DNA from: Phycisphaerae bacterium
Lineage (GTDB): Bacteria; Planctomycetota; Phycisphaerae; UBA1845
Reading direction: 5' to 3'
Assembly: GCA_029260235.1 (NCBI GenBank)
Contig: JAJDDP010000119.1
Span: 874-64,873, forward strand
Length of the DNA: 64,000 nt
The notes below the pieces were generated by a model. That model saw nothing but the letters and a program-made list of their open reading frames with translations. It was not told the origin of the DNA and ran no database searches. Of this stretch, positions 1-64,000 are shown piece by piece. Position numbers and translations under genes: made by a program. Within the stretch, counting starts at the first letter, position 1, and each line of letters starts with the position of its first letter.

Positions 1-522
1 TTTAGTGGCAAGACGACTGAACTACTCGAACGAATTCGGTCTCAGGGCCCCACTCAGGTTCTAGTCATCAAGCATGGTCGGGATGATCGCTACGCCGCCC
101 GAAAAATCGTCGCCCATGGCCAAGACAGCCAAGAGGCGTGGACGGTTTGGGAGTCGTCAGAGATACCGGACCTCCTCAAGCCTGAGCACAGGATGGTAGC
201 CATCGACGAGGGTCATTTCTTTGATGCAGAGTTGCCGGCCATTTGCAAGACCCTGGCCAAGCTCAACGTGCATGTAGTCATCACATCGCTGGATCTCAAC
301 AGTTGGGGCGAGCCGTTCGCCGTGATCGAAAGCGTCAAGGCTGTGGCTGACCGCTGCGTAGTGCGGGAGGCCCGTTGCAATGTCTGCAACCGACCTGCTT
401 CCAGAACGCAGCGCCTAACCCCCATCATCGACGGCCAAATCGTAGGAGGCCCCGAAGCGTTCGAGCCAAGATGCAGCGACTGCTGGACCCCGCCCCCCGA
501 ACAATCGGTAGATCACGCCTAG
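1..522 (+). CDS. tdk: Thymidine kinase (5' end outside window)
   Basis: Frame 1 opens with FSGKTTEL (Walker A). Also IDEGHFF, C-terminal CNVC...CSDC Zn motif and IVGGPEAFEPRC. Confidence 0.93.
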   Translation, partial: FSGKTTELLERIRSQGPTQVLVIKHGRDDRYAARKIVAHGQDSQEAWTVWESSEIPDLLKPEHRMVAIDEGHFFDAELPAICKTLAKLNVHVVITSLDLNSWGEPFAVIESVKAVADRCVVREARCNVCNRPASRTQRLTPIIDGQIVGGPEAFEPRCSDCWTPPPEQSVDHA

Positions 523-601
523 AGGGCCGCAGCACCTAATTCGCCGGGTATTGTAATGTTGGTTTGCCCTCCTGTGTCGGTTGTCATTGCTGCACTCCAT
601 C

Positions 602-625
602 ATTCCCGCCTGCGCAGGAACGGCA
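602..625. repeat. Degenerate REP/dRS3-like palindromic element
   Basis: ATTCCC-GCCTGCGC-AGGAAC. The core is the reverse complement of that at 62105-62121. Confidence 0.4.
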
Positions 626-749
626 CCCATTCGGCGACTTGGGCTCTGTCGTTTGCGTTCGTCCATCATCTCGACCAAACTGCCGCTTGTTGCTCGGGCC
701 TTGGCTGGCGGCTCGGAGGGCGAATGTTCCTTGAATGGAGAGGGTGGCC

Positions 750-1931
750 GTGGAATTTGACTTACCCGAAGATGCTCAGTCGTTGTTCGATTCGGTGCTG
801 GATTTTGCGCGCAAGGAATTGCAAAGCGACGTCATCGAACGCGACCATAACCATGAATTCTGGCAAGAAGGCTGGGACAAATGCGCAGCCTTTGGCATCT
901 TGGGGCTGCCGGTCCCGGAAGAGCATGGTGGATCGGGCTGCGACCTGACCACGACCATCGCTGCCATGGAAGCCCTGGGCTACGGCTGCTCGGACTTGGG
1001 TCTAATCTTTGCGATCAACGCCCACCTGTGGACCAACACCATCCCTATCTTGACCTACGGCAGCGACGAACAAAAGCAGAAGTACCTGCCCAAGCTCTGC
1101 AGCGGCGAACTCATCGGCGCCAACGGCGCCAGCGAGCCGGAGTGCGGCTCGGACGTCTACAGCATGACCACCCGGGCGGTGCGCGACGGAGATGACTATG
1201 TTCTCAATGGGCAAAAGACCTTCGTATCCAACGCCCTAGATTGCGGCCTGATCGTTGCCTACGCATCGACCAACCTGGATGCGGGCCACATGGGCGTCAC
1301 AGCCTTCATTCTTGAGCGCGACACGCCCGGATTGGCCATCGGCAACGCCATCCACAAGATGGGCCTGCGCACCAGCAGCATGGCTGAACTGTTCTTCGAG
1401 GACTGCCGCGTACCAGCCGCAAACCTGCTGGGCCGTGAAGGCGGCGGGGCTGCTTGCTTCGACTGCTCGATGGAATGGGAACGCGGCTGCATCTTGGCTA
1501 TGCACCTTGGAGCCATGAAGCGGCAGATGGAAAAATGCATCGACTATTCCCGCCAGCGCAAACAGTATGGCCACCCCATCGGCAGGTATCAGTCGGTTGC
1601 TAATCGGATTGTAGACATGAAGGTTCGCCTGGAAGCCGCCCGCCCCCTGGTCTACAAAATCGGCTGGCAGAAGGATCGCGGCAAGAACGCGATGCTCGAA
1701 GCCGCCGTCGCCAAGCTCTTCCTCAGCGAAGCCGCCGTGGCTTCGGGATTGGATTCCATTCAAGTATTCGGCGGGTACGGCTACATGACCGAGTTTGAAC
1801 TAGAGCGCGACCTGCGCGATGCGGTCGGCAGCCGCATCTACTCCGGCACGGTTGAAATCCAACGCAATATCATTGCCCGCTTGATCGGCCTGCCGCCATC
1901 CACCGTACCTCCCGTGAAACGCAAGCAGTAG
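750..1931 (+). CDS. Acyl-CoA dehydrogenase family, L-prolyl-PCP dehydrogenase-like
   Basis: ASEPECGSD, NGQKTFVSN, KMGLRTS, MEWERGCIL, FGGYGYMTE, IYSGTVEIQR. GTG start at 750 follows GGAGAGG. Confidence 0.88.
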   Translation: MEFDLPEDAQSLFDSVLDFARKELQSDVIERDHNHEFWQEGWDKCAAFGILGLPVPEEHGGSGCDLTTTIAAMEALGYGCSDLGLIFAINAHLWTNTIPILTYGSDEQKQKYLPKLCSGELIGANGASEPECGSDVYSMTTRAVRDGDDYVLNGQKTFVSNALDCGLIVAYASTNLDAGHMGVTAFILERDTPGLAIGNAIHKMGLRTSSMAELFFEDCRVPAANLLGREGGGAACFDCSMEWERGCILAMHLGAMKRQMEKCIDYSRQRKQYGHPIGRYQSVANRIVDMKVRLEAARPLVYKIGWQKDRGKNAMLEAAVAKLFLSEAAVASGLDSIQVFGGYGYMTEFELERDLRDAVGSRIYSGTVEIQRNIIARLIGLPPSTVPPVKRKQ

Positions 1932-1946
1932 CCGTCCGCCTTGGCA

Positions 1947-2588
1947 TTAGGAGGTACCAAACAGCCGATCTCCAGCATCACCAAGACCGGGCAGTATGTA
2001 GCCTCGATGGTCAAGTCCGGCATCTACAGCTGCGGTGATTACCGGAATCCCTGGATGACAAGCATTGAGGGCCTCGATGCCTTCCGGTGACGCAACCAAG
2101 CACATGACCCGGATGTTCGTCGCCCCAGCCTGCTTCACCGCGGTGATCGCTTCGTTCAAAGAGCCGGACGTAGCCAGCATGGGGTCGATGACGATGACAT
2201 CCGTCTCGGCAATTCCAGGAGGCAGCTTGTTGTAGTAGATGATCGGTTTGAGTGATTCTTCATCGCGGTAGATACCCAGGTGGCCTACCCGAGCAGACGG
2301 CAGCAACTCCATAATGCCATCGCTCATACCTAGCCCAGCCCGAAGAATAGGCACCAGGGTTAGTTGCCGCTGCAAACGACTGCCCACAAAAGGCTCCATG
2401 GGCGTCTCAATTTCCAGCGGTTCTGAGGGGTAGTCCCGGGTTAGCTCAAAGGCCATCAATCGGGCGATTTGCCCGATCAGGCGGCGAAACTGCTCAACTC
2501 GGGTGTGCTTGTCCCGGGCGATGGTCAACCGCTCCTGAACGACGGGGTGGTTCACCACAGTGACGTTAGGCCAACCGCGTTCTGCCAT
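1947..2588 (-). CDS. upp: Uracil phosphoribosyltransferase
   Basis: VPILRAGLGM, IDPMLATSGS (PRPP-binding), YILPGLGDAGDRLFGT. Confidence 0.96.
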   Translation of the reverse strand: MAERGWPNVTVVNHPVVQERLTIARDKHTRVEQFRRLIGQIARLMAFELTRDYPSEPLEIETPMEPFVGSRLQRQLTLVPILRAGLGMSDGIMELLPSARVGHLGIYRDEESLKPIIYYNKLPPGIAETDVIVIDPMLATSGSLNEAITAVKQAGATNIRVMCLVASPEGIEALNACHPGIPVITAAVDAGLDHRGYILPGLGDAGDRLFGTS

Positions 2589-2781
2589 CTTTATCTCCAA
2601 GAAGAACACCGGGCTCATCCATTCGGCTTGGCATAGTAACCGCCTTGACAAGCACTTGGCCAATGTCGAAATATCTCCGCCCGGCGAAAAAACACTTAGG
2701 CTAGGGTATAATCATCCGACCCGCAGCTTTGATTGCTCGGGGAACGAGCCTCACTTCGTTGTAGCTAGCAGGAAATCGGCA

Positions 2782-3609
2782 ATGATCCCACGACTGGGCG
2801 GCGTATTCATTGTTCTATTCTGGTCGGCCAGCATGACCTGGCTGCTATGGCACGACATTTGGCCAGGCCTAACCGCCGGGGATCCGCCTGTTGGCGCCAA
2901 CCTGGTATCTGCTGAATCTGGGCCGATCTCTCACCAGTTCGCCATCCTTGATCAATACGAGCATCGAATCGGGACGGCCTGGACCGCCTTCGGAGCCAAA
3001 GGCGACGCCTCTTTCCGTCAAGATTTCTTCTTCATCGAGCGGTTCCTAAACCTCCCGCCGATCCTTATCGCGGTGGATTCAGATTTCCTCGCGGATGGGC
3101 AACTGCAAGAGTTCCATCTGAGTGTCCACGGCTTGGACATGCGCATCGAAATCGACGGCGAGCGCTTCGCTTCCATGTACGGATTCAATATCAGGGCTGG
3201 GCAAATCAAGGACCGCCTTCGCATCGATGCCGATTCCGCCGGCTTGATCGGCGACGTATTTAGACCCTTCTCCGCACTGCCAGGCCTTAAGGTCGGACAA
3301 TCCTGGCGCATGCAAGTGGTCAACCCACTTGCCGTGATCACCGGATTCGGCAGCCGCTTCGTGTCCATGTTGGCCCGCGTAACCCGAGCAGAAACCATTA
3401 CCACGTCCCAAGGCGAAACGGTCGATTGCCTCGTCGTCGAAGCTCCGAACGTAACCGCCTGGGTCAACAAGCGCGGCAAAGTGCTCGTGCAAAAAGTCGA
3501 ACTGCCGGTAGGCGGAACCATCACCGTGCGCGATGAAGCCTACGACGACGACGCGCTCCAAACCGCCAAACGAGCAGTCCCCAGATCGCGGATCGATCCT
3601 TATGACTAA
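2782..3609 (+). CDS. Hypothetical protein with N-terminal membrane anchor, first gene of an ABC exporter operon
   Basis: Hydrophobic N-terminus (GGVFIVLFWSASMTWLLW) then a beta-rich soluble domain. Stop overlaps the ABC ATPase start. Confidence 0.7.
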   Translation: MIPRLGGVFIVLFWSASMTWLLWHDIWPGLTAGDPPVGANLVSAESGPISHQFAILDQYEHRIGTAWTAFGAKGDASFRQDFFFIERFLNLPPILIAVDSDFLADGQLQEFHLSVHGLDMRIEIDGERFASMYGFNIRAGQIKDRLRIDADSAGLIGDVFRPFSALPGLKVGQSWRMQVVNPLAVITGFGSRFVSMLARVTRAETITTSQGETVDCLVVEAPNVTAWVNKRGKVLVQKVELPVGGTITVRDEAYDDDALQTAKRAVPRSRIDPYD

Positions 3610-4375
3610 AGACCCCCAGCTAGATCGCCCAGCCATTGAATTGACTTCAGTCATCAAACGGTATGGGTCAACAACCGCCGTCGATGGCATTTCGCTTTCG
3701 GTGAGCCCCAAGGAAATCTTTGCATTCTTAGGCCCAAATGGTGCAGGGAAGACGACGACCATCAAGATGATCACCGGTCTACTCCGGGCTGATGAAGGCC
3801 AAGTGTTGGTCTGCGGACAGAATATGCACAACAACGGCATGGTCGCCAAGCGCCGAATCGCCTATGTGCCTGACCAACCATTCCTCTACGACAAGTTGAC
3901 CGGGCGTGAGTTCCTCTGCTTCGTTGCCCGTATGTACGACGTTTCCGAAGCTACGCGGGACCGCATCTTGGACGACTTGACCCACCGATTCGACATGAGA
4001 GCGTTCCTCGATCAGATGACCGAGAGCTACAGTCATGGCATGAAGCAAAAGGTTGTCTTAGCCTCGGCGTTCATCCATGAGCCCGACGTCCTGGTTATCG
4101 ACGAGCCGATGGTGGGCCTGGATCCCAAGACTGTCCGTGAAGTAAAAGATTTGTTCGTCGAACACACCGCCCGAGGCGGTTGCGTCTTCATGTGTACGCA
4201 CACACTGGAAGTGGCTGAAGCCATTGCCGACCGTATCGGCATCATCAATAAGGGCCAGCTTGTGGCACTTGGCTCAATGGCGGAGCTGCGCGACAAGGCC
4301 CACCAAGAGCACAGTCTCGAAGAAATCTTCCTCCATTTGACCCAAGAGAAAGACGGGTTCGGCGATGGCTGCTGA
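3602..4375 (+). CDS. ABC transporter ATP-binding protein (ABC-2/CcmA type)
   Basis: GPNGAGKTT, YSHGMKQK signature, LVIDEP Walker B, CTH H-loop. Confidence 0.95.
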   Translation: MTKDPQLDRPAIELTSVIKRYGSTTAVDGISLSVSPKEIFAFLGPNGAGKTTTIKMITGLLRADEGQVLVCGQNMHNNGMVAKRRIAYVPDQPFLYDKLTGREFLCFVARMYDVSEATRDRILDDLTHRFDMRAFLDQMTESYSHGMKQKVVLASAFIHEPDVLVIDEPMVGLDPKTVREVKDLFVEHTARGGCVFMCTHTLEVAEAIADRIGIINKGQLVALGSMAELRDKAHQEHSLEEIFLHLTQEKDGFGDGC

Positions 4376-6059
4376 CGTTGCCCCGAACACGGTTGGCTTT
4401 GCACTGCTTCTTCGGCTGAAGCTGACCATGCTGCGCAATCTTCTTGCCCAGTCAATCCAAAACAGTCCATTGAAACTTGCGGTCAGTGCGGTTTTCGTCG
4501 AAGCCATCTGGCTGGGCTTGTTCGGGCTCTTCGTAGCCATCTTCCATTCGTTCCAAACGTCGCCCATGGAGGCGGCGGTGATCATCCCAGTCGTATTCAA
4601 CCTCTTCTTCTTAGCCCTGTTGATCCTGCTGTCCTTCTCTAACGCGGTAATCGTTTACGGATCGCTGTATGGCCGAAACGAGCCTAGCTTTCTCTTGGCA
4701 GCCCCTGTCCATCCGACGCATTTGGTTGCCCTCAAGTATGTTGAAAGCCTATTTTTTGCCAGCTGGTCGCTCATTCTCCTGGGCTTGCCCTTGATGATGG
4801 CCATGGCTAGGTCTTTTGAGGAATCCACAGAGTTCTACCCGCTGTTCGTAGCCTTCTTCATTTTCTTCGTGCCCATTCCTGGCGCCGTCGGACTGCTGCT
4901 AGCTTGGGCGGCTGCGAGATTCTTTCCCAAGCAAGGCCACCGTGCCCTGGCAATAGGCGGAGCAGCTTTGTTCGTCGTAGCCGCGGTCGGGCTGATCCGC
5001 ACCGTCCGACAGGTCGAAGGCATGACTGATCAATGGATGGCTGGCTTCTTCGCGGGGATGGAGTTCATTCAAGGAGCCATGTTGCCCAGCACCTGGATAT
5101 CCCGTGGCATCGAGCTGGTACTTCGTCAGCGTCATGTCGAGGCGCTTGGCTATCTGGCGGTCACCCTGGCCAACGGCTTGTTTCTCAGCATGATCGCAAT
5201 AATGGTCTGCGGGCGAAGCTTCACCGCCGCCTACAATCGGGCAACTTCCGGCAGCAGCATGCGGCTTGGATCAGGGTTGCAGCGTCCGCGATGGCTAGGC
5301 ACCTGCGAAGACGTCTTCTTCTACTTGCCTCAGCGACTGCGACTCATCGCTGCGAAAGATCTGCGGACCTTCCTCCGCGACCCTTTGCAGTGGAGCCAGT
5401 TAGTCATCCTCTTTGGGCTGATGGCCTTGTATCTTCTGAACGTCCCGCGGTTCTACGGCGAGTGGGCTGACACCTCCTGGGCATTGCTGCTTCCATTTCT
5501 CAATCTGTCAGCCGTATCCCTGATGCTGGCTACCTTTACCAGCCGTTTCGTATTTCCGCTGGTCTCGCTGGAAGGGCACCAGCTTTGGCTGCTAGGCCCG
5601 CTGCCTCTCTCCCGCGGCCGAATTTTGCTAGCCAAGTTCGCCTATGCCGCCACGGTGACTGTCCCCTTTGCCCTCTCAGCCACGGCATTTGCCGCCCGTT
5701 CCCTCAAAGTTTCTTGGCCTTGGGCGCTGATCAATCTGGCAGGAGCGCTGACCATCACGTTGGGACTCTGTGGATTAGCCGTTGGGCTGGGGGCTAGGCT
5801 GCCGATGTTCGGCCAGCGCAATGCGGGCCGCATCGCCAACGGATTCGGCGGCACGGTCAACCTGATTGTTTCGATGTTCCTGGTAATGATTGTCTTAGCG
5901 GGATTCGCCGCCGCTAGTATTCGGGCCCACAAGATGGGCCTAGCCGCGCCCGACGCCGTCATTGTGCGGCTCATTGCCGCGACTGTGGTGACCGGCTTGG
6001 GCATTGGTGCCGGAGCAATGCTGATCGGGGCGAGGCATTTCTCACGCTTGGAACTGTAG
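4365..6059 (+). CDS. Putative ABC exporter permease (multi-pass, two repeated halves)
   Basis: Many hydrophobic helices, AKDLRTFLRDPLQWSQ and FPLVSLEG motifs, overlaps the ATPase gene. Confidence 0.85.
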   Translation: MAADVAPNTVGFALLLRLKLTMLRNLLAQSIQNSPLKLAVSAVFVEAIWLGLFGLFVAIFHSFQTSPMEAAVIIPVVFNLFFLALLILLSFSNAVIVYGSLYGRNEPSFLLAAPVHPTHLVALKYVESLFFASWSLILLGLPLMMAMARSFEESTEFYPLFVAFFIFFVPIPGAVGLLLAWAAARFFPKQGHRALAIGGAALFVVAAVGLIRTVRQVEGMTDQWMAGFFAGMEFIQGAMLPSTWISRGIELVLRQRHVEALGYLAVTLANGLFLSMIAIMVCGRSFTAAYNRATSGSSMRLGSGLQRPRWLGTCEDVFFYLPQRLRLIAAKDLRTFLRDPLQWSQLVILFGLMALYLLNVPRFYGEWADTSWALLLPFLNLSAVSLMLATFTSRFVFPLVSLEGHQLWLLGPLPLSRGRILLAKFAYAATVTVPFALSATAFAARSLKVSWPWALINLAGALTITLGLCGLAVGLGARLPMFGQRNAGRIANGFGGTVNLIVSMFLVMIVLAGFAAASIRAHKMGLAAPDAVIVRLIAATVVTGLGIGAGAMLIGARHFSRLEL

Positions 6060-6118
6060 CAAGCCCATACTTGAGGTTGCAAAGCCACATCGATTGAGGC
6101 GCTTGGATTGATCGACTT

Positions 6119-7423
6119 CTAAAGGTGCTTGCGGACGTGCTCGTCCAAGTAGGTGTAGGGCTTGGTGAGTTCGCCCTGATAGAGAATCGTAGCCCGCTTG
6201 AATTCTTCGGGCAGGCCGCTCTGCTCGAAAGACTTGGTGAAATCAACACCGGCTAAACTTGGCAGGAACGGCAGAAGGCTGTCGCCAAAGTACTCAGATG
6301 CATCGATGGGCAGTTCGCACGGCAAGATATCCACAGCCAGCACAACAGGCCCGTTACCTTCAACGCCGTCGATGACGGCATCCTTGGCTACATCATAGAC
6401 GTAGACCGGATGCCCCGGATCGGTAGCCCGCAATGTGCATTCGATCGAGCCTTCAATGTCGCAACTGATATCGGCGATCACTTCCAAACGCGGAGGCACT
6501 GCTTCCCCGAAGAGTCCTTGCAAGTCGCCTCGCGTAACCAGTCGTGGGCATTGCGTCGTCCAATAAATGCAGTTGATCAACATGGAAAGGCGCGGCAGGT
6601 GCTGGCCAAACACGCCGCGATAGAGCTCAGGATGGTCAAAGTATTCCTGCAAGTCGAAAGGTCTTGAGTCGTCGATGCGCTCGAACATGTGCTCTTCGCG
6701 AAAGACCACTTTGTAGCACCCCTTGGCTGAGGCTGGCAATTCATGAAGCGCTTCGGGTGTGATCTCCTGGGGCCTAATCAAGTCATAGATTTCCTGTGCC
6801 CCCCTTGAGACGTTTCCGTATCCCGCGAATCCACAGACCAGCGGTTCGATTCCCTCGGGCAAGCCATCCCTGGCGAGTGTGTCGCCAAGTTCGGCGAGGG
6901 CGTTCTTGGCGTCGGCTAGGTCGGCATAGTGCAGCGACTGCTTGATGGCTGTAAAGGGGTTGCCCATTTCCCGTGATTTCAGACGTCGCCCCAATGTCCA
7001 CAAGGCGTCGATCATCCCGGCTGATCCGGCGAAGTTGCCGAAGAAAACCAACCTTCGTCCCTGCTCATCGGCGATGCGTTCATAGTCGATCAGCGTGCAG
7101 CCCAGTTCCATCATCCGGGCCAACATGGGCATGTTGTATTCCTGAGCTTTGATGGTGTGCGAGAAGAAGACGTAGGCTTGGCCCGTGCGAAACATCTCGA
7201 TGGGTATTTCTTTGACCCCAAAGACGATGTCGCATGCTGAGAGGTCAGCCGAAGGGTCGGCCCCAGCTTCGGCATAATCGGCGACGTCAAAGGCGCGAAT
7301 TTCAGAAGGCTCGACCTCAAAATCAAGCCCTCCGCGACCGGCCAACTTAGCCACATGGGCTGGCGTCAGGGGCACACGTCGTTCAAACGGGCTTTTGTCT
7401 TCGCGGCGGATTCCAATTCTCAA
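6119..7423 (-). CDS. Lysine-ketoglutarate reductase / saccharopine dehydrogenase-like protein (AlaDh/PNT superfamily)
   Basis: IGIRREDK..ERRVPLTP, GVKEIP, FFSHTIKAQEYNMPML, LIDYE, GYGNVSRGA, DISCDIEGSIE, AVDILPCELP. Confidence 0.85.
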   Translation of the reverse strand: MRIGIRREDKSPFERRVPLTPAHVAKLAGRGGLDFEVEPSEIRAFDVADYAEAGADPSADLSACDIVFGVKEIPIEMFRTGQAYVFFSHTIKAQEYNMPMLARMMELGCTLIDYERIADEQGRRLVFFGNFAGSAGMIDALWTLGRRLKSREMGNPFTAIKQSLHYADLADAKNALAELGDTLARDGLPEGIEPLVCGFAGYGNVSRGAQEIYDLIRPQEITPEALHELPASAKGCYKVVFREEHMFERIDDSRPFDLQEYFDHPELYRGVFGQHLPRLSMLINCIYWTTQCPRLVTRGDLQGLFGEAVPPRLEVIADISCDIEGSIECTLRATDPGHPVYVYDVAKDAVIDGVEGNGPVVLAVDILPCELPIDASEYFGDSLLPFLPSLAGVDFTKSFEQSGLPEEFKRATILYQGELTKPYTYLDEHVRKHL

Positions 7424-7583
7424 TGCAATGCCCCTCTATGAAGTTGCTGGTGTCGTAATTGGCCAGCATGGCGATCGAGGCGGGGATGATATGAATCTTG
7501 CAGGGAGAGGTCAACCGCACAGGCTTGTCCGCCCTGGGCGTCGTAGGCGATTAGCGGCAGCGCCGCGCGGAGGCTTTTTGCAG

Positions 7584-7997
7584 TCACTCAAACTCGGCGC
7601 CAATCTTGTAACCCCGAAGCGACCGTGTGCAGTGGCGGACAATAGCCTTGGCGTATGAGTTTTCGCCGCAGACGGTGATCTCGACAGAGGTGTAGGGCTC
7701 CACTGGTTCACGACAACGAAAGCCAATGCCCTGTTCCGAGATTTGCAGGCCCTCCGCGTTGAAGACGACCTCATGTCCCTTTGGGGTCTTGTATTTGACT
7801 TCCAACCTGGCTGCCCATTCATATCGTGTGCTGCAGCGCTTGGCTGGGTACTGATCAGACTCACCCTGCCTGCGGGCCTCCTCGAGCCATGCGTGGCAGA
7901 TCGGGGCTGAACTATTAGATTGCTCCAGCTCCGATTCCGCCGGAGTCTCACCCTCATCGGCGTTGGCGCCGGAAATGTTGGTCGTTTCTTCGCTCAT
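7584..7997 (-). CDS. Stand-alone PilZ domain protein
   Basis: RCSTR (RxxxR), QISEQG (D/NxSxxG variant), C-terminal YKIGAEF. Confidence 0.75.
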   Translation of the reverse strand: MSEETTNISGANADEGETPAESELEQSNSSAPICHAWLEEARRQGESDQYPAKRCSTRYEWAARLEVKYKTPKGHEVVFNAEGLQISEQGIGFRCREPVEPYTSVEITVCGENSYAKAIVRHCTRSLRGYKIGAEFE

Positions 7998-8595
7998 CTA
8001 CACCTTAAGTGTCGGAAGATTGGCCCGGCAAGTTCCAGATTTCTCCTGGATTGTCCGCAGTTGCAGAATCAGCTGGGCGGCGATAACGCCGTTCGAGGTC
8101 GAGAATGCTTCTCGTCTGATAACATCAGCCATCCCAGGCCTACAGCCCCTTGCAGCGTGCAGTTCTTGTGCAAGTCAGCCAGATTCGCAGCGGGCTATGG
8201 ATCGCTGGCTGCAGGCGTTGCTGTGCCTGCCGGACTCCATCAGGTGGAACGTCTGGCGGGTTGCAGCTGGGTACTGCCCGGGCCGGAAGGATAACCCGAC
8301 CGAGCCGGTCGCTAGGGCGAGCCTTGCCGGCGAACGCGACTCGGTACGGGTTTCAATTCATCGATATGCCGGGGCAAAAACCTCCTACATCTGTCGTAGA
8401 GTAGCAGTCTACTACAGTAGTCGGAGGAAGTCAACAGCTCTACGCATTCTTACATGCCCAGTGGGTGGTGCTGGCTGAACTGGGGCTAGCGAAGGAACCG
8501 ATTCTGGGTCAGAAACATTTGAGGGTTCAAAAGATCGCTCCGGGGTAGTACGCTTGCCTGCTATGCAATGCGATGATTTACGATTCAGCAGAGGC

Positions 8596-11500
8596 ATGCC
8601 TTCCACCCGCCGCGTGCCAGGCGTGGCCGCGGTCTTTTGTGTCTGCCTCGGTTTGGGTGCGTGCTCGAAGGACCAGCCTGCCAAGCCCGACCCTGGTGAT
8701 TTTGCCCGACTGATGAACATAGGCAGGGCGCACGTCGAAAACCGCGAGTCAGCTCAGGCCATCGCCGTCCTTGAAAGGGCGGTCCAAGCAAACGAGCAAT
8801 CTCCCCAAGCGTGGCGAAATCTGGGACGGGCCTACCTGATCGACAAGACCGCAGAACAAGCTGGCAATGCAATCAACGCAACAACCAGGGCGCTTAAACT
8901 TGACTCTGCATCCGCCGCGGCCAACTACTTGCTGGCTTTGGGCCTTAAGCGCCAGGAGAAATATGAAGCGGCGTTGCCTCACTTTGAAGAAGCAGTTCGC
9001 CTCGACCCCCGGACGCCCGCTCTGCGTTTTCAGTTAGGGCGATCGCTGGAGTCAATGGGTCGCCATGACGAAGCCCACACGCAGTTCATCGAAACTATTC
9101 AACTCGACCCCATGCACCGATTTGCCTACTACCGCCTAGCGGCCCAAGCCCGGGCCAAGGGCGATCGGGAAGGGCTTCAAAAATACACGCTAGAATTCCA
9201 GCGGCTAAAGAAGCTGTTCGGTGAGCAGCCAGACACAGTTCTGGAGCAGTGCATCCACACCGAACCTGAATCCCTGTCAGCCACACCAAGCCAGACCATA
9301 ACGACGGCGACACCGGCCATCGACGTGCGCTTTGTAGATACGACCGCCGCAGCTTTCCCGCAACCCGACAGTAGATCGGCGTCGCTCGCTGCGGTGCTGG
9401 AAGTTGACCAGAAGGGCATCCCCAGCCTGTTCGTGGTGGCCTCAGATGGTTCTTGGCGTATGCTGCGCTGGAGCGGTGCCGGCGGTTTCGCCCAAATATC
9501 CACCGGTGCAGGTTCACCCGAATGGGGAAGCTTAGCCTCAATCATTGCGGCTGATTTCTATAGTGAAGTACCGCAGAAAAAGAAGTTCGCCGCCAAAGAA
9601 GACGTTCTCAACGACGTCTTCTTGATCGGTCCAGCCGGTGCGGCCCTGCTTGAACAGGTTCAGCCAGGTCAGTTCGAAAATCGAACAGCTTCGTCCGGCA
9701 TGGGCGAAGTAAGCGGCACGCGAGGGCAATGGGCAGACTACGACCACGACGGCGACTTGGATCTGCTAGTCGCAGGCCCGGATCGCATCAGCCTCTTGCA
9801 GAACAATGGTGATCGATCCTTTGAAGATGTAACCGAGCAAGTCGGTATCAACCCGGCCGGCGTATCGACCGATGCGGTAGCCGTAGATCTGGATGGAGAG
9901 TCAGCCGTAGATCTCATCATCGCTCGCGGTGACCAACCTACCCAAGTGTTCCTGAATCAACGGGCGGGGAAATTCAAACCGATGCCCCAGCCACCAGGGC
10001 CGTGGCCAAGGGCGCGACGAGTATTCGCCGACGATCTGGACAATGATGGGGTTATCGATCTGCTCTTGATGACCAGCAGCGGTATCACCATCATGTACGA
10101 CCAGGGGGCTGGGCGCTCCAGGATCGAGTTCACTGGGTTTGAGGCGTCGTCAGCAACCTTGATCGATTACGACAACGATGGCTGGCTAGACATCGCCGTC
10201 GCTGGACAGAAGGGACTGCGTTTGTGGCGAGGCAGCGGCGACCGGCGGTTTGAAGAAACCAGTGAGGCCGTCGGGATCAACACTTGGCAAGACCGCCCGG
10301 TCAAGGATCTCATCGCGGCCGATGTCGATGGCGACGGGGATTCAGATCTTCTGGTTTTGGGCGAGCAAGGCCTGTCCTTCCTCAAGAACGAGGGCGGCAA
10401 CAGCCAGCCTCAGTTGAAGCTGCGGCTGGTCTCGATCCTGACCAATCCGACATGCTTGGGCGCCAAGCTGGAGATTCGAGACCGTGACCGCTTGGTGTCC
10501 CGACTTGTCACTCGTCTTCCGATTGAAATCGGCCTCGGCGGTATCGAACAGATGGACACAGTGCGTGTCGTTTGGACCAACGGGGTAGTGGATAACAAAC
10601 TCGATGTCGTCCAGTCGGCAGAGCCAATTCGACTCGTCGAAAAAATGGTCGAGGCTGGCTCCTGTGGATTCCTGTTCGCCTGGAATGGATCGGGCTTCGA
10701 TTTTGTGACCGATACGCTAGGAAATTCCCCGTTGGGGCTATCGCTCAAGAGGAATGTACTGCTAGATGCCGATCCCGACGAGTTCGTCTTGATAGGCCAT
10801 GAAAAAGATTTGGCCAGTCGGGGTGGAAAGTACGTCTTCGAGATGGCAGAGTGCTATCGTGAAGTGCTCTATGTGGATCAGGTTCACTTGGTCGCTGTTG
10901 ACCACGCGGTGGCTGATGAAGTCTTCGCCAACGACAAGCTCATGCCCGCACCTTTCCCCAAGTCGCGACTCTGGCAGCTTGAAAGCATGCAGCCGGCGAG
11001 TTTGGCCTTGGGCGACGATGGAATTGACCGGACCGAGGCTGTTCAAGCCATAGATGGCCAGTTTGCACCCCCAGGGCCTCCAATGCAGATCCGCGGAATG
11101 TGTCAACCTATGGCACTGACCATGCAATTTGATGCGACAGAGCCTGGGCAGTACATGCTGGCGCTCACCGGTTGGTTGCGATACGGCAGCGCCAGCGTCA
11201 ATATCGCCATGTCTCAGAACAATAGCCTGAGCATCATTCCACCGAAGTTGGAAATCGAACAAGCTGATGGCACTTGGCAGCCAATCGATGCCGTCGTGGG
11301 TATGCCAGCCGGAAAGACAAAAACTATTCTGTGCCCTCTTGGAGAGCTGGAGGGTGGCCCGTGCAGGCTGAGACTGACCACGACGTTCGAGATTCGCTGG
11401 GACCGCATTGCCATCGGACGTACCGCAGAGCCGATCGACGATTTGAAAGTGCAAACACTGGCCCCGGATCGAGCCTCGATTCATTGGCTCGGTTTTCCTG

Positions 11501-11904
11501 AAATGAAGTCCGACGCCCCGGGTCACCCCATCACGCCGGACTATGCAAACCGATCAGACCAGCCCCCATGGCGCGAAGTGCCTCAGGGTTGGTGTACGCG
11601 CTACGGCGACGTAACCGCGTTGTTGTCCGACCGCGACGATCAATTGGTCATCCTAAATTCAGGCGATAGCGTTTCGCTGGAGTTCGACTCAACCCAACTG
11701 CAACCTGTTCCCCCCGGCATGGCCCGCAGCTTCTTCTTCTATTCAGTCGGTTGGGACCGCGACATGGATCACAACGTCGTAGGGGGCGATCAAGTGTTAC
11801 CCTTGCCCGCGGGCACCACCAGCGACAGCGTTGAGCCCGAAGCCTGGCGCATCGAATACAACACCCGTTGGGTGCCGCGAGATCGTTTCAAAGAGCCGGT
11901 CTGA
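8596..11904 (+). CDS. Lipoprotein with TPR repeats, FG-GAP repeats and ASPIC/UnbV domain (CRTAC1-like)
   Basis: LGAC lipobox, N-terminal TPR helices, repeated DYDHDGDLDL/DLDNDGVIDL/DYDNDGWLDI/DVDGDGDSDL loops, VRVVWTNG, SCGFLFAWNG C-terminal domain. Confidence 0.85.
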   Translation: MPSTRRVPGVAAVFCVCLGLGACSKDQPAKPDPGDFARLMNIGRAHVENRESAQAIAVLERAVQANEQSPQAWRNLGRAYLIDKTAEQAGNAINATTRALKLDSASAAANYLLALGLKRQEKYEAALPHFEEAVRLDPRTPALRFQLGRSLESMGRHDEAHTQFIETIQLDPMHRFAYYRLAAQARAKGDREGLQKYTLEFQRLKKLFGEQPDTVLEQCIHTEPESLSATPSQTITTATPAIDVRFVDTTAAAFPQPDSRSASLAAVLEVDQKGIPSLFVVASDGSWRMLRWSGAGGFAQISTGAGSPEWGSLASIIAADFYSEVPQKKKFAAKEDVLNDVFLIGPAGAALLEQVQPGQFENRTASSGMGEVSGTRGQWADYDHDGDLDLLVAGPDRISLLQNNGDRSFEDVTEQVGINPAGVSTDAVAVDLDGESAVDLIIARGDQPTQVFLNQRAGKFKPMPQPPGPWPRARRVFADDLDNDGVIDLLLMTSSGITIMYDQGAGRSRIEFTGFEASSATLIDYDNDGWLDIAVAGQKGLRLWRGSGDRRFEETSEAVGINTWQDRPVKDLIAADVDGDGDSDLLVLGEQGLSFLKNEGGNSQPQLKLRLVSILTNPTCLGAKLEIRDRDRLVSRLVTRLPIEIGLGGIEQMDTVRVVWTNGVVDNKLDVVQSAEPIRLVEKMVEAGSCGFLFAWNGSGFDFVTDTLGNSPLGLSLKRNVLLDADPDEFVLIGHEKDLASRGGKYVFEMAECYREVLYVDQVHLVAVDHAVADEVFANDKLMPAPFPKSRLWQLESMQPASLALGDDGIDRTEAVQAIDGQFAPPGPPMQIRGMCQPMALTMQFDATEPGQYMLALTGWLRYGSASVNIAMSQNNSLSIIPPKLEIEQADGTWQPIDAVVGMPAGKTKTILCPLGELEGGPCRLRLTTTFEIRWDRIAIGRTAEPIDDLKVQTLAPDRASIHWLGFPEMKSDAPGHPITPDYANRSDQPPWREVPQGWCTRYGDVTALLSDRDDQLVILNSGDSVSLEFDSTQLQPVPPGMARSFFFYSVGWDRDMDHNVVGGDQVLPLPAGTTSDSVEPEAWRIEYNTRWVPRDRFKEPV

Positions 11905-11915
11905 TCGGTCGAGTA

Positions 11916-12959
11916 CTAGCGAGCCCCAAAGGTCTGGAGCACCTCGATAGCCCGGTCGATCCCTTCGGTATCCACGTCACGGTGAGTCACCGCCCGTACC
12001 CGCTTAGGCCCGATGGCCATCATCCAGACATCCTTGTCGTGCAAGCATGCGCAAACCTCAGCGGCCGATCCCACCGATTCGGCCGCATCGAAGTAGACGA
12101 TGTTGGTTTCCACTGCGGCTAGATCAATGTCGAACCCTGGCATCTCGCTCAACGCTTCAGCCAATCGCTTTGCATTGGCATGATCTTGGGCTAGGCCATC
12201 GATATTGTGGTCCAGGGCGTAAACGGCTGCCGCAGCCAAAATGCCCGACTGCCGCATCCCGCCGCCGAACATCTTGCGGAAACGATGCACGCGGCGAATC
12301 ATCTCAGTTGTACCAGCCACAGCCGATCCGACGGGAGCTCCCAAGCCTTTGGAGAAACAAACGGACACCGTATCGAACAGCTCAGCGTACTTGCTTGGCT
12401 TGATGCCCGCAGCTACCGAGGCATTCATTAACCGGGCACCGTCCAGGTGCATGGATAGCCCAAACTCATCGGCTACCTTGCGAATGTCCTGAATCCGCTC
12501 GATGGGCCAAATCGAGCCTCCGCCTCGGTTATGCGTGTTCTCGATCACCACCAGCCGCGATTGAGCAAAATGAGACTCGACAGGCCGAACGGCTGACCGA
12601 ACCTGATCGGCATCGAAGATCCCCCCCTTGCCCTGCATCATGCTGATCGAACAACCCGAAATGGCAAAAGGAGCGCCGCCCTCGTAGTGGTAAATGTGGG
12701 AATCAGCGTGGGCGATGATCTCATCACCGGGCTGGGTCTGGGCGCGGATAGCCGCCTGGTTCCCCATCGATCCGGAGGGCACGAACAGAGCAGCCTCTGT
12801 CCCGAGAAGTTTGGCTACTTTCTCTTGAAGAGCGATGACGGTTGGATCATCACCAAGCACGTCATCGCCCACCTCAGCTTCGACCATAGCCTGAAGCATC
12901 TCCGGGCTAGGTTTGGTCACCGTGTCACTTCTCAGATCAACAACGCGCTTCTCAACCAT
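11916..12959 (-). CDS. ltaE: Low-specificity L-threonine aldolase
   Basis: [45 protein letters not shown] (PLP lysine), GGGMRQSG. Confidence 0.94.
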
Positions 12960-13123
12960 GGGGGGAACTTCCTTTCTCCAATATGCCAAACCACCGTTAT
13001 GGCACGTTTTGCGGAGTCAATCAACGGATCGGCTGTTCGAGGCTACTTGTAGCCGTTCTCTGAGTCGGGTTGACCATACTTGGCTGGGCGATTCTTCATC
13101 GCCTCGTACCGGAACATGTTCCC

Positions 13124-14200
13124 CTACGGGGCGATTTGAGGCGAATGTCTCCCGATGAATTCGATCACCGTCTCACGGATCTTGCGCTCTTCCTCGCTCA
13201 TCCAGATTAGGTGGCCGCACGATTCAGCCACGCTCATGGACGCACCCGGCACGCCCTGAGCTACGAATTCAGCGTGATCGAAGGTGACGTTCCCGTCGTA
13301 TCGACCGTGGACGACCAGAGTCGGACAAGCGATTCGTTTGATCGGGTAATCTTCGATCAGGGCGAATTGTTTGAGGTCGTTGTCCAGACCGATTTTGCGA
13401 ATGCTGAGCGGATAGCCCGAATGCAGAAGCCCGCGCATCCAACGAAACTGAAGCGGGGCGCGGCGGATGGTCGCTAGGCGCTCTTCGATCCTCGCTCGAT
13501 CAAATGTCTCGGTGGCGCGCAGTAGCAGCCGCGTGAAGGACTCCGGGGCCACCGCCGCAAATGCCAATCCGCCGCGATAGAGTAAATCCACGAGCCAACC
13601 AAAACCGTGCGCGAACACAATTTTACCTACGAAACTGTTGGTCGTGCGGGCCGGCTGAACATGCCTCTTGCTAATCGCCGCCACCATAACCAGCGAGGAA
13701 GTTCGTGACACATGTCGTAGCGCGAACTGAAGTGCCGTCGGCCCGCCGCCGGAGACTCCAATTACATGGGTCTTATCAATCCCCAACGTGTCGAGCAAGG
13801 CGGCCATCGCGTCAGCGCCTTCCGCAGGCGTTTGTCCAGTTGAGAGCGGCGTTCGCAGATAGCCCACGCGCGACGGCGCGATGATCGTGAATCTGTTTCT
13901 CAACATCGCGTCGCCATCTTGCAACGCACGGTGGTAGTCTACGCAGGCATCGCGTTCTGCATCATCGGCCTGAGCTAGAAGGGACACACCCAGCGCAACG
14001 CCCTGATCCCAGCCTCCCATGCCGCCGTGCAATACGAGGACCGCCGGTCCGCTTCCGGCCGAAGCGTATTCGACCGGTCCCTTGGTCGTCTCGACAACGC
14101 GGCTGCAGTGTCGAAGCCGATGGACCGACTTCGACCGTTCCCATCGAAAGGCGAGTAGGCCGAGTGCGACAACGACAGTAATCGGAATCAATATGCCCAA
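13124..14200 (-). CDS. Alpha/beta hydrolase with N-terminal membrane anchor
   Basis: LHGGMGG oxyanion loop, GVSGGG nucleophile elbow, HGRYD, CGHL. The start codon is uncertain. Confidence 0.85.
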   Translation of the reverse strand: MGILIPITVVVALGLLAFRWERSKSVHRLRHCSRVVETTKGPVEYASAGSGPAVLVLHGGMGGWDQGVALGVSLLAQADDAERDACVDYHRALQDGDAMLRNRFTIIAPSRVGYLRTPLSTGQTPAEGADAMAALLDTLGIDKTHVIGVSGGGPTALQFALRHVSRTSSLVMVAAISKRHVQPARTTNSFVGKIVFAHGFGWLVDLLYRGGLAFAAVAPESFTRLLLRATETFDRARIEERLATIRRAPLQFRWMRGLLHSGYPLSIRKIGLDNDLKQFALIEDYPIKRIACPTLVVHGRYDGNVTFDHAEFVAQGVPGASMSVAESCGHLIWMSEEERKIRETVIEFIGRHSPQIAP

Positions 14201-14285
14201 TATTTACTTCCTCTCGTCGCCACACCGGCGATGATCTCGATCCGATTTGAAAATCGCTGGCCATACCCGGGCATTTGAACTGCGG

Positions 14286-14313
14286 TTGACCATACCCTAC
14301 CGCAGGCCACAAT
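14286..14313 (+). promoter_or_regulatory. sigma70-type promoter, probably giving a leaderless ECF mRNA
   Basis: TTGACC-N16-CACAAT ends 6 nt before the ATG at 14320. No Shine-Dalgarno sequence. Confidence 0.5.
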
Positions 14314-14319
14314 ACAGCC

Positions 14320-14919
14320 ATGAATTCCCCGCCGCCTCTTGATCCTTCGGATGATGCCTTGTTCGCCCGCTTAGCCGACGGCGACCCCATGGCACTGCGT
14401 CCGTTGATGGATCGCTATGACCGGCTGGTGCGATTCACCATCTACCGCATGAGCCAGACCCGGGCTAGGCGCGATCCGCTTTGGCTCGACTCGGTTGCCT
14501 CTGAGGTGTGGACCGATCTCTGCCGCTCCCTCCGCACCTCGCCGGAGAAGAAAATCGATCACCCCGCAGCCTACCTGATCGAAATTTCGCGCCGCAGGTG
14601 CATCGACGCCCTTCGCAGGCGGAACGAAACCCCATCTCAGGGTGATCCCCACGAGGATCACTTCGCGCAAACGACTGCCAATGAAGAGGATACGGCAGAC
14701 ATGCTGGAACAGTCAGAGGAGTTGTCCGCCCTCCGAGACTGCACCCACGCCTTGGAGGGCGATGACGCTCGGCTCTGCAGTGAGTTGCCAGCCATCACCG
14801 CAGGTCGATGGCGAGAGGCTGGGGCAAAGCTAGATATGCCCGAATCCACGCTGCGATCCCGCTGGAAGAAGATCCTGGCACAACTCCGCTCATGCCTGGA
14901 AGGCAAGATGGACCGATAA
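14320..14919 (+). CDS. ECF-family RNA polymerase sigma factor
   Basis: Region 2 (GDPMALRPLMDRY..., AYLIEISRRRCIDALRRR) and region 4 HTH (WREAGAKLDMPESTLRSRW). Confidence 0.85.
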   Translation: MNSPPPLDPSDDALFARLADGDPMALRPLMDRYDRLVRFTIYRMSQTRARRDPLWLDSVASEVWTDLCRSLRTSPEKKIDHPAAYLIEISRRRCIDALRRRNETPSQGDPHEDHFAQTTANEEDTADMLEQSEELSALRDCTHALEGDDARLCSELPAITAGRWREAGAKLDMPESTLRSRWKKILAQLRSCLEGKMDR

Positions 14920-15047
14920 TAACTGCACAACTTGACCTAAATCACATTAACGCGGGTTGGTGCGTTTTTCTTCGCGCCGTGGGCATTCAGGTGCGACTAT
15001 CTAGATTGAGCGGACCAGAGGTGTCCGATCTGCCCTGGAGTCGTCTG

Positions 15048-15473
15048 ATGAGTCAAGACAAATACACGCCCGACAACATCGAGAAGCTCCTGGCCGACGT
15101 GCAATCGGCTGAGGAGGCCGGTGTTTTTGGCCGTACTCTGGTGAGTCCGTCGGCTTTGGTTATACCCAAAGGCCAGCCGGCCAAGACGCGACGACATTGG
15201 GTCATCGGCCTGGAAATAGCAGCCTGTGCAGCCCTGCTCATCGGTGTCGGTAGTTTGTGGTCATTCGGCAACGGCTGGGGCAGCACGTCTGGGTCAGGCG
15301 GAAATCCGCCCATTGAGATGGCCGAGGCTCCCTGTTCCGACGTAGCCCTGCTGGTTCGCTGTGTCGGGGACGGCAGTGGAGCCGAGTGCCAATGCCTGGA
15401 CGCTGATGACGATGGTGATGTCGATCTAGCCGATTTCGGATCGTATCAACGCTCGATTTCTCGGCAGAACTGA
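15048..15473 (+). CDS. Single-pass membrane protein with C-terminal EF-hand/dockerin-like motif, candidate anti-sigma factor
   Basis: Short N-terminal segment, TM helix (WVIGLEIAACAALLIGVGSLW), Gly/Ser linker, CLDADDDGDVDLADFGSYQRS. Lies directly after the ECF gene. Confidence 0.65.
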   Translation: MSQDKYTPDNIEKLLADVQSAEEAGVFGRTLVSPSALVIPKGQPAKTRRHWVIGLEIAACAALLIGVGSLWSFGNGWGSTSGSGGNPPIEMAEAPCSDVALLVRCVGDGSGAECQCLDADDDGDVDLADFGSYQRSISRQN

Positions 15474-15618
15474 GTGACCAACTCCGGCTGAAGCTGTACT
15501 GACCGACAGCATCGCTCATTGAGCGCAGGCCGTCTCCACAATTCGTATCTACGTTTTGTAGCCAAGGCAAGTCCCGCTCTCAAGCGAGGCTTGCCTTGGC
15601 TGCTACGCTGGAAGGTGG

Positions 15619-15942
15619 TCAGGGGGCCAAGCCGCCTTCAGAGAATCGATCCTCTAGGTCCAGCTGCCCGCTTTCCATGGATCCACTTGGGGTGGCCGAC
15701 TTGAACGGATCCGGCAGTACTTGGTCATCCGGCTCGCTGATCGAATAGGGCACGCCCAAGACCGACGACCAAAAATCTCGGGCGAACTGGGCGGTGAATC
15801 TGGCTCGACCGACGACCACCGAAGGAACGCGATTTCCGTATCCTGGAATGCTGCGCCCCGCCTCAAGGTAGGCCTCGGTCTCGCGAATCATGCGCCGCCG
15901 AAGTTGGGTATGACCATCGTCAGGTTGACGGTTGCGTACCAT
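15619..15942 (-). CDS. Hypothetical protein (107 aa)
   Basis: ATG ORF filling the gap between neighbours. No recognisable motif. Confidence 0.45.
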   Translation of the reverse strand: MVRNRQPDDGHTQLRRRMIRETEAYLEAGRSIPGYGNRVPSVVVGRARFTAQFARDFWSSVLGVPYSISEPDDQVLPDPFKSATPSGSMESGQLDLEDRFSEGGLAP

Positions 15943-16202
15943 GGATCACCCGCAGGGGACGAGGCATAACCACCTCAAGCGGGGATCATCTCCCGCTCTT
16001 GTGAGCGTAGATTGTAGGCGAAATCGAATCGGAAATCGTCCCCCTAGGCAGAGATCGATGCCGATTTCGGTTGCTTCCTTGGACTATTGACAGGCCTATC
16101 TCTCGACACGTTGCCTCGGGATTGCTAGGTTTGTGCGTCTAAGTCGTCGAGAAGGTTCGTCGGCAGATACACTCGGTTTGCTGCTGCAGGAATGACGGAA
16201 TC

Positions 16203-17225
16203 ATGGCAAAGAAAATGCGGGCTGCGGTCATCGGGGCTGGGCACATGGGCAAGCACCATGTCCGCATCTACCACGAGTTACCCGAAGTCGAGCTGGTGGC
16301 TGTGGTTGATGCCGATCAAGATCGGGCGTCCAAACTGGCCACCCAGTTCGGGGCCAAGTCGCTCACCGATGGTGCTGATTTGCTCGACCTGGGCCTAGAC
16401 GCAGTAACAGTTGCCGTGCCGACCGTCCACCATGAAGCGGTGGCCAAGCCACTCATCGAAGCGGGCTTGGCTGTGCTGATCGAAAAGCCGCTAGCTCCAG
16501 ACACAGCCTCAGCCCGGCGTCTGCTGGACTTAGCCACTGCTCACAACTGCGTACTTCAGGTGGGGCACTCGGAACGGTTTAATCCCGTTGTGCAAGCGAT
16601 GCTGCGCATGGACGTCGCGGCTAAATTCATCGAAACCCATCGCATCAGTCCGTTTACTTTTCGCAGTGCCGACATCGGCGTGGTCTTCGACATGATGATC
16701 CACGACATCGACATCCTTCTGCACTTGGTGCCATCGCGTGAATACAAAGTCAGTGCGGTGGGCATCTCTGTGCTGAGCAAGTACGAGGATGTCGCCAACG
16801 CCCGCGTAGAATTCGCTAATGGCTGCGTCGCCAACCTGACTGCTTCGAGGCTGGCCCTGAAGACCGAGCGCAAGATCCGCGTCTTCTCCCCCGGGGCTTA
16901 CTTGTCTATGGACTATCAAAAGAAAAGCGGCGTCGCGATCAAACTGGACGCCAATCTCAATCTGCTCAAGCTGGCCAAGGAAAAAGACCTGACCGATCTC
17001 TCGCAGGTAGCTGGATTAGATTTTGGCTCCATGGTCAAAGTAGAGCCGCTCGAAATAGATGACGTAGAACCGCTTCGGGCAGAGATACAATCATTCCTTG
17101 ATTCGATTCGGACCGGTATCACACCGGCGGTCTCAGCCGAGGATGGCTTTGCAGCTGTGCAACTGGCTGAGTCGATCGTCAACGCTCTCGAAAAGCACGA
17201 CTGGAATCGACCAGTTCCTCAATAA
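16203..17225 (+). CDS. Gfo/Idh/MocA oxidoreductase, GnnA-like UDP-GlcNAc 3-dehydrogenase candidate
   Basis: VIGAGHMG, IEKP, GHSERFNP, DMMIHDID, ANLTASR. Confidence 0.88.
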   Translation: MAKKMRAAVIGAGHMGKHHVRIYHELPEVELVAVVDADQDRASKLATQFGAKSLTDGADLLDLGLDAVTVAVPTVHHEAVAKPLIEAGLAVLIEKPLAPDTASARRLLDLATAHNCVLQVGHSERFNPVVQAMLRMDVAAKFIETHRISPFTFRSADIGVVFDMMIHDIDILLHLVPSREYKVSAVGISVLSKYEDVANARVEFANGCVANLTASRLALKTERKIRVFSPGAYLSMDYQKKSGVAIKLDANLNLLKLAKEKDLTDLSQVAGLDFGSMVKVEPLEIDDVEPLRAEIQSFLDSIRTGITPAVSAEDGFAAVQLAESIVNALEKHDWNRPVPQ

Positions 17226-17389
17226 GCGCACTGTAGATTCTCATCAATACTCTCGCTCTTTCTCACGTCCTGATTCCTTTGATGGCCTCTGGAGGTTGAA
17301 CATGGCTGGCCTTGCGGTCAAAATGCGAGCATGTAATTCAGCACGCTCTTGCTCAGCCGGCGTGATGCATCTCATCTGAGAACGACGCT

Positions 17390-19216
17390 ATGTTCGGTTC
17401 CGCGTTATTGACAATCTCGACGCTTCTTCAGTTCTTGGCAGCCATCCTGGCGCTGCGTTTGATCAAGATAACAGGCCGGCGCTGGGCGTGGTCGTTGATT
17501 GCCGCAGCAACCCTACTCATGGCAGTCCGGCGTAGCGTGACTTTGTTCTCGCTTTGGCAAGGTCAACTGCTGGAATCGCCCAGCCTGACCGCTGAGGGCA
17601 TCGCCCTAGTGATTTCTGTCCTGATGCTGATTGGTATCGCGGGAGTGGCGCCCATATTTCATTCAGTGAACCAAGCAGCCCAAGACGTTCGGGAAAGTGA
17701 AGCAAGGCTGCGCCAGATCATCGACTTGGTGCCTCACTTGGTTTCTGCATGGAACTTGCACGGTGAGTACATCCTGGCCAACCAAGCGGTAGCCGACGCC
17801 TTGGGTACTGATGTTGACAAGGTACCTGGCCAGAAAGCCATCAGTTTTGATCCGTCGCTGACTCAAGACGAGCGGCTCAGGCATAATGATGCGGAGGTGA
17901 TCCGTAGCGGCCAACCGAACATTGTGCCTGAAGAAGTGCTCATCGATGCGAGCGGCAAGGAACGGGTCTTCCGCACGACGAAGATCCCTTTCTCGGTCTC
18001 TGGGTCGGAACAACCCGCGGTTCTCTGTGTTGCTGAGGACATAACCGAGCGCAAGAGGCTGGAAGAACAACTCCGGCAGGCCCAGAAGATGGAAGCAATC
18101 GGCCATCTGGCCGGCGGGATTGCCCATGATTTTAACAACATCCTCACCGCCATCATCGGCTACACCACGCTGATCGAAAATCGACCGGGTGAATCTGCTC
18201 GCGTATCGGAGTATGCCCATCAGATCAACTACAGCGCTGACCAAGCAGCCATCCTGGTTCGCCAACTCCTGGCCTTTGGACGCCGGCAGACCCTAAAGCT
18301 TGAATCGCTGGACTTGAACGACGTCATCAAGCAAATCAAACCCATGCTGGAGAGGTTGATCGACGAATCCGTCAGTTTGGAAGTAACCTATGCTCCAAAG
18401 CTCCCCATGCTGAAGGCTGACCCCGGCCAGTTGGAACAAGTGGTGATGAACCTGATCATCAACGCCCGCGATGCCCTCCCTAGGGGCGGCAAAATCGTGA
18501 TGGAGACGCGGAACTTCGTACAGACAGAAGAGCACCCAGCCAAGCTGGATCTCCAGCCAGGCCGGTACATCGAATTGTGTATCCAAGACAATGGGTTCGG
18601 CATGGACGCGGACACCCTGGAACACATCTTTGAACCATTCTTCACCACGAAAGAGCAAGGCAAGGGGACGGGTCTGGGGCTGGCTACAGTCTTCGGTATC
18701 GTTAAGCAATGTGGCGGCCGCATTTCTGCCGATGCGAAGGTCGGGAAAGGATCGACGTTCAAGGTCTACTTCCCAGCAGCAAATGGAGAGGAAGAAGGTT
18801 CACCAACAAGTCTGGATAAACTAGCCGACCATCGTGGAGGCGAAACAACCCTGCTGGTCGAAGACGATGCTTTGGTCAGAGATTTGGCCTTTAGAATCCT
18901 CGATGGCAAGGGTTACCGGGTTCTAGTAGCCGGCTGTGCCAACGATGCGATCTCCCTGGCCCATGACCACGGGGGGGCCATCGACATCTTGGTCACTGAT
19001 ATCGTCATGCCGGACATGAGGGGGACCGAACTGGCCAAGATACTGAAACTGGCCCGCTCAAATCTTCGCGTCTTGTTCATTTCTGGATATGCCCCTGACG
19101 TCTTTGCCTCACAAGGCATGGATGGGGGTGGGCTCGAATTGCTCGCCAAGCCGTTCGCCCCGGCTGCTCTTACACGACGCGTGCGGGAAATACTCGACCG
19201 CTCTACAGCCCAATAG
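17390..19216 (+). CDS. Membrane PAS hybrid sensor histidine kinase/receiver (CckA-like)
   Basis: Three TM helices, PAS/PAC, AHDFNNIL H-box, FEPFFTTK, GTGLGL, receiver LVEDD..TDIVMP..AKPF. Confidence 0.93.
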   Translation: MFGSALLTISTLLQFLAAILALRLIKITGRRWAWSLIAAATLLMAVRRSVTLFSLWQGQLLESPSLTAEGIALVISVLMLIGIAGVAPIFHSVNQAAQDVRESEARLRQIIDLVPHLVSAWNLHGEYILANQAVADALGTDVDKVPGQKAISFDPSLTQDERLRHNDAEVIRSGQPNIVPEEVLIDASGKERVFRTTKIPFSVSGSEQPAVLCVAEDITERKRLEEQLRQAQKMEAIGHLAGGIAHDFNNILTAIIGYTTLIENRPGESARVSEYAHQINYSADQAAILVRQLLAFGRRQTLKLESLDLNDVIKQIKPMLERLIDESVSLEVTYAPKLPMLKADPGQLEQVVMNLIINARDALPRGGKIVMETRNFVQTEEHPAKLDLQPGRYIELCIQDNGFGMDADTLEHIFEPFFTTKEQGKGTGLGLATVFGIVKQCGGRISADAKVGKGSTFKVYFPAANGEEEGSPTSLDKLADHRGGETTLLVEDDALVRDLAFRILDGKGYRVLVAGCANDAISLAHDHGGAIDILVTDIVMPDMRGTELAKILKLARSNLRVLFISGYAPDVFASQGMDGGGLELLAKPFAPAALTRRVREILDRSTAQ

Positions 19217-19266
19217 GACACGATCTGCCACGCTCGGTGCTCTCGCAGATGCAGTGAGCAATCTGA

Positions 19267-19557
19267 TCACTGAGCAGGCGGCAGAAGCAGCGCCCCGAGA
19301 ACCAAAACCACCAAGAGCAGCATCGCCAGCAGGGCGGCCAGGGCGATCTTCCGCGCCCATGGTGGCGTTGGAGGCCTATAAGAGGCTGAGTAGGTCGAAT
19401 CCAATGCTTCCCCGCACTGGGGGCAAACCGGGGCATACACTTCCAACCGGAGTTCACAGCGGGGGCATTGGTACTCGATTTCCTCGGGGCTTGTTCCAAG
19501 GCTGGGGCTATCCGTCGCATGGGCAAGATCGCTGCTTGGTTCGACTGGGCGGTGCAT
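19267..19557 (-). CDS. Small zinc-ribbon membrane protein
   Basis: CPRC..CPQC followed by a C-terminal hydrophobic helix. Confidence 0.6.
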   Translation of the reverse strand: MHRPVEPSSDLAHATDSPSLGTSPEEIEYQCPRCELRLEVYAPVCPQCGEALDSTYSASYRPPTPPWARKIALAALLAMLLLVVLVLGALLLPPAQ

Positions 19558-19676
19558 GACTGCTTAGTCTACCCGCGATGGCCAGTCCGTAAATGGATGC
19601 TTGTAATTTGCAGCCGCTGGCGATGCCGCCAGCGGAGCTTCCGACCCAGCTCACGTCGCAGAGGAGCATTAGGCCA

Positions 19677-19705
19677 TTGCACCCCAGCCATCAGCGGAAT
19701 ATAAT
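19677..19705 (+). promoter_or_regulatory. sigma70 promoter for the PTS IIA gene
   Basis: TTGCAC-N17-TATAAT, ending 35 nt before the ATG at 19741. Confidence 0.7.
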
Positions 19706-19740
19706 GAGTGATTCCCTACATTGAACTAGGAACAGCCTCA

Positions 19741-20196
19741 ATGAAACTAACGGATATTCTTTCGGAATCATGCGTCTGCGTTCCCCTGAAGGCGACCGAC
19801 AAGGTTGGCGTCATCACCGAGCTGGTCGATGCGCTGGACAAGGAAGGCAAGATCCAGGATCGCAGCAAGGTACTTAAAGCCGTGTTGGATCGCGAGAAAA
19901 CGCGTTCGACAGGAATCGGCTATGGTTTGGCCGTACCCCATGGAAAATCGGCCTCGTGTAAGACCCTGGCCATGGCGATAGGTAGGCCTATCGAACCTAT
20001 CGATTTTCAGGGCAGTGACGGTGAACCTGCAAACATTATTGCCCTGCTGGCTTCGCCACCAGAGCGCACTGGCCCACACATCCAGGCGCTGGCCCGAATC
20101 TCGCGATTCATGCTCGTAGAAAAATTTCGCCAATCGTTGGCCACTGCCAAGGACGCCAGCGAATTTTACGAACTCATCAAGAAGCACGACGCCTAG
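19741..20196 (+). CDS. PTS sugar/nitrogen-regulatory EIIA domain protein (PtsN-like)
   Basis: LDREKTRSTGIGYGLAVPHGK (phospho-His), HIQALARISR. Confidence 0.92.
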   Translation: MKLTDILSESCVCVPLKATDKVGVITELVDALDKEGKIQDRSKVLKAVLDREKTRSTGIGYGLAVPHGKSASCKTLAMAIGRPIEPIDFQGSDGEPANIIALLASPPERTGPHIQALARISRFMLVEKFRQSLATAKDASEFYELIKKHDA

Positions 20197-20249
20197 GCTG
20201 GATTCTGGGTTGGACCCCCGGCGACCCAACGGTTGATCTGCTCCGTCGA

Positions 20250-21758
20250 CTAACGTCGATCAGAACCCGCCCAGATTGCTTCTTGCCGCTGGGCAGGATT
20301 CAATTCAGGAATAGGGTCGGCTGGGTGAACCAGGACGAGATGCCTTGAGGCGATTTGGATGGCAATGATTGCTCCGGTGACGGCTAGGAGCAGGTCGGTC
20401 GTGTCAGCCGTGCGTACACCGCCACGATACTGAAGAAACTCGCGGGCAAGAGCAAGCAAACCCACGGCTGCAACGGGCAATAGCCACTGAAGCCACGACT
20501 TGATCGGTCCAAGCAACAGGGCGATGGTCAGGGCCAGCAGGGCTGAATAGCCAACGATAGACAACACCTCAGCCAGTACAGAAATCAGCGAACGATGGTA
20601 GTAGGCTGAGAACGGCACCCACACCACGGGATGGGGAACTGACGTCAGCAAGCTGGTCTTGCCAAGTGGGAGAGAGCTAAGAAGAGAAACCCCTAGCTGA
20701 GCGAACAGGATCGGAACAAGAAAGATAGGTCGTAGCAAGACAGCCGGATTCTTCATCCAGGAAGATCCGCTCGGTTCATCCACGGTGAATAGCGCAAAGA
20801 AGGCGCCCAATCCTCCACAACAGATGTTCAAAACCGCATCCATACCATCAGACACCCTTGAGCACACAAACAGCTGCATAAGCTCGACGAGCACGGCCAA
20901 CAGGATGATCGAACCAACGGCACACTCGAGCGATCGAGCAGCGGACCTGCCCTTCTCTCGACTTGACAGCGCGGACATGAATCCAAAAGCGGCAAACAAG
21001 GCAGCCGCTTCCAGGGCTGAGACAAGCGCGCCAGGACCCGCAACCGCCCGCTGGCCCGCGAACATCTCAGAAGGCGCCAGCCAGCGCGATCGAACCAAAG
21101 AGCGATGAAGCTCATCCGTGCCACTCACAAAATCGAACGGTAGAAGTCCTACCACCAGGAGCACAAGCCCCAGGATGATTGTGGCGGTCGAGACGGGATA
21201 GTTGGACCATTTCTTGGCTGCTCGTTTGGTCGCGAGCGTGATAAGCAGGCCAACAAGCGGTGCCAGCACAATGCCTCCAAGCGTACCGCCCACATTAACC
21301 AGCACGTCCACCCAGGAGGCCACACGCTGCGGGATGAACGTTTGGGTCAGTTCAATGGCGAGGCTCAAAGCGAAACCAGCGGTAAGCGTTGCAGCGGTTG
21401 CGATGAGATAGCCAGTCCGTCTGCGAAGCCAGAGACAAATCGAGATGCCCAGGGGAAGGTAGACAGCCATATTAGTCAGCAGGTCGCTGGGGTCTGATGC
21501 AGGCCAACCAATCGCCGATAGCATTGCCGACGCATCGCCAAATGTCTGGGGAAACTGGAAATCGAACGGCGACAGAGATCCGGCTACGACCAGCAGGATG
21601 AGCATGGCTGGCAACCACCAAGGGATCAACACCCAGGAACCGGGCGCCGACTGAATTGTGTCCCGCACCTTGCCCATCAACCGCATCCTCCCCCCGAGTT
21701 GGGCGGAGAGGACTTCGGACACGTCCGAAAACCAGCTACGCCCACCATCCCGATCCAC
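20250..21758 (-). CDS. VanZ-family polytopic membrane protein with three VanZ-like repeats
   Basis: Three E-xx-Q...R...D units: IELTQTFIPQRVASWVD, VELMQLFVCSRVSDGMD, REFLQYRGGVRTADTTD. The start is uncertain. Confidence 0.75.
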   Translation of the reverse strand: MDRDGGRSWFSDVSEVLSAQLGGRMRLMGKVRDTIQSAPGSWVLIPWWLPAMLILLVVAGSLSPFDFQFPQTFGDASAMLSAIGWPASDPSDLLTNMAVYLPLGISICLWLRRRTGYLIATAATLTAGFALSLAIELTQTFIPQRVASWVDVLVNVGGTLGGIVLAPLVGLLITLATKRAAKKWSNYPVSTATIILGLVLLVVGLLPFDFVSGTDELHRSLVRSRWLAPSEMFAGQRAVAGPGALVSALEAAALFAAFGFMSALSSREKGRSAARSLECAVGSIILLAVLVELMQLFVCSRVSDGMDAVLNICCGGLGAFFALFTVDEPSGSSWMKNPAVLLRPIFLVPILFAQLGVSLLSSLPLGKTSLLTSVPHPVVWVPFSAYYHRSLISVLAEVLSIVGYSALLALTIALLLGPIKSWLQWLLPVAAVGLLALAREFLQYRGGVRTADTTDLLLAVTGAIIAIQIASRHLVLVHPADPIPELNPAQRQEAIWAGSDRR

Positions 21759-22011
21759 CCCTAGGGGTCATGCAGCACGGTTGGAACCGATGAGCTTGCT
21801 ATCTGGTGAAGATGGATGGCAACCGCGCTGTGGCCAGGAAGGTCCGCTAATCAACGCATTGATCAGGCCAATGCGCCCAGCCATCGCGCAGGGTTGGCTG
21901 CTGTCTAGTTGGGGGATTTGTGCGGTATGTGAAGAGGCGTTGCTTCAGTTAGACGAAGGGTGAAGTGGATGTTGTCCGACGATGACAGGCCAGGTCGATT
22001 GTCCCTGAACC

Positions 22012-22497
22012 TCACTTAACGATAATGATGGGCGTACTGATGACGTGCTTCCAGGTCCCCGGGTCAACCGCCATGCCTCCGTCTAGTGGAATCGCTGTAA
22101 CCTCGACCCGGTGGATCGCGTTTCCGCATTGCCCCTTGCCCACAAACATGACTGGAAAGAGGCCGTCCACTATCGGTTGCCCCGTGAGGATGGTCGCATC
22201 GAGGCTTATTGTGCCATTTCCCAACGTCTCATCAGTCAGCCAGCTGCCGGTACCCATGAATGACTGCCAGCCCGCGAACCGTGTCATCAGAAATCCCCAC
22301 TCGATAGCGGACTGGGCCATGGCACGGGCTTTGACCGAGTCCTGGTTGTCTAGTGCGCCGCGGTGCTCCACACGGGCGATCGAGATTGAGCCGAGGCCAA
22401 TGATGGTCACCAGCATAGCTGTGCTGATCAACAAGACGTAGGTGGTTCCCAGACGCCGATGCCGCCCGGCCAACAAGCTGGATTTAGATCGATTCAT
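22012..22497 (-). CDS. PilX/GspK-like minor pilin
   Basis: RRLG|TTYVLL class III signal lacking Glu5, followed by ARAMAQSAIEWG (PilX N-terminal pattern). Confidence 0.7.
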   Translation of the reverse strand: MNRSKSSLLAGRHRRLGTTYVLLISTAMLVTIIGLGSISIARVEHRGALDNQDSVKARAMAQSAIEWGFLMTRFAGWQSFMGTGSWLTDETLGNGTISLDATILTGQPIVDGLFPVMFVGKGQCGNAIHRVEVTAIPLDGGMAVDPGTWKHVISTPIIIVK

Positions 22498-22534
22498 AGT
22501 TGCCTCTGATCTATCATGCCCATGGTTGACGGCA

Positions 22535-24112
22535 TTAGGGATTGCCATCGCAAATCGAGCCATCCCCTTCAGCGGTCTGCAAGGTTCCATCGCCGCAACA
22601 ATATCTTCCCGACTGATTGCCGTTGAGCTCACTGTCACAGTCAGCCGAGCAGCTGTTGCAGTCTTCGCCCACCTCGCAGATTCCGTTACCGCACGCCGTG
22701 CCAGGTAGCAGACAAGTTACATCGGTTGAGCAATTGATGTCGGCGCAGTCGGTAGATCCGTCGCAGTCATTGTCTAGGCCGTCCGCACAGGTTGCACCTG
22801 CGACTTCAAATGATGGTGGAAGTCCGCAGTCATCAGGGCATGTGCAAGCGTTTTCGCCAGCGTCACAGGTCCCATCTCCACAGACCGCAGGCGGCGGATC
22901 ACCAGCGCCTGCCGCCCATTCGATGGCGCGCTTCATCATTGCTTGGCCATCGCTGTTCAGCGAAGTGATGTCGAACACCGCTGTCCCCCACGGCAGCTGA
23001 ACTCGACGGCCCGGAACAGGTGAACCGGTCCAAGCGGTAGACCCAGCTTCTAACACCACGAGAGAAGGATAGGCAATCGCGCCCATCGTAATCGTGTAGG
23101 CCAGGGGGGCATAATCTGGGCTTACAGTTCCGAATAGCGTGTAGACCGCTTGGGGCGAATCAAAGATGGTCAGCGCACTTATAGCCAAGTCGGTCGTGAT
23201 ATAGTGAGTGTTGTCAGTTACCTGTACATCGGATTGAGTTGTGGCCTTAGACGATTGGCAAAATCCAAGAATGTCCATCTGCTCTAAGTGCTCGTTCGCC
23301 ACCCCGATATTCACGTTTTGCAACTTGGTCCCCAGATTGGCGCTACTCAAGTGCATGGAAAGGTAAACTGCATCGTTGAGGTTCATGGCCGACGTGAATG
23401 CGCCTGATGGGCCGTTGCATGCGATTCTGGTCACCTCAAATCCCCAGGCTAGAAATAGTGATTCGCGGGTAATTTCGTCTGCCAGGGGGAAATCAACATC
23501 GGTAACCACATAGAGCAGCCGAACGGTGGCGCCGGGCGGCTCTAGACCCGCCGTCCGCAATGCCTCAAGCGTAATGGAAACCCCATTCGAGTCGGTGGCC
23601 ACCACGGTGATCAGCTTCATCCCCGCGTCTTCGCCAAACATTGCAGCACCAAACGTCCACGGATCAAGCAGCTTGATGCTGGCGGTTCGTGTCCAGCCAT
23701 CCGCTCCGGGCAGCTGTGCGCCGGTATTGTCGGTAGGCGGAGAAGACGACCATCCGTGGTAATCATCGCAATCGTCGAACTTCGACCGGTCACTGCCCAA
23801 TTCGTCGGCCTCGGGGCCCGGCACCGGCAATTCCAAAAGCTGCCCGCTAGAGCGATAGGAGAATGTTGAACCACCTCCATTATCCGGGTCGGCGTACGGT
23901 TGCTGGCGGATTTCCTCCATGAGTGATTGGGCCAGAATCATGCCCAGTTGCTGATTACTGCTGGAGCGGCGACCCATGCGCGATGCGCCGAGCGTATTCA
24001 ATGAGGCGATCAGAAGCCCGCCGACCACGCCGATGGAAATAACCGCTTCTGCCAAACTAAGGCTTCGGCGTCTCAAAGGGGAATCGTGTTGCCTGGGTTG
24101 CATGCGTGTCAT
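22535..24112 (-). CDS. PilV/GspI-like minor pilin fused to an extracellular domain and an 18-Cys acidic tail
   Basis: RRRS|LSLAE signal, LAQSLMEEI, FDDCDDYHG. C-terminal CGDGTC, CADGLDNDCDG and CGNGICE repeats. Confidence 0.75.
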   Translation of the reverse strand: MTRMQPRQHDSPLRRRSLSLAEAVISIGVVGGLLIASLNTLGASRMGRRSSSNQQLGMILAQSLMEEIRQQPYADPDNGGGSTFSYRSSGQLLELPVPGPEADELGSDRSKFDDCDDYHGWSSSPPTDNTGAQLPGADGWTRTASIKLLDPWTFGAAMFGEDAGMKLITVVATDSNGVSITLEALRTAGLEPPGATVRLLYVVTDVDFPLADEITRESLFLAWGFEVTRIACNGPSGAFTSAMNLNDAVYLSMHLSSANLGTKLQNVNIGVANEHLEQMDILGFCQSSKATTQSDVQVTDNTHYITTDLAISALTIFDSPQAVYTLFGTVSPDYAPLAYTITMGAIAYPSLVVLEAGSTAWTGSPVPGRRVQLPWGTAVFDITSLNSDGQAMMKRAIEWAAGAGDPPPAVCGDGTCDAGENACTCPDDCGLPPSFEVAGATCADGLDNDCDGSTDCADINCSTDVTCLLPGTACGNGICEVGEDCNSCSADCDSELNGNQSGRYCCGDGTLQTAEGDGSICDGNP

Positions 24113-24669
24113 TGTTGTATGACCTGCTGCCCATCGGTGGTTGGCTCATTGAGGATCTGAACCGAAATCCGCGCTTCGAGCTGGACATCCTTCTTGGTTC
24201 TGATGAAGATGGTGGCACCTGTGAAGACGTTTGTATCATTTCCTTGTTGGTCTTGACGGATGCCTTCGACAAGATTGAATTCCAAAACATCCACGTCTTC
24301 CAGAACGGCCACAGCGGCATCGCTGTTGTACTGTCGCATGAGCGGGCCGCCTGAGGATCCTCCCCAGTAGTAGCGAATGGTCTCATCGCCGACCGGACCA
24401 TGGCTGCGATCCGCCACCGAGAAAGTCATGTCCTCTTTCATGGGGTTGGTGAACGTGACGGCGTACTTGACTTCTGAGGCTATCTGGTCGAGCAGGTTGT
24501 GCAGCTCGATCAGCTGTTCCGGCGCGCTATCGCCAGCCGGTATCGTCTGAGCAGCTACGACCAAGGCTGATGTAAGTCCGCCCATCAGAATCACCATGAT
24601 GAACATGCTGACCATCATCTCGGCGAGGGTAAATGCAGGCCTTCTGGTTCTCTTGGGATGACGATTCAT
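24109..24669 (-). CDS. PilW/GspJ-like minor pilin
   Basis: RPA|FTLAEMMV signal, ETIRYYW. ATGA overlap with the next gene. Confidence 0.78.
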   Translation of the reverse strand: MNRHPKRTRRPAFTLAEMMVSMFIMVILMGGLTSALVVAAQTIPAGDSAPEQLIELHNLLDQIASEVKYAVTFTNPMKEDMTFSVADRSHGPVGDETIRYYWGGSSGGPLMRQYNSDAAVAVLEDVDVLEFNLVEGIRQDQQGNDTNVFTGATIFIRTKKDVQLEARISVQILNEPTTDGQQVIQQ

Positions 24670-24719
24670 TCGAATTTGTTCCTCTTCCAATCTTCTGGAA
24701 GGCACTCTCAACTCAGAGC

Positions 24720-25196
24720 CTATGGCCCAACGCTCGCCTTGCCGGTATCGGCGTCAAGCGTAACGGTCATCGCTCGGCTTCCTGAGCTGATCTTGATCGT
24801 GCCCCCAGAATCAGGCAGGCCATACCCATCGAAGATGACTGCCGTAGTACCACCGAAATCCGCCTTCACCGCGCGTAGGCGGTAAGGCTCCTCGGACAAT
24901 TCTACGGTATAGGTGTTGCCTGATCGGTCCAGGTCCGCTACTCCGAACAATAGGTATGATCTGCCGACCTGATCGAAGCTGACCATCTGGTTTGCTCCGG
25001 TGGTACGGGCATTCCTGCGGGCGTAGTCGAGATCAGCCACGATGCGGTAGGCAGCTACCTCTGCCCGATAATTAGACATGCTCGAAGCCGCCCGGGGGGC
25101 AGCAATCGCCGTGAACAGGCCAATGATCAGCAGGACGACGACCAATTCCGCGAAGGTGAAGGCTCTGATTCTCTGGTTGATTCGCAACATGCTCAT
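24720..25196 (-). CDS. FimT/GspH-like minor pilin
   Basis: RA|FTFAELVVV, ADLDYARRNA, VIFDGYGLP. Confidence 0.85.
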   Translation of the reverse strand: MSMLRINQRIRAFTFAELVVVLLIIGLFTAIAAPRAASSMSNYRAEVAAYRIVADLDYARRNARTTGANQMVSFDQVGRSYLLFGVADLDRSGNTYTVELSEEPYRLRAVKADFGGTTAVIFDGYGLPDSGGTIKISSGSRAMTVTLDADTGKASVGP

Positions 25197-25204
25197 ACTT
25201 CCGG

Positions 25205-25735
25205 TTACTTGATCATGGCTGCTCCACCGGCGTCTTTCATCGGTATCTCCGCCAGATCTGCTGCCGTCGCGTTGATTCCGAACTCTCCGGTAGAAAGGAC
25301 CGCCACCCAGCCACTGGATCCAGCGATGACCGGACTGGTGGGCGTGAGTATTACCCTGACGGTGTCCAGGTCATTCAATGGGTTCGTCGGGAATGGTGGG
25401 CGCAGGTAGGGCCCGAATATATAGGGAGACCCGTAGGTCGTGCTTACGTTTCCATTTTGATCACTGAATTCCATCAGTTGTCTGGGGAACATGGCGTTCT
25501 CCGGCGAGCCCGAGCTCGGGTTGTATCCAGGGTACTTTCCGTGCTCTGCCTCGTAGATTGCCATTGCCCGTGTCACTGTCGCTATGTTTGATTCAACAGA
25601 AGTACCCACAGCTGACGAAATGGCGGAACTAAACCGAGGTGCTGCAATGGCTGCTATGATGCCGATGATCACCACCACGATGACAAGCTCGACCAAGCTG
25701 AATGCACGCCGGGCTGCACTGCTCTGTCCGGTCAT
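25205..25735 (-). CDS. GspG/PilA-like major (pseudo)pilin 2
   Basis: RRA|FSLVELVIV..IAAPRF, YEAEHGKYP, FGPYL..FPTNP. Confidence 0.88.
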   Translation of the reverse strand: MTGQSSAARRAFSLVELVIVVVIIGIIAAIAAPRFSSAISSAVGTSVESNIATVTRAMAIYEAEHGKYPGYNPSSGSPENAMFPRQLMEFSDQNGNVSTTYGSPYIFGPYLRPPFPTNPLNDLDTVRVILTPTSPVIAGSSGWVAVLSTGEFGINATAADLAEIPMKDAGGAAMIK

Positions 25736-25814
25736 GTAGTTGGCCCCAAAGCAGCAGAGGGATGATGGTGGCCGATGCCCCGACAGACGCCACTATACTT
25801 TCCCACATAGAGAA

Positions 25815-25849
25815 GGCCGTCAGGAGCGTTGATGCTCAGACCGACGGCC
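25815..25849 (-). terminator. Stem-loop after major pilin 1 (attenuator or mRNA-stabilising hairpin)
   Basis: GGCCGTC (25815-25821) pairs with GACGGCC (25843-25849), with an inner GAGC/GCTC stem. The U-tract is weak. Confidence 0.5.
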
Positions 25850-25892
25850 CTCGTACAAATCGTTAGGTGCGAACAGCAACCGCAGGATGCGA

Positions 25893-26381
25893 CTAGTAGT
25901 CCACATAGTCCGTGCCGGCTTCGTCGGCGGCGGTTCCGGTGTTGGCGCTAATGTTTCCGGTGCCTTCGATGTAGATCCAACCCACCGTGGCTGCGTCCGC
26001 CGCTGCAGCCACCGTGTCACCGATGGCTCCCCCTGTAGTGCCGACACCGGCGATGGGCAAACCGGGAACAGCTTTTAGGTACGGACCGAAAATATGCGTC
26101 GCATCTTTGGTGGCGACTGTAGCGCCAGCCTCATCAGAGTAGGTCGTCAACATGTTTACGAAGGCAGCTACGGTCGGAAAGTTCCCGCCATGCTCTGCTG
26201 AGTACAGCTCGATCGCATTGCGCATCACAGCCAAGTTGCCACGGAGGGATGCGTCGCGGGCGCCCTTGGCACCTCGGCTCAACCGAGGTACGGCGATGGC
26301 GGCTATGACGCCGATGATGACGATGACGATGACCAATTCGACGAGACTGAAACCTCGGAGTCTGCGGTGAAAACGATGCAT
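25893..26381 (-). CDS. GspG/PilA-like major (pseudo)pilin 1
   Basis: RLRG|FSLVELVIV..IAVPRL, RNAIELYSAEHGGNFP, FGPYL. Confidence 0.9.
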   Translation of the reverse strand: MHRFHRRLRGFSLVELVIVIVIIGVIAAIAVPRLSRGAKGARDASLRGNLAVMRNAIELYSAEHGGNFPTVAAFVNMLTTYSDEAGATVATKDATHIFGPYLKAVPGLPIAGVGTTGGAIGDTVAAAADAATVGWIYIEGTGNISANTGTAADEAGTDYVDY

Positions 26382-26439
26382 GGGTGGTGCCCCCTTGCGC
26401 TAACCAAAGTGGATATTTTAACGTTCTTCTTACCCCAAT

Positions 26440-26467
26440 CTATCGTCGAAGGCTGCGTGCCTCTTTA
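26440..26467 (-). promoter_or_regulatory. sigma28 (FliA/WhiG/SigD)-like promoter of the major pilin
   Basis: Minus strand TAAAG-N15-GACGATAG in a 96-nt intergenic gap. Same spacing as the motif at 37896-37923. Confidence 0.6.
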
Positions 26468-26477
26468 GCGGGATGAA

Positions 26478-27026
26478 TCAATCAGAAGTATCAGAAACCA
26501 TCAATTCTGCACGGTTCTCGCCATTCTTGAAAACGGCAATGCGTCCGGTAATGTCGGCGAGTTTCCAGCCATCGACGACGTCGCCGATATTAACCCACCT
26601 CCCATCCAAGACTGCGATGTTTACACTTGCTCCGTGGATTACCGCCTCGAGCTTGTGGCTGGCGGAGAATTCGTCGGCAGAGATCCGTTGAGCCTGCTGC
26701 TTGCCGCTGCGAGGTCCTTCAGGACCATCTTCTGCTGTGATCAGTCGCATCGATTTGAGGACGGAAGGGGTCAGCTGAAACGCGTCCCGGAGATCGACTG
26801 CAGGCCGAGCTATTAGGCCGTTCGGAAACGCCTGAGGGGTTACTGCCACTGCATCCTCGCCATGAGCGGTTGAAGATTGGGCAGGGCCGGTGTTGCTGTC
26901 CGTGGCGGGCCGCGTTGGGGAAGCAGCTGCCGACGACGGTTCGCTGAAGACAAAGCGATCAAGCAACAAGGCCAAGAATCCAAAGGCCAGGAGTGCCGCG
27001 TAAAGTTTCTTCTTCTTTGGGTCCAC
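26478..27026 (-). CDS. PilP/GspC-like alignment protein
   Basis: N-terminal TM helix, low-complexity linker, LRDAF, beta-rich C-terminus (LEAVIHG..AVLDGRWVNIGDVVDGW). Position follows pilO. Confidence 0.65.
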   Translation of the reverse strand: MDPKKKKLYAALLAFGFLALLLDRFVFSEPSSAAASPTRPATDSNTGPAQSSTAHGEDAVAVTPQAFPNGLIARPAVDLRDAFQLTPSVLKSMRLITAEDGPEGPRSGKQQAQRISADEFSASHKLEAVIHGASVNIAVLDGRWVNIGDVVDGWKLADITGRIAVFKNGENRAELMVSDTSD

Positions 27027-27611
27027 TTATTGTTCCGTCGACTCTTCTTCCGCCTTATCCGCTGCGGAGTAGAAACTGAAGGTCAAATCCGCCCGCTTGT
27101 TTTGGGTGACTTGGGGGTCGGCAGATGCCATTTTCAAAAAAGTTACGTCTGCCCACGAAGATGATTGCTGAAAATCGTCCAGGAACTGAACATAGTCGTT
27201 GAACGTGCCGCTGGTGGTCATCTTGTAACGCAATTCTTGGATGCCAGGATACTGGTATGCCCCCAGAGGCATCAGGCCAGCCACCTGCAGGCCATTCTTG
27301 CGGGCCAATTCACTCAATTGCCTCAGCTCTCGTTCGACGGGAGTGGCCTGAGGGAGGAAGTCGCTTTCCCCGACAGTATCCTGGCGTTCATGCCCCGCGT
27401 CCGTTTTTCGACGGATCGCTTCGTCCATCCGAGACTGCATATCTTCAGCATGGCGGACTTCCTGATTGAGCGCATGGAGGGTCTTTGCCGTTGCTCCGGT
27501 GCCATAGAACGAAAACCAAAAACTTGTCCCGAGGCAGGCAGCCACCGAGAGTGCACCGGCAATATCGATCATGACGACTGAGTTTAGTTTCATCGTTCCT
27601 GCCATTACCAA
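27027..27611 (-). CDS. PilO/GspM-like protein
   Basis: TM helix, coiled coil, LSELARKNGL..GTFNDYVQFLDDF ferredoxin-like fold. Follows pilN. Confidence 0.72.
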   Translation of the reverse strand: MVMAGTMKLNSVVMIDIAGALSVAACLGTSFWFSFYGTGATAKTLHALNQEVRHAEDMQSRMDEAIRRKTDAGHERQDTVGESDFLPQATPVERELRQLSELARKNGLQVAGLMPLGAYQYPGIQELRYKMTTSGTFNDYVQFLDDFQQSSSWADVTFLKMASADPQVTQNKRADLTFSFYSAADKAEEESTEQ

Positions 27612-28216
27612 GTACAGGTCAGCTCAAAGTGAACCGCTCGTGACCGAAGTACATCCTGGCGTTCGGCGCGGACCAGCTCGACATAGTCAAATGCTCCCGA
27701 CGCCTTGAGCCGGGCCATGAATTCGTACAGATCATCATGGTCTATGGCATAGCCATCCAACATGAATGCACGAGCCCCAGCCAGAACCGTGAGTCCTTGG
27801 GTCGGCTCGTCTTTAGAGGCGGGTGGCCGCCCGGCTGGACGCGAGGGAGCCTGGGGCGTTTCGGTCGCCATGGTGGTCAACCACACCTCAGACGGCATTT
27901 CTTGGGAGATCATGGCCAAGAACGAGGCCCAGGATCGTTTGGTCCGCAGTGCATTGGCCCGCTCGATTTGCTCTACCAACTGGTCAAATTCGCCAATGAC
28001 GTCTGCCAGTTCGATGCGGGCGGAGGCGATCCTAATTGCCAAGTCGGCATTCTTGCGCCGAAGGCGATTGGCTACCGACTCCTGGTGAATTTGCCAACTG
28101 ATCGGAATTGCCGTCACGATTGCTGCCAACGTAAGGGCCAAACCCCAGCGGCGCAGGTGGCGCGCTCGGCGCTGACCTTCCATAATCGGCGGTGGAATCA
28201 GGTTGATACCGATCAC
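27605..28216 (-). CDS. pilN: PilN domain protein
   Basis: INLIP PilM-binding motif, TM helix, MPSEVWLTTM. The GTG start overlaps the pilM stop (GTGA). Confidence 0.82.
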   Translation of the reverse strand: MIGINLIPPPIMEGQRRARHLRRWGLALTLAAIVTAIPISWQIHQESVANRLRRKNADLAIRIASARIELADVIGEFDQLVEQIERANALRTKRSWASFLAMISQEMPSEVWLTTMATETPQAPSRPAGRPPASKDEPTQGLTVLAGARAFMLDGYAIDHDDLYEFMARLKASGAFDYVELVRAERQDVLRSRAVHFELTCTW

Positions 28217-29358
28217 AGATCTATCTCCGGATCCAAGGCTAACCCAATGGCACCCAGGTAAGTGCTCATTGGTTTCTCTGCCCGGCCGCCAACTGCGTAG
28301 GACGCACGTGCCGAGCACCCCTGCTCCAGAAACGCGTTGGCTGGTTCGACCGGTATTCCGAGTCGATTTTCCAGATAATGATCCAAATTGTGCATTGTGG
28401 ATCCCCCCCCCGAGAGCACCAGGAAACCCACCGACCGACCACGATAACACTGAAGGGCATACTCGTACGAACGCTCGATTTCTCCAACGAGATGGTCAAG
28501 CTCAGTCCGCAGCGCCGTCAAGATAAGGGCGGACAACTCATCAAGGCCGCCGCTGCTATGCTGAACCTCAAGGCCCGTACCCGGCGAGGTTGCGGTCTTG
28601 GGCTTGGTGATCCCATGATCCAGCTTGTGCGTTTCGGCTGCGCCGGTACTCACTTGGAGCGACTTGGCAATCAACTCTGTCCAATGGATTCCGCCTGCGC
28701 CCAACGAGCGAACCAGAATCGGGGTTCGATCCACACACAAGATCAAACGGCAGCCTCGTGCTCCGATATCCAGGATACCCCACACTGATTCTGGGGCCCC
28801 AGGCCTCATTAGAGCTACTGCCCGTGCTAGGGCGCATGCTGTGGCATCTACTCGGCTGCATTCCATCTTGGCCTGGCTGCACGCCTGCCAAATCTGGGTG
28901 ACCATGGACACAGCCGTCGCTACGCCTATGGCGCTGCAAGCGTGACCCTGCGTCTTGGGCAACCGCCAATGAGCGGTCTGGATCTCTTGCCCTCCCATGC
29001 TGCAGAGACGTTCGATTTCCCAGTGGGCAGCCGATCCAAACTGATCTTGCCCCATCGAATCTCCGGCTTGGGGAAGTTCCAGGGCATGTAATTCAACGTC
29101 CGGCGCCGAGAGGCCTACCACGACTTCCCTGCCGATGAATTCCTGCTCCCAAGCCGCTCGATTTAGGCGCTCCGTAACGGTACTGCATACGCCGTCGATG
29201 CCCGCTCCGGGAGGAATCTGCCAGGTCGATGCCCGCAGGACCACCCAACGGGACCCGCTTCGTTGCAGCTGGACTGCGCGCACCGCCGCCGCACCGATAT
29301 CCAATCCGATGGGCGTTATTTTCGCAGTCCGTTTTGACTTAACAGCGGGTCTCATCAA
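28213..29358 (-). CDS. pilM: PilM actin-like pilus assembly protein
   Basis: PIGLDIG, ILDIGA, EIERSYEY, LSGGGS, AIGLAL. Confidence 0.88.
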   Translation of the reverse strand: MMRPAVKSKRTAKITPIGLDIGAAAVRAVQLQRSGSRWVVLRASTWQIPPGAGIDGVCSTVTERLNRAAWEQEFIGREVVVGLSAPDVELHALELPQAGDSMGQDQFGSAAHWEIERLCSMGGQEIQTAHWRLPKTQGHACSAIGVATAVSMVTQIWQACSQAKMECSRVDATACALARAVALMRPGAPESVWGILDIGARGCRLILCVDRTPILVRSLGAGGIHWTELIAKSLQVSTGAAETHKLDHGITKPKTATSPGTGLEVQHSSGGLDELSALILTALRTELDHLVGEIERSYEYALQCYRGRSVGFLVLSGGGSTMHNLDHYLENRLGIPVEPANAFLEQGCSARASYAVGGRAEKPMSTYLGAIGLALDPEIDL

Positions 29359-29363
29359 GGCTC

Positions 29364-30593
29364 CTACTGGGTCATCGAGGTGATGTCGAACATCGGCAAG
29401 AATAGCGAGATCGCCACCGCACCGACGACAACTCCCATCAGAATGATGATGGCTGGTTCGATCAACCGCGTGACCGCGCCGACCAGCTCAACATTGTCTT
29501 CGTCGAGGATGTCAGCCGCATAGCTGATCGCTCCTCCGAGATTGCCGCTCTCTTCCCCCGTGCGAACAGCTTGGCAAAGTGCAGGGGCGACTAAGTTGGA
29601 GGACTCCATCGCGTCGCTCAACATATTGCCGGAGGTGACGGCATTTTCCATTCGATCAAACAATATCTGGAAGCGGTTGTTCTTCGTTACCCGTCGGGTC
29701 AATTCCAGCGCCTCAAGGACTGCGACATGGGCCTCGAGCAGCATGCCCAAGGTGCGGAAGACCTGTCCTTGAATCAGGCTGGTCGCCAGCCTTCCGAGCA
29801 CTGGAATCTGAGTTTGCATGTTGATGCAGGTCCGCCGACCCGCCGAAGAGATCGCCAGGAACACCACTCCAGCGAGCAGCGTTCCCACGCCGATCACCAC
29901 CAGCACCCAATTGCCTCTGAGGAACCCAGACAGGTCAAGCATGAGCTTGGTTGAAGAGGGCAGCGGTGCTCCCAATGACGCGAACATCTCTCCGAAGCGA
30001 GGCAAGACAAAGAACAGGAGCACATTCACCTGGGCGGTGGCAAGCCCCATCAACAGCACCGGATAGGTCATCGCCCCCAGCACTTTGTTACGGAGAGCCC
30101 GGCGCTTGCCGATGATCTGGCTCAGCCGATCAAACATTTCAGGAAGCGTCGCACTAGATTCGCCTGCCGCGATGATAGCGCAATAAGATGCATCGAACAC
30201 TCTTGGAAAGCGGCACATGGCCTCCCCCAACATCGCTCCCTCTTCCAAATCGTCGCGCAATTGGCGAATCATCTCGACATGCTTGGGATGCTTCATTTGC
30301 CGCCCTATGGCTGCCAAGGCGGGGACGAGTGCGCTCCCACTCTTGAGCAACATGGACATCTGCCGGGTGAAGAGAAGCAATTGCTTTAGCGGAAGTTTGA
30401 ACTCCGCAGTCCAGCCCTCGGCGAGCTGCACCTTTTTCTCGACCTCATGGACCGTGGCTTCGGTGATGTTGGTCACCATGAGGCCCTTTTGGCGCAACTG
30501 TTCAACGGCCGCTTTGGACGAGTCAGCCATGATCAGATCACGGACCGGTTTTCCGCTGGTGTCGATCGCTTCGTAGGTCAGACTCAAACTCAT
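29364..30593 (-). CDS. pilC: PilC/GspF inner-membrane platform protein
   Basis: FTRQMSMLLKSG, AGESSATL, AMTYP, TGEESGNL, LIEPAII..SLFLPMF. Confidence 0.93.
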   Translation of the reverse strand: MSLSLTYEAIDTSGKPVRDLIMADSSKAAVEQLRQKGLMVTNITEATVHEVEKKVQLAEGWTAEFKLPLKQLLLFTRQMSMLLKSGSALVPALAAIGRQMKHPKHVEMIRQLRDDLEEGAMLGEAMCRFPRVFDASYCAIIAAGESSATLPEMFDRLSQIIGKRRALRNKVLGAMTYPVLLMGLATAQVNVLLFFVLPRFGEMFASLGAPLPSSTKLMLDLSGFLRGNWVLVVIGVGTLLAGVVFLAISSAGRRTCINMQTQIPVLGRLATSLIQGQVFRTLGMLLEAHVAVLEALELTRRVTKNNRFQILFDRMENAVTSGNMLSDAMESSNLVAPALCQAVRTGEESGNLGGAISYAADILDEDNVELVGAVTRLIEPAIIILMGVVVGAVAISLFLPMFDITSMTQ

Positions 30594-30596
30594 TGC

Positions 30597-32366
30597 CTAA
30601 GCCTCCACCTCATGGGACGCCATGCCGCTGGGGTCACAAACCGAAATCGCTTCTGCCCGGGTAACCCGGAGAACTTCCTCCAAGGTCGAATCTCCCCGAT
30701 TTACGACTTCCAGCGCCTTTTCCCGCAAGGTCTGCCATCTGGTTTGGGCAAGATAGGTCCGAATGTCGATCTCACTCCCGCCTTCCTCGATGAGTCGTTT
30801 CAGCTCTGCATCCAGAACCATGACCTCGTAGATCCCTACCCTGCCCTTGAACCCGGTGTTGTGGCAAGACTGACATCCTTCGCCTTTGCTAAATAATTCG
30901 TTGCTGCGATCCTCCCAACCGACCGACTCTAGAAGTTGCGAAGATGGGTAGTACGAGGTCTTGCACGAGGGACAGATCTTCCGGGCCAACCGCTGGGCGA
31001 TGAACCCCAGAACACTCGAGCTGATCAGGTACGGTTCGATCCCCATGTCCAATAGACGGGCAATTCCGCCCGGGCAGTCGTTGGTGTGCAGCGTGCTCAG
31101 CACCAAGTGCCCCGTTAGAGCGGCTTGAACCGCGACACGGGCAGTATCCGTGTCCCGAATTTCTCCGACCATGATGATGTCGGGATCCTGCCGAAGTATG
31201 GAACGCAAAGCCCGAGTAAAATCCAAGCCTACCTGAGAATTCACTTGGATCTGGTTGATCTGGCCCAATTGATATTCGACTGGATCTTCTACGGTGACGA
31301 TGTTGACCGACTCGCTCCTGAGCAGATCAAGTGCCGAATACAAGGTGGTTGTCTTACCACTACCGGTGGGTCCAGTGACCAACAACAATCCGTAAGGACT
31401 TCTCAGCATCGCCTCGATGGCTGTCCGGTCTTGGTTGAGGACGCCTAGATCCCCAAGCTCGAAGCTGAGGTTGGTCTTATCCAGGATGCGGAGAACCATT
31501 TTTTCGCCCAGGATGGTGGGCATGCTGGAGACGCGCAGGTCTATTTCTCGGCCGTCAGCAACCAGATGCACTCGGCCTTCCTGTGGTAGTCTCTTCTCCG
31601 AGATATCCATTCTGCCAATCACCTTGATCCTTGAGATGATGGCTGCGTGAATGTTCTTCGGGGGCGATAGCAGGTCGCGGAGTTGGCCGTCGATCCGGTA
31701 CCGAATGTGGGTCGTGCCGCGCTCGGGTTCGATATGAATGTCGGATGCACCCTCTCTAAGCGCGGTCAAGATGGCCAGGTTCACCAGGTTGATCACCGGC
31801 GAACCGTCAATCATCTTGTCGAGGTCGGTGACAGGCCCTTCGTCGATCGCCTCAGATTCTGAGATGGTAACGTCGGCTTCCTCCATCGAGGCGAGGAAAG
31901 CGTCGACGGTGACTTCCTGTTGAAGATACTTCCGTTGATACTCCTCGATGTTCTCTTCTAGGCAAAGCACGGGCCTGATCTGGCAGCCTGTCAACAAGCG
32001 AAGTCGGTCGAGCACGGGCAACGACTGCGGCTCAACCATGGCGACGGTCAGGGTTTGCCCTCCGTCGTGCCGGTCGCTGACTCGGAACAGGGGCAGCACC
32101 ATCAGCCGCTCAGCCTCTTCCTTTGGGATGCACTTGGCGACCTTGGGATCAATCAGGCCGTGTCGCAACACGCAGCCAAGCACGCCCAGACGCCGTCCCA
32201 GAGCAGACACCAAGGAGGCTGAGTTAATCGCCCCGATGTCCATGAGCGCAGAACCCAACTTCGCTCCGCTGCCCTGCTGTTTAGACAGCGCATCGGTCAG
32301 CTGATCTTCGGTGATCAGCCCATCAGCGATGAGCTGCTCGCCAAGTCTAGCAGCTTGTCCGATCAT
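30597..32366 (-). CDS. pilB: PilB/GspE extension ATPase with N-terminal MshEN c-di-GMP-binding domain
   Basis: RLGEQLIADGLITEDQLTDALSKQ, ASDIHIEP, GPTGSGKTT, LRQDPDIIMVGEIRD, LTGHLVLSTLH, CPSC/CQSC. Confidence 0.94.
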   Translation of the reverse strand: MIGQAARLGEQLIADGLITEDQLTDALSKQQGSGAKLGSALMDIGAINSASLVSALGRRLGVLGCVLRHGLIDPKVAKCIPKEEAERLMVLPLFRVSDRHDGGQTLTVAMVEPQSLPVLDRLRLLTGCQIRPVLCLEENIEEYQRKYLQQEVTVDAFLASMEEADVTISESEAIDEGPVTDLDKMIDGSPVINLVNLAILTALREGASDIHIEPERGTTHIRYRIDGQLRDLLSPPKNIHAAIISRIKVIGRMDISEKRLPQEGRVHLVADGREIDLRVSSMPTILGEKMVLRILDKTNLSFELGDLGVLNQDRTAIEAMLRSPYGLLLVTGPTGSGKTTTLYSALDLLRSESVNIVTVEDPVEYQLGQINQIQVNSQVGLDFTRALRSILRQDPDIIMVGEIRDTDTARVAVQAALTGHLVLSTLHTNDCPGGIARLLDMGIEPYLISSSVLGFIAQRLARKICPSCKTSYYPSSQLLESVGWEDRSNELFSKGEGCQSCHNTGFKGRVGIYEVMVLDAELKRLIEEGGSEIDIRTYLAQTRWQTLREKALEVVNRGDSTLEEVLRVTRAEAISVCDPSGMASHEVEA

Positions 32367-32428
32367 CCTGTTTCACCGTTGTCAGCAAGGGTCACCATTG
32401 GGCACACACCATGGATGACCAAGAACCA

Positions 32429-32764
32429 TCAAATAAAACTGCGGGCAGCCGAAGAACTATCTTCAAAGAACTGGAAGCGAGACGACAAACCGGTCAACTC
32501 CAAAATCTCGCGGCAAGTTGAACCAACAGCTACGAGTTTCAGCCGGTTGCCCTGATCCATCAGTTCGTCCGCGGCGGTAATCAGCACATCCAAGCCTTGC
32601 GAATCCATGTAGGGAACATTCTGCAGCGAGATGGCTACGCGCGGGTTGGGATGGTTCAAGTGCACCATTAGAGCATCCGCAAACTGGGTTGCATCTTCAT
32701 CCGCCAGTGCTCCTTGAGGACTTAGCACTGCAACCGTGCCGACTTCCTGCATCTCGATCTTCAT
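32429..32764 (-). CDS. STAS-domain anti-sigma-factor antagonist
   Basis: VPYMDSQGL (phosphorylatable Ser), REILELTGL. ATGA overlap with the upstream gene. Confidence 0.9.
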   Translation of the reverse strand: MKIEMQEVGTVAVLSPQGALADEDATQFADALMVHLNHPNPRVAISLQNVPYMDSQGLDVLITAADELMDQGNRLKLVAVGSTCREILELTGLSSRFQFFEDSSSAARSFI

Positions 32765-34110
32765 GACTTGACTCCGGCGGTTGCTATCACCGAGGCACTT
32801 GTCTCGGGCGACGCCACATCGCTGAGCAAAGCTACGTTCCTGGCCCGGGCCTCGTGGCACCGGTTGATGGCCCGCGAAATCAATTCTCTAAGCGGTGGCT
32901 GTTCTGTGCCGCTGCCAGACACCCCGCAGCGCACAACGAGCGGAACTCGCCAACGGTCTCCGTCGCTGCACAGGTCGCTGAACGACTTATGCAGCTGCTC
33001 GATGATCAGTGCGCCTAGGGCTGAGTCCACGCGGCGCAGCAGAACCACAAACCTGGAATCATCGAACCGGCCTATGCAGTCATCAGTCCTGACGCGCTCA
33101 CCCAATAAGAGGGCGGCCTCTGCGGCCAGAGCATCCGCTAGATCCCAATCTCCTCGGTCACAGAGTAAGCGAATGCCTTCCACCGCCACGATGCCAACCG
33201 CAACAGGCTCATTGTGTACATAGGCGGCCGAGAGTGTGCGGTCAGCTTCGAATAAAAAGGACTCGCGCGCAAGCAGTCCCGACAAAGGATCTCTAATCTC
33301 AGCCGTGCGACGTCGGCAAACTTCTCCAAGCGTTACCCAGAACGAGGAAACTATGTTTTGAGCAAGGGTCAGCATTTCCGGATCGCACGCAGCCCCGGCA
33401 CTTAGGCTACCTATTTTTAGCAGTCCGATTCGCCGCGTACCTTGGCTGATCGCGAAGCACCAAGCCACCGGCTCGCCTGATTGACGGGCGAGCTGATCGA
33501 CCAGCTCACCGTGGGCTTGCTCGTTCTCGACATAGGCCCGCCCCGTGGTGGCCACATGTCCAACAATTCCACAGCGTGCCGAATCAATATCCATCAGTTC
33601 TCCTGGACCAATGGCCCGGAGAGGAACCAGGGCGTCGTCCTCACTGAGAATTCTGTAGGGGTGAACGTGCGTCGCCCCGGTTAATCGGTTCAGGGCGATA
33701 CGCAGAAACTCGCCGAACTCAGGCCATGGATCTTCCGAGTGGCGGTGGGCTTCGAGCCAATCGTCGAAGGCAAGGAATGTTTCGGTCAAGCCTCCGACGT
33801 AACTGTGTTTGGAAGATGCCTCCTCGGCCATCGCCGAGTCGGGTACATCGCTTACCCCAGAATTTGGCTCGCCCCGGTCCGTCGAAGACCAAGCGCCGAT
33901 GGCTGCAATGGCCACCGCGCCCGACGACAAGGCCAAGAGCGTCCAGGCGTCTAGGAAGGTCTCCACGTCACCCTCTGCGAATACCAATACAAGCCAGAAT
34001 GTAGCGCCGAGCACTCCGAACCACACACCCCGTGTCGGGAGCACCAGCCTGGCGCCGACGCCCACGGCCAATACGATGGGGAACCAAAGCAAGATCAAGG
34101 ACATACTCAT
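32761..34110 (-). CDS. Membrane GAF + degenerate GGDEF protein (PelD-like c-di-GMP receptor candidate)
   Basis: About three TM helices, GAF-like GIVGHVATTG, DPLSGLLAR, RTDD-CIGRF-DDSRF (RxxD kept, GGDEF lost). Confidence 0.8.
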   Translation of the reverse strand: MSMSLILLWFPIVLAVGVGARLVLPTRGVWFGVLGATFWLVLVFAEGDVETFLDAWTLLALSSGAVAIAAIGAWSSTDRGEPNSGVSDVPDSAMAEEASSKHSYVGGLTETFLAFDDWLEAHRHSEDPWPEFGEFLRIALNRLTGATHVHPYRILSEDDALVPLRAIGPGELMDIDSARCGIVGHVATTGRAYVENEQAHGELVDQLARQSGEPVAWCFAISQGTRRIGLLKIGSLSAGAACDPEMLTLAQNIVSSFWVTLGEVCRRRTAEIRDPLSGLLARESFLFEADRTLSAAYVHNEPVAVGIVAVEGIRLLCDRGDWDLADALAAEAALLLGERVRTDDCIGRFDDSRFVVLLRRVDSALGALIIEQLHKSFSDLCSDGDRWRVPLVVRCGVSGSGTEQPPLRELISRAINRCHEARARNVALLSDVASPETSASVIATAGVKS

Positions 34111-35486
34111 CCTGGATTCCTTCCGCATTGGTGACTCCGGGTCGCGTTCACCGGCGCCCCGAGCGTACTGCCCTTGTCAATTCGGCTTGCAACTTGGATG
34201 CGTTTGAAATGATCAGGCTCATTCTCCGCCAAGTTGCGAATTAAACCGGTGAAGATCGTCGCCAATTCTGGATCGATCGTGCTGCCTGCTTCTTCGGCAA
34301 TGATTTCCAATGCCTTGGGCCAGTCGAACGCCCTACGATAGGATCGGTTGGACGTCAAAGCGTCGAAGATGTCGGCCACTTGAACGATTCGAGCCTGCCG
34401 CGGGATGTCCTGGCCGGCAAGACCGCTCGGGTAACCTTTGCCGTTCCACTTCTCGTGGTGATGCATAACTCCATCCAAGGCATCAGCCAGCTGGGGTATC
34501 TCTCGGACCACCTCATAACTGCGCACCGGATGTTCCTTGATGTGCTCAAATTCCTCGTCTGTGAGCTTCCCCTCTTTCTTGAGCACTGCGTCTCGGATGC
34601 CAATCTTCCCCACGTCGTGCAGCAGGGCGGACCACTCCAGCATCTGGAGTTCCTGGGCATCCAACCCCACCGCCCGTCCGAGCATGACCGCATAGATCGC
34701 CACGCGCGATGTATGCCCCGAAGTGTATTCGTCCTTTTGTTCGATCGCGTTGGTCAACGCCTCAACAACGTTCACCGACAGATTTCGCAGCTCAGCCACA
34801 AGACGAAAATTGCGAATCATGTCGCCACAGAAAGCGGTGAGCGACTCGAGAAGCGACATGTCACTTGCTTCAAAAGGACGGAACGAACCTGACTTGGTAT
34901 CTGACGGCCCATGGGTTAGCAGCAAGACCACAACCAGCGAGTCTCCGGCATAGACCGGGCCGGAGATCAGCCGTAGCACGGGCGGCTCATCGCTGCAGGG
35001 GTGCGCACAATGATTGCAGTGTGGCAGGTCACCCTCGATGCGGGATTCTGGGCAATCCTTCACGATCAACCGCCTCGTGGTGATACTTTCCTCCACCGCC
35101 TCTACTATCCAGTCGTGCCGAGGTACGTCTCCGTCGAAATTCAACGAATCGGCAGTCCCGGCGCACTTCACAACGGCGATGCGCGTGTGTGGGTAGGTGA
35201 CGCGAAGACTCTTGGTGAAAAGTTGAAGGACTGCCTCCTCATCGTGCAAGGTGGGCAATTGGCGGGTAACTTCGAACACAATGCCCAATTGCTCATACGC
35301 CCGAAGAAGCTCATCAGCCATCCCCGTATGCTCGGTGACGATGTTTTGAACCTGCTGATCCAGCACATCGAGTCGCTCATGGAATTCGATATCCGTGTCG
35401 GGCAAAGCGTGGGCAGTCGTCGCCCGCAACGCGCTCAAGGCCCCCTGCACGGTTCCCTCTATTGAGTCGCTTGCACAATCCGCCAT
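34107..35486 (-). CDS. GAF + HD-GYP cyclic-dinucleotide phosphodiesterase
   Basis: KDEYTSGH, LLHDVGK, EHP, HHEKWNGKGYP, RQAR, VADIFDAL..NRSYR are all intact. Confidence 0.92.
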   Translation of the reverse strand: MADCASDSIEGTVQGALSALRATTAHALPDTDIEFHERLDVLDQQVQNIVTEHTGMADELLRAYEQLGIVFEVTRQLPTLHDEEAVLQLFTKSLRVTYPHTRIAVVKCAGTADSLNFDGDVPRHDWIVEAVEESITTRRLIVKDCPESRIEGDLPHCNHCAHPCSDEPPVLRLISGPVYAGDSLVVVLLLTHGPSDTKSGSFRPFEASDMSLLESLTAFCGDMIRNFRLVAELRNLSVNVVEALTNAIEQKDEYTSGHTSRVAIYAVMLGRAVGLDAQELQMLEWSALLHDVGKIGIRDAVLKKEGKLTDEEFEHIKEHPVRSYEVVREIPQLADALDGVMHHHEKWNGKGYPSGLAGQDIPRQARIVQVADIFDALTSNRSYRRAFDWPKALEIIAEEAGSTIDPELATIFTGLIRNLAENEPDHFKRIQVASRIDKGSTLGAPVNATRSHQCGRNPG

Positions 35487-35567
35487 TAAATCATCCCTAC
35501 TTCCGATTCAATCTCAATTCCAACCAAATCCGCTTGCAAAGCGCAACTGCTCCTCGCCTCGATTGGG

Positions 35568-35942
35568 TCAAGCCGGTACATCGACCGACAACAATTGTTC
35601 GACCTCAACCATCAATCGAGACGGCGAGAATGGTTTGGGATGCAGGTTCACGTTGCATCCTCTAATTTGCCCTGCTATGGCGTCTTGGTCACAACGGCTT
35701 GAGAGCATGATCACCGGCAGGGTCTTACTCTTCTTTGAGCGAAGCCACTGCACCAACTCGATCCCACTCATGCGCGGCATGTTGACATCAGACACGATCA
35801 GGTCCACGTCCACCTTGGACAGGACATCCTGGGCAGCCTGCCCGTCTCTGGTCTCTAGAACCTCGTGCCCATTCCGTGCCAGCCACATCGACAGAATGCG
35901 CAACATGTGGGCGTCGTCTTCGGCTATCAAAATCTTGGCCAT
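35568..35942 (-). CDS. Single-domain response regulator (CheY-like)
   Basis: ILIAEDD, IVSDVNMP (phospho-Asp), VIMLSS, KPFSP. Confidence 0.92.
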   Translation of the reverse strand: MAKILIAEDDAHMLRILSMWLARNGHEVLETRDGQAAQDVLSKVDVDLIVSDVNMPRMSGIELVQWLRSKKSKTLPVIMLSSRCDQDAIAGQIRGCNVNLHPKPFSPSRLMVEVEQLLSVDVPA

Positions 35943-35958
35943 GTCTGCTTGGCTCCTG

Positions 35959-37878
35959 CTATCCGTGCAACACAACCGCTGGCGCTGCGTTCTTGACCGG
36001 CATTCTCATAACGAACGTAGCTCCTTGTCCCTTCTCGCTCATCACTTCAATGTCACCGCCATGCCGACGGGCAATCTCTCGCGCCGTGGTCAAACCGATA
36101 CCCGTGCCGGTTTCCAATTGGACATCCGGGTCATCGGCCCGTTGGAATTTCTCGAAGATGCGCGTTTGATCTTCCGCCGAAATGCCCAACCCCGTGTCCT
36201 TTACCGTGATCAGCATTTCGGTTTCTGACATCTTGCAGCCCAGATGAACCGAGCCGCCCGATGGCGTGTACTTCAGCGCATTGCCAAGCAAGTTATTGAG
36301 TACGACGGCCAACTTGTCGCGATCACCTTGCGTGGTCCCCAGCTTGGCTGAGAGATCCATCTGCAAGTCGATCTTCTTTTCATCGGCCAAGCCGCGCACG
36401 TCGCGAACCGCCTCGGACACCAAGGCGCGCACATCGACGACGTCTTCGAGCAGCTGCATACTGCCCGCTTCGATCTGGGAGATGCTCAAGATGTCTTCGA
36501 TCAATCTCGACAAACGACGCGTCTCCTTAGTGATGACGTTGTAGCAATCTGTCACCACCTTGGGGTCGTCGAACATGCCACTTGAGAGCGTCTCGGCGTA
36601 GGCCCGAATGTTGGTCAATGGGGTCCGCAGTTCATGCGTCACCTGGGAAACGAACTCTTCACGAGAGCGATCAGCCCGCACCTGTTGCGAGATGTCGGTC
36701 ATCACCACCAAACATTCATCAGCCCGTCCACGGCGGACCGAGAGCACGCGGAGCCGGTAGGTGCTGCCGTGTTCCTCATCCTCCACGTTCTTGACCGCAG
36801 AACGAAACGAACCGTCGGGCCCCTGCAGTTCGCGAATTGCATCGACGAACTTCCGCCCAAGACGCCCAGCTTCAATGTCATCCAAGGAGACCCGCGTCGA
36901 ATCCTCATCCTTGGGACGGTTCCAACCCAGCAGGTGAACTGCCTTCGAGTTGAAGTAGCGTAATACGCTGCCGTCGGTGACATGGATCAGGGCATCGGGG
37001 AGCGCATTAAGCACTTCAGCCAACTCGCCACCGCTGGATCGTTGCAGCGCTTCCTTCAACTCCGCGCTGGCCGTTGAACGCTGAGTCTTGTCTTGAAGTT
37101 CAACCACCAAATCGATTAGCGTGTTCCAGGTTTGGGCAAGGGCGCCAAGTGAATCCGCTACGCGCAGCGATTCGATCTGCTCTGACAGAGCATCAGATTT
37201 TGCTTCGAGGTGGTCAGCGATGCAGGCCATCCCCCGGTAGTGCTTCCGCATCAGGCGGTACAATCCCAGGAACACGGCAATGGCTCCAGCCATCACCCAC
37301 ATGGTTGCCGTCTGATTCGTCCAGAGACTGCCCTCGGGCGATGAAGTCAGCACGCCCTCCACAAAATGAATCGCAGTTTGGCCTCGAACAGAGATTGGAA
37401 ATCTAAAGAGAGACCGTGATCGTCCCTCGGCATCAAGCCCCAGCGGGACTACCTCCATCCATTCCGATGCCTGGCCAGCGAAGTTCGGATCGGTCGGACG
37501 CGTCGTACCGACCTCTTCGGGCCTGGCCGACACCACAACCTTACGTTGCCCGTCGATGACTCTTAGTTCGCTGCAGCCCAAATGACTTGAAATGTCCCGG
37601 ATGGCGCTGCCCTGTTCAGATATGTCTGCCTCAGCCAGCGACCCTAGCCTTCCTCCCATGCACTCCAAGGCGCGGTACTGCACCCGGGCGAGTTGGCGGC
37701 TGCTCTCCTTGTTTGCTTGAAGCAAGGCAGTCCACGCGGTGAGCGCGAGCGAGATCGCAAACAGGGCTAGCAGGCAAAATCCCATCCATCGTGGAACTTC
37801 TTCGCGGACCCAAAAACCTCTAATTCTCTCTACAAAATTCTGCACGTCGTCTATCACCTGTCCCGTCAATTTGCGCAT
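35959..37878 (-). CDS. Membrane sensor histidine kinase (2 TM, PAS-like, HisKA, HATPase)
   Basis: THELRTPL H-box, NLLGNALKY, DTGLGI, IFEKF, GTGIGL. Confidence 0.93.
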   Translation of the reverse strand: MRKLTGQVIDDVQNFVERIRGFWVREEVPRWMGFCLLALFAISLALTAWTALLQANKESSRQLARVQYRALECMGGRLGSLAEADISEQGSAIRDISSHLGCSELRVIDGQRKVVVSARPEEVGTTRPTDPNFAGQASEWMEVVPLGLDAEGRSRSLFRFPISVRGQTAIHFVEGVLTSSPEGSLWTNQTATMWVMAGAIAVFLGLYRLMRKHYRGMACIADHLEAKSDALSEQIESLRVADSLGALAQTWNTLIDLVVELQDKTQRSTASAELKEALQRSSGGELAEVLNALPDALIHVTDGSVLRYFNSKAVHLLGWNRPKDEDSTRVSLDDIEAGRLGRKFVDAIRELQGPDGSFRSAVKNVEDEEHGSTYRLRVLSVRRGRADECLVVMTDISQQVRADRSREEFVSQVTHELRTPLTNIRAYAETLSSGMFDDPKVVTDCYNVITKETRRLSRLIEDILSISQIEAGSMQLLEDVVDVRALVSEAVRDVRGLADEKKIDLQMDLSAKLGTTQGDRDKLAVVLNNLLGNALKYTPSGGSVHLGCKMSETEMLITVKDTGLGISAEDQTRIFEKFQRADDPDVQLETGTGIGLTTAREIARRHGGDIEVMSEKGQGATFVMRMPVKNAAPAVVLHG

Positions 37879-37895
37879 CTGGAACTACCTCTGTT

Positions 37896-37923
37896 CTATC
37901 GAGTTCCGCCCGCATCTACTTGA
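37896..37923 (-). promoter_or_regulatory. sigma28-like promoter at the head of the signalling/pilus operon
   Basis: Minus strand TCAAG-N15-CTCGATAG, 17 nt upstream of the ATG at 37878, with a GAGG SD in between. Confidence 0.55.
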
Positions 37924-38019
37924 CCTCAGTGCCCCAGGATAGCCGTTGCAGCGGTTGACCAAGCTCACAGGGTTTTCTCTCCTTGACCGACAAGCCGACC
38001 GCTCTTAGAAGCTAGTGCT

Positions 38020-38838
38020 ATGAATCCAAGTTCAAAGAAGAGCTCAATGGCCAACAGCAAGTCTATTATTGGAATGGTCCATGTTGATGCGCTGCCAGGT
38101 ACGCCCAAGAACATCCGCCCACTATCGGACGTCGTGCAGCGCGCGGCGGATGAGGCTGTCGCCCTAGCCGAGGCGGGTTTTGATGCTCTCATTCTTGAAA
38201 ATATGCACGATCGACCCTACCTGCTGCGCGAAGTAGGGCCCGAGATCGTAGCCAGCATGACTGCCGCAGCTACCGCGGTGCGGGCGGCGGTCATTCTGCC
38301 TATGGGCATTCAAGTGCTGGCCGGCGCCAACCGGCATGCCCTGGCCGTTGCTCAGGCGGCGGGTGCTTGTTTTATCCGGGCGGAGGGCTTCGTATTCGCT
38401 CACGTCGCCGACGAGGGCCTGATGCAGAAAGCAGACGCAGCTGATCTCTTGCGTTATCGGAACCACATTGGCGCCGAGCACATCGATGTCATGGCTGACA
38501 TCAAGAAAAAGCATTCAAGCCACGCAATCACATCTGACATTGATCTGGCCGAAACTGCCCAGGCGGCCGAGTTCTTCGGCGCAGGCGGGGTAGTGGTTAC
38601 GGGTTCTGCGACGGGTCAACCCACTGATCCGCGGGACGTTGCCCGTGTGAAGTCCGCCGTTTCCATTCCAGTGCTCGTCGGTAGCGGCATTACCGATGAC
38701 AACTTAGCCGACTACTGGGCAGCTGCGGATGCATTCATCGTCGGATCATCAATCAAAGAAGACGGTCTGTGGTCGAACCCCATCGACGATGCACGGGTCG
38801 CGCTGCTTATGACTCAGGTGAAGGAGCTCCGCCGGTAG
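38020..38838 (+). CDS. BtpA/SgcQ family protein
   Basis: IGMVHVDALPGTP, ENMHDRPY, FIRAEGF, ADIKKKHS, VTGSATG, LVGSG. Start is 38020 or 38047. Confidence 0.9.
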   Translation: MNPSSKKSSMANSKSIIGMVHVDALPGTPKNIRPLSDVVQRAADEAVALAEAGFDALILENMHDRPYLLREVGPEIVASMTAAATAVRAAVILPMGIQVLAGANRHALAVAQAAGACFIRAEGFVFAHVADEGLMQKADAADLLRYRNHIGAEHIDVMADIKKKHSSHAITSDIDLAETAQAAEFFGAGGVVVTGSATGQPTDPRDVARVKSAVSIPVLVGSGITDDNLADYWAAADAFIVGSSIKEDGLWSNPIDDARVALLMTQVKELRR

Positions 38839-38913
38839 GCGAGGGCATTCTCAACGGTAGCGTCTTGGCAGGTAGGCTCTTGTGCGGGTTGACGCGGGTC
38901 TGAAGTGCTGAGG

Positions 38914-40788
38914 TTAGTCGGCCCGATACGTAACCACCATCTCCGTCCGCCAGGTGAGGCCGTCGAATGTGGTCTTGCTGGCTGAAGAAGAAAAGAAATC
39001 AATCTGCGACAAGACCGGAACCATTTGGGCAATCAGGCCGGAGAGGGCCGCCACAGCCCGCTCGCTTGAGTTGGTGTCCTTCATCATGCCTATCAGTGCG
39101 GCGGCGGCTATCCCAGCCCCTGCTGCTTGCGTGGTCTTGCCCATGTCTGTGAAGGAGGCTGCATGTACAGGCCCCTCGATTGGCAGCCCTTCCGCCTTGA
39201 AACGAGGTGAGTCCGAAATCGATGGCGAACGCCCAGCCGCCGTTTCGATGCACTTGTTGATCGCACTCTCGGAGGTGGCCACGATCAGCGTCTGGCCATA
39301 GATGCCGATCACCGGTTGGCCAAACATCATCAGAGGCGGGATCAGCAGTTTCTTGAATCCCCCCCCTTTGACGCCCGGGGCGTCACTGATGAGTACAGTT
39401 TGGCCCAGATGCTGCATGGCCAATTCTCTTAGTTTTTCCAACCCGCTCTGCAGTTTCTCTTTGGCCAATTTCGGATCGGTGACCGTCATCAAGAGCACGC
39501 CGTCTCCATCGAGCAGGAGGGGTTTGTGGACTGCGGGCAAGCTAATAGTCAGATACTCGCCGCTGATCCACTCAAGCAGGTCTTCACGCAGGTGAAAGCC
39601 AACCTCGGTCTGGAACTCGGCCCAGCCTTCAAGCAGTTCTGCCCCTCCGGGAACCTCTTCACCGACAAAGCCCAGGATGGCTGCGTAGGCAGCCTTAAAA
39701 TCCACGCCCGATCCCGCCGCAAAGCCAAATGCTTCAACGGGCACTACCTGAAGAGGTCTATTCAAGGTCGGCCGCTTGCTAAAGATGCGGCTAACGGGTG
39801 AATCAAGGCGGTCCTCGCGCAGGGATGTGACCATATGGGCAAACTGCTGATCGCCCTCCGTTCGCTGCACGATCACCGTGTAATCCAAGACATTCAGGCG
39901 GTCGATCACCTCAGCCACAAGCGTCAACCCTGGTCTCTCCGGCGCGCCGTCCATGGATCGACCCGTGGCTGTCTCAACCAACTTGCCCAGCCCCGCAGCA
40001 AACACCTCAAAATCAATATAGGCAATCTCGTCTTCGGGCACGGGCAAATCACTGACCGCTCTTTGATACTTGTCAGTCTGGGTGATGGATCGTCCAGGGC
40101 TGTGTCCTGACATCAACTTCATGGTGCGACGGGCCAAGATCTTGCTGGTAGTGATGCCGATCAAATCGCCACGCACAAAAACATGCAGACTCAAGGGCGT
40201 ATTCTCAAAGTCCAGAGTCCACAGCTTCGACTTGCCGGAACGCCCGACCCTGAAGACAGCAATCTCGCTCATCGAGGCTGTGTAGCGGAGCAAGTCGAGC
40301 AATACCGGTAGGTTCTTCCGCGCAGATCCAGGCTTGCCCAAGCAAAGCAGCATGGCGCTAGGGTAAGGATCGAGGCTGCCGGCAATCACGAATTCACGCT
40401 TGATCATATCCTGCCAAGCAACTTGCCGGCCCAAGTCGATGATGTGATCCCACTGCAGTTGAAACTCAGCCCGATCCGCATCAGCCATCTCTGCGCTCAA
40501 GGCCCGGCCAATCGCATCTGACAAGTCAACCTGCTGCAGCGCCTCCCAAACACCTTCCCAATGCCTTTCTATCTGAGCGGACTTGGGATTTGCAGACCTA
40601 TGGACGTAGCAGAAGCACGAGTTGGGGACGAATCGGCCTAGCTTGAATGCAGGGGGTGGAGCCCCGGCGCGAGCGACCATCCCTGAACTCAGGGCGATCA
40701 GCGCCGCTATGACCGCTGCGGTGCGTCTGTGCGTACGCGACATAAGGAAAGAAAAATCGGCTCGCATGATTCTCTTTCGGCGGACCAC
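38914..40788 (-). CDS. Secreted hypothetical protein (DUF3352-like)
   Basis: Long minus-strand ORF with signal peptide (RRTAAVIAALIALSSGMVARA). The true start is probably 40743. Confidence 0.7.
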   Translation of the reverse strand: MVRRKRIMRADFSFLMSRTHRRTAAVIAALIALSSGMVARAGAPPPAFKLGRFVPNSCFCYVHRSANPKSAQIERHWEGVWEALQQVDLSDAIGRALSAEMADADRAEFQLQWDHIIDLGRQVAWQDMIKREFVIAGSLDPYPSAMLLCLGKPGSARKNLPVLLDLLRYTASMSEIAVFRVGRSGKSKLWTLDFENTPLSLHVFVRGDLIGITTSKILARRTMKLMSGHSPGRSITQTDKYQRAVSDLPVPEDEIAYIDFEVFAAGLGKLVETATGRSMDGAPERPGLTLVAEVIDRLNVLDYTVIVQRTEGDQQFAHMVTSLREDRLDSPVSRIFSKRPTLNRPLQVVPVEAFGFAAGSGVDFKAAYAAILGFVGEEVPGGAELLEGWAEFQTEVGFHLREDLLEWISGEYLTISLPAVHKPLLLDGDGVLLMTVTDPKLAKEKLQSGLEKLRELAMQHLGQTVLISDAPGVKGGGFKKLLIPPLMMFGQPVIGIYGQTLIVATSESAINKCIETAAGRSPSISDSPRFKAEGLPIEGPVHAASFTDMGKTTQAAGAGIAAAALIGMMKDTNSSERAVAALSGLIAQMVPVLSQIDFFSSSASKTTFDGLTWRTEMVVTYRAD

Positions 40789-40948
40789 GGCTTAGGCGTG
40801 TCCAAGGCAAACAGCGTCATTTCAAGAGACGGGCATGATACAGCAGTCTCTCGAACCATTAAAGGGTACCCCTCGGGTCATCGCGAAACCAGCAAAGCCC
40901 TGTCGTTTGTTGTGCGAACTTGTCACCACGCTCTGGTCCCATCCTATC

Positions 40949-40976
40949 TTGCCAACATGAACCTGCTCCGTATGAT
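40949..40976 (+). promoter_or_regulatory. sigma70 promoter of mfd
   Basis: TTGCCA-N16-TATGAT, 14 nt before the GTG at 40991. Confidence 0.6.
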
Positions 40977-40990
40977 CTGCCCCTAAGAAC

Positions 40991-43900
40991 GTGATCGAAT
41001 CGATCGCCAATGACCGTCATCTGCGCGACTTCCTTGCGCATGCAGCCAACGCCAAGGGTGGGCTGCATGTTTCCGGACTGTGGGGGTCGTCTGCGCGCAT
41101 GGTTGCTTCCCTCGCTGCGGAGCGGGCGGGAATGCCCCTCCTCTATATCACAGCCCATCTTGACGACGCCGACGCCGCTCAAGACGATCTGGAACTCTTC
41201 CGAGGTCAACCTTGCCAGCTCTTGCCCGCATGGGAGGCACTTCCCGGCGAAGGCGCTGCCCAGAGCGAAATCGCCGCGGAGCGAACCAGGCTCTGCAACC
41301 TGCTGAGGAAGCAGTCCGATAATCGGCGCACCATCGTTGCACCCATCCAAGCCCTGATGCAGGCGGTGCCAAACCCCCAAGCTCTCAAAGCCTCCACTTT
41401 GGAGTTGGCCACCGGCGACCAGAGAGATCCTTCCCTCCTTGCCGAGTGGCTTACCGACCACGGATTTGAAAGGCTAGACCGCGTCGAAGCGACCGGAGAC
41501 TTTGCCTGGCGCGGCGACATCCTGGATATCTTTCCCCCGGGCGATTCCGATCCCCTGCGCATTGAATTCTTCGACGAGCGAATCGAATCCTTGCGCCGAT
41601 TCGACGTGTCCACGCAGCGATCAATTGGCCACATCGATGTAGTCATGGTTTCAGCCGGCTCAGTTTCAGCCCTAACCCGCCGGGACCAGGCCACCTCCTT
41701 CCTGACCTATCTTCCTAAAGCGACGTTGATCGTGCTGGAGGAACCGGCCGAGATTCAAGAGTTTGGCCAGACCTTCAGATCGCGGGTGGGAGGTTCAGCC
41801 GCAGGCGTTTCTCCGGTTTTGGACGTCCTTGCCGAAGTTGTTCAACACAATGACATTCACCTGTCCAGATTGGGCGGGGGGGGCACGGACCCAAGTCGAG
41901 GAGAGTTCCACTTCGCGGTCAATTCGTTGACTCGCTTTGAGGGCCAAAGTCAGGAAATTCTCAAAAACCTCTGCCAGGCAGCAGATACGCAGGATGTGAT
42001 CGTCTTCTGCGACAACCCAGCAGAGCAGCAGCGCCTAGGGGAAATGGTCAGCGAGATCGCCGGCCGCATTCCCAAGCGATTGACCATGCAGGTTGGTCTT
42101 CTGCATGCCGGTTTTGAATGGACCCCGACCGGAACTATCTGCATAGGCCATCACGAGATCTTCCATCGTTACCAGGAGCGAAGGCGACTCCGCCGCATCC
42201 ACGCGACCAGGCCGTTAGAGAGCTGGTTGGATTTGAAGCCCGGCGACTTGGTCGTTCATGTGATGCATGGAATCGCCCGCTTCGCAGGAATGAAGTCCCT
42301 GGCCAAGGGCAAGGCTGAGGATCGAGAAGAATTCCTGAGCCTAGAATTTGCCGGCGAAGCTGTGCTGCATGTTCCGGTCTCCCAGGTCGATCTGGTCCAA
42401 AAGTACATCGGCGCCGGTCAGATCCAACCACGACTATCCAAGTTAGGTTCAGCCCGTTGGAAAAACCTGACCGAGCAGGTATCCGATGCGGTTTCTGACC
42501 TGGCCGAATCGCTGCTCCGCACCCAGGCAGCCAGGGAGAGTCATGAGGGTATCGCCTACCCAGCCGACACCATTTGGCAGCAGGAGTTCGAAAGCTCCTT
42601 CCTCTACGAAGACACCGAGGATCAGTCGATCATCTCAGCCGAGGTCAAACGCGATTTGCAGCGATCCAGACCCATGGACCGGCTGCTATGTGGCGACGTT
42701 GGCTATGGCAAAACCGAGTTGGCCATCCGGGCTGCGTTCAAGGTGATGGAGTTCGGCAAACAAGTAGCGGTCCTGGTGCCCACCACCGTCTTGGCAGAAC
42801 AGCACTACCGCACCTTCTGCGAGCGGTTGGCAGACTATCCTTTTTCAGTAGCTAGCCTCTCCCGCTTTCGCAGCGGCAAGGAACAGAAACAGATCATCGA
42901 AGACGCCCGCAAGGGAAGAGTCGACCTACTCGTAGGCACCCACCGCATCCTGAGCAAAGACGTTGGGTTCGCCGATCTTGGCTTGGCCATCATCGATGAA
43001 GAACAGCGTTTCGGTGTCGAGCACAAGCATCGGCTCCGCACCCTGCGCCAAACGGTTGACGTGCTGACCATGACAGCCACACCCATTCCGCGCACCTTGC
43101 ATATGTCCATGCTCGGTCTTCGAGATATCAGTTCGCTGGCTACGCCGCCGATGGACCGCCGGGCTATCGCCACCCAGATTCGAAACTTCGATCCGCAGCT
43201 CATTCGCGAAGCCATCCTCCGAGAGATGAACCGAGAGGGGCAAGTATATTTCATTCACAACGTGGTCAAGACAATCCACCAGATGGCCAGCGAGCTTGCC
43301 CAAATTGTTCCCGAGGCCCGAGTGATCGTTGGCCATGGACAGATGAAAGCCGGCGAACTCCAAAAAATAATGACCGCCTTTGTCCGCCACGAAGCTGACA
43401 TCCTGCTAGCCACCACCATCATCGAGAGCGGCATCGATATTCCCCGGGTCAACACCATCTTCATCAACTTGGCTGATCGCTTTGGACTGGCTGACCTGCA
43501 TCAACTTCGCGGACGGGTCGGACGAAGCAAGTACCGAGGCTACTGCTATCTCTTCTTGCCGCGAGAGCGCAAAGTTACCCCCAAGGCCGCCCGGCGATTG
43601 AAATCCATCGAGGAGTTCAGCGAATTGGGGGCCGGTTTTCAAATCGCCATGCGCGACCTGGAGATTCGAGGAGCAGGCAACATCCTCGGCGCCGAGCAGA
43701 GTGGCCACATAGTCGACGTTGGGTATGAACTGTATTGTCAACTGTTGGAGAAATCCGTACGACGCGCCCGCGGCGAACCTGAAGAAGAAGCCCTCCGCGT
43801 GCAGCTCGAATTGGGCATTTCAGGCCACATTCCTGCCAAGTACATCAGTGCTGAGCACACGCGAATCGATGCCTACAAACGAATCGTCTCAGCCCGGACT

Positions 43901-44233
43901 CTCGAAGCCATCCGGCAGGCCGAGACCGACTTGGTCGATGCCTTCGGGAAGTTTCCCAAGCCCGTGGGCAGGCTGTTGGAGTTGGCCGAGATTCGAATCT
44001 TGGCAAGCGCCTGGGGTATTCAGCGAATCACGGTGCAGGAGCCTGACATCGTGTTCGGCGTGGAAGACCATCGGCGGCTAGAGCCAATTTTCGCAGAAGC
44101 CATCGGCACCGCACGCATGCCCGATGCACATACGGTACACTGGAGGCCGCCTCGAGCTTATCTGGAAGGCGGCACGTTGCTGGCTGTACTGCGCAAGCAA
44201 TTGGCCAAGAAGCAAGAGGTGCAATTGAAATGA
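40991..44233 (+). CDS. mfd: Transcription-repair coupling factor
   Basis: UvrB-homology RGDILDIF, CarD-like VVHVMHGI, GDVGYGKTE, DEEQRFG, TATPIPRT, QLRGRVGR, RDLEIRGAGNILG. Confidence 0.97.
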   Translation: MIESIANDRHLRDFLAHAANAKGGLHVSGLWGSSARMVASLAAERAGMPLLYITAHLDDADAAQDDLELFRGQPCQLLPAWEALPGEGAAQSEIAAERTRLCNLLRKQSDNRRTIVAPIQALMQAVPNPQALKASTLELATGDQRDPSLLAEWLTDHGFERLDRVEATGDFAWRGDILDIFPPGDSDPLRIEFFDERIESLRRFDVSTQRSIGHIDVVMVSAGSVSALTRRDQATSFLTYLPKATLIVLEEPAEIQEFGQTFRSRVGGSAAGVSPVLDVLAEVVQHNDIHLSRLGGGGTDPSRGEFHFAVNSLTRFEGQSQEILKNLCQAADTQDVIVFCDNPAEQQRLGEMVSEIAGRIPKRLTMQVGLLHAGFEWTPTGTICIGHHEIFHRYQERRRLRRIHATRPLESWLDLKPGDLVVHVMHGIARFAGMKSLAKGKAEDREEFLSLEFAGEAVLHVPVSQVDLVQKYIGAGQIQPRLSKLGSARWKNLTEQVSDAVSDLAESLLRTQAARESHEGIAYPADTIWQQEFESSFLYEDTEDQSIISAEVKRDLQRSRPMDRLLCGDVGYGKTELAIRAAFKVMEFGKQVAVLVPTTVLAEQHYRTFCERLADYPFSVASLSRFRSGKEQKQIIEDARKGRVDLLVGTHRILSKDVGFADLGLAIIDEEQRFGVEHKHRLRTLRQTVDVLTMTATPIPRTLHMSMLGLRDISSLATPPMDRRAIATQIRNFDPQLIREAILREMNREGQVYFIHNVVKTIHQMASELAQIVPEARVIVGHGQMKAGELQKIMTAFVRHEADILLATTIIESGIDIPRVNTIFINLADRFGLADLHQLRGRVGRSKYRGYCYLFLPRERKVTPKAARRLKSIEEFSELGAGFQIAMRDLEIRGAGNILGAEQSGHIVDVGYELYCQLLEKSVRRARGEPEEEALRVQLELGISGHIPAKYISAEHTRIDAYKRIVSARTLEAIRQAETDLVDAFGKFPKPVGRLLELAEIRILASAWGIQRITVQEPDIVFGVEDHRRLEPIFAEAIGTARMPDAHTVHWRPPRAYLEGGTLLAVLRKQLAKKQEVQLK

Positions 44234-45441
44234 TCGACAATCAACCAAGCAGATGGATGATCAAAATGACGAGCCGCACCATGCCAAGAGTCAGCCTTTG
44301 TGTACCTATCATAGTGGGGCTGTGGCTGGGAGGTTGTTCGGGATCCAAGCTGTCAAGGTGGGGAGCAAGCAACGGAGTTTCACCGCAAGCCGGACCGCAA
44401 GGCTCTGCAGGACCCACAAACGCAGAATCGCCATCCGATCAAGTCGCGGATGGAGCGCCTTCTCTCCCTCAGGACCAAGAGCCGCAGCAAGACACAACCG
44501 TTCTCATCATCAATGAAGATTCGTTGACAGTCGAGGACATACTGGCCCCCCTTCGTCCTGAGTTGCTTGCCAAGGCAAAGTCCATGGCCCCGGCCCGGTA
44601 TCGCGATTTCTTGCTGGCCCGCGTGCAGGAACGCGTGCGGACCCAAGCCCGTGATCTGTTGCTGTATCAAGAGGCATCGCGGCGACTAGGTGAGGCACAA
44701 CACAAACAACTGGAAAGTTTCGTGGACCAGCGCATTCGCGACATCGTGCAGGAGGAATACAGCGGGCGCCAGGTCCGTTGGGAGCTAGCCATGGCAGAGC
44801 AGGGCTACTCAATTGAACAGGCTCGCGACAATGTGCGCCGTGAACTCCTCATCATCATGCACCTGCGCCAAACCATCAGCCCGCTTATCCAGGAACCTAC
44901 CCGCCGTGAACTCATGCGCTACTATGATCAGCGTAAGGAGGAGTTGACCACGCCTGAACGTCGCGAAATGTTGTTGATCGAACTGCGCAAAGAGGGGAAC
45001 CAGCAGCAGGCTAGAGATCTGGCAGAAGCGGCGCTGGCAGAGTTGAATCAAGGAGCCGATTTCGCCGACACTGCACGAAAACACTCTCAGGGCTTGCACG
45101 CTGCCGATGGTGGATCCTGGGGGTTCATCGAGCCGTCAAGCATACACGGACGGTGGGCCAAGGCGGCCCAAGTTCTTGGCGAACTGCCAAAGGGTGGCAC
45201 TAGCCCGATCATTGAAACCGAGCATTCTCTTTTTATCGTCCGAGTAGGCGATATTGAGCCGCGACAGGAACCGGACTTCACACAGATGCAGCAGGGCCTG
45301 ATGAAGTCCTATCGCGACCAACAATTCAACATCCTAGTGGAAGAGACCGTCGGCCGACTGCAAGATAGCGCCACCATCCGCCCCAAGAATTTGAACCTCT
45401 TCCTGCAAGCAGTGATCGATGCCAGCCCCAGGCCAGGGTAG
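44230..45441 (+). CDS. SurA/PrsA-like peptidyl-prolyl isomerase lipoprotein
   Basis: LGGC lipobox, parvulin FADTARKHS..DGGSWG..SPIIET. Coupled to mfd by an ATGA overlap. Confidence 0.85.
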   Translation: MIDNQPSRWMIKMTSRTMPRVSLCVPIIVGLWLGGCSGSKLSRWGASNGVSPQAGPQGSAGPTNAESPSDQVADGAPSLPQDQEPQQDTTVLIINEDSLTVEDILAPLRPELLAKAKSMAPARYRDFLLARVQERVRTQARDLLLYQEASRRLGEAQHKQLESFVDQRIRDIVQEEYSGRQVRWELAMAEQGYSIEQARDNVRRELLIIMHLRQTISPLIQEPTRRELMRYYDQRKEELTTPERREMLLIELRKEGNQQQARDLAEAALAELNQGADFADTARKHSQGLHAADGGSWGFIEPSSIHGRWAKAAQVLGELPKGGTSPIIETEHSLFIVRVGDIEPRQEPDFTQMQQGLMKSYRDQQFNILVEETVGRLQDSATIRPKNLNLFLQAVIDASPRPG

Positions 45442-45698
45442 GCGCCAGATTTGCACTTGAAATGGCTTGGTGGTGGGGAAGCCCACTTGTCACCTACTTG
45501 GCAGTGCTGCATGTCGCTGCGAGCGGCAAGCGTGGACTGGCTTTCTCGGCGAAGCGTTCGGCCTTATCCAAGACCCACCGAGAGTAATTCATGAGGATGT
45601 CTCACTGCTCCACCGGTGGTGAACAGCTGTTTCAACCCCAATTTGCAGGACGGAATCAACGGAATGGACAGTACGGGCCGATGCTATATAGACGGTAG

Positions 45699-46718
45699 AT
45701 GCCGGTGTCACCTGGAAGGACCACACCGAGAATGAGCAAACAATCAGACCATCCCCATGCCCTGAGCCGTCGTGATTTCCTCGCCCAAGGATCGGCCCTG
45801 GCTGTAGGTGCAGCGGTCGGTGCGCCGTTGCTCATTCAGAATCAGACGTATGCAGGCCCTGCTTTATCGCCCGACCCCACCGTAGTGCGTATTCGATCTG
45901 AGGGCATCACCAACGAAGGCCAAATTGATCGCCGTGTTCTCAAGGAAATGGTCGAACACAGCCTAAGGACCTTGACCGGCACAGAGACAATGGTTGCGGC
46001 CTGGATGTCCGTGCTAAAGCCTGATGACGTCGTGGGATTGAAATTCAATCAATCAGCCTCGCGAGAGTTGGGTATCACCATCGAGATGGCGGAGATACTG
46101 GCCTCATCGCTGGTCGAGGCAGGATTCGACCGTTCCAAGCTTAGCCTCCTGGAAGTTCCTGAGGCTGTGTACGAAGAAACGGGCACAACCAAGCCGCACC
46201 TCGGCTGGAGCAAGGAAGAGGCTTCGTTTGGCAGTGGGCGGGATCAGCTGTCAATTTGGCTCGACCAAGTCTCTGCTGTGATTAACGTGCCTTTCCTCAA
46301 GAGTCACAATATTGCCGGCCTTACAGCCTGCCTGAAAAACATCTCCCATTCCATGGTCAAGCATCCCGCGCGATTCCACGAGAACCACTGCTGCCCCTAC
46401 ATCGCTGACATAGTGGCTTTGCCGAAGATTCGCAGCAAACTCCGATTGCACATCGTGAACGCGATCAAGATGGTCTATGCGGGTGGCCCCGAAGCCCGTG
46501 AGGGGCACGTTTGGAACGCCAACACGCTGCTTCTCTCTCGCGACCCTGTCGCCGCAGATACAATATCGCTTGAAGAATTAAACAACGTACGGATTGCCCA
46601 CGGGCTTGAGCCCATCCAGGCAAAGAATGGGCTTATCAAGTACCTCGCCCAGGCCGCCGAAAGAGGGCTTGGCAGAGCAGAATTGCACAACGTACCGCTC
46701 GTAAAAATCGTTATCTAG
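45699..46718 (+). CDS. DUF362 domain protein with Tat signal
   Basis: SRRDFL, VGLKFN, INVPFLKSH..LTACLKN, SRDPVAAD. The start may be 45732. Confidence 0.85.
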   Translation: MPVSPGRTTPRMSKQSDHPHALSRRDFLAQGSALAVGAAVGAPLLIQNQTYAGPALSPDPTVVRIRSEGITNEGQIDRRVLKEMVEHSLRTLTGTETMVAAWMSVLKPDDVVGLKFNQSASRELGITIEMAEILASSLVEAGFDRSKLSLLEVPEAVYEETGTTKPHLGWSKEEASFGSGRDQLSIWLDQVSAVINVPFLKSHNIAGLTACLKNISHSMVKHPARFHENHCCPYIADIVALPKIRSKLRLHIVNAIKMVYAGGPEAREGHVWNANTLLLSRDPVAADTISLEELNNVRIAHGLEPIQAKNGLIKYLAQAAERGLGRAELHNVPLVKIVI

Positions 46719-46802
46719 AGAGGATCTTCCCAGTCAGCTTGACTTGGACAAGGCGATACCCGCTGGCCGCAGAGATCAGTGCGGCAAAACTTCGGTAATT
46801 AG

Positions 46803-46831
46803 TTGACATATCCTCCTCGGCGTGATAGCCT
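46803..46831 (+). promoter_or_regulatory. sigma70 promoter with extended -10, about 610 nt upstream of the H-X9-DG pilin gene
   Basis: TTGACA-N17-TAGCCT preceded by TGn. Confidence 0.55.
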
Positions 46832-47441
46832 TTACAACGTAGGAGAGTAGGTGGTCTTGGGTGGTCGTATACCTCTTTTATTCGGTGTGCCTTATACTTG
46901 AATATACATAAATTGCTTCTTGCGGAATTTACCCGCTATCCTTTACCGAATCATACCCCATCACTCAGTTCCACCGCTGACATAGGACGTAGACCAAGCG
47001 TACCCGTATTTGGCTAGGTTTGGTCGCCACTGGTCACGGACTTCGCGTCTTTGGTGCGTGCTGCGCATCAAGGAATGTGCGTCGCTGGCTGAGCGTCCCA
47101 TTCGTCATGGCTTCCTCTCCCCCACAAGAGCGTACCAGAATTGCGTATTACCCATGGGCCTGTGTTTTCTGGGTGCGTTGCCCGGTTCAGGCGTAGGGTC
47201 GGTGTCGGTTGGGAATCTGCTCCGGTGGATCCTGCCAGACGTTGGCGCCGTTCAACACTCCCTATCGGCTTTGCCACTTGGTGGCAGCCCTGGGCATGAC
47301 CTTTGGTCGGGTTGATCGGCTTGGCGTCATACCGCAGTAATCGGTTTTTTCTATTGTTCGGGATACGGGCAATTCAAACCGGTTCCGGCCCGTAGGTGGC
47401 GGTGATTTTGCCGCGGAACTGAAAATGGGAGGTGTTGTGTG

Positions 47442-48407
47442 ATGAAGAAGAAGATTCAAGGATTTACCCTAATCGAACTGTTGGTGGTGGTGGCGATTAT
47501 CGCGCTGCTCATCTCCATCCTCTTGCCCAGTTTGTCGCGGGCCAGAGAGCTGAGCAAGCGGCTGGTCTGTGGTGCCAACGTCAAGGGCATCGGCACGTCG
47601 TGCAAGATTTATGCCAACGACAACTTCGAGCAGTGGCCTCTGGTCCCCTTCGACTCGGACGAGATCGCTGTTGCCCAAAATTCCGCTAGTGGCATCACCT
47701 ACTTCGGCGAGATTTGGGAGTTGGGCACCGGAAACCCGCCAGCGCTGGACCGGGCTGACATTTCGGAAGCACCCAATGATACGGCGCCTAATGGGATTGC
47801 AAGCTTGAACGTCTCTACGACCCGCTGCTTTTGGATGCTGGTCCGCACCGGCGACGTAACCACCAAGCAGTTCATTTGCCCAAGCAGTGACGACACGCCC
47901 GATGACACCGAGGAGATCGACCGCTACTACGATTTCGCCAGCATCTCGCGGATTAGCTACGGCTATCAAGTGCCATTTGGCGCCCCGGATACCCGGGCGA
48001 GCGAAAACTCAGACAACCGCCTAGCCTGTGCAGGCGACAAGGGACCGTACTCCATGAGCGGTGGCAACGATCCATCAGGCTGGCAAGACTCTTTCACAGA
48101 TTATGATCGAAACACGCCCCCCAACCGCTGGAAAGGACTCAACTCGCCTAACCACGGCGGCCGCGGCAGCGGCGAGGGCCAGAACCTACTCTTCGCCGAT
48201 GGTCACGTTGACTTCACGCGAAAGCCGATCGTAGGTATTGACGACGACAACGTGTATACCCAGATGGCGGGTTTTGAACCCATAGAGCGTTGGCTTGGTA
48301 ACTCGCCGGTCACCGAAGCAATGCCCCAAGGTGCAGGCACGCCTGGCTTCGAGGCATTCGACGCGGGTGCGGTGGATGCGATCACTGATGCCCTCATCTA
48401 TCCGTAG
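47442..48407 (+). CDS. Planctomycete prepilin-type N-terminal cleavage protein with H-X9-DG-type C-terminus (DUF1559-like)
   Basis: IQG|FTLIELLVVVAIIALLISILLPSLSRARE..C..N, FICPS, NHGGRGSGEGQNLLFADGHV. Strong GGAGG SD. Confidence 0.92.
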   Translation: MKKKIQGFTLIELLVVVAIIALLISILLPSLSRARELSKRLVCGANVKGIGTSCKIYANDNFEQWPLVPFDSDEIAVAQNSASGITYFGEIWELGTGNPPALDRADISEAPNDTAPNGIASLNVSTTRCFWMLVRTGDVTTKQFICPSSDDTPDDTEEIDRYYDFASISRISYGYQVPFGAPDTRASENSDNRLACAGDKGPYSMSGGNDPSGWQDSFTDYDRNTPPNRWKGLNSPNHGGRGSGEGQNLLFADGHVDFTRKPIVGIDDDNVYTQMAGFEPIERWLGNSPVTEAMPQGAGTPGFEAFDAGAVDAITDALIYP

Positions 48408-48456
48408 ACGGTTGACATAGGAATAGCCGACGGCTTTTCCGCCAATTGCTAATAAC

Positions 48457-48501
48457 AAGAGCCGGAGGACGGGCAATTGCTCGGCATCCGGCTCTTCTGT
48501 T
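48457..48501. terminator. Stem-loop between convergent genes, likely terminator
   Basis: AAGAGCCGGA (48457-48466) pairs perfectly with TCCGGCTCTT (48487-48496), followed by CTGTT. Confidence 0.65.
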
Positions 48502-48665
48502 GCGCGGGTTTCTGTTCTGGGGCTGACAGCCGGAAACTCAGAAGAGCTCGCCAAGTGCGTTCTTTCGCTACAAGCGCGGTTCGCCTGCGGCTAATGCGGA
48601 GACGCGTTTGGGCAGGTCCGGTCGCGATTGCCCTACGCTTGGGCGGAGAATCACCAAACTCAAGT

Positions 48666-48869
48666 CTACGGCGAAGTCGTGGCCAATTCGCATGCGGCCT
48701 TGAGGGCCGTTTCCTTGGTGGGGAACAGTTCGGTCGAGAGCAAGATCGCTGCTGGTTCGCCGGCCAAAGTGATGACGATGGGGCGGCGTGTCTCGCGCGC
48801 TTTGGCTACCAATTTCTCGGCATCGACGCACAACTCGCCCACGCTGCAGATGTCTTCAGGAACATACAT
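48666..48869 (-). CDS. Phd/YefM-family antitoxin-like protein (no adjacent toxin)
   Basis: EDICSVGEL..AEKLVAKARETRRPIVITLAGEPAAILLS matches the Phd N-terminal fold. GGAG SD, and TTGACG-N16-TAGGCT upstream. Confidence 0.7.
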   Translation of the reverse strand: MYVPEDICSVGELCVDAEKLVAKARETRRPIVITLAGEPAAILLSTELFPTKETALKAACELATTSP

Positions 48870-49064
48870 GAAGGCCCGCTCCAAAAAAGGAATTGAAAGA
48901 AACCGCAGGCGGAACTACAGGCAGCACCGCATACGGAACCGAACAGGCTGACGACCAGCCTATCGCTTCATCGGTCAGCGTCAACAACAATGTTTGCCCA
49001 ACTGCATGGAATTGTGGGGGGCATCGAATGGCTTGTGGACTGTAACCTTAGTTTTCAGCGAGGC

Positions 49065-50615
49065 TTAAGACCATTCTATGGTGGCTGGCGGTTTGGTGGA
49101 GATGTCGTAGACCACGCGATTGATGCGAGGCACTTCGTTGATGATCCGGGTCGAAATCTGGCCCAGGATGTTGTAATCGATGTGGGACCAATCAGCCGTC
49201 ATGAAGTCTTCGGTCTCGACAAGTCTAAGAGCGATCAAGTTTTGATCGGCATAGGTTTGCTCGTCACCCATGACCCCAATGGTGGCCACCGGCACCAACA
49301 CCGCCAGTGCCTGAGCGATCCGGTTGTACCAGCCTTCGGCAAGAAGCTCTTCGATCAAAATCGCATCGGCATGCCGGAGGATTTCCAATCGCTCCGGCAG
49401 AATCTCACCCATGATGCGCACGGCTAAGCCAGGCCCCGGGAAGGGGTGCCGCCAAACGATTGCTTTGGGCAGTCCAAGGTGCTCGCCCATGAGACGAACT
49501 TCATCCTTGAAGAAATCTCGCAATGGTTCAATCAACTCGAAGCCCAACTCTTCAGGTAAGCCGCCGACGTTGTGGTGCAGTTTGATACTGGCTGACACTC
49601 CGCCGATGCCCTGTCCTGATTCGATCACATCGGGGTAGAGTGTTCCCTGGGCCAAGAAGCGGGCGTTTGGGATAGCCTTTGCCTCCGCTTTGAACACTTC
49701 GATGAATTCCCGCCCGATGATCTTTCGTTTTTGCGGAGGGTCGCTGACACCGCTCAATGCATTGATGAAGCGCTCGCCTGCATCGGCAACAATCAGATTG
49801 ATCTTGAAGTGTTCCCGAAATGTGGCCTCGACCAAGTCGGTCTCATCCCGGCGCATCAGGCCGTTGTCAACGTAGATGCAAATCAAGCGGTCGCCGATGG
49901 CTTCGTGAACAAGGGCAGCCGTCACGCTGCTGTCTACGCCGCCCGACAGGCCGCAGATGACTTTTTCGTTCGGGCCGACCCGATCGGCAATATTGCGGAT
50001 GCAGTCCTGGACGAGGTTGCCCACACTCCAACCGCCGGTGGCACCGCAGACGTCGTAGACGAAATTCCGAATGATCTGGATGCCCCCGGGCGTATGGGTC
50101 ACCTCGGGGTGAAACTGCAATCCGTAGAATGGCCTGGATTGATGGCGGACGGCTGCATTGGGGCAGGAGTCCGTGCGGGCAATGACGTCAAAGTCGTCAG
50201 CCGTCGAAGCAACATTGTCGCCGTGGCTCATCCAGACAGAGGTTGGACTGGGCAGGTGGGCCAGCAACGGATCCTTCGAGACGATGTCCAGCAACGCCCG
50301 GCCGTACTCGTTCGATGGCGAGGACTCTACCTGGCCGCCGAGCATGTCGGACATCAACTGAAATCCGTAGCAGATACCCAAGAGCGGTAGTCCCATGTCG
50401 AGAATCTCGGGTGTACATCGTGGCGCTGCTTTTTCGTAGACGCTGGCAGGGCCGCCTGAAAATACGATGCCAACGGCATTCATACCGCGAATTTCATCGG
50501 GCGTAATCATTGGGCCACACAATGCGCTGTGCACGTTGTTATCGCGCACGCGCCGGGCGATCAGTTGGCTGTACTGACTACCAAAGTCGATGACCACGAT
50601 GGTTTCAGGCGGCAT
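49065..50615 (-). CDS. guaA: GMP synthase (glutamine-hydrolysing)
   Basis: DFGSQYSQLIARR, GICYG, QFHPEV, SGGVDS, QGTLYPDVIES, RHPFPGPGL, KPPATIEW. Confidence 0.97.
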   Translation of the reverse strand: MPPETIVVIDFGSQYSQLIARRVRDNNVHSALCGPMITPDEIRGMNAVGIVFSGGPASVYEKAAPRCTPEILDMGLPLLGICYGFQLMSDMLGGQVESSPSNEYGRALLDIVSKDPLLAHLPSPTSVWMSHGDNVASTADDFDVIARTDSCPNAAVRHQSRPFYGLQFHPEVTHTPGGIQIIRNFVYDVCGATGGWSVGNLVQDCIRNIADRVGPNEKVICGLSGGVDSSVTAALVHEAIGDRLICIYVDNGLMRRDETDLVEATFREHFKINLIVADAGERFINALSGVSDPPQKRKIIGREFIEVFKAEAKAIPNARFLAQGTLYPDVIESGQGIGGVSASIKLHHNVGGLPEELGFELIEPLRDFFKDEVRLMGEHLGLPKAIVWRHPFPGPGLAVRIMGEILPERLEILRHADAILIEELLAEGWYNRIAQALAVLVPVATIGVMGDEQTYADQNLIALRLVETEDFMTADWSHIDYNILGQISTRIINEVPRINRVVYDISTKPPATIEWS

Positions 50616-50622
50616 GCTCGGT

Positions 50623-51588
50623 TCACCATAAGACTTGAAGAGAAGAGGCCAACACCCGCTGGATGGCCCGAAGCCCAAAGAACGAGCCAGACAACACCAT
50701 TACAATTACCACAGGCATCCACAGGCCGAAGAAGAGCAGAACCCTTGTCCGCGTCACCACAGGGACGGTGTAGGCCAAGCGGATCAAACCAAACCAGCCG
50801 GCAAAGATAGCCAGCGCTGCCGGGATTGCTGCGACGACGAAAATCGTGGACTCGGTTACGGGGTACAGCCAGTGCTCTAGTCGGCCAATGAGGCATAAAG
50901 GCAGGGCAGCAAGCACCAAGCCCGCCGGCACCAACGGTGCAGCCCAGGCGGTTGCATAACAGAGAGCAGCCGACAATCTCTCTTCGCCGCGGAATTGGGG
51001 TCTGAGCGAGTGTTCAACTCCCATCCGCAAGAAAGGCATCAACAGCCCGATCAAGACAGTACACCATATTAGGCTGACGGCCGCCCCCGCTACAGCGAGC
51101 GGCGGGTTCCACCATAGGCCTACGATTCGATTCGGGTCGTCAATGCCTGCTGCGGGCATCTGGGCAATCTGAACCCAACCGCGCCCGCTTGGCTGAGGCG
51201 GTTCTCCTCCGGCATCCTCAGCCAGAATCTTTACTTCGTGCCAGCCAGAAAGCGTCAGCCAGCAGAAAGCAACGGTGAACGCCAGAGGAAACAGGTTCCG
51301 CCAGGAGTACTTCCTGGCGGCCAGCGAGATGCACATCAGAGAGAGGTGGGCCAACCGTCCCGAGTTCGCGCTCCAGATATGCCAGGTCATAGCCAGCCAA
51401 CTTCCCCAACCTGGCTTTTCAGTCGCAGCATAGGGTGAGGTGTCTTCTGCGGTAATGGGTTCTTCTTCGATTTGCAGGCCACACAAAGGGCAGCGGCCCC
51501 GCTCCAGGTGGTCGAGCGCCTGCCCGCAACCGGTGCAACGGGGCGTGTTGGGTTCAGAGATGGCAGCGTCTGGAGCTGATCGGGTCAT
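50623..51588 (-). CDS. Zinc-ribbon multi-pass membrane protein
   Basis: CTGC..RCPLCG N-terminus followed by about five TM helices. Directly upstream of guaA. Confidence 0.65.
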   Translation of the reverse strand: MTRSAPDAAISEPNTPRCTGCGQALDHLERGRCPLCGLQIEEEPITAEDTSPYAATEKPGWGSWLAMTWHIWSANSGRLAHLSLMCISLAARKYSWRNLFPLAFTVAFCWLTLSGWHEVKILAEDAGGEPPQPSGRGWVQIAQMPAAGIDDPNRIVGLWWNPPLAVAGAAVSLIWCTVLIGLLMPFLRMGVEHSLRPQFRGEERLSAALCYATAWAAPLVPAGLVLAALPLCLIGRLEHWLYPVTESTIFVVAAIPAALAIFAGWFGLIRLAYTVPVVTRTRVLLFFGLWMPVVIVMVLSGSFFGLRAIQRVLASSLQVLW

Positions 51589-51727
51589 CTTGCTTCGAGA
51601 TGGTAACGCACTTTCACCGACATCGAAATGATGATTCCGGGTTTCATTCTGGAGAACTACGCAGCTGGCAGAACGTGTTCGCCGGGCGCACGTTGACCGT
51701 CTGCCTCGCATGGGATAACAGGTGGTT

Positions 51728-54700
51728 ATGGCCACTCGGTTTGTGATAGGTCGGGCAGGTGCCGGCAAGACCGAGCATTGCTTGTCAGCAATGCGGGATC
51801 AGCTGGTTGCCTCGGTTGACGGCCCCCGTCTATTGCTCCTGGTACCCGAGCAAGCAGCCCTGCAAACCGAGAGGGCATTGATCACCGATCCGCGCGTGGG
51901 CAGCTCTCACCGGGGCGAGGTAATGGGCTTTGCCCGCCTCGCTGATCGAATCCTGGCTTCGACCTCCCAAGCCGGGCCCAAAGCGCTAACCGCCAACGGC
52001 AGGGCGATGACACTTCGGTACTTGTTGGCCCGACTTTCAGGCCAACTCCAGTACTATCAGCGACTCGAAAGATTAAACGGTTTCATCAACCAATTGGCCC
52101 GGTCCGTGGGCGAGTTGTTTGAAGAAGCCATCGAACCAGACCAACTCCAAGCGGCGGCTGGTGCCTGCGCGGACGATCCGATGCGGGCACAGAAATTGGC
52201 TGACTTACATTTGATCTACCAAGCCTATCTGGACCATTTGGGCGGCGAACGCCTAGACCCGTCGCAGCACCTTGAGGCTGCCCGCCGCCGCGCAAACCAA
52301 GTGCCTTGGCTGCGCGATGCCCATATCTGGGTGGATGGCTTTGCCGGGTTCACACGCCAAGAGACGCTGCTATTGTCCAAAATCGGTTCAGTCGTTGGCG
52401 CTGTGGAAGTGACGGTGATGGCTGATCCTGCCTTGGCGGAGCGCTTGCCTCGGTCGCTGGGCGAGCTGCCGTCTGAGTCGGTTGACCTCTTTGCCAAGAC
52501 AGCCCGTGCCCACGCCCGGCTGTGCCACGACTTCCGTGAGGCAGGGGTGACCATCGGAGAGCCGTTGCTGCTGCGACAAACTTCCTCCAAACGCTTTGGT
52601 AGTGGTAGCGCTTTGGAAGAAATGGAACGCCAACTCTTTTCAACGAGGCGTCCAACTGCCCAGGTGCCAGAACCAAGCACTTCTGAAGAGGCCGCAGGCA
52701 CTGTGGGCCTGATCGAGCTATCTAGCCGCCGGGCAGAGGTAGATTATGCGGTGTTGCAGATCTGCAATTGGGTGCAGCGGCCGCGCACCCCCCTGCGCTA
52801 TCGAGACATCGCCCTGATCGTTCGCAACTTGGATCCCTACCACGACTTGCTCGGCGCCGCCCTAACTCAAAGAAACATCCCGCACTTCATCGATCGGCGC
52901 AAGCCAACGACTCACCATCCACTGGTCGAACTGCTCCGAGGCCTGACCGTCATGGTCGCAGATGCTATGTCGCTGTCATCGGTGCGACCACTACTCAAGA
53001 CCGGATTGATGGGTCTTGATGATGAGCATGCCGACACCCTGGAAAACTTCATCCTAGCCCACAACATTTCTGGGTTTGATGCCTGGCTGGGCGACGATTG
53101 GAAACCTCTCTCGGACGAAGCCCGCCTGCCTGGACCGCGGAAGGCTCTGCAAGACCCCTCTCAAGCAGAAGTGGCTCACTTGGCCTTGATCAACCAAGCC
53201 CGGAGGCAGTTCATCGGCAAGCTGAGCGGCTGGTTGTCTGTCGCCCACGATGAGCAAACACTGACTGCCGATCAATGGGCCAAGTCGCTGGCAAGAGCCC
53301 TCGTTGACCTCGACGTCGCCAAGCAACTCGAGTCATGGGCTGCCGATGCCCAGGAGGACGGCCGACCCGAAGAAGCGGAGGAGCATCGCCAGCTCTGGCG
53401 AGACTCGGTCGCTTTTGTCGAAGATCTAGCCGACGCCCTCGGCGATCAACGGATGAATATCCACGAGTTGGCCTCGGTGATCGATGCGGGCTTATCCCAG
53501 TTCACGCTGGGACTGGCACCGCCCATGTTGGACCAGGTTATGGTGGGAGGCATCGAGCGGAGTCGGCACCCAGAAATCAAGGCTGCGGTCATCTTGGGTT
53601 TCAATGACACCGCTTTCCCCCAAGTGTCATCGGAAGGCACTATCCTTAACGACGACGACCGGCTGTACTTGGCGGATCAAGGCTTGACGGTGGGCACGCG
53701 GCGCAAGCAACGCATTCTCGAAGAGAAACTCCTGGTCTATGTCGCCTTCACCCGGGCGAGCGATGAGCTTCTGATTACTTATCCCCTGACGGATGAGCAA
53801 GGCAACGGGCTTCGCCCTTCACCCTTCGCAGCCGATCTTCGGGCTGCGTGCCCGTCGCTGGCGGAGACCTCAATTCCTGATCCGACCACAACCCGGGCGA
53901 CTTGGCCGCTGATGTCATCGACCGATCTAGCTGAGGCGCTGACCCGCGAGTTCCGAGAACGACCTGCGATTGATGAGGACCCGTTAGCTTCGCGGAGCCA
54001 ATGGAACGATATCTATCGAGCGGCGATCCAAGATGAAAGCCTGCGCAGCGGGTTGGCTGTCCCCTTGGCGTCGCTGGCGTTCTGCAATCAGGCTCAACTG
54101 TCCCCCAAATCCATTGAGCAAATGTCACCAACTCCGTTCCAGGCCAGCGTGTCACGTCTTGAGCGCTATGCCGCCTGCCCTTTCCAGCACTTCGCCGATT
54201 ACGCCCTGAGACTCCAGGAGCGAGAAACGACAGTTTTGCAGGACAACGACTTGGGCACCTTGCACCACGCGGTTTTGGAAGATTTCATGAACGGTCTCGT
54301 AGCCAATGGCCAGCGTTTGGCGGATCTCGACGAAGTCTCAGTTCTAGAGCGTCTTGACGAAAGTTCAGCCCGGATGGCGCTCAGGCCTGCCCTGGCATGC
54401 AGCATGTCCATTGCCCGGGAGGCGTACTTATTGCGCAGGCAGCGCGAGGATCTGGGTCGGGTACTCAGTGCTCAGCGTCACACCGCGTCGAGAGGGAATT
54501 TTAGGCCTAAGGACACCGAGGTGCCGTTCGGCTTCAAGGACGATGCAAACTCTCTGCCTGCCTTGGAGTTGGATACGCCCGCCGGCAGACGGCTTCATCT
54601 TCGCGGCTATATCGACCGGGTTGATTTGGCTGAATTGTCTGACGAGTTGCTGGGCATTGTCATCGACTACAAGCGCTCTGGCCAGAAGAAGACCCTTGAT

Positions 54701-55276
54701 CTTGCCAGGGCGTACAACGGCTTGTCTCTTCAACTGCTCGGCTATCTGCTGGTACTGGCCCGGCATGGCACTACGCTGGCAGGTAGGCCTATTCGGCCAA
54801 TCGGGGCGTTCTTTGTCACTTTGACCAGTCACTACATCCCGCTGGAGCATCCCGATGAGTACTTGGAAGCTACACACGATGCCAAAAAGAGGCACTACCC
54901 AAGAGGGCTGATCGATTTCGACAGTGTCCAAGCGCTCGAGGCAGGGTTCAGTTCGGGCAAAGCGGAATGCCACCAGGTCGAAATCAAGAAAGCGGGCGGG
55001 ATCAGCCGCAGGAATACCTCTGATGCCGCCACTCACCATGAATTCAATGCCCTCCTGGATCGAACGCGGCGTGAATTGGGGAGATTGGCCGATGGAATTC
55101 TGGATGGGGATATACGCGTAGCACCTTATCGTCTCAAGAGTTTCTCTCCGTGCAGTTGGTGCGCTTACCGAAGCGTATGCCGGTTCGAGTTCGACCGCGA
55201 CGACGTTCGCCATCTGCACCCCATGGGCAAAGACCAGGTGCTCGATACGGTTGTGCAAGAACAGGGGAACGCATGA
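51728..55276 (+). CDS. addB: ATP-dependent helicase/nuclease subunit B
   Basis: GRAGAGKT, LVPEQ, WVDGF, SVSRLERYAACPF, GYIDRVD..IDYK, CSWCAYRSVC (Fe-S cysteines). Confidence 0.93.
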   Translation: MATRFVIGRAGAGKTEHCLSAMRDQLVASVDGPRLLLLVPEQAALQTERALITDPRVGSSHRGEVMGFARLADRILASTSQAGPKALTANGRAMTLRYLLARLSGQLQYYQRLERLNGFINQLARSVGELFEEAIEPDQLQAAAGACADDPMRAQKLADLHLIYQAYLDHLGGERLDPSQHLEAARRRANQVPWLRDAHIWVDGFAGFTRQETLLLSKIGSVVGAVEVTVMADPALAERLPRSLGELPSESVDLFAKTARAHARLCHDFREAGVTIGEPLLLRQTSSKRFGSGSALEEMERQLFSTRRPTAQVPEPSTSEEAAGTVGLIELSSRRAEVDYAVLQICNWVQRPRTPLRYRDIALIVRNLDPYHDLLGAALTQRNIPHFIDRRKPTTHHPLVELLRGLTVMVADAMSLSSVRPLLKTGLMGLDDEHADTLENFILAHNISGFDAWLGDDWKPLSDEARLPGPRKALQDPSQAEVAHLALINQARRQFIGKLSGWLSVAHDEQTLTADQWAKSLARALVDLDVAKQLESWAADAQEDGRPEEAEEHRQLWRDSVAFVEDLADALGDQRMNIHELASVIDAGLSQFTLGLAPPMLDQVMVGGIERSRHPEIKAAVILGFNDTAFPQVSSEGTILNDDDRLYLADQGLTVGTRRKQRILEEKLLVYVAFTRASDELLITYPLTDEQGNGLRPSPFAADLRAACPSLAETSIPDPTTTRATWPLMSSTDLAEALTREFRERPAIDEDPLASRSQWNDIYRAAIQDESLRSGLAVPLASLAFCNQAQLSPKSIEQMSPTPFQASVSRLERYAACPFQHFADYALRLQERETTVLQDNDLGTLHHAVLEDFMNGLVANGQRLADLDEVSVLERLDESSARMALRPALACSMSIAREAYLLRRQREDLGRVLSAQRHTASRGNFRPKDTEVPFGFKDDANSLPALELDTPAGRRLHLRGYIDRVDLAELSDELLGIVIDYKRSGQKKTLDLARAYNGLSLQLLGYLLVLARHGTTLAGRPIRPIGAFFVTLTSHYIPLEHPDEYLEATHDAKKRHYPRGLIDFDSVQALEAGFSSGKAECHQVEIKKAGGISRRNTSDAATHHEFNALLDRTRRELGRLADGILDGDIRVAPYRLKSFSPCSWCAYRSVCRFEFDRDDVRHLHPMGKDQVLDTVVQEQGNA

Positions 55277-58200
55277 TGTCAGTCATCCCCTTTACCAAAG
55301 ATCAACAACAAGCCATCGAGATTGCCGACCGCAGTGTAGTCGTGACCGCAGCAGCCGGTTCGGGGAAAACGGCTGTGCTGGCTGAGCGCTGCGCCCATCT
55401 GGTTTGCGACGCTGATCCGAAGCAGCGATGTTCGGTGGATGAACTCTTGGTAGTCACCTTCACCGAAGCCGCCGCAGCCGAGATGAAATCGCGAATCCTC
55501 GCTGCCATCCGGTCGCGCCAACAGGAGAACCCCATCGACCGCCACCTACAGACCCAGGCGGTGCTAATCGACACCGCTCAGATATCGACCTTGCATGCCT
55601 TCTGCTTGTGGTTGCTGCGGCGCTGGTTCAGCGAGGCATCCATCGACCCCACCGCGGTGATTCTCCAGGCAGAGGAAGCCCGGTTGCTGCGCGAAGAAAC
55701 CATCGACCGGCTGTTCGATGGGTTGTATGAAGACAATGGTGAGCTGGGCCAAGGGTTCGTCAAGCTGGTGGACGTGTACGGTTTGGGCCGCGATCAAGGG
55801 TTGGCTCAAATCGTTTTGAAATTGGCCGACTTCTTGCGCAGCTTGCCCGAGCCGGAGAAGTGGCTGGAAGATGCCCGCCAGGCGGTAGGGGATGGGATCG
55901 AAAACGTAATCGACCAAGCCAATGGCATTTTGCACAAGGAGTTGACTGCCCAGGCTATGTATGTGCGGTCATTGGCTGAGATCATCCAGCAGGATCTACC
56001 CGCCGGCGCCGACTATGGCATCGCCTTGGAAGAATACAACCAAGCGCTGGACTGCTGGGCGAACAGCAACAATTGGGATCAAACCCGGCAGGAAATCGTC
56101 AACTTCAAAGTCAGTGCAGGTCGAGGCGTCAGGGTTACAAAGAGCACGCCGCAAGAACAGGAAATTCAGATTCTCCAAGCCCGTGAACTCTTCAAGTCGG
56201 TCCAAAAGAAGCTGTTCGAGGATCGACTTCTCAAGACAGCCCGGCTCAACAGTGAAGAAATGGCCGATGGATTGCAGAAGACAGCCCCGTATGTCCTTAC
56301 CTTGTGCCAACTGGCTTCGGAGTTTTCTGATCGATACTCGGTCGCCAAGAAAAAAATCGACGCCCTCGATTTCTCTGATCTGGAGCGTGGTGCCTTCGAT
56401 CTGCTTCGTGATCCTCTGCAACCGTATGGCCTCTCTACGATTGCCCATGAGCTGCACGCCCGGTTCCGTTATGTGTTGGTGGATGAGTTTCAGGACATCA
56501 ATCCCCTGCAAGCAGCTATTTTAGAATGTGCCAGTCTTGATCGCATAAAGAGCCGTGCCGGGAATCTATTCTGCGTCGGCGACATCAAGCAAAGCATTTA
56601 CGGTTTTCGGTTGGCAGAACCGGAGATGTTTCAACGCCGTATTGATCGGGCGAACGGCAATGGGCTGAGTGCCAGCTTGATTCGCCTCCAGAAGAACTTC
56701 CGTAGCCAACCCGACCTCATCGAAGCCATCAACCTGATCTTCGCCCGCACCATGAGCCGTGAGCTTGGCGGCGTTGACTACGACGACAACGCAAAGCTTC
56801 ACGCGGGTCGTGAATCCGATAGCAAACTCACCGGCCCGCCGATTCAACTGCACCTGCTGGAACGCAAACTGGACGCCTCAACCTCGCCAAACGCTGACGA
56901 GCACGATGATGCCCAAGGGTTGGATCAATCGGCCGATCCTACCGAACCAGCAGAGTGGAAGGCCATCGCCCGCGAAGCCTATGTGATCGGCAACACCATT
57001 CGCCAGATGCGCGATGAATCTGGCAGTAGCGGTGACGATGGGCTTGCCTGGAGCGATATTGCCGTGCTGCTGCGCTCGACGGTCCATCGGGCAGGGACTA
57101 TGGCTGAGATGTTGAGGCGGATGGGCATTCCCGCCAGGGCAGCTGCGGGTGAAAACCTGTTTGAAGCCACCGAAATTCGCGACGTACTAGCCCTCTTGCA
57201 GGTGCTGGACAATCCACAACAAGATATCCCCATCGCATCGGTGCTGCGATCGGGCGTCGGCGGATTGGCACTGACTGAAGATGACTTGCTCGCCATCCGC
57301 AATGCCAACCGCGATCTACCATTTTGTCGAGCGGTGCTGCACTACCGCAGCTACGGATCAGACCCAGATTTGGTCGAGCGCCTCGATCAACTCTTAAGCC
57401 GCCTGGATCGTTGGCGTCGTAACGCTCGGCAGCGACCACTGGCTGATGTGCTTTGGGCGATCTATCAAGAATCGGGCTACCTAGCCTATGTGGGCGGGCT
57501 TGCCCACGGCGCGACCCGACGGGCGAATCTGCTGTCCCTTCATCAGCGTGCCCGACAGTTCAGCCAGTTTTTTCGCCAAGGGTTGCATCGCTTCTTAAGA
57601 TTCATCGAATCGCTGGAAGCGACTAACCAAAATCTGCAAAACGACCCACCGACTTGCTCAGCTGAGAATGCGGTCAGCATCATGAGCATTCACCGCAGCA
57701 AGGGCCTTGAATTTCGCGTGGTGTTCGTAGCCGACCTGGGCACCCGCTTTAACTTCACAGATTCCCAGGGGCGAATCATTTTTGACCGCAGGGCTGGGCT
57801 AGGCGCCAAGGTCGTCGATATCGAACGGATGATCGAATATCCATCCGTTCTGCACAATCTGATCAACCAGGCCGGTAAGTCGTCAGTCTACGATGAAGAA
57901 ATGCGCCTGCTCTACGTCGCCCTCACCCGGGCCAAGGAACGATTGGTGCTCATCGCCTCTACCGATCTTGAGAAGACTGAGGCTGATCGAGCTGTGTGGA
58001 ATCGGCTAGGCCGGCACGGATTATCCATATCCATGCCTCCAGCTGGCACGCCACTTGATTGGATAATTCGAGGACTTGCCTCAGCCGCAGACTCTAAGGT
58101 CGATTGGATGTTCTCAGGCAGCAAGGAAAGCACACTTGTTCAAGTTATGCGCCACGATGCAGCGTCAATGAGCGATTGGGACACCCAAGCCCTATTCGGC

Positions 58201-59004
58201 AAGGCCCAAGACCCAGCCTTGCAGGCGGTCGCAGCGCTCCAGCCGCTGCCCGACCACGAGCCTCACGCTGCTGATGCTTTCGATGCCGCCCAACTGCTGG
58301 ATCGGCTTGACCTTGCGTATCCACACCTGTCCGCATGTTCGGTTCGGGCGGCGTTGGGGGCCAGCGAAGCCAAGCGGGCCATCGATCCCTTCGCCGACGA
58401 GCATCAAACCAGCGGCGGGCTACACCAAGCCCCGAGTTTCGACGCCCCAGCCATTCTGACCACAGACCTGGCTTCGGTGACGCCGGCCCTACGCGGCACG
58501 CTGACCCATCGGGTTCTACAAGTGTGGGACTTCCAACAGCCGGCCCAAGAACACTTAGCCCAACTGCTCGACCAAGGTGTGCTAAGCACAGAAGAAGCGA
58601 CAGCCATCCGTGTCGATTCTCTTGATTGGCTGGCTTCGACCGAGCTAGCCAATCGCATCCAGCGCGCTGGCGATGCCTATCGACGCGAAGTCACCTTCAT
58701 TTCGCTCGAACCAGTCCCCCGCTTCGATCCCGCCTTGGAAGGCATTTGCGACGATGAGGTGCTGGTCCGCGGGATCGTGGATGGCCTCATCGTGGGCGAC
58801 GATGGGTTAGAAATCGTCGAGTTCAAAACCGATGCCATAGACGATGACCAGGTGACTGATCGCACCGAGAAATACCGAATGCAGGTTCAACTCTATGCCC
58901 GGGCGATGGAGCGTGCCTGGCGACGGCCTATCCGGCATTGTTGGCTGGTCTTTCTGGAACCCCGGCGTATCATCGAGGTTTCTCTGGAGCACGATCAGGC
59001 ATGA
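55273..59004 (+). CDS. addA: ATP-dependent helicase/nuclease subunit A
   Basis: AAAGSGKT, VTFTEAAA, VDEFQD, VGDIKQSIYGFR, NFRS, SIHRSKGLEF, YVALTRA, GIVD..EFKTD. Confidence 0.94.
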   Translation: MMSVIPFTKDQQQAIEIADRSVVVTAAAGSGKTAVLAERCAHLVCDADPKQRCSVDELLVVTFTEAAAAEMKSRILAAIRSRQQENPIDRHLQTQAVLIDTAQISTLHAFCLWLLRRWFSEASIDPTAVILQAEEARLLREETIDRLFDGLYEDNGELGQGFVKLVDVYGLGRDQGLAQIVLKLADFLRSLPEPEKWLEDARQAVGDGIENVIDQANGILHKELTAQAMYVRSLAEIIQQDLPAGADYGIALEEYNQALDCWANSNNWDQTRQEIVNFKVSAGRGVRVTKSTPQEQEIQILQARELFKSVQKKLFEDRLLKTARLNSEEMADGLQKTAPYVLTLCQLASEFSDRYSVAKKKIDALDFSDLERGAFDLLRDPLQPYGLSTIAHELHARFRYVLVDEFQDINPLQAAILECASLDRIKSRAGNLFCVGDIKQSIYGFRLAEPEMFQRRIDRANGNGLSASLIRLQKNFRSQPDLIEAINLIFARTMSRELGGVDYDDNAKLHAGRESDSKLTGPPIQLHLLERKLDASTSPNADEHDDAQGLDQSADPTEPAEWKAIAREAYVIGNTIRQMRDESGSSGDDGLAWSDIAVLLRSTVHRAGTMAEMLRRMGIPARAAAGENLFEATEIRDVLALLQVLDNPQQDIPIASVLRSGVGGLALTEDDLLAIRNANRDLPFCRAVLHYRSYGSDPDLVERLDQLLSRLDRWRRNARQRPLADVLWAIYQESGYLAYVGGLAHGATRRANLLSLHQRARQFSQFFRQGLHRFLRFIESLEATNQNLQNDPPTCSAENAVSIMSIHRSKGLEFRVVFVADLGTRFNFTDSQGRIIFDRRAGLGAKVVDIERMIEYPSVLHNLINQAGKSSVYDEEMRLLYVALTRAKERLVLIASTDLEKTEADRAVWNRLGRHGLSISMPPAGTPLDWIIRGLASAADSKVDWMFSGSKESTLVQVMRHDAASMSDWDTQALFGKAQDPALQAVAALQPLPDHEPHAADAFDAAQLLDRLDLAYPHLSACSVRAALGASEAKRAIDPFADEHQTSGGLHQAPSFDAPAILTTDLASVTPALRGTLTHRVLQVWDFQQPAQEHLAQLLDQGVLSTEEATAIRVDSLDWLASTELANRIQRAGDAYRREVTFISLEPVPRFDPALEGICDDEVLVRGIVDGLIVGDDGLEIVEFKTDAIDDDQVTDRTEKYRMQVQLYARAMERAWRRPIRHCWLVFLEPRRIIEVSLEHDQA

Positions 59005-62000
59005 GCGCAGCCATCCCCTTCGAACATCGCATCCGTGAACTAGGCCGAGAAATCTTCGAGCACGCCCGGGCCGCCCAACCTAAACCATGGCAGTCAGCCT
59101 TCTGGATGGAGGTAGCCAATAATTTCGCCACCAGCGACGACGATCTCAAAGTGCGCGCCTTTCGATGGGTAGACGCTCTTCCCTCCATGCACGACGAAGC
59201 CGATGTCGCCGCCCATCTCAAAGACTACTTGGACCCTGCCCAGGTCAAGCTGCCGGCGCCGGTGCGACTGGCCTTGTCATTCTCCAAGGCCGATTCGATC
59301 TGGGGCAAGGCGCTGGGCAAAGCCGCGCAGCAAGCGGCATCGATGATGGCCAACCGATTCATTACCGCTTCCAAGCCGGCAGAAGCGATCGCCGTCGTCG
59401 AGCGCATGCGCAAGAACAGGACAGCCTTCACCCTCGATGTCCTCGGCGAAGCTACGATCAGCGGCACCCAAGCGGATAAGTACGCCCAGACCTACATCGA
59501 CCTCATCGAAGCGGTGGGACGTCGTGCCCGTGGCTGGAACGAAATTCCGATTATCGATCGCTGCCGAGCCGGACCCATGCCGCGGGCCAACGTCTCGGTC
59601 AAACTAACCTCATTAGACACCCACTTTGACCCCATCGACCCTGATCGGGCCTATGATCGCGTCTCTGCCCGGCTTCGCCCTATCCTGCGGTCAGCCCAAA
59701 TGCACGGCGCCTTTGTCAATATCGATATGGAATCCTGGGCGGTCCATGACCTTACCCTCGACCTGTTTGAACGCCTGCTCATGGAGCCGGAGTTCGCCGA
59801 TTGGCCCGACGTGGGCATCGTAGTACAAGCCTACCTGACCTGCGCCGAGGATGATCTGCACCGATTGCTAGCCTGGGTGACGCGACGTGGCACTCCGATC
59901 GGCATTCGCTTGGTCAAAGGTGCTTACTGGGATCACGAGACAGTCTTGGCTGAGCAAAATGGATCAGCCGCCCCCGTATGGACTCAGAAGTGGCAATCCG
60001 ATGTCTGCTACGAGAAGGTGGCCCGGATCATGCTCGAGAATCATGACCGCATCCGCTCTGCCTTTGCTTCTCACAACGTTCGCACCATCGCCCACGTCTT
60101 AGCCTGTGCCGAGCATCTGGGCTTGGGGGCCGGTGACTATGAAATTCAGATGCTCCACGGGATGGGCGATCCGCTCAAAGAAGCCATCCTCAAGAAAGGA
60201 CGCTGTCTCCGCGTTTACTGTCCCTACGGCGACATGATTGCCGGGATGGCCTATCTGGTCCGGCGACTTCTTGAAAATTCCTCCAATGACTCGTTCCTGA
60301 AGCAGGGGTTTTCAGACCGGGCTGCCCACGAACGGCTCTTGGTCGATCCCAACGAATCCCGACTGCCCAGTGCAGCTCCTGCCAAGCGATCCTACCAAGA
60401 CACCGATTCGGAGTACGAACAACCCATGCACTCCTTTAGAAACCAAACCGCAACCTCCTTCGCCGATGCGACCAATCGAGACCAGATGACCAAGGCACTA
60501 GGCGAATCCCGCAGTCGCTTTGGCCAGCAGGTGCCCTTGGTTATCAACGGAGTTGGTGTCATCGGCGGTCCGACCTTCGATTCGGTCAATCCTGCCAACC
60601 CGACAGAAGTCGTAGCCCAGGCGGTTCAAGCGACACCAGCCCATGGAGATCAAGCTGTGGCGGCTGCCTTGGCTGCATTCGACGGTTGGAAGAATACATC
60701 GGCACCAGATCGGACCCGAATCTTGAATCGGGCAGCCGACCTGCTCTACAGAGACCACTTCGGCATATTGGCTGACATCGTTCTGGAGACCGCAAAGCCG
60801 TGGCGTGAAGCCGATGCCGATCTATGCGAAGGCATCGACTATATTCGCTACTACGCCCGGCGGGCGCAACTGATGGACGGCCAGCCGCGCCGCCGTGACT
60901 TGCCCGGCGAGGGCAATCTCTTACTCTACGAACCGCGTGGCGTCTGCGCGGTGATTTCGCCGTTCAACTTCCCGCTGGCTTTGCTGGCTGGCATGACCTC
61001 AGCCGCCCTGGCCGTGGGCAATACGGTGGTGATCAAACCATCTTCCGATGCCCCGTTGGTAGCTTCCAAACTGGTGTCTGTCTTCGAGCAGGCAGGTCTG
61101 CCGCCCGGGGTGATCAACTTCTTGCCCGGATCAGGCCGCCAAATTGGCACGCAACTGGTGCAACACCCTGACACCCATCTCATCGCCTTCACCGGCTCGA
61201 CGGCCATCGGCTTGAAGCTCATCGAAATCGCCTCAGTGGCTAGGCCTGGTCAGCGGCACGTCAAGCAGGTTGTGGCTGACATGGGCGGTAAGAATACCAC
61301 GCTGATCGATGGCGATGCCGAGCTGGATGAAGCCGTCACCGGCGTATTGGCTTCTGCTTTTGCTTATGCCGGACAACGCTGCAGTGCTTGCTCGCGGGTC
61401 GTCGTGGTCGCAGACGTGTATGAATCATTCTGCGCTAAACTGGTCGAAGCAGCCGGCGCCCTGGTGGTCGGCCCACCCGAAGAGCCGGGCACGCAGGTAG
61501 GCCCGGTGATTAACCAAGCTGCGCTGGATCGGATTCGAGCATACATCGAGCTGGGCGGCCAAGAAGGCGACATCCTGCACCAGACCAACACCGACAACCT
61601 TCGTTCGGCAGGTTACTACGTCGGCCCAACCATCATTGGCAACGTCGATTCGGAAGCCCGCGTCGTCAACGAAGAAATCTTCGGCCCCGTACTGACGGTC
61701 ATCAAGGCGACGGACTTTGCCGGAACGCTCAAGATCGCCAACGACAGCCCCTACGGCCTAACCGGCGGTGTCTATTCGAGAAGCCCTGCCCATCTCGAGC
61801 TGGCCCGGCGGGAGTTTCGCGTGGGCAATTTGTATCTCAACCGGAAGATCACCGGCTCGCGGGCGGACATTCAGCCCTACGGTGGTTTTGGCCTAAGCGG
61901 CACAGCCAACGGCAAGGCGGGAGGCCCTGACTACCTCCTCCAATTCTGCGTGGCGAGAACCATCACCGAAAACGCCCTACGCCACGGATTCGCCCCCACC

Positions 62001-62027
62001 GAACAAGAGGCAGAGACGCACGCCTAG
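59001..62027 (+). CDS. putA: Bifunctional proline dehydrogenase / P5C dehydrogenase
   Basis: DVLGE, IDME, RLVKGAYWD, ASHN, YLVRRLLEN; ALDH half SPFNFP, FTGS, GQRCSA, EEIFGP. Confidence 0.95.
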   Translation: MSAAIPFEHRIRELGREIFEHARAAQPKPWQSAFWMEVANNFATSDDDLKVRAFRWVDALPSMHDEADVAAHLKDYLDPAQVKLPAPVRLALSFSKADSIWGKALGKAAQQAASMMANRFITASKPAEAIAVVERMRKNRTAFTLDVLGEATISGTQADKYAQTYIDLIEAVGRRARGWNEIPIIDRCRAGPMPRANVSVKLTSLDTHFDPIDPDRAYDRVSARLRPILRSAQMHGAFVNIDMESWAVHDLTLDLFERLLMEPEFADWPDVGIVVQAYLTCAEDDLHRLLAWVTRRGTPIGIRLVKGAYWDHETVLAEQNGSAAPVWTQKWQSDVCYEKVARIMLENHDRIRSAFASHNVRTIAHVLACAEHLGLGAGDYEIQMLHGMGDPLKEAILKKGRCLRVYCPYGDMIAGMAYLVRRLLENSSNDSFLKQGFSDRAAHERLLVDPNESRLPSAAPAKRSYQDTDSEYEQPMHSFRNQTATSFADATNRDQMTKALGESRSRFGQQVPLVINGVGVIGGPTFDSVNPANPTEVVAQAVQATPAHGDQAVAAALAAFDGWKNTSAPDRTRILNRAADLLYRDHFGILADIVLETAKPWREADADLCEGIDYIRYYARRAQLMDGQPRRRDLPGEGNLLLYEPRGVCAVISPFNFPLALLAGMTSAALAVGNTVVIKPSSDAPLVASKLVSVFEQAGLPPGVINFLPGSGRQIGTQLVQHPDTHLIAFTGSTAIGLKLIEIASVARPGQRHVKQVVADMGGKNTTLIDGDAELDEAVTGVLASAFAYAGQRCSACSRVVVVADVYESFCAKLVEAAGALVVGPPEEPGTQVGPVINQAALDRIRAYIELGGQEGDILHQTNTDNLRSAGYYVGPTIIGNVDSEARVVNEEIFGPVLTVIKATDFAGTLKIANDSPYGLTGGVYSRSPAHLELARREFRVGNLYLNRKITGSRADIQPYGGFGLSGTANGKAGGPDYLLQFCVARTITENALRHGFAPTEQEAETHA

Positions 62028-62104
62028 CGCTCCGCCACACTTACTTATTTCTTCGGATATTGTGGCGGGCTTGCCACTGGCGCCATTTGTCGTCGTTGCG
62101 CTCC

Positions 62105-62121
62105 GTCATCCCCGCGCAGGC
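62105..62121. repeat. Half REP/dRS3-like element
   Basis: GTCATCCCC-GCGCAGGC with the right arm missing. Intergenic, after putA. Confidence 0.35.
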
Positions 62122-62236
62122 TTCTCTTGCCGAAATGGTGGCTTGCAAACATCAACCCGAAAGATTTGGCGTGACACAGCACCGGGCCACCGGCAACCTC
62201 TTGTTTCGATCCCGGTCCCGACTACGATGATCATCC

Positions 62237-62875
62237 ATGAGTGACGAATCAACTATCCGGGCGGAAATCTGCGAGATCGGCAAGCGGGTGTACGCCAAAG
62301 GTTTCTCATCAGCCAACGACGGAAACATCTCCTGCCGATTGAGCGATGGAAGGGTACTCTGCACCCCGACCCTGATCTGCAAAGGCTTTATGAAGCCCGA
62401 AGACTTGTGCATCGTCGATCTCGACGGTGTGCAGTCGGCAGGCCACCGCAAGCGCACCAGCGAAATCTTGCTCCACCTTGAGATTTACAAGAACGATACC
62501 AAAGCGATGGCTGTAGTACATTGCCACCCACCGCACGTCCTAGCCTTCGCCATGACCGGCGCCGAAATCCCCACCGGCCTACTACCCGAAGTCGAAATCT
62601 TCCTGGGCAACATCCCCCGAGTAGAATACGAAACCCCCGGCACCCAAAAATTCGCCGAAACCATCAAACCCTTCGTAGCCAAGGCCAACACAGCCGTCCT
62701 AGCCAACCACGGCTCAGTCAGCTGGGCAAACAGCCTGGAACGGGCCTACTGGTACACCGAAATCCTAGACGCCTACTGCAAATCCCTAATCCTAGCCAAA
62801 CAACTAGGCGAACCGCAGAAGCTACCGCCCGACAAAATTGCCGAACTTCAGCAACTGCGCCAAAGGTTCTGTTGA
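62237..62875 (+). CDS. Class II aldolase/adducin family protein (fuculose/rhamnulose-phosphate aldolase-like)
   Basis: ANDGNIS, TSEILLH, VVHCHPP, LANHG Zn ligands. TTGTTT-N16-TACGAT promoter-like motif at 62201-62228. Confidence 0.9.
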   Translation: MSDESTIRAEICEIGKRVYAKGFSSANDGNISCRLSDGRVLCTPTLICKGFMKPEDLCIVDLDGVQSAGHRKRTSEILLHLEIYKNDTKAMAVVHCHPPHVLAFAMTGAEIPTGLLPEVEIFLGNIPRVEYETPGTQKFAETIKPFVAKANTAVLANHGSVSWANSLERAYWYTEILDAYCKSLILAKQLGEPQKLPPDKIAELQQLRQRFC

Positions 62876-63056
62876 GTTCTATCATCGGCTGCTATCACGG
62901 TAGTATGTCATCACATCTTGAGCTACCAACTCAGCTTCAGCCGGCCAGCAAGTTCGATTCGAAGCGCCCAAGTCGGGTATGTTGGCGGCCTGCCTCGTTG
63001 AAATCTGCAAGGCCAATCGGTTACCATCAAAGCAAGGCCGGTTGTGAGTGTTTGCC

Positions 63057-63371
63057 ATGGACATCATCTGTCCAACTTGCCACGCGAAGAATTCGGCACG
63101 TTGGGTCATATCAGCCAGGAACGTCAAGGTGATTTTGGGCAATGTGTTTCTCTGGTTGGTCATCGGCGCTCCGTGCCTTCGGTTCACTTGGCGATGTCTG
63201 GAATGCACTGCGGTATTCAAACAGTCGGGCCGCATCCGTGAAAAAAAGTGTGCTGAGTGCGGCTACCTTCTCAAGGGTCTCACCCTACCTCGTTGCCCCG
63301 AGTGTGGCCGAGAATACAAGTACGAAATCTCCAAAGACGACGAACGACAAACCGCCCGTAGCCCAGATTAG
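63057..63371 (+). CDS. Small double zinc-ribbon membrane protein
   Basis: CPTC, TM helix, CLEC, then CAECGYLLKGLTLPRCPECG. Confidence 0.65.
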   Translation: MDIICPTCHAKNSARWVISARNVKVILGNVFLWLVIGAPCLRFTWRCLECTAVFKQSGRIREKKCAECGYLLKGLTLPRCPECGREYKYEISKDDERQTARSPD

Positions 63372-63556
63372 TCGCGTTGGCATGGTCAACGGCGATCCAG
63401 GCCCGATTGGACAATCGCAGCTCTGTGCGCGACGAAGGCGGCCCGCAGCAGTTGCAGATTTGAGTGCAGTCAAATGTTGAGAAAAGATGTATCGATACGC
63501 TCCGTCGATCCCCGAGGGCGTGATTACCAAGCCCTAACCGAAGCCGCGACCCATCG

Positions 63557-64000
63557 TCAGCCTCCCAGGTATCCAAGCGAGCGGAGTCGCCGGATCGTCT
63601 CCTCCTGTTGGGAGGGATCAAACACGCTCCCTAGTGGCTTGGCCGATTCCGCCCACGCCTCGAGCCTGGCTCGCATGTCGCTGGCCCGGCTGAGGATCTC
63701 TGGCGTCGGGGCTGGGAGTCCCAGGAGGTTGTTGCTCTCAAGGGGGTCGGCCGACTGATCGTATAGAGCCTCCGTCCCGGCGTATGGCGTCTGCATAAAC
63801 TTCCACCGCCCCTCACACAGGCATCGCGCTTTCCTTATGTTGAGCCAGCGCGGGTCAGTCTCAACCTTGTCCCACGGTTGAGTGGCCTCGGCGAATCGCG
63901 TGCGGGCTTCGACGTCACCCAAGAGATCGATGTTCTCACCATCGACTCCATCTGGGAAAGGGAGGCCGAGGTAGTTCAGCACCGTAGGCAACACATCGAT
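63557..64000 (-). CDS. Sulfatase-like hydrolase, C-terminal part (start outside window)
   Basis: IDVLPTVLNYLG..DG, RWKF, EALYDQSADPLESNNL, RLRSLGYL. Confidence 0.85.
   Translation of the reverse strand: MDVLPTVLNYLGLPFPDGVDGENIDLLGDVEARTRFAEATQPWDKVETDPRWLNIRKARCLCEGRWKFMQTPYAGTEALYDQSADPLESNNLLGLPAPTPEILSRASDMRARLEAWAESAKPLGSVFDPSQQEETIRRLRSLGYLGG

Follow-up and report, generated by a model that had tools for sequence, protein, structure and literature searches.

A conserved planctomycete gene cluster, probably encoding a type IVa-pilus-like filament, with predicted docking of a STAS protein on the PilB motor

The locus described in this work shares features with several known systems. In Xanthomonas campestris, the REC-HD-GYP protein RpfG acts together with GGDEF proteins, a PilZ adaptor and PilT/PilU, its genes being dispersed and its targets being retraction ATPases. 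In Pseudomonas aeruginosa, PelD, which governs the synthase of a polysaccharide rather than a pilus, combines TM helices and a GAF domain with a degenerate GGDEF domain whose RxxD motif binds c-di-GMP. In the same organism, the SiaC-SiaD and HsbA-HsbD pairs comprise a STAS-type protein that binds an active cyclase, with a dedicated kinase/phosphatase pair encoded alongside. The MshE/PilB/PilF ATPases of V. cholerae, M. xanthus, C. perfringens and T. thermophilus carry a cis MshEN domain, that is, two 24-residue motifs separated by a 5-residue spacer at the N-terminus. Finally, in the PilB-PilZ-FimX system of X. citri (PMC8389850; structures 7lkm and 7lko), a small adaptor on the ND1 subdomain links the motor to a degenerate GGDEF protein that receives c-di-GMP. 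According to the available part of that work, PilZ binds PilB mainly through ND1, contacting L72, F77, L100, F101, F108 and I134, and this PilB is devoid of the MshEN c-di-GMP motif (PMC8389850).

The locus belongs to a Phycisphaerae bacterium (assembly GCA_029260235.1, contig JAJDDP010000119.1) and lies within a 64,000-nt stretch (positions 874 to 64,873, forward strand), denoted here as the window, to which all coordinates refer. As a first-pass annotation of the window had proposed, it contains 17 co-oriented genes: all 17 ORFs are present on the minus strand, from 37878 to 22012, and they encode, in this order, a histidine kinase (HK), a receiver (REC), a GAF-HD-GYP protein, a TM-GAF-degenerate GGDEF protein (GGDEFdeg), a STAS protein, PilB, PilC, PilM, PilN, PilO, a protein in the position of PilP, two pilins and four minor pilins. 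The same annotation had not recognised the arrangement among characterised T4P, T2SS, MSHA or Tad loci, and no published description of such a cluster was found; in the main text of a 2024 review of PilB cofactors, the terms STAS, Planctomyc, HD-GYP, anti-sigma and partner-switch do not occur.

The likeness to X. citri would be a functional one, with the GGDEF-like protein and the STAS protein resembling FimX and PilZ, although they are made from unrelated parts. Unlike in that system, as far as its available description goes, the adaptor here is a STAS and not a PilZ protein, the receptor combines TM segments with GAF and GGDEF domains, bears an I-site and has no EAL domain, PilB retains its own MshEN motif, and the genes lie in a single putative operon that also encodes a kinase, a receiver and an HD-GYP enzyme. 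With respect to the MshE/PilB/PilF systems, the available part of the literature reports none with a dedicated phosphodiesterase, a second receptor or a STAS protein beside the motor. As in the RpfG system, pilus motor ATPases might be the common target of GGDEF proteins, a small adaptor and an HD-GYP enzyme under two-component control, but there the receiver is fused to the HD-GYP domain and the adaptor is a PilZ protein, whereas here the receiver stands alone and the adaptor is a STAS. A small, phospho-switchable STAS-like protein of a c-di-GMP pathway encoded beside a GGDEF protein is also what SiaC-SiaD and HsbA-HsbD display, in contrast to which the modelled STAS partner is in our case PilB. 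As for PelD, its architecture is that of the GGDEF-like protein, which matched no PelD-specific Pfam or NCBIfam model and had no PelD structure among its 50 best fold matches.

The cluster is real, and its gene order is conserved far beyond chance, because it is kept in 20/20 loci from relatives in the same order, belonging to five families (f1, f3, f4, f5 and f6), whereas the flanking genes are not conserved (BtpA in 1/20 loci, VanZ in none of the 20). The block from HK to PilM was found in 20/20 loci, save for HD-GYP, present in 19. Thus, the synteny from HK to PilB, which the first-pass annotation had itself put forward as a test, held in 19 of the 20 loci, and in all of them when HD-GYP was left aside. 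Outside the order, when the top STAS-profile matches of 20 genomes were inspected, PilB was directly downstream of STAS in 19/20 regions. The arrangement of STAS directly upstream of PilB is spread across Planctomycetota. Since some lineages carry HK-STAS-PilB alone, the STAS protein can evidently fulfil its role, whichever it is, in the absence of the c-di-GMP genes. One of the locus samples was drawn by six peptide patterns, among the matches listed, and is a biased sample. The coupling of the genes was equally in line with the early reading: the ATGA overlaps between HD-GYP and GGDEF and between GGDEF and STAS, as well as the GTGA overlap between pilM and pilN, are present in the sequence. 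The coupling attributed to pilW and pilV corresponds to a true ATGA overlap between a minor pilin gene and the gene for a 525-aa protein, but the names themselves are labels lacking a family match. The widest intergenic gaps in the cluster measure 62-157 nt.

The module opens with a sensor histidine kinase (35959..37878) with two TM segments and PAS, HisKA and HATPase_c domains (Pfam), which is syntenic in 20/20 loci and whose H-box, THELRTPL, is kept in 21/21 orthologues. Its stop codon is followed after 16 nt by the ATG, preceded by AGGAG, of a single-domain response regulator (35568..35942; PF00072, 1.2e-21), which has no output domain and retains the acceptor Asp in all 21 orthologues. The third gene (34107..35486; PF13487, 1.2e-41) encodes a predicted GAF-HD-GYP c-di-GMP phosphodiesterase. 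The top fold match of its AF2 model (pLDDT 84.5) was 4mcw, a GAF-HD-GYP enzyme (E 1.8e-17, 389 columns), and 20/20 orthologues keep the HD, HHE and GYP residues unchanged, consistent with the early proposal that the cluster has a c-di-GMP sink of its own. Of the 20 loci, just one (L038) is without this gene, and there alone does the GGDEF-like protein lack RxxD; this joint loss amounts to a single event.

The GGDEF-like protein (32761..34110; true start at M7, position 34110) is encoded by a gene with an ATGA overlap at each end, and in the orthologous loci the GGDEF stop either coincides with the STAS start or directly adjoins it. It carries DDSRF in place of GGDEF, with RTDD, an RxxD I-site, five residues upstream. 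Its AF2 model (pLDDT 85.6) shows GAF-like and GGDEF domains in addition to three TM helices, with 4zmu, a GAF-GGDEF cyclase, as the top fold match. The family profile found the FimX GGDEF domain 3hva as its top solved match, albeit narrowly (3e-19, the next GGDEF domain scoring 5.6e-17); 7e6g, pertinent to the comparison with SiaC-SiaD and HsbA-HsbD, was among both the profile and the fold matches. Pfam detects neither the GAF domain of this protein nor that of the HD-GYP protein, but the fold supports both. The GG[DE]EF signature is missing in 21/21 orthologues, in agreement with the claim that the cluster encodes no active cyclase, this being its sole GGDEF protein, and the retention of RxxD in 20/21, together with an intact MshEN motif in PilB, supports the existence of the two candidate c-di-GMP receptors initially proposed. 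The degenerate GGDEF protein could instead be a membrane scaffold, or sense some other ligand through its GAF domain, with c-di-GMP acting only through PilB. The low GGDEF score (PF00990, 32 bits), the confinement of the family to one order (0/400 other genomes of the phylum at E <= 1e-25, with four candidates scored per genome) and the fact that STAS-PilB modules elsewhere function without this protein would fit such a role, which we nevertheless regard as rather unlikely, given that RxxD stands at the canonical distance and has been kept where the active site was lost, that its only loss coincides with that of the HD-GYP gene, and that PelD, with the same architecture, binds c-di-GMP at RxxD.

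The other putative c-di-GMP receptor is PilB itself (30597..32366; T2SSE, 465 bits), an extension ATPase of the PilB type that carries an MshEN motif at its N-terminus (residues 7-59) and an ND1 subdomain. Residues 7-58 match the c-di-GMP motif model NF053729 (49.7 bits, cut-off 38), and its two 24-residue motifs, set 5 residues apart, agree with the layout described in the available part of PMC11656802. The MshE N-domain (5htl) and PilF c-di-GMP-domain structures were among its matches. The Arg of the first motif is replaced by Gln in 3/21 orthologues, and the motif is also common among PilBs without STAS and hence not specific to the STAS module. In a tree of 101 PilB rows (36 preceded by STAS and 65 others, with no GspE outgroup), a check which the first-pass annotation had advised, all 36 STAS-preceded PilBs lie on one side of a branch with SH-aLRT 99, outside of which fall the four other PilB paralogues of the genome.

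Downstream of pilB lie the genes for the platform protein PilC/GspF (29364..30593; PF00482, 4e-45), for the actin-like PilM (28213..29358; PF11104, 2e-18, with TIGR01175 below cut-off), for PilN (27605..28216; PF05137, 1.2e-9) and for a weakly matching PilO-like protein (27027..27611; PF04350, 18 bits, cut-off 22) that tblastn located at the same position in 15/20 loci. The next one (26478..27026) encodes a membrane-anchored protein, at the same place in 17/20 loci, which is PilP by position only, as no Pfam or NCBIfam model matched above cut-off. The original labels therefore stood for HK, REC, HD-GYP, STAS, PilB, PilC, PilM and PilN, all matched by Pfam or NCBIfam, and not for PilP or the last two minor pilins. 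The major pilin A (25893..26381; N_methyl 1e-7) has a GspG-like N-terminus, G|FSLVE, and is followed by pilin B (25205..25735; A|FSLVE, N_methyl 4e-6), a separate second pilin gene that only some relatives have. Next come a GspH/FimU-like minor pilin (24720..25196; PF12019, 3e-7) and another one with A|FTLAE (24109..24711; N_methyl 2.4e-6), the N_methyl motif being present in these four pilins, the GspH-like one included. The 525-aa protein (22535..24112) has, by eye, a pilin-like N-terminus and a variable, Cys-rich acidic C-terminus. Its first ~190 residues are conserved, most relatives matching residues ~13-196 alone, its sole family match, below cut-off, is NF033662 (acidic double-disulfide repeat), and neither the PDB nor the Atlas yielded any match; it is a candidate tip subunit. 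The last gene (22012..22497; 208 aa), in the position of GspK/PilX, encodes a protein whose N-terminus, read by eye, is pilin-like and devoid of Glu5. It has no Pfam or NCBIfam family match, and tblastn matched it in 12/20 loci, starting at query residues 38-67.

This inventory raises the question of whether the same regulatory module might govern a protein-exporting, type II secretion-like pseudopilus rather than an adhesion or motility pilus. The top NCBIfam models of several parts are indeed T2SS ones (GspF, 305 bits; GspG, 42; GspH, 32), PilB scores almost equally for GspE (572 bits) and PilB (579 bits), the pilins, of 162 and 176 aa, are short and the cluster has no PilT gene. However, every one of those T2SS models (and the PilC model as well) remained below its curated cut-off, there are separate PilM, PilN and PilO proteins instead of GspL/GspM, and neither GspC nor GspD was found in the cluster with Pfam and NCBIfam. 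Moreover, the alignment with type IVa PilBs, the closest solved relatives (~1e-141), spans the whole of PilB together with its N-terminal domain, while GspE structures align only from residue ~180 onward, and the tree, within the limits of its sampling, groups it with PilB-type ATPases. We consider the pseudopilus unlikely and favour a type IVa-pilus-like filament. The cluster cannot be called self-contained, as was first thought, since four secretins, the single A24 prepilin peptidase, eight stronger GGDEF matches (likely active cyclases) and the RsbW-like and PP2C genes, the types of STAS kinases and phosphatases, are all on other contigs. Other parts of the genome would thus provide the outer-membrane, peptidase and cyclase functions.

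The 111-aa STAS protein (32429..32764; PF01740) belongs to the anti-sigma-antagonist superfamily (TIGR00377, 60.4 bits, cut-off 53.45), and its Asp54-Ser55 pair is invariant in 21/21 orthologues. It had been taken for a partner-switch protein; instead, it is predicted to bind PilB itself and not an anti-sigma kinase, and it would therefore be more similar to a PilZ-type motor adaptor than to a classical partner switch. The modelled complex gave ipSAE values of 0.76, 0.72 and 0.75 over three runs (best of three controls, 0.00), which express the confidence of the model and are not a measurement, with at least 95% of the contacts in agreement and a partner pLDDT of at least 83. The calibration of the tool, in which the mark was reached by 58/80 solved complexes and by 2/110 mismatched pairs, applies only roughly, since this job used three chains and user-supplied alignments. 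PDB sequence searches returned no STAS-PilB complex. In the model, STAS D54, S55 and E86 lie opposite PilB residues 63-76, 93-98, 105-107 and 131-133, and this surface bears a signature of the clade: F94 is found in 36/36 STAS-linked PilBs vs 4/65 others, V96 in 35/36 vs 4/65, and L71 in 34/36 vs 6/65. Nine distant STAS-linked PilBs that were outside the alignment used for the complex all conserve F94 and V96 (9/9 each). The predicted contacts at 63-76, 93-98 and 131-133 map to the stretch that also holds those reported for X. citri PilZ in the available part of that work, a mapping that depends on one weak alignment (7lkm_A, E 0.018). Both the model and the clade-specific conservation thus point to docking on the ND1 subdomain through the invariant Asp-Ser, from which we infer an effect on PilB. 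That the protein is a conventional anti-sigma-factor antagonist, titrating an RsbW-like kinase encoded elsewhere to control pilus-gene transcription and lying next to pilB through co-expression only, appears very unlikely, because, despite its superfamily, its invariant phospho-Ser position and the two strong RsbW-like genes and 13 PP2C matches in the genome, an RsbW-like gene on contig C113 is adjoined by a STAS gene of its own, the cluster encodes no conserved STAS kinase or phosphatase and no sigma factor, and the STAS-PilB adjacency spans families and goes with a PilB clade that is monophyletic and conserves its ND1 surface specifically at the predicted dock.

These observations can be integrated in a model which we hold to be, on balance, somewhat probable: that of a type IVa-pilus-like filament operon with a post-translational control module, based on c-di-GMP and STAS, placed directly ahead of the extension motor gene. 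The membrane kinase, whose domains, like those of the receiver, are evident, would sense an outside signal and phosphorylate the stand-alone receiver, its presumed partner. The latter may then modulate the GAF-HD-GYP enzyme, lowering local c-di-GMP, which would be read at two places, the MshEN motif in PilB and the I-site in the membrane-anchored GGDEF-like protein, as suggested by motif conservation and one co-loss. The STAS protein, by its phosphorylatable Asp-Ser face, would bind PilB ND1 beside the c-di-GMP motif and, once bound, could gate the engagement of PilB with the PilM/PilC platform. If true, a STAS protein docked on the pilus motor would represent an undescribed way of switching pilus assembly.

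The cluster consists of 17 ORFs on the minus strand, running from 37878 down to 22012, and the names assigned by Pfam and NCBIfam agree with the co-oriented 17-gene unit described in the first-pass annotation. Its first four genes encode a PAS/HisKA/HATPase sensor kinase (HK), a stand-alone receiver (REC), an HD-GYP protein (PF13487, 1.2e-41) and a membrane-anchored protein with a weak GGDEF domain (32 bits; start Met7 at 34110), denoted here as the GGDEF-like protein. These are followed by a 111-residue STAS protein of the anti-sigma-antagonist superfamily, a PilB-type ATPase (T2SSE, 465 bits) with an MshEN domain, PilC (T2SSF, 153 bits; NCBIfam PilC equivalog below cut-off), PilM and PilN (both above the Pfam cut-offs), a sub-threshold PilO (18 bits, cut-off 22) and a protein lacking Pfam and NCBIfam matches that occupies the PilP position. 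The remaining genes encode two GspG-like pilins, two minor pilins (the first GspH-like), a 525-residue protein (22535-24112) with no family match above cut-off and a last protein with no family match, a pilin-like N-terminus being recognizable by eye in both. The translational couplings previously read from the sequence were found at four junctions: ATGA overlaps join the HD-GYP gene to the GGDEF-like gene, the latter to the STAS gene, and the fourth pilin gene to that of the 525-residue protein, and pilM and pilN share a GTGA overlap. The widest intergenic gaps in the cluster are of 62-157 nt. A scan for promoters and terminators was uninformative (4 promoter-like sites, 6.9 expected; 16 terminator-like sites, 13.2 expected), and a search of sequencing runs listed the DNA of the window in four DNA runs of one study, labelled biofilm metagenome, and in no RNA run; the window may stem from one of these four runs.

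In the 525-residue protein, the N-terminal ~190 residues are conserved and the C-terminus varies among relatives, consisting in the window of Cys-rich acidic repeats (NF033662, below cut-off) with one further match on contig C132 of the same assembly. This protein gave no usable Atlas match, no PDB sequence match below E 0.08 and no Pfam match. The flanks of the cluster are unrelated to it, namely a BtpA gene on the other strand and a gene for a VanZ-repeat protein. Just downstream, the region 17390-21758 encodes a hybrid PAS-HisKA-HATPase-REC kinase (plus strand), a PTS EIIA-2 protein (plus strand) and a 502-residue protein with three VanZ repeats (minus strand), genes that were never syntenic with the cluster among the relatives fetched.

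When the GGDEF-like protein was used as the query, 30 of 36 genomes of the same family yielded a near-full-length match at E <= 1e-60, one more had a fragmented match, and five, 62-100% complete, gave none better than 1e-5; elsewhere in the order, 14 of 24 genomes had a match at E <= 1e-20. Twenty loci were fetched, 14 from the same family and six from four other families. All 20 keep HK, REC, GGDEF-like, STAS, PilB, PilC and PilM in the order of the window, followed mostly by PilN/O/P and then pilins, and 19 carry the HD-GYP gene, so that the predicted linkage of the signalling block to pilB holds throughout this set; of the genes flanking the cluster in the window, one was found in 1/20 loci and the other in 0/20. 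Locus L041 was left out of one alignment (A2) because the coordinates used enclosed a stop codon; since a separate match shows no stop in the gene, it is not called a pseudogene.

The signalling proteins retain the residues on which their roles would depend. The HK His box and the acceptor Asp of REC are kept in all 21 orthologues (the window plus the 20 loci), and H290/D291, H343/H344/E345 and G351/Y352/P353 of the HD-GYP protein are invariant in 20/20. The model of the latter (pLDDT 84.5) found its best fold match in the GAF-HD-GYP enzyme 4mcw (389 columns, E 1.8e-17), and the protein thus combines the residues and the fold of an HD-GYP phosphodiesterase, an activity that is predicted here. 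The model of the GGDEF-like protein, made with 20 orthologues (pLDDT 85.6), comprises three transmembrane helices and a long helix together with GAF-like and GGDEF domains; among solved structures, its fold is matched best by the GAF-GGDEF cyclase 4zmu. Pfam did not detect a GAF domain in either protein; the two GAF labels given earlier find their support in these fold matches. The protein lacks the signature of an active diguanylate cyclase: in the window DDSRF stands at the active site, and GG[DE]EF is absent from 21/21 orthologues, while the RxxD motif, five residues upstream of the former GGDEF site, is kept in 20/21. With its transmembrane, GAF and degenerate GGDEF parts and the RxxD motif, the protein shares the architecture of PelD; membership of the PelD family was rejected, since only PF00990 and generic GGDEF models match, no PelD model does, and no pel genes lie nearby. 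The sole locus without the HD-GYP gene (among 20) also encodes the sole GGDEF-like protein without RxxD (among 21), a single event of joint loss that is consistent with a c-di-GMP function common to the two. At this locus (L038, G040:C10, ~4561-6296), which belongs to one family of the order, REC is followed by the GGDEF-like gene with no HD-GYP gene in between, and a second PilB, without STAS, lies ~9 kb downstream.

PilB itself carries tandem 24-residue MshEN motifs at residues 7-30 and 36-59, separated by a five-residue spacer (31-35), and scores 49.7 bits against NF053729 (cut-off 38). The tandem motif is kept in the orthologues, with the Arg of the first motif replaced by Gln in 3/21. This is the layout of a c-di-GMP-binding domain, and binding is predicted on that basis. 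In its core, the original picture of a cluster with a sensor, a c-di-GMP sink and two c-di-GMP receptors but no cyclase stands, both receptors being likely from their sequences. PilBs that lack STAS often have the MshEN motif as well, and it is therefore regarded as an inherited PilB feature and not as a mark of the STAS module. Among relatives, PilB shows 55-76% identity, far above its neighbours.

As for the machine driven by this ATPase, the alignment of PilB with solved type IVa PilBs spans the entire protein (~1e-141), whereas GspE structures match the ATPase part only, and PilM, PilN and the putative PilO are each encoded by a gene of their own, the arrangement known from type IVa pili. 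A secretion pseudopilus is kept as a rival, given that several parts score best against type II secretion models and that the cluster has no PilT; these best scores, however, all lie below cut-off, including those of GspE, GspF, GspG and GspH on the cluster proteins, just as the hit to the PilB equivalog TIGR02538 does. A type II secretion system proper was rejected, for no GspC, GspD, GspL or GspM match was found in the cluster with Pfam or NCBIfam. On the strength of the full-length PilB match and the separate pilM, pilN and putative pilO genes, the machine is filed as type IVa-pilus-like.

Such a machine would draw on functions encoded elsewhere, as neither a PilQ secretin nor a PilD prepilin peptidase nor a PilT retraction ATPase is found within the cluster. 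The same genome, 95% complete, has four secretin matches, all on other contigs. A PilQ-like secretin (STN, Secretin_N, Secretin) lies between two pilin-like ORFs and a TPR protein (C47:93452-97486, locus L151), and a Tad-like locus (C4:1373-5344, L152) combines RcpC/CpaB with a secretin. The only Peptidase_A24 match of the genome is a 183-residue protein of the Tad-like locus on C4, and a search of the assembly turned up no long PilD-type peptidase. PilT-like ATPases and eight GGDEF matches stronger than that of the cluster are likewise located elsewhere in the genome. With secretins, A24 peptidase and stronger GGDEF proteins all encoded off the cluster, the description of the system as self-contained in the first-pass annotation is refuted.

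Beyond the order, shorter versions of the cassette appear. A scan of species-representative genomes, using a single PilB protein as query and six peptide patterns, yielded at least 80 loci. Among those listed, an HK-STAS-PilB arrangement occurs in MAGs titled Phycisphaeraceae or Phycisphaerae (L051-L056) and in two others, an HK-REC-GAF-HD-GYP-STAS-PilB arrangement in Phycisphaerales and Tepidisphaerales MAGs, and partial cassettes in records titled Thermoguttaceae, Pirellulales and Planctomycetota. In a sample of the 20 best STAS-profile matches in 20 genomes outside the order, PilB lies directly downstream of STAS in 19, all 19 with an HK match upstream, and the GGDEF-like gene is present in 0/20. 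At E <= 1e-25, none of 400 further genomes of the phylum matched a profile of the GGDEF-like family, four candidates being scored in each, and the gene thus looks like an addition within this order. In a 101-row PilB tree built without a GspE outgroup, the 36 PilBs preceded by STAS (an HMM match within 1.5 kb upstream) form one side of a branch with SH-aLRT 99, and the four other long PilB paralogues of the same genome fall outside it. Three STAS-PilB loci from MAGs titled Deltaproteobacteria (L063), Gammaproteobacteria (L098) and "uncultured bacterium" (L057) group together inside this clade, which points either to gene transfer beyond Planctomycetota or to contigs that were mislabelled or mis-binned. 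The genome that holds the window also links a PilB-like ATPase to c-di-GMP genes in another way (C165:2190-7217, L153), where an FHA-GAF-PP2C (SpoIIE) phosphatase is followed by a 562-residue PilB-like ATPase with MshEN and by a GGDEF-HD-GYP fusion; this ATPase sits on a very long branch of the PilB tree and is not preceded by STAS.

The STAS protein exceeds the cut-off of TIGR00377 (60.4 bits vs 53.45), among solved structures it matches TM1442 and SpoIIAA-type proteins best, and it has the conserved phosphorylatable Ser, D54-S55 being invariant at the phospho-serine position in 21/21 orthologues. No cognate Ser kinase or PP2C phosphatase was found in the 17-gene cluster, and none is conserved in the 20 loci; elsewhere in the genome there are two strong RsbW-like genes and 13 PP2C matches. 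A complex was then modelled from PilB 1-575, residues 245-440 of the GGDEF-like protein (its GGDEF domain) and STAS as the scored partner, each chain with its own alignment. In three runs STAS reached an ipSAE of 0.76, 0.72 and 0.75, the best of three controls giving 0.00, with contacts agreeing by at least 95% between runs and a partner pLDDT of at least 83; in the calibration of the tool, which applies only roughly to the present model, the mark was reached by 58/80 solved complexes and 2/110 mismatched pairs. As PDB sequence searches listed no STAS-PilB complex, the high score is unlikely to reflect memory of a solved pair. No contact of STAS with the GGDEF domain was reported (the GAF and transmembrane parts lay outside the model), and the control that kept this domain and swapped out PilB scored 0.00, which gives no support for STAS-GGDEF binding, yet is not evidence against it.

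All confident STAS contacts fall on PilB, at residues 63, 65, 70-71, 73-76, 93-98, 105, 107, 131 and 133, that is, on the ND1 (MshEN_C) subdomain right after the c-di-GMP motifs. The STAS side comprises residues 51-52, 54-55, 58-59, 62, 83, 86-87 and 89-93, including the invariant D54, S55 and E86. Four of the modelled PilB positions are, in the sequences, specific to the STAS-linked clade: F94 (36/36 STAS-linked PilBs vs 4/65 others), V96 (35/36 vs 4/65), L71 (34/36 vs 6/65) and G70 (31/36 vs 3/65). Sixteen of the 36 STAS-linked PilBs were absent from the alignment given to the complex model, and the nine most distant of those outside it have F94 and V96 in 9/9 cases each. The PilB of the window also has a six-residue insertion in ND1 (residues 100-105, window 32049-32066), a stretch where the alignment is gapped for the other 35 STAS-linked PilBs and for no fewer than 64 of the 65 PilBs without STAS; residue 105, inside the insertion, is one of the modelled contacts.

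Phosphoserine control of STAS contacts is known from SpoIIAA/RsbV. Because the phosphorylatable Ser sits in the modelled interface, phosphorylation of S55 would be expected, by analogy with these proteins, to break or change the contact with PilB. The earlier designation as a partner-switch protein holds for the STAS fold with its invariant Ser but not for its setting, since kinase and phosphatase are not alongside and the modelled partner is PilB; sequence and model together favour a role of STAS as a direct cofactor of the motor over that of a classical partner switch. The mechanism that we infer, here and throughout, draws on sequence, conservation and one modelled complex. We put forward as a real possibility, though one that we hold at somewhat under even chances, that STAS represents a new class of PilB cofactor, a partner-switch protein whose target shifted from anti-sigma kinases to ND1 in the extension motor of a type IV pilus, such that phosphorylation of the interface Ser would release or engage the motor, with local c-di-GMP input added in this order by a membrane receptor resembling PelD and by an HD-GYP enzyme of the cluster's own.

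The closest functional analogue of the STAS module is the PilB-PilZ-FimX complex of X. citri, in which the small adaptor PilZ binds PilB mainly via ND1 and bridges it to a degenerate-GGDEF c-di-GMP receptor (PMC8389850). By a weak alignment (E 0.018), the X. citri PilB residues named in that paper (L72, F77, L100, F101, F108 and I134) map to the region that the modelled STAS contacts occupy. The two systems are alike in function only: FimX-PilZ-PilB relies on a PilZ adaptor and a GGDEF-EAL receptor, whereas no protein of the window cluster has a PilZ or EAL domain, and its parts are unrelated to them. Neither the cassette nor a connection between STAS and PilB was described in the literature that our searches returned, and the main text of a 2024 review of PilB cofactors does not contain the terms STAS, Planctomyc, HD-GYP, anti-sigma or partner-switch.

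The module bears on how planctomycetes control filament assembly. The licensing of PilB motors is under active study, planctomycete surface fibres and attachment are poorly understood, and the PilB cofactors known to us come almost entirely from proteobacteria and Myxococcus. STAS offers a phylum-wide, sequence-defined candidate cofactor with a specific putative interface, PilB F94, L71 and V96 facing STAS D54, S55 and E86. It comes in three natural grades, HK-STAS-PilB, HK-REC-HD-GYP-STAS-PilB and the latter with the degenerate GGDEF receptor, a series in which c-di-GMP control appears layered onto a motor. If the cofactor reading is true, the minimal HK-STAS-PilB grade would suggest that the kinase feeds STAS directly, and Planctomycetota would have evolved the adaptor-on-ND1 logic of gammaproteobacterial PilZ/FimX from unrelated parts.
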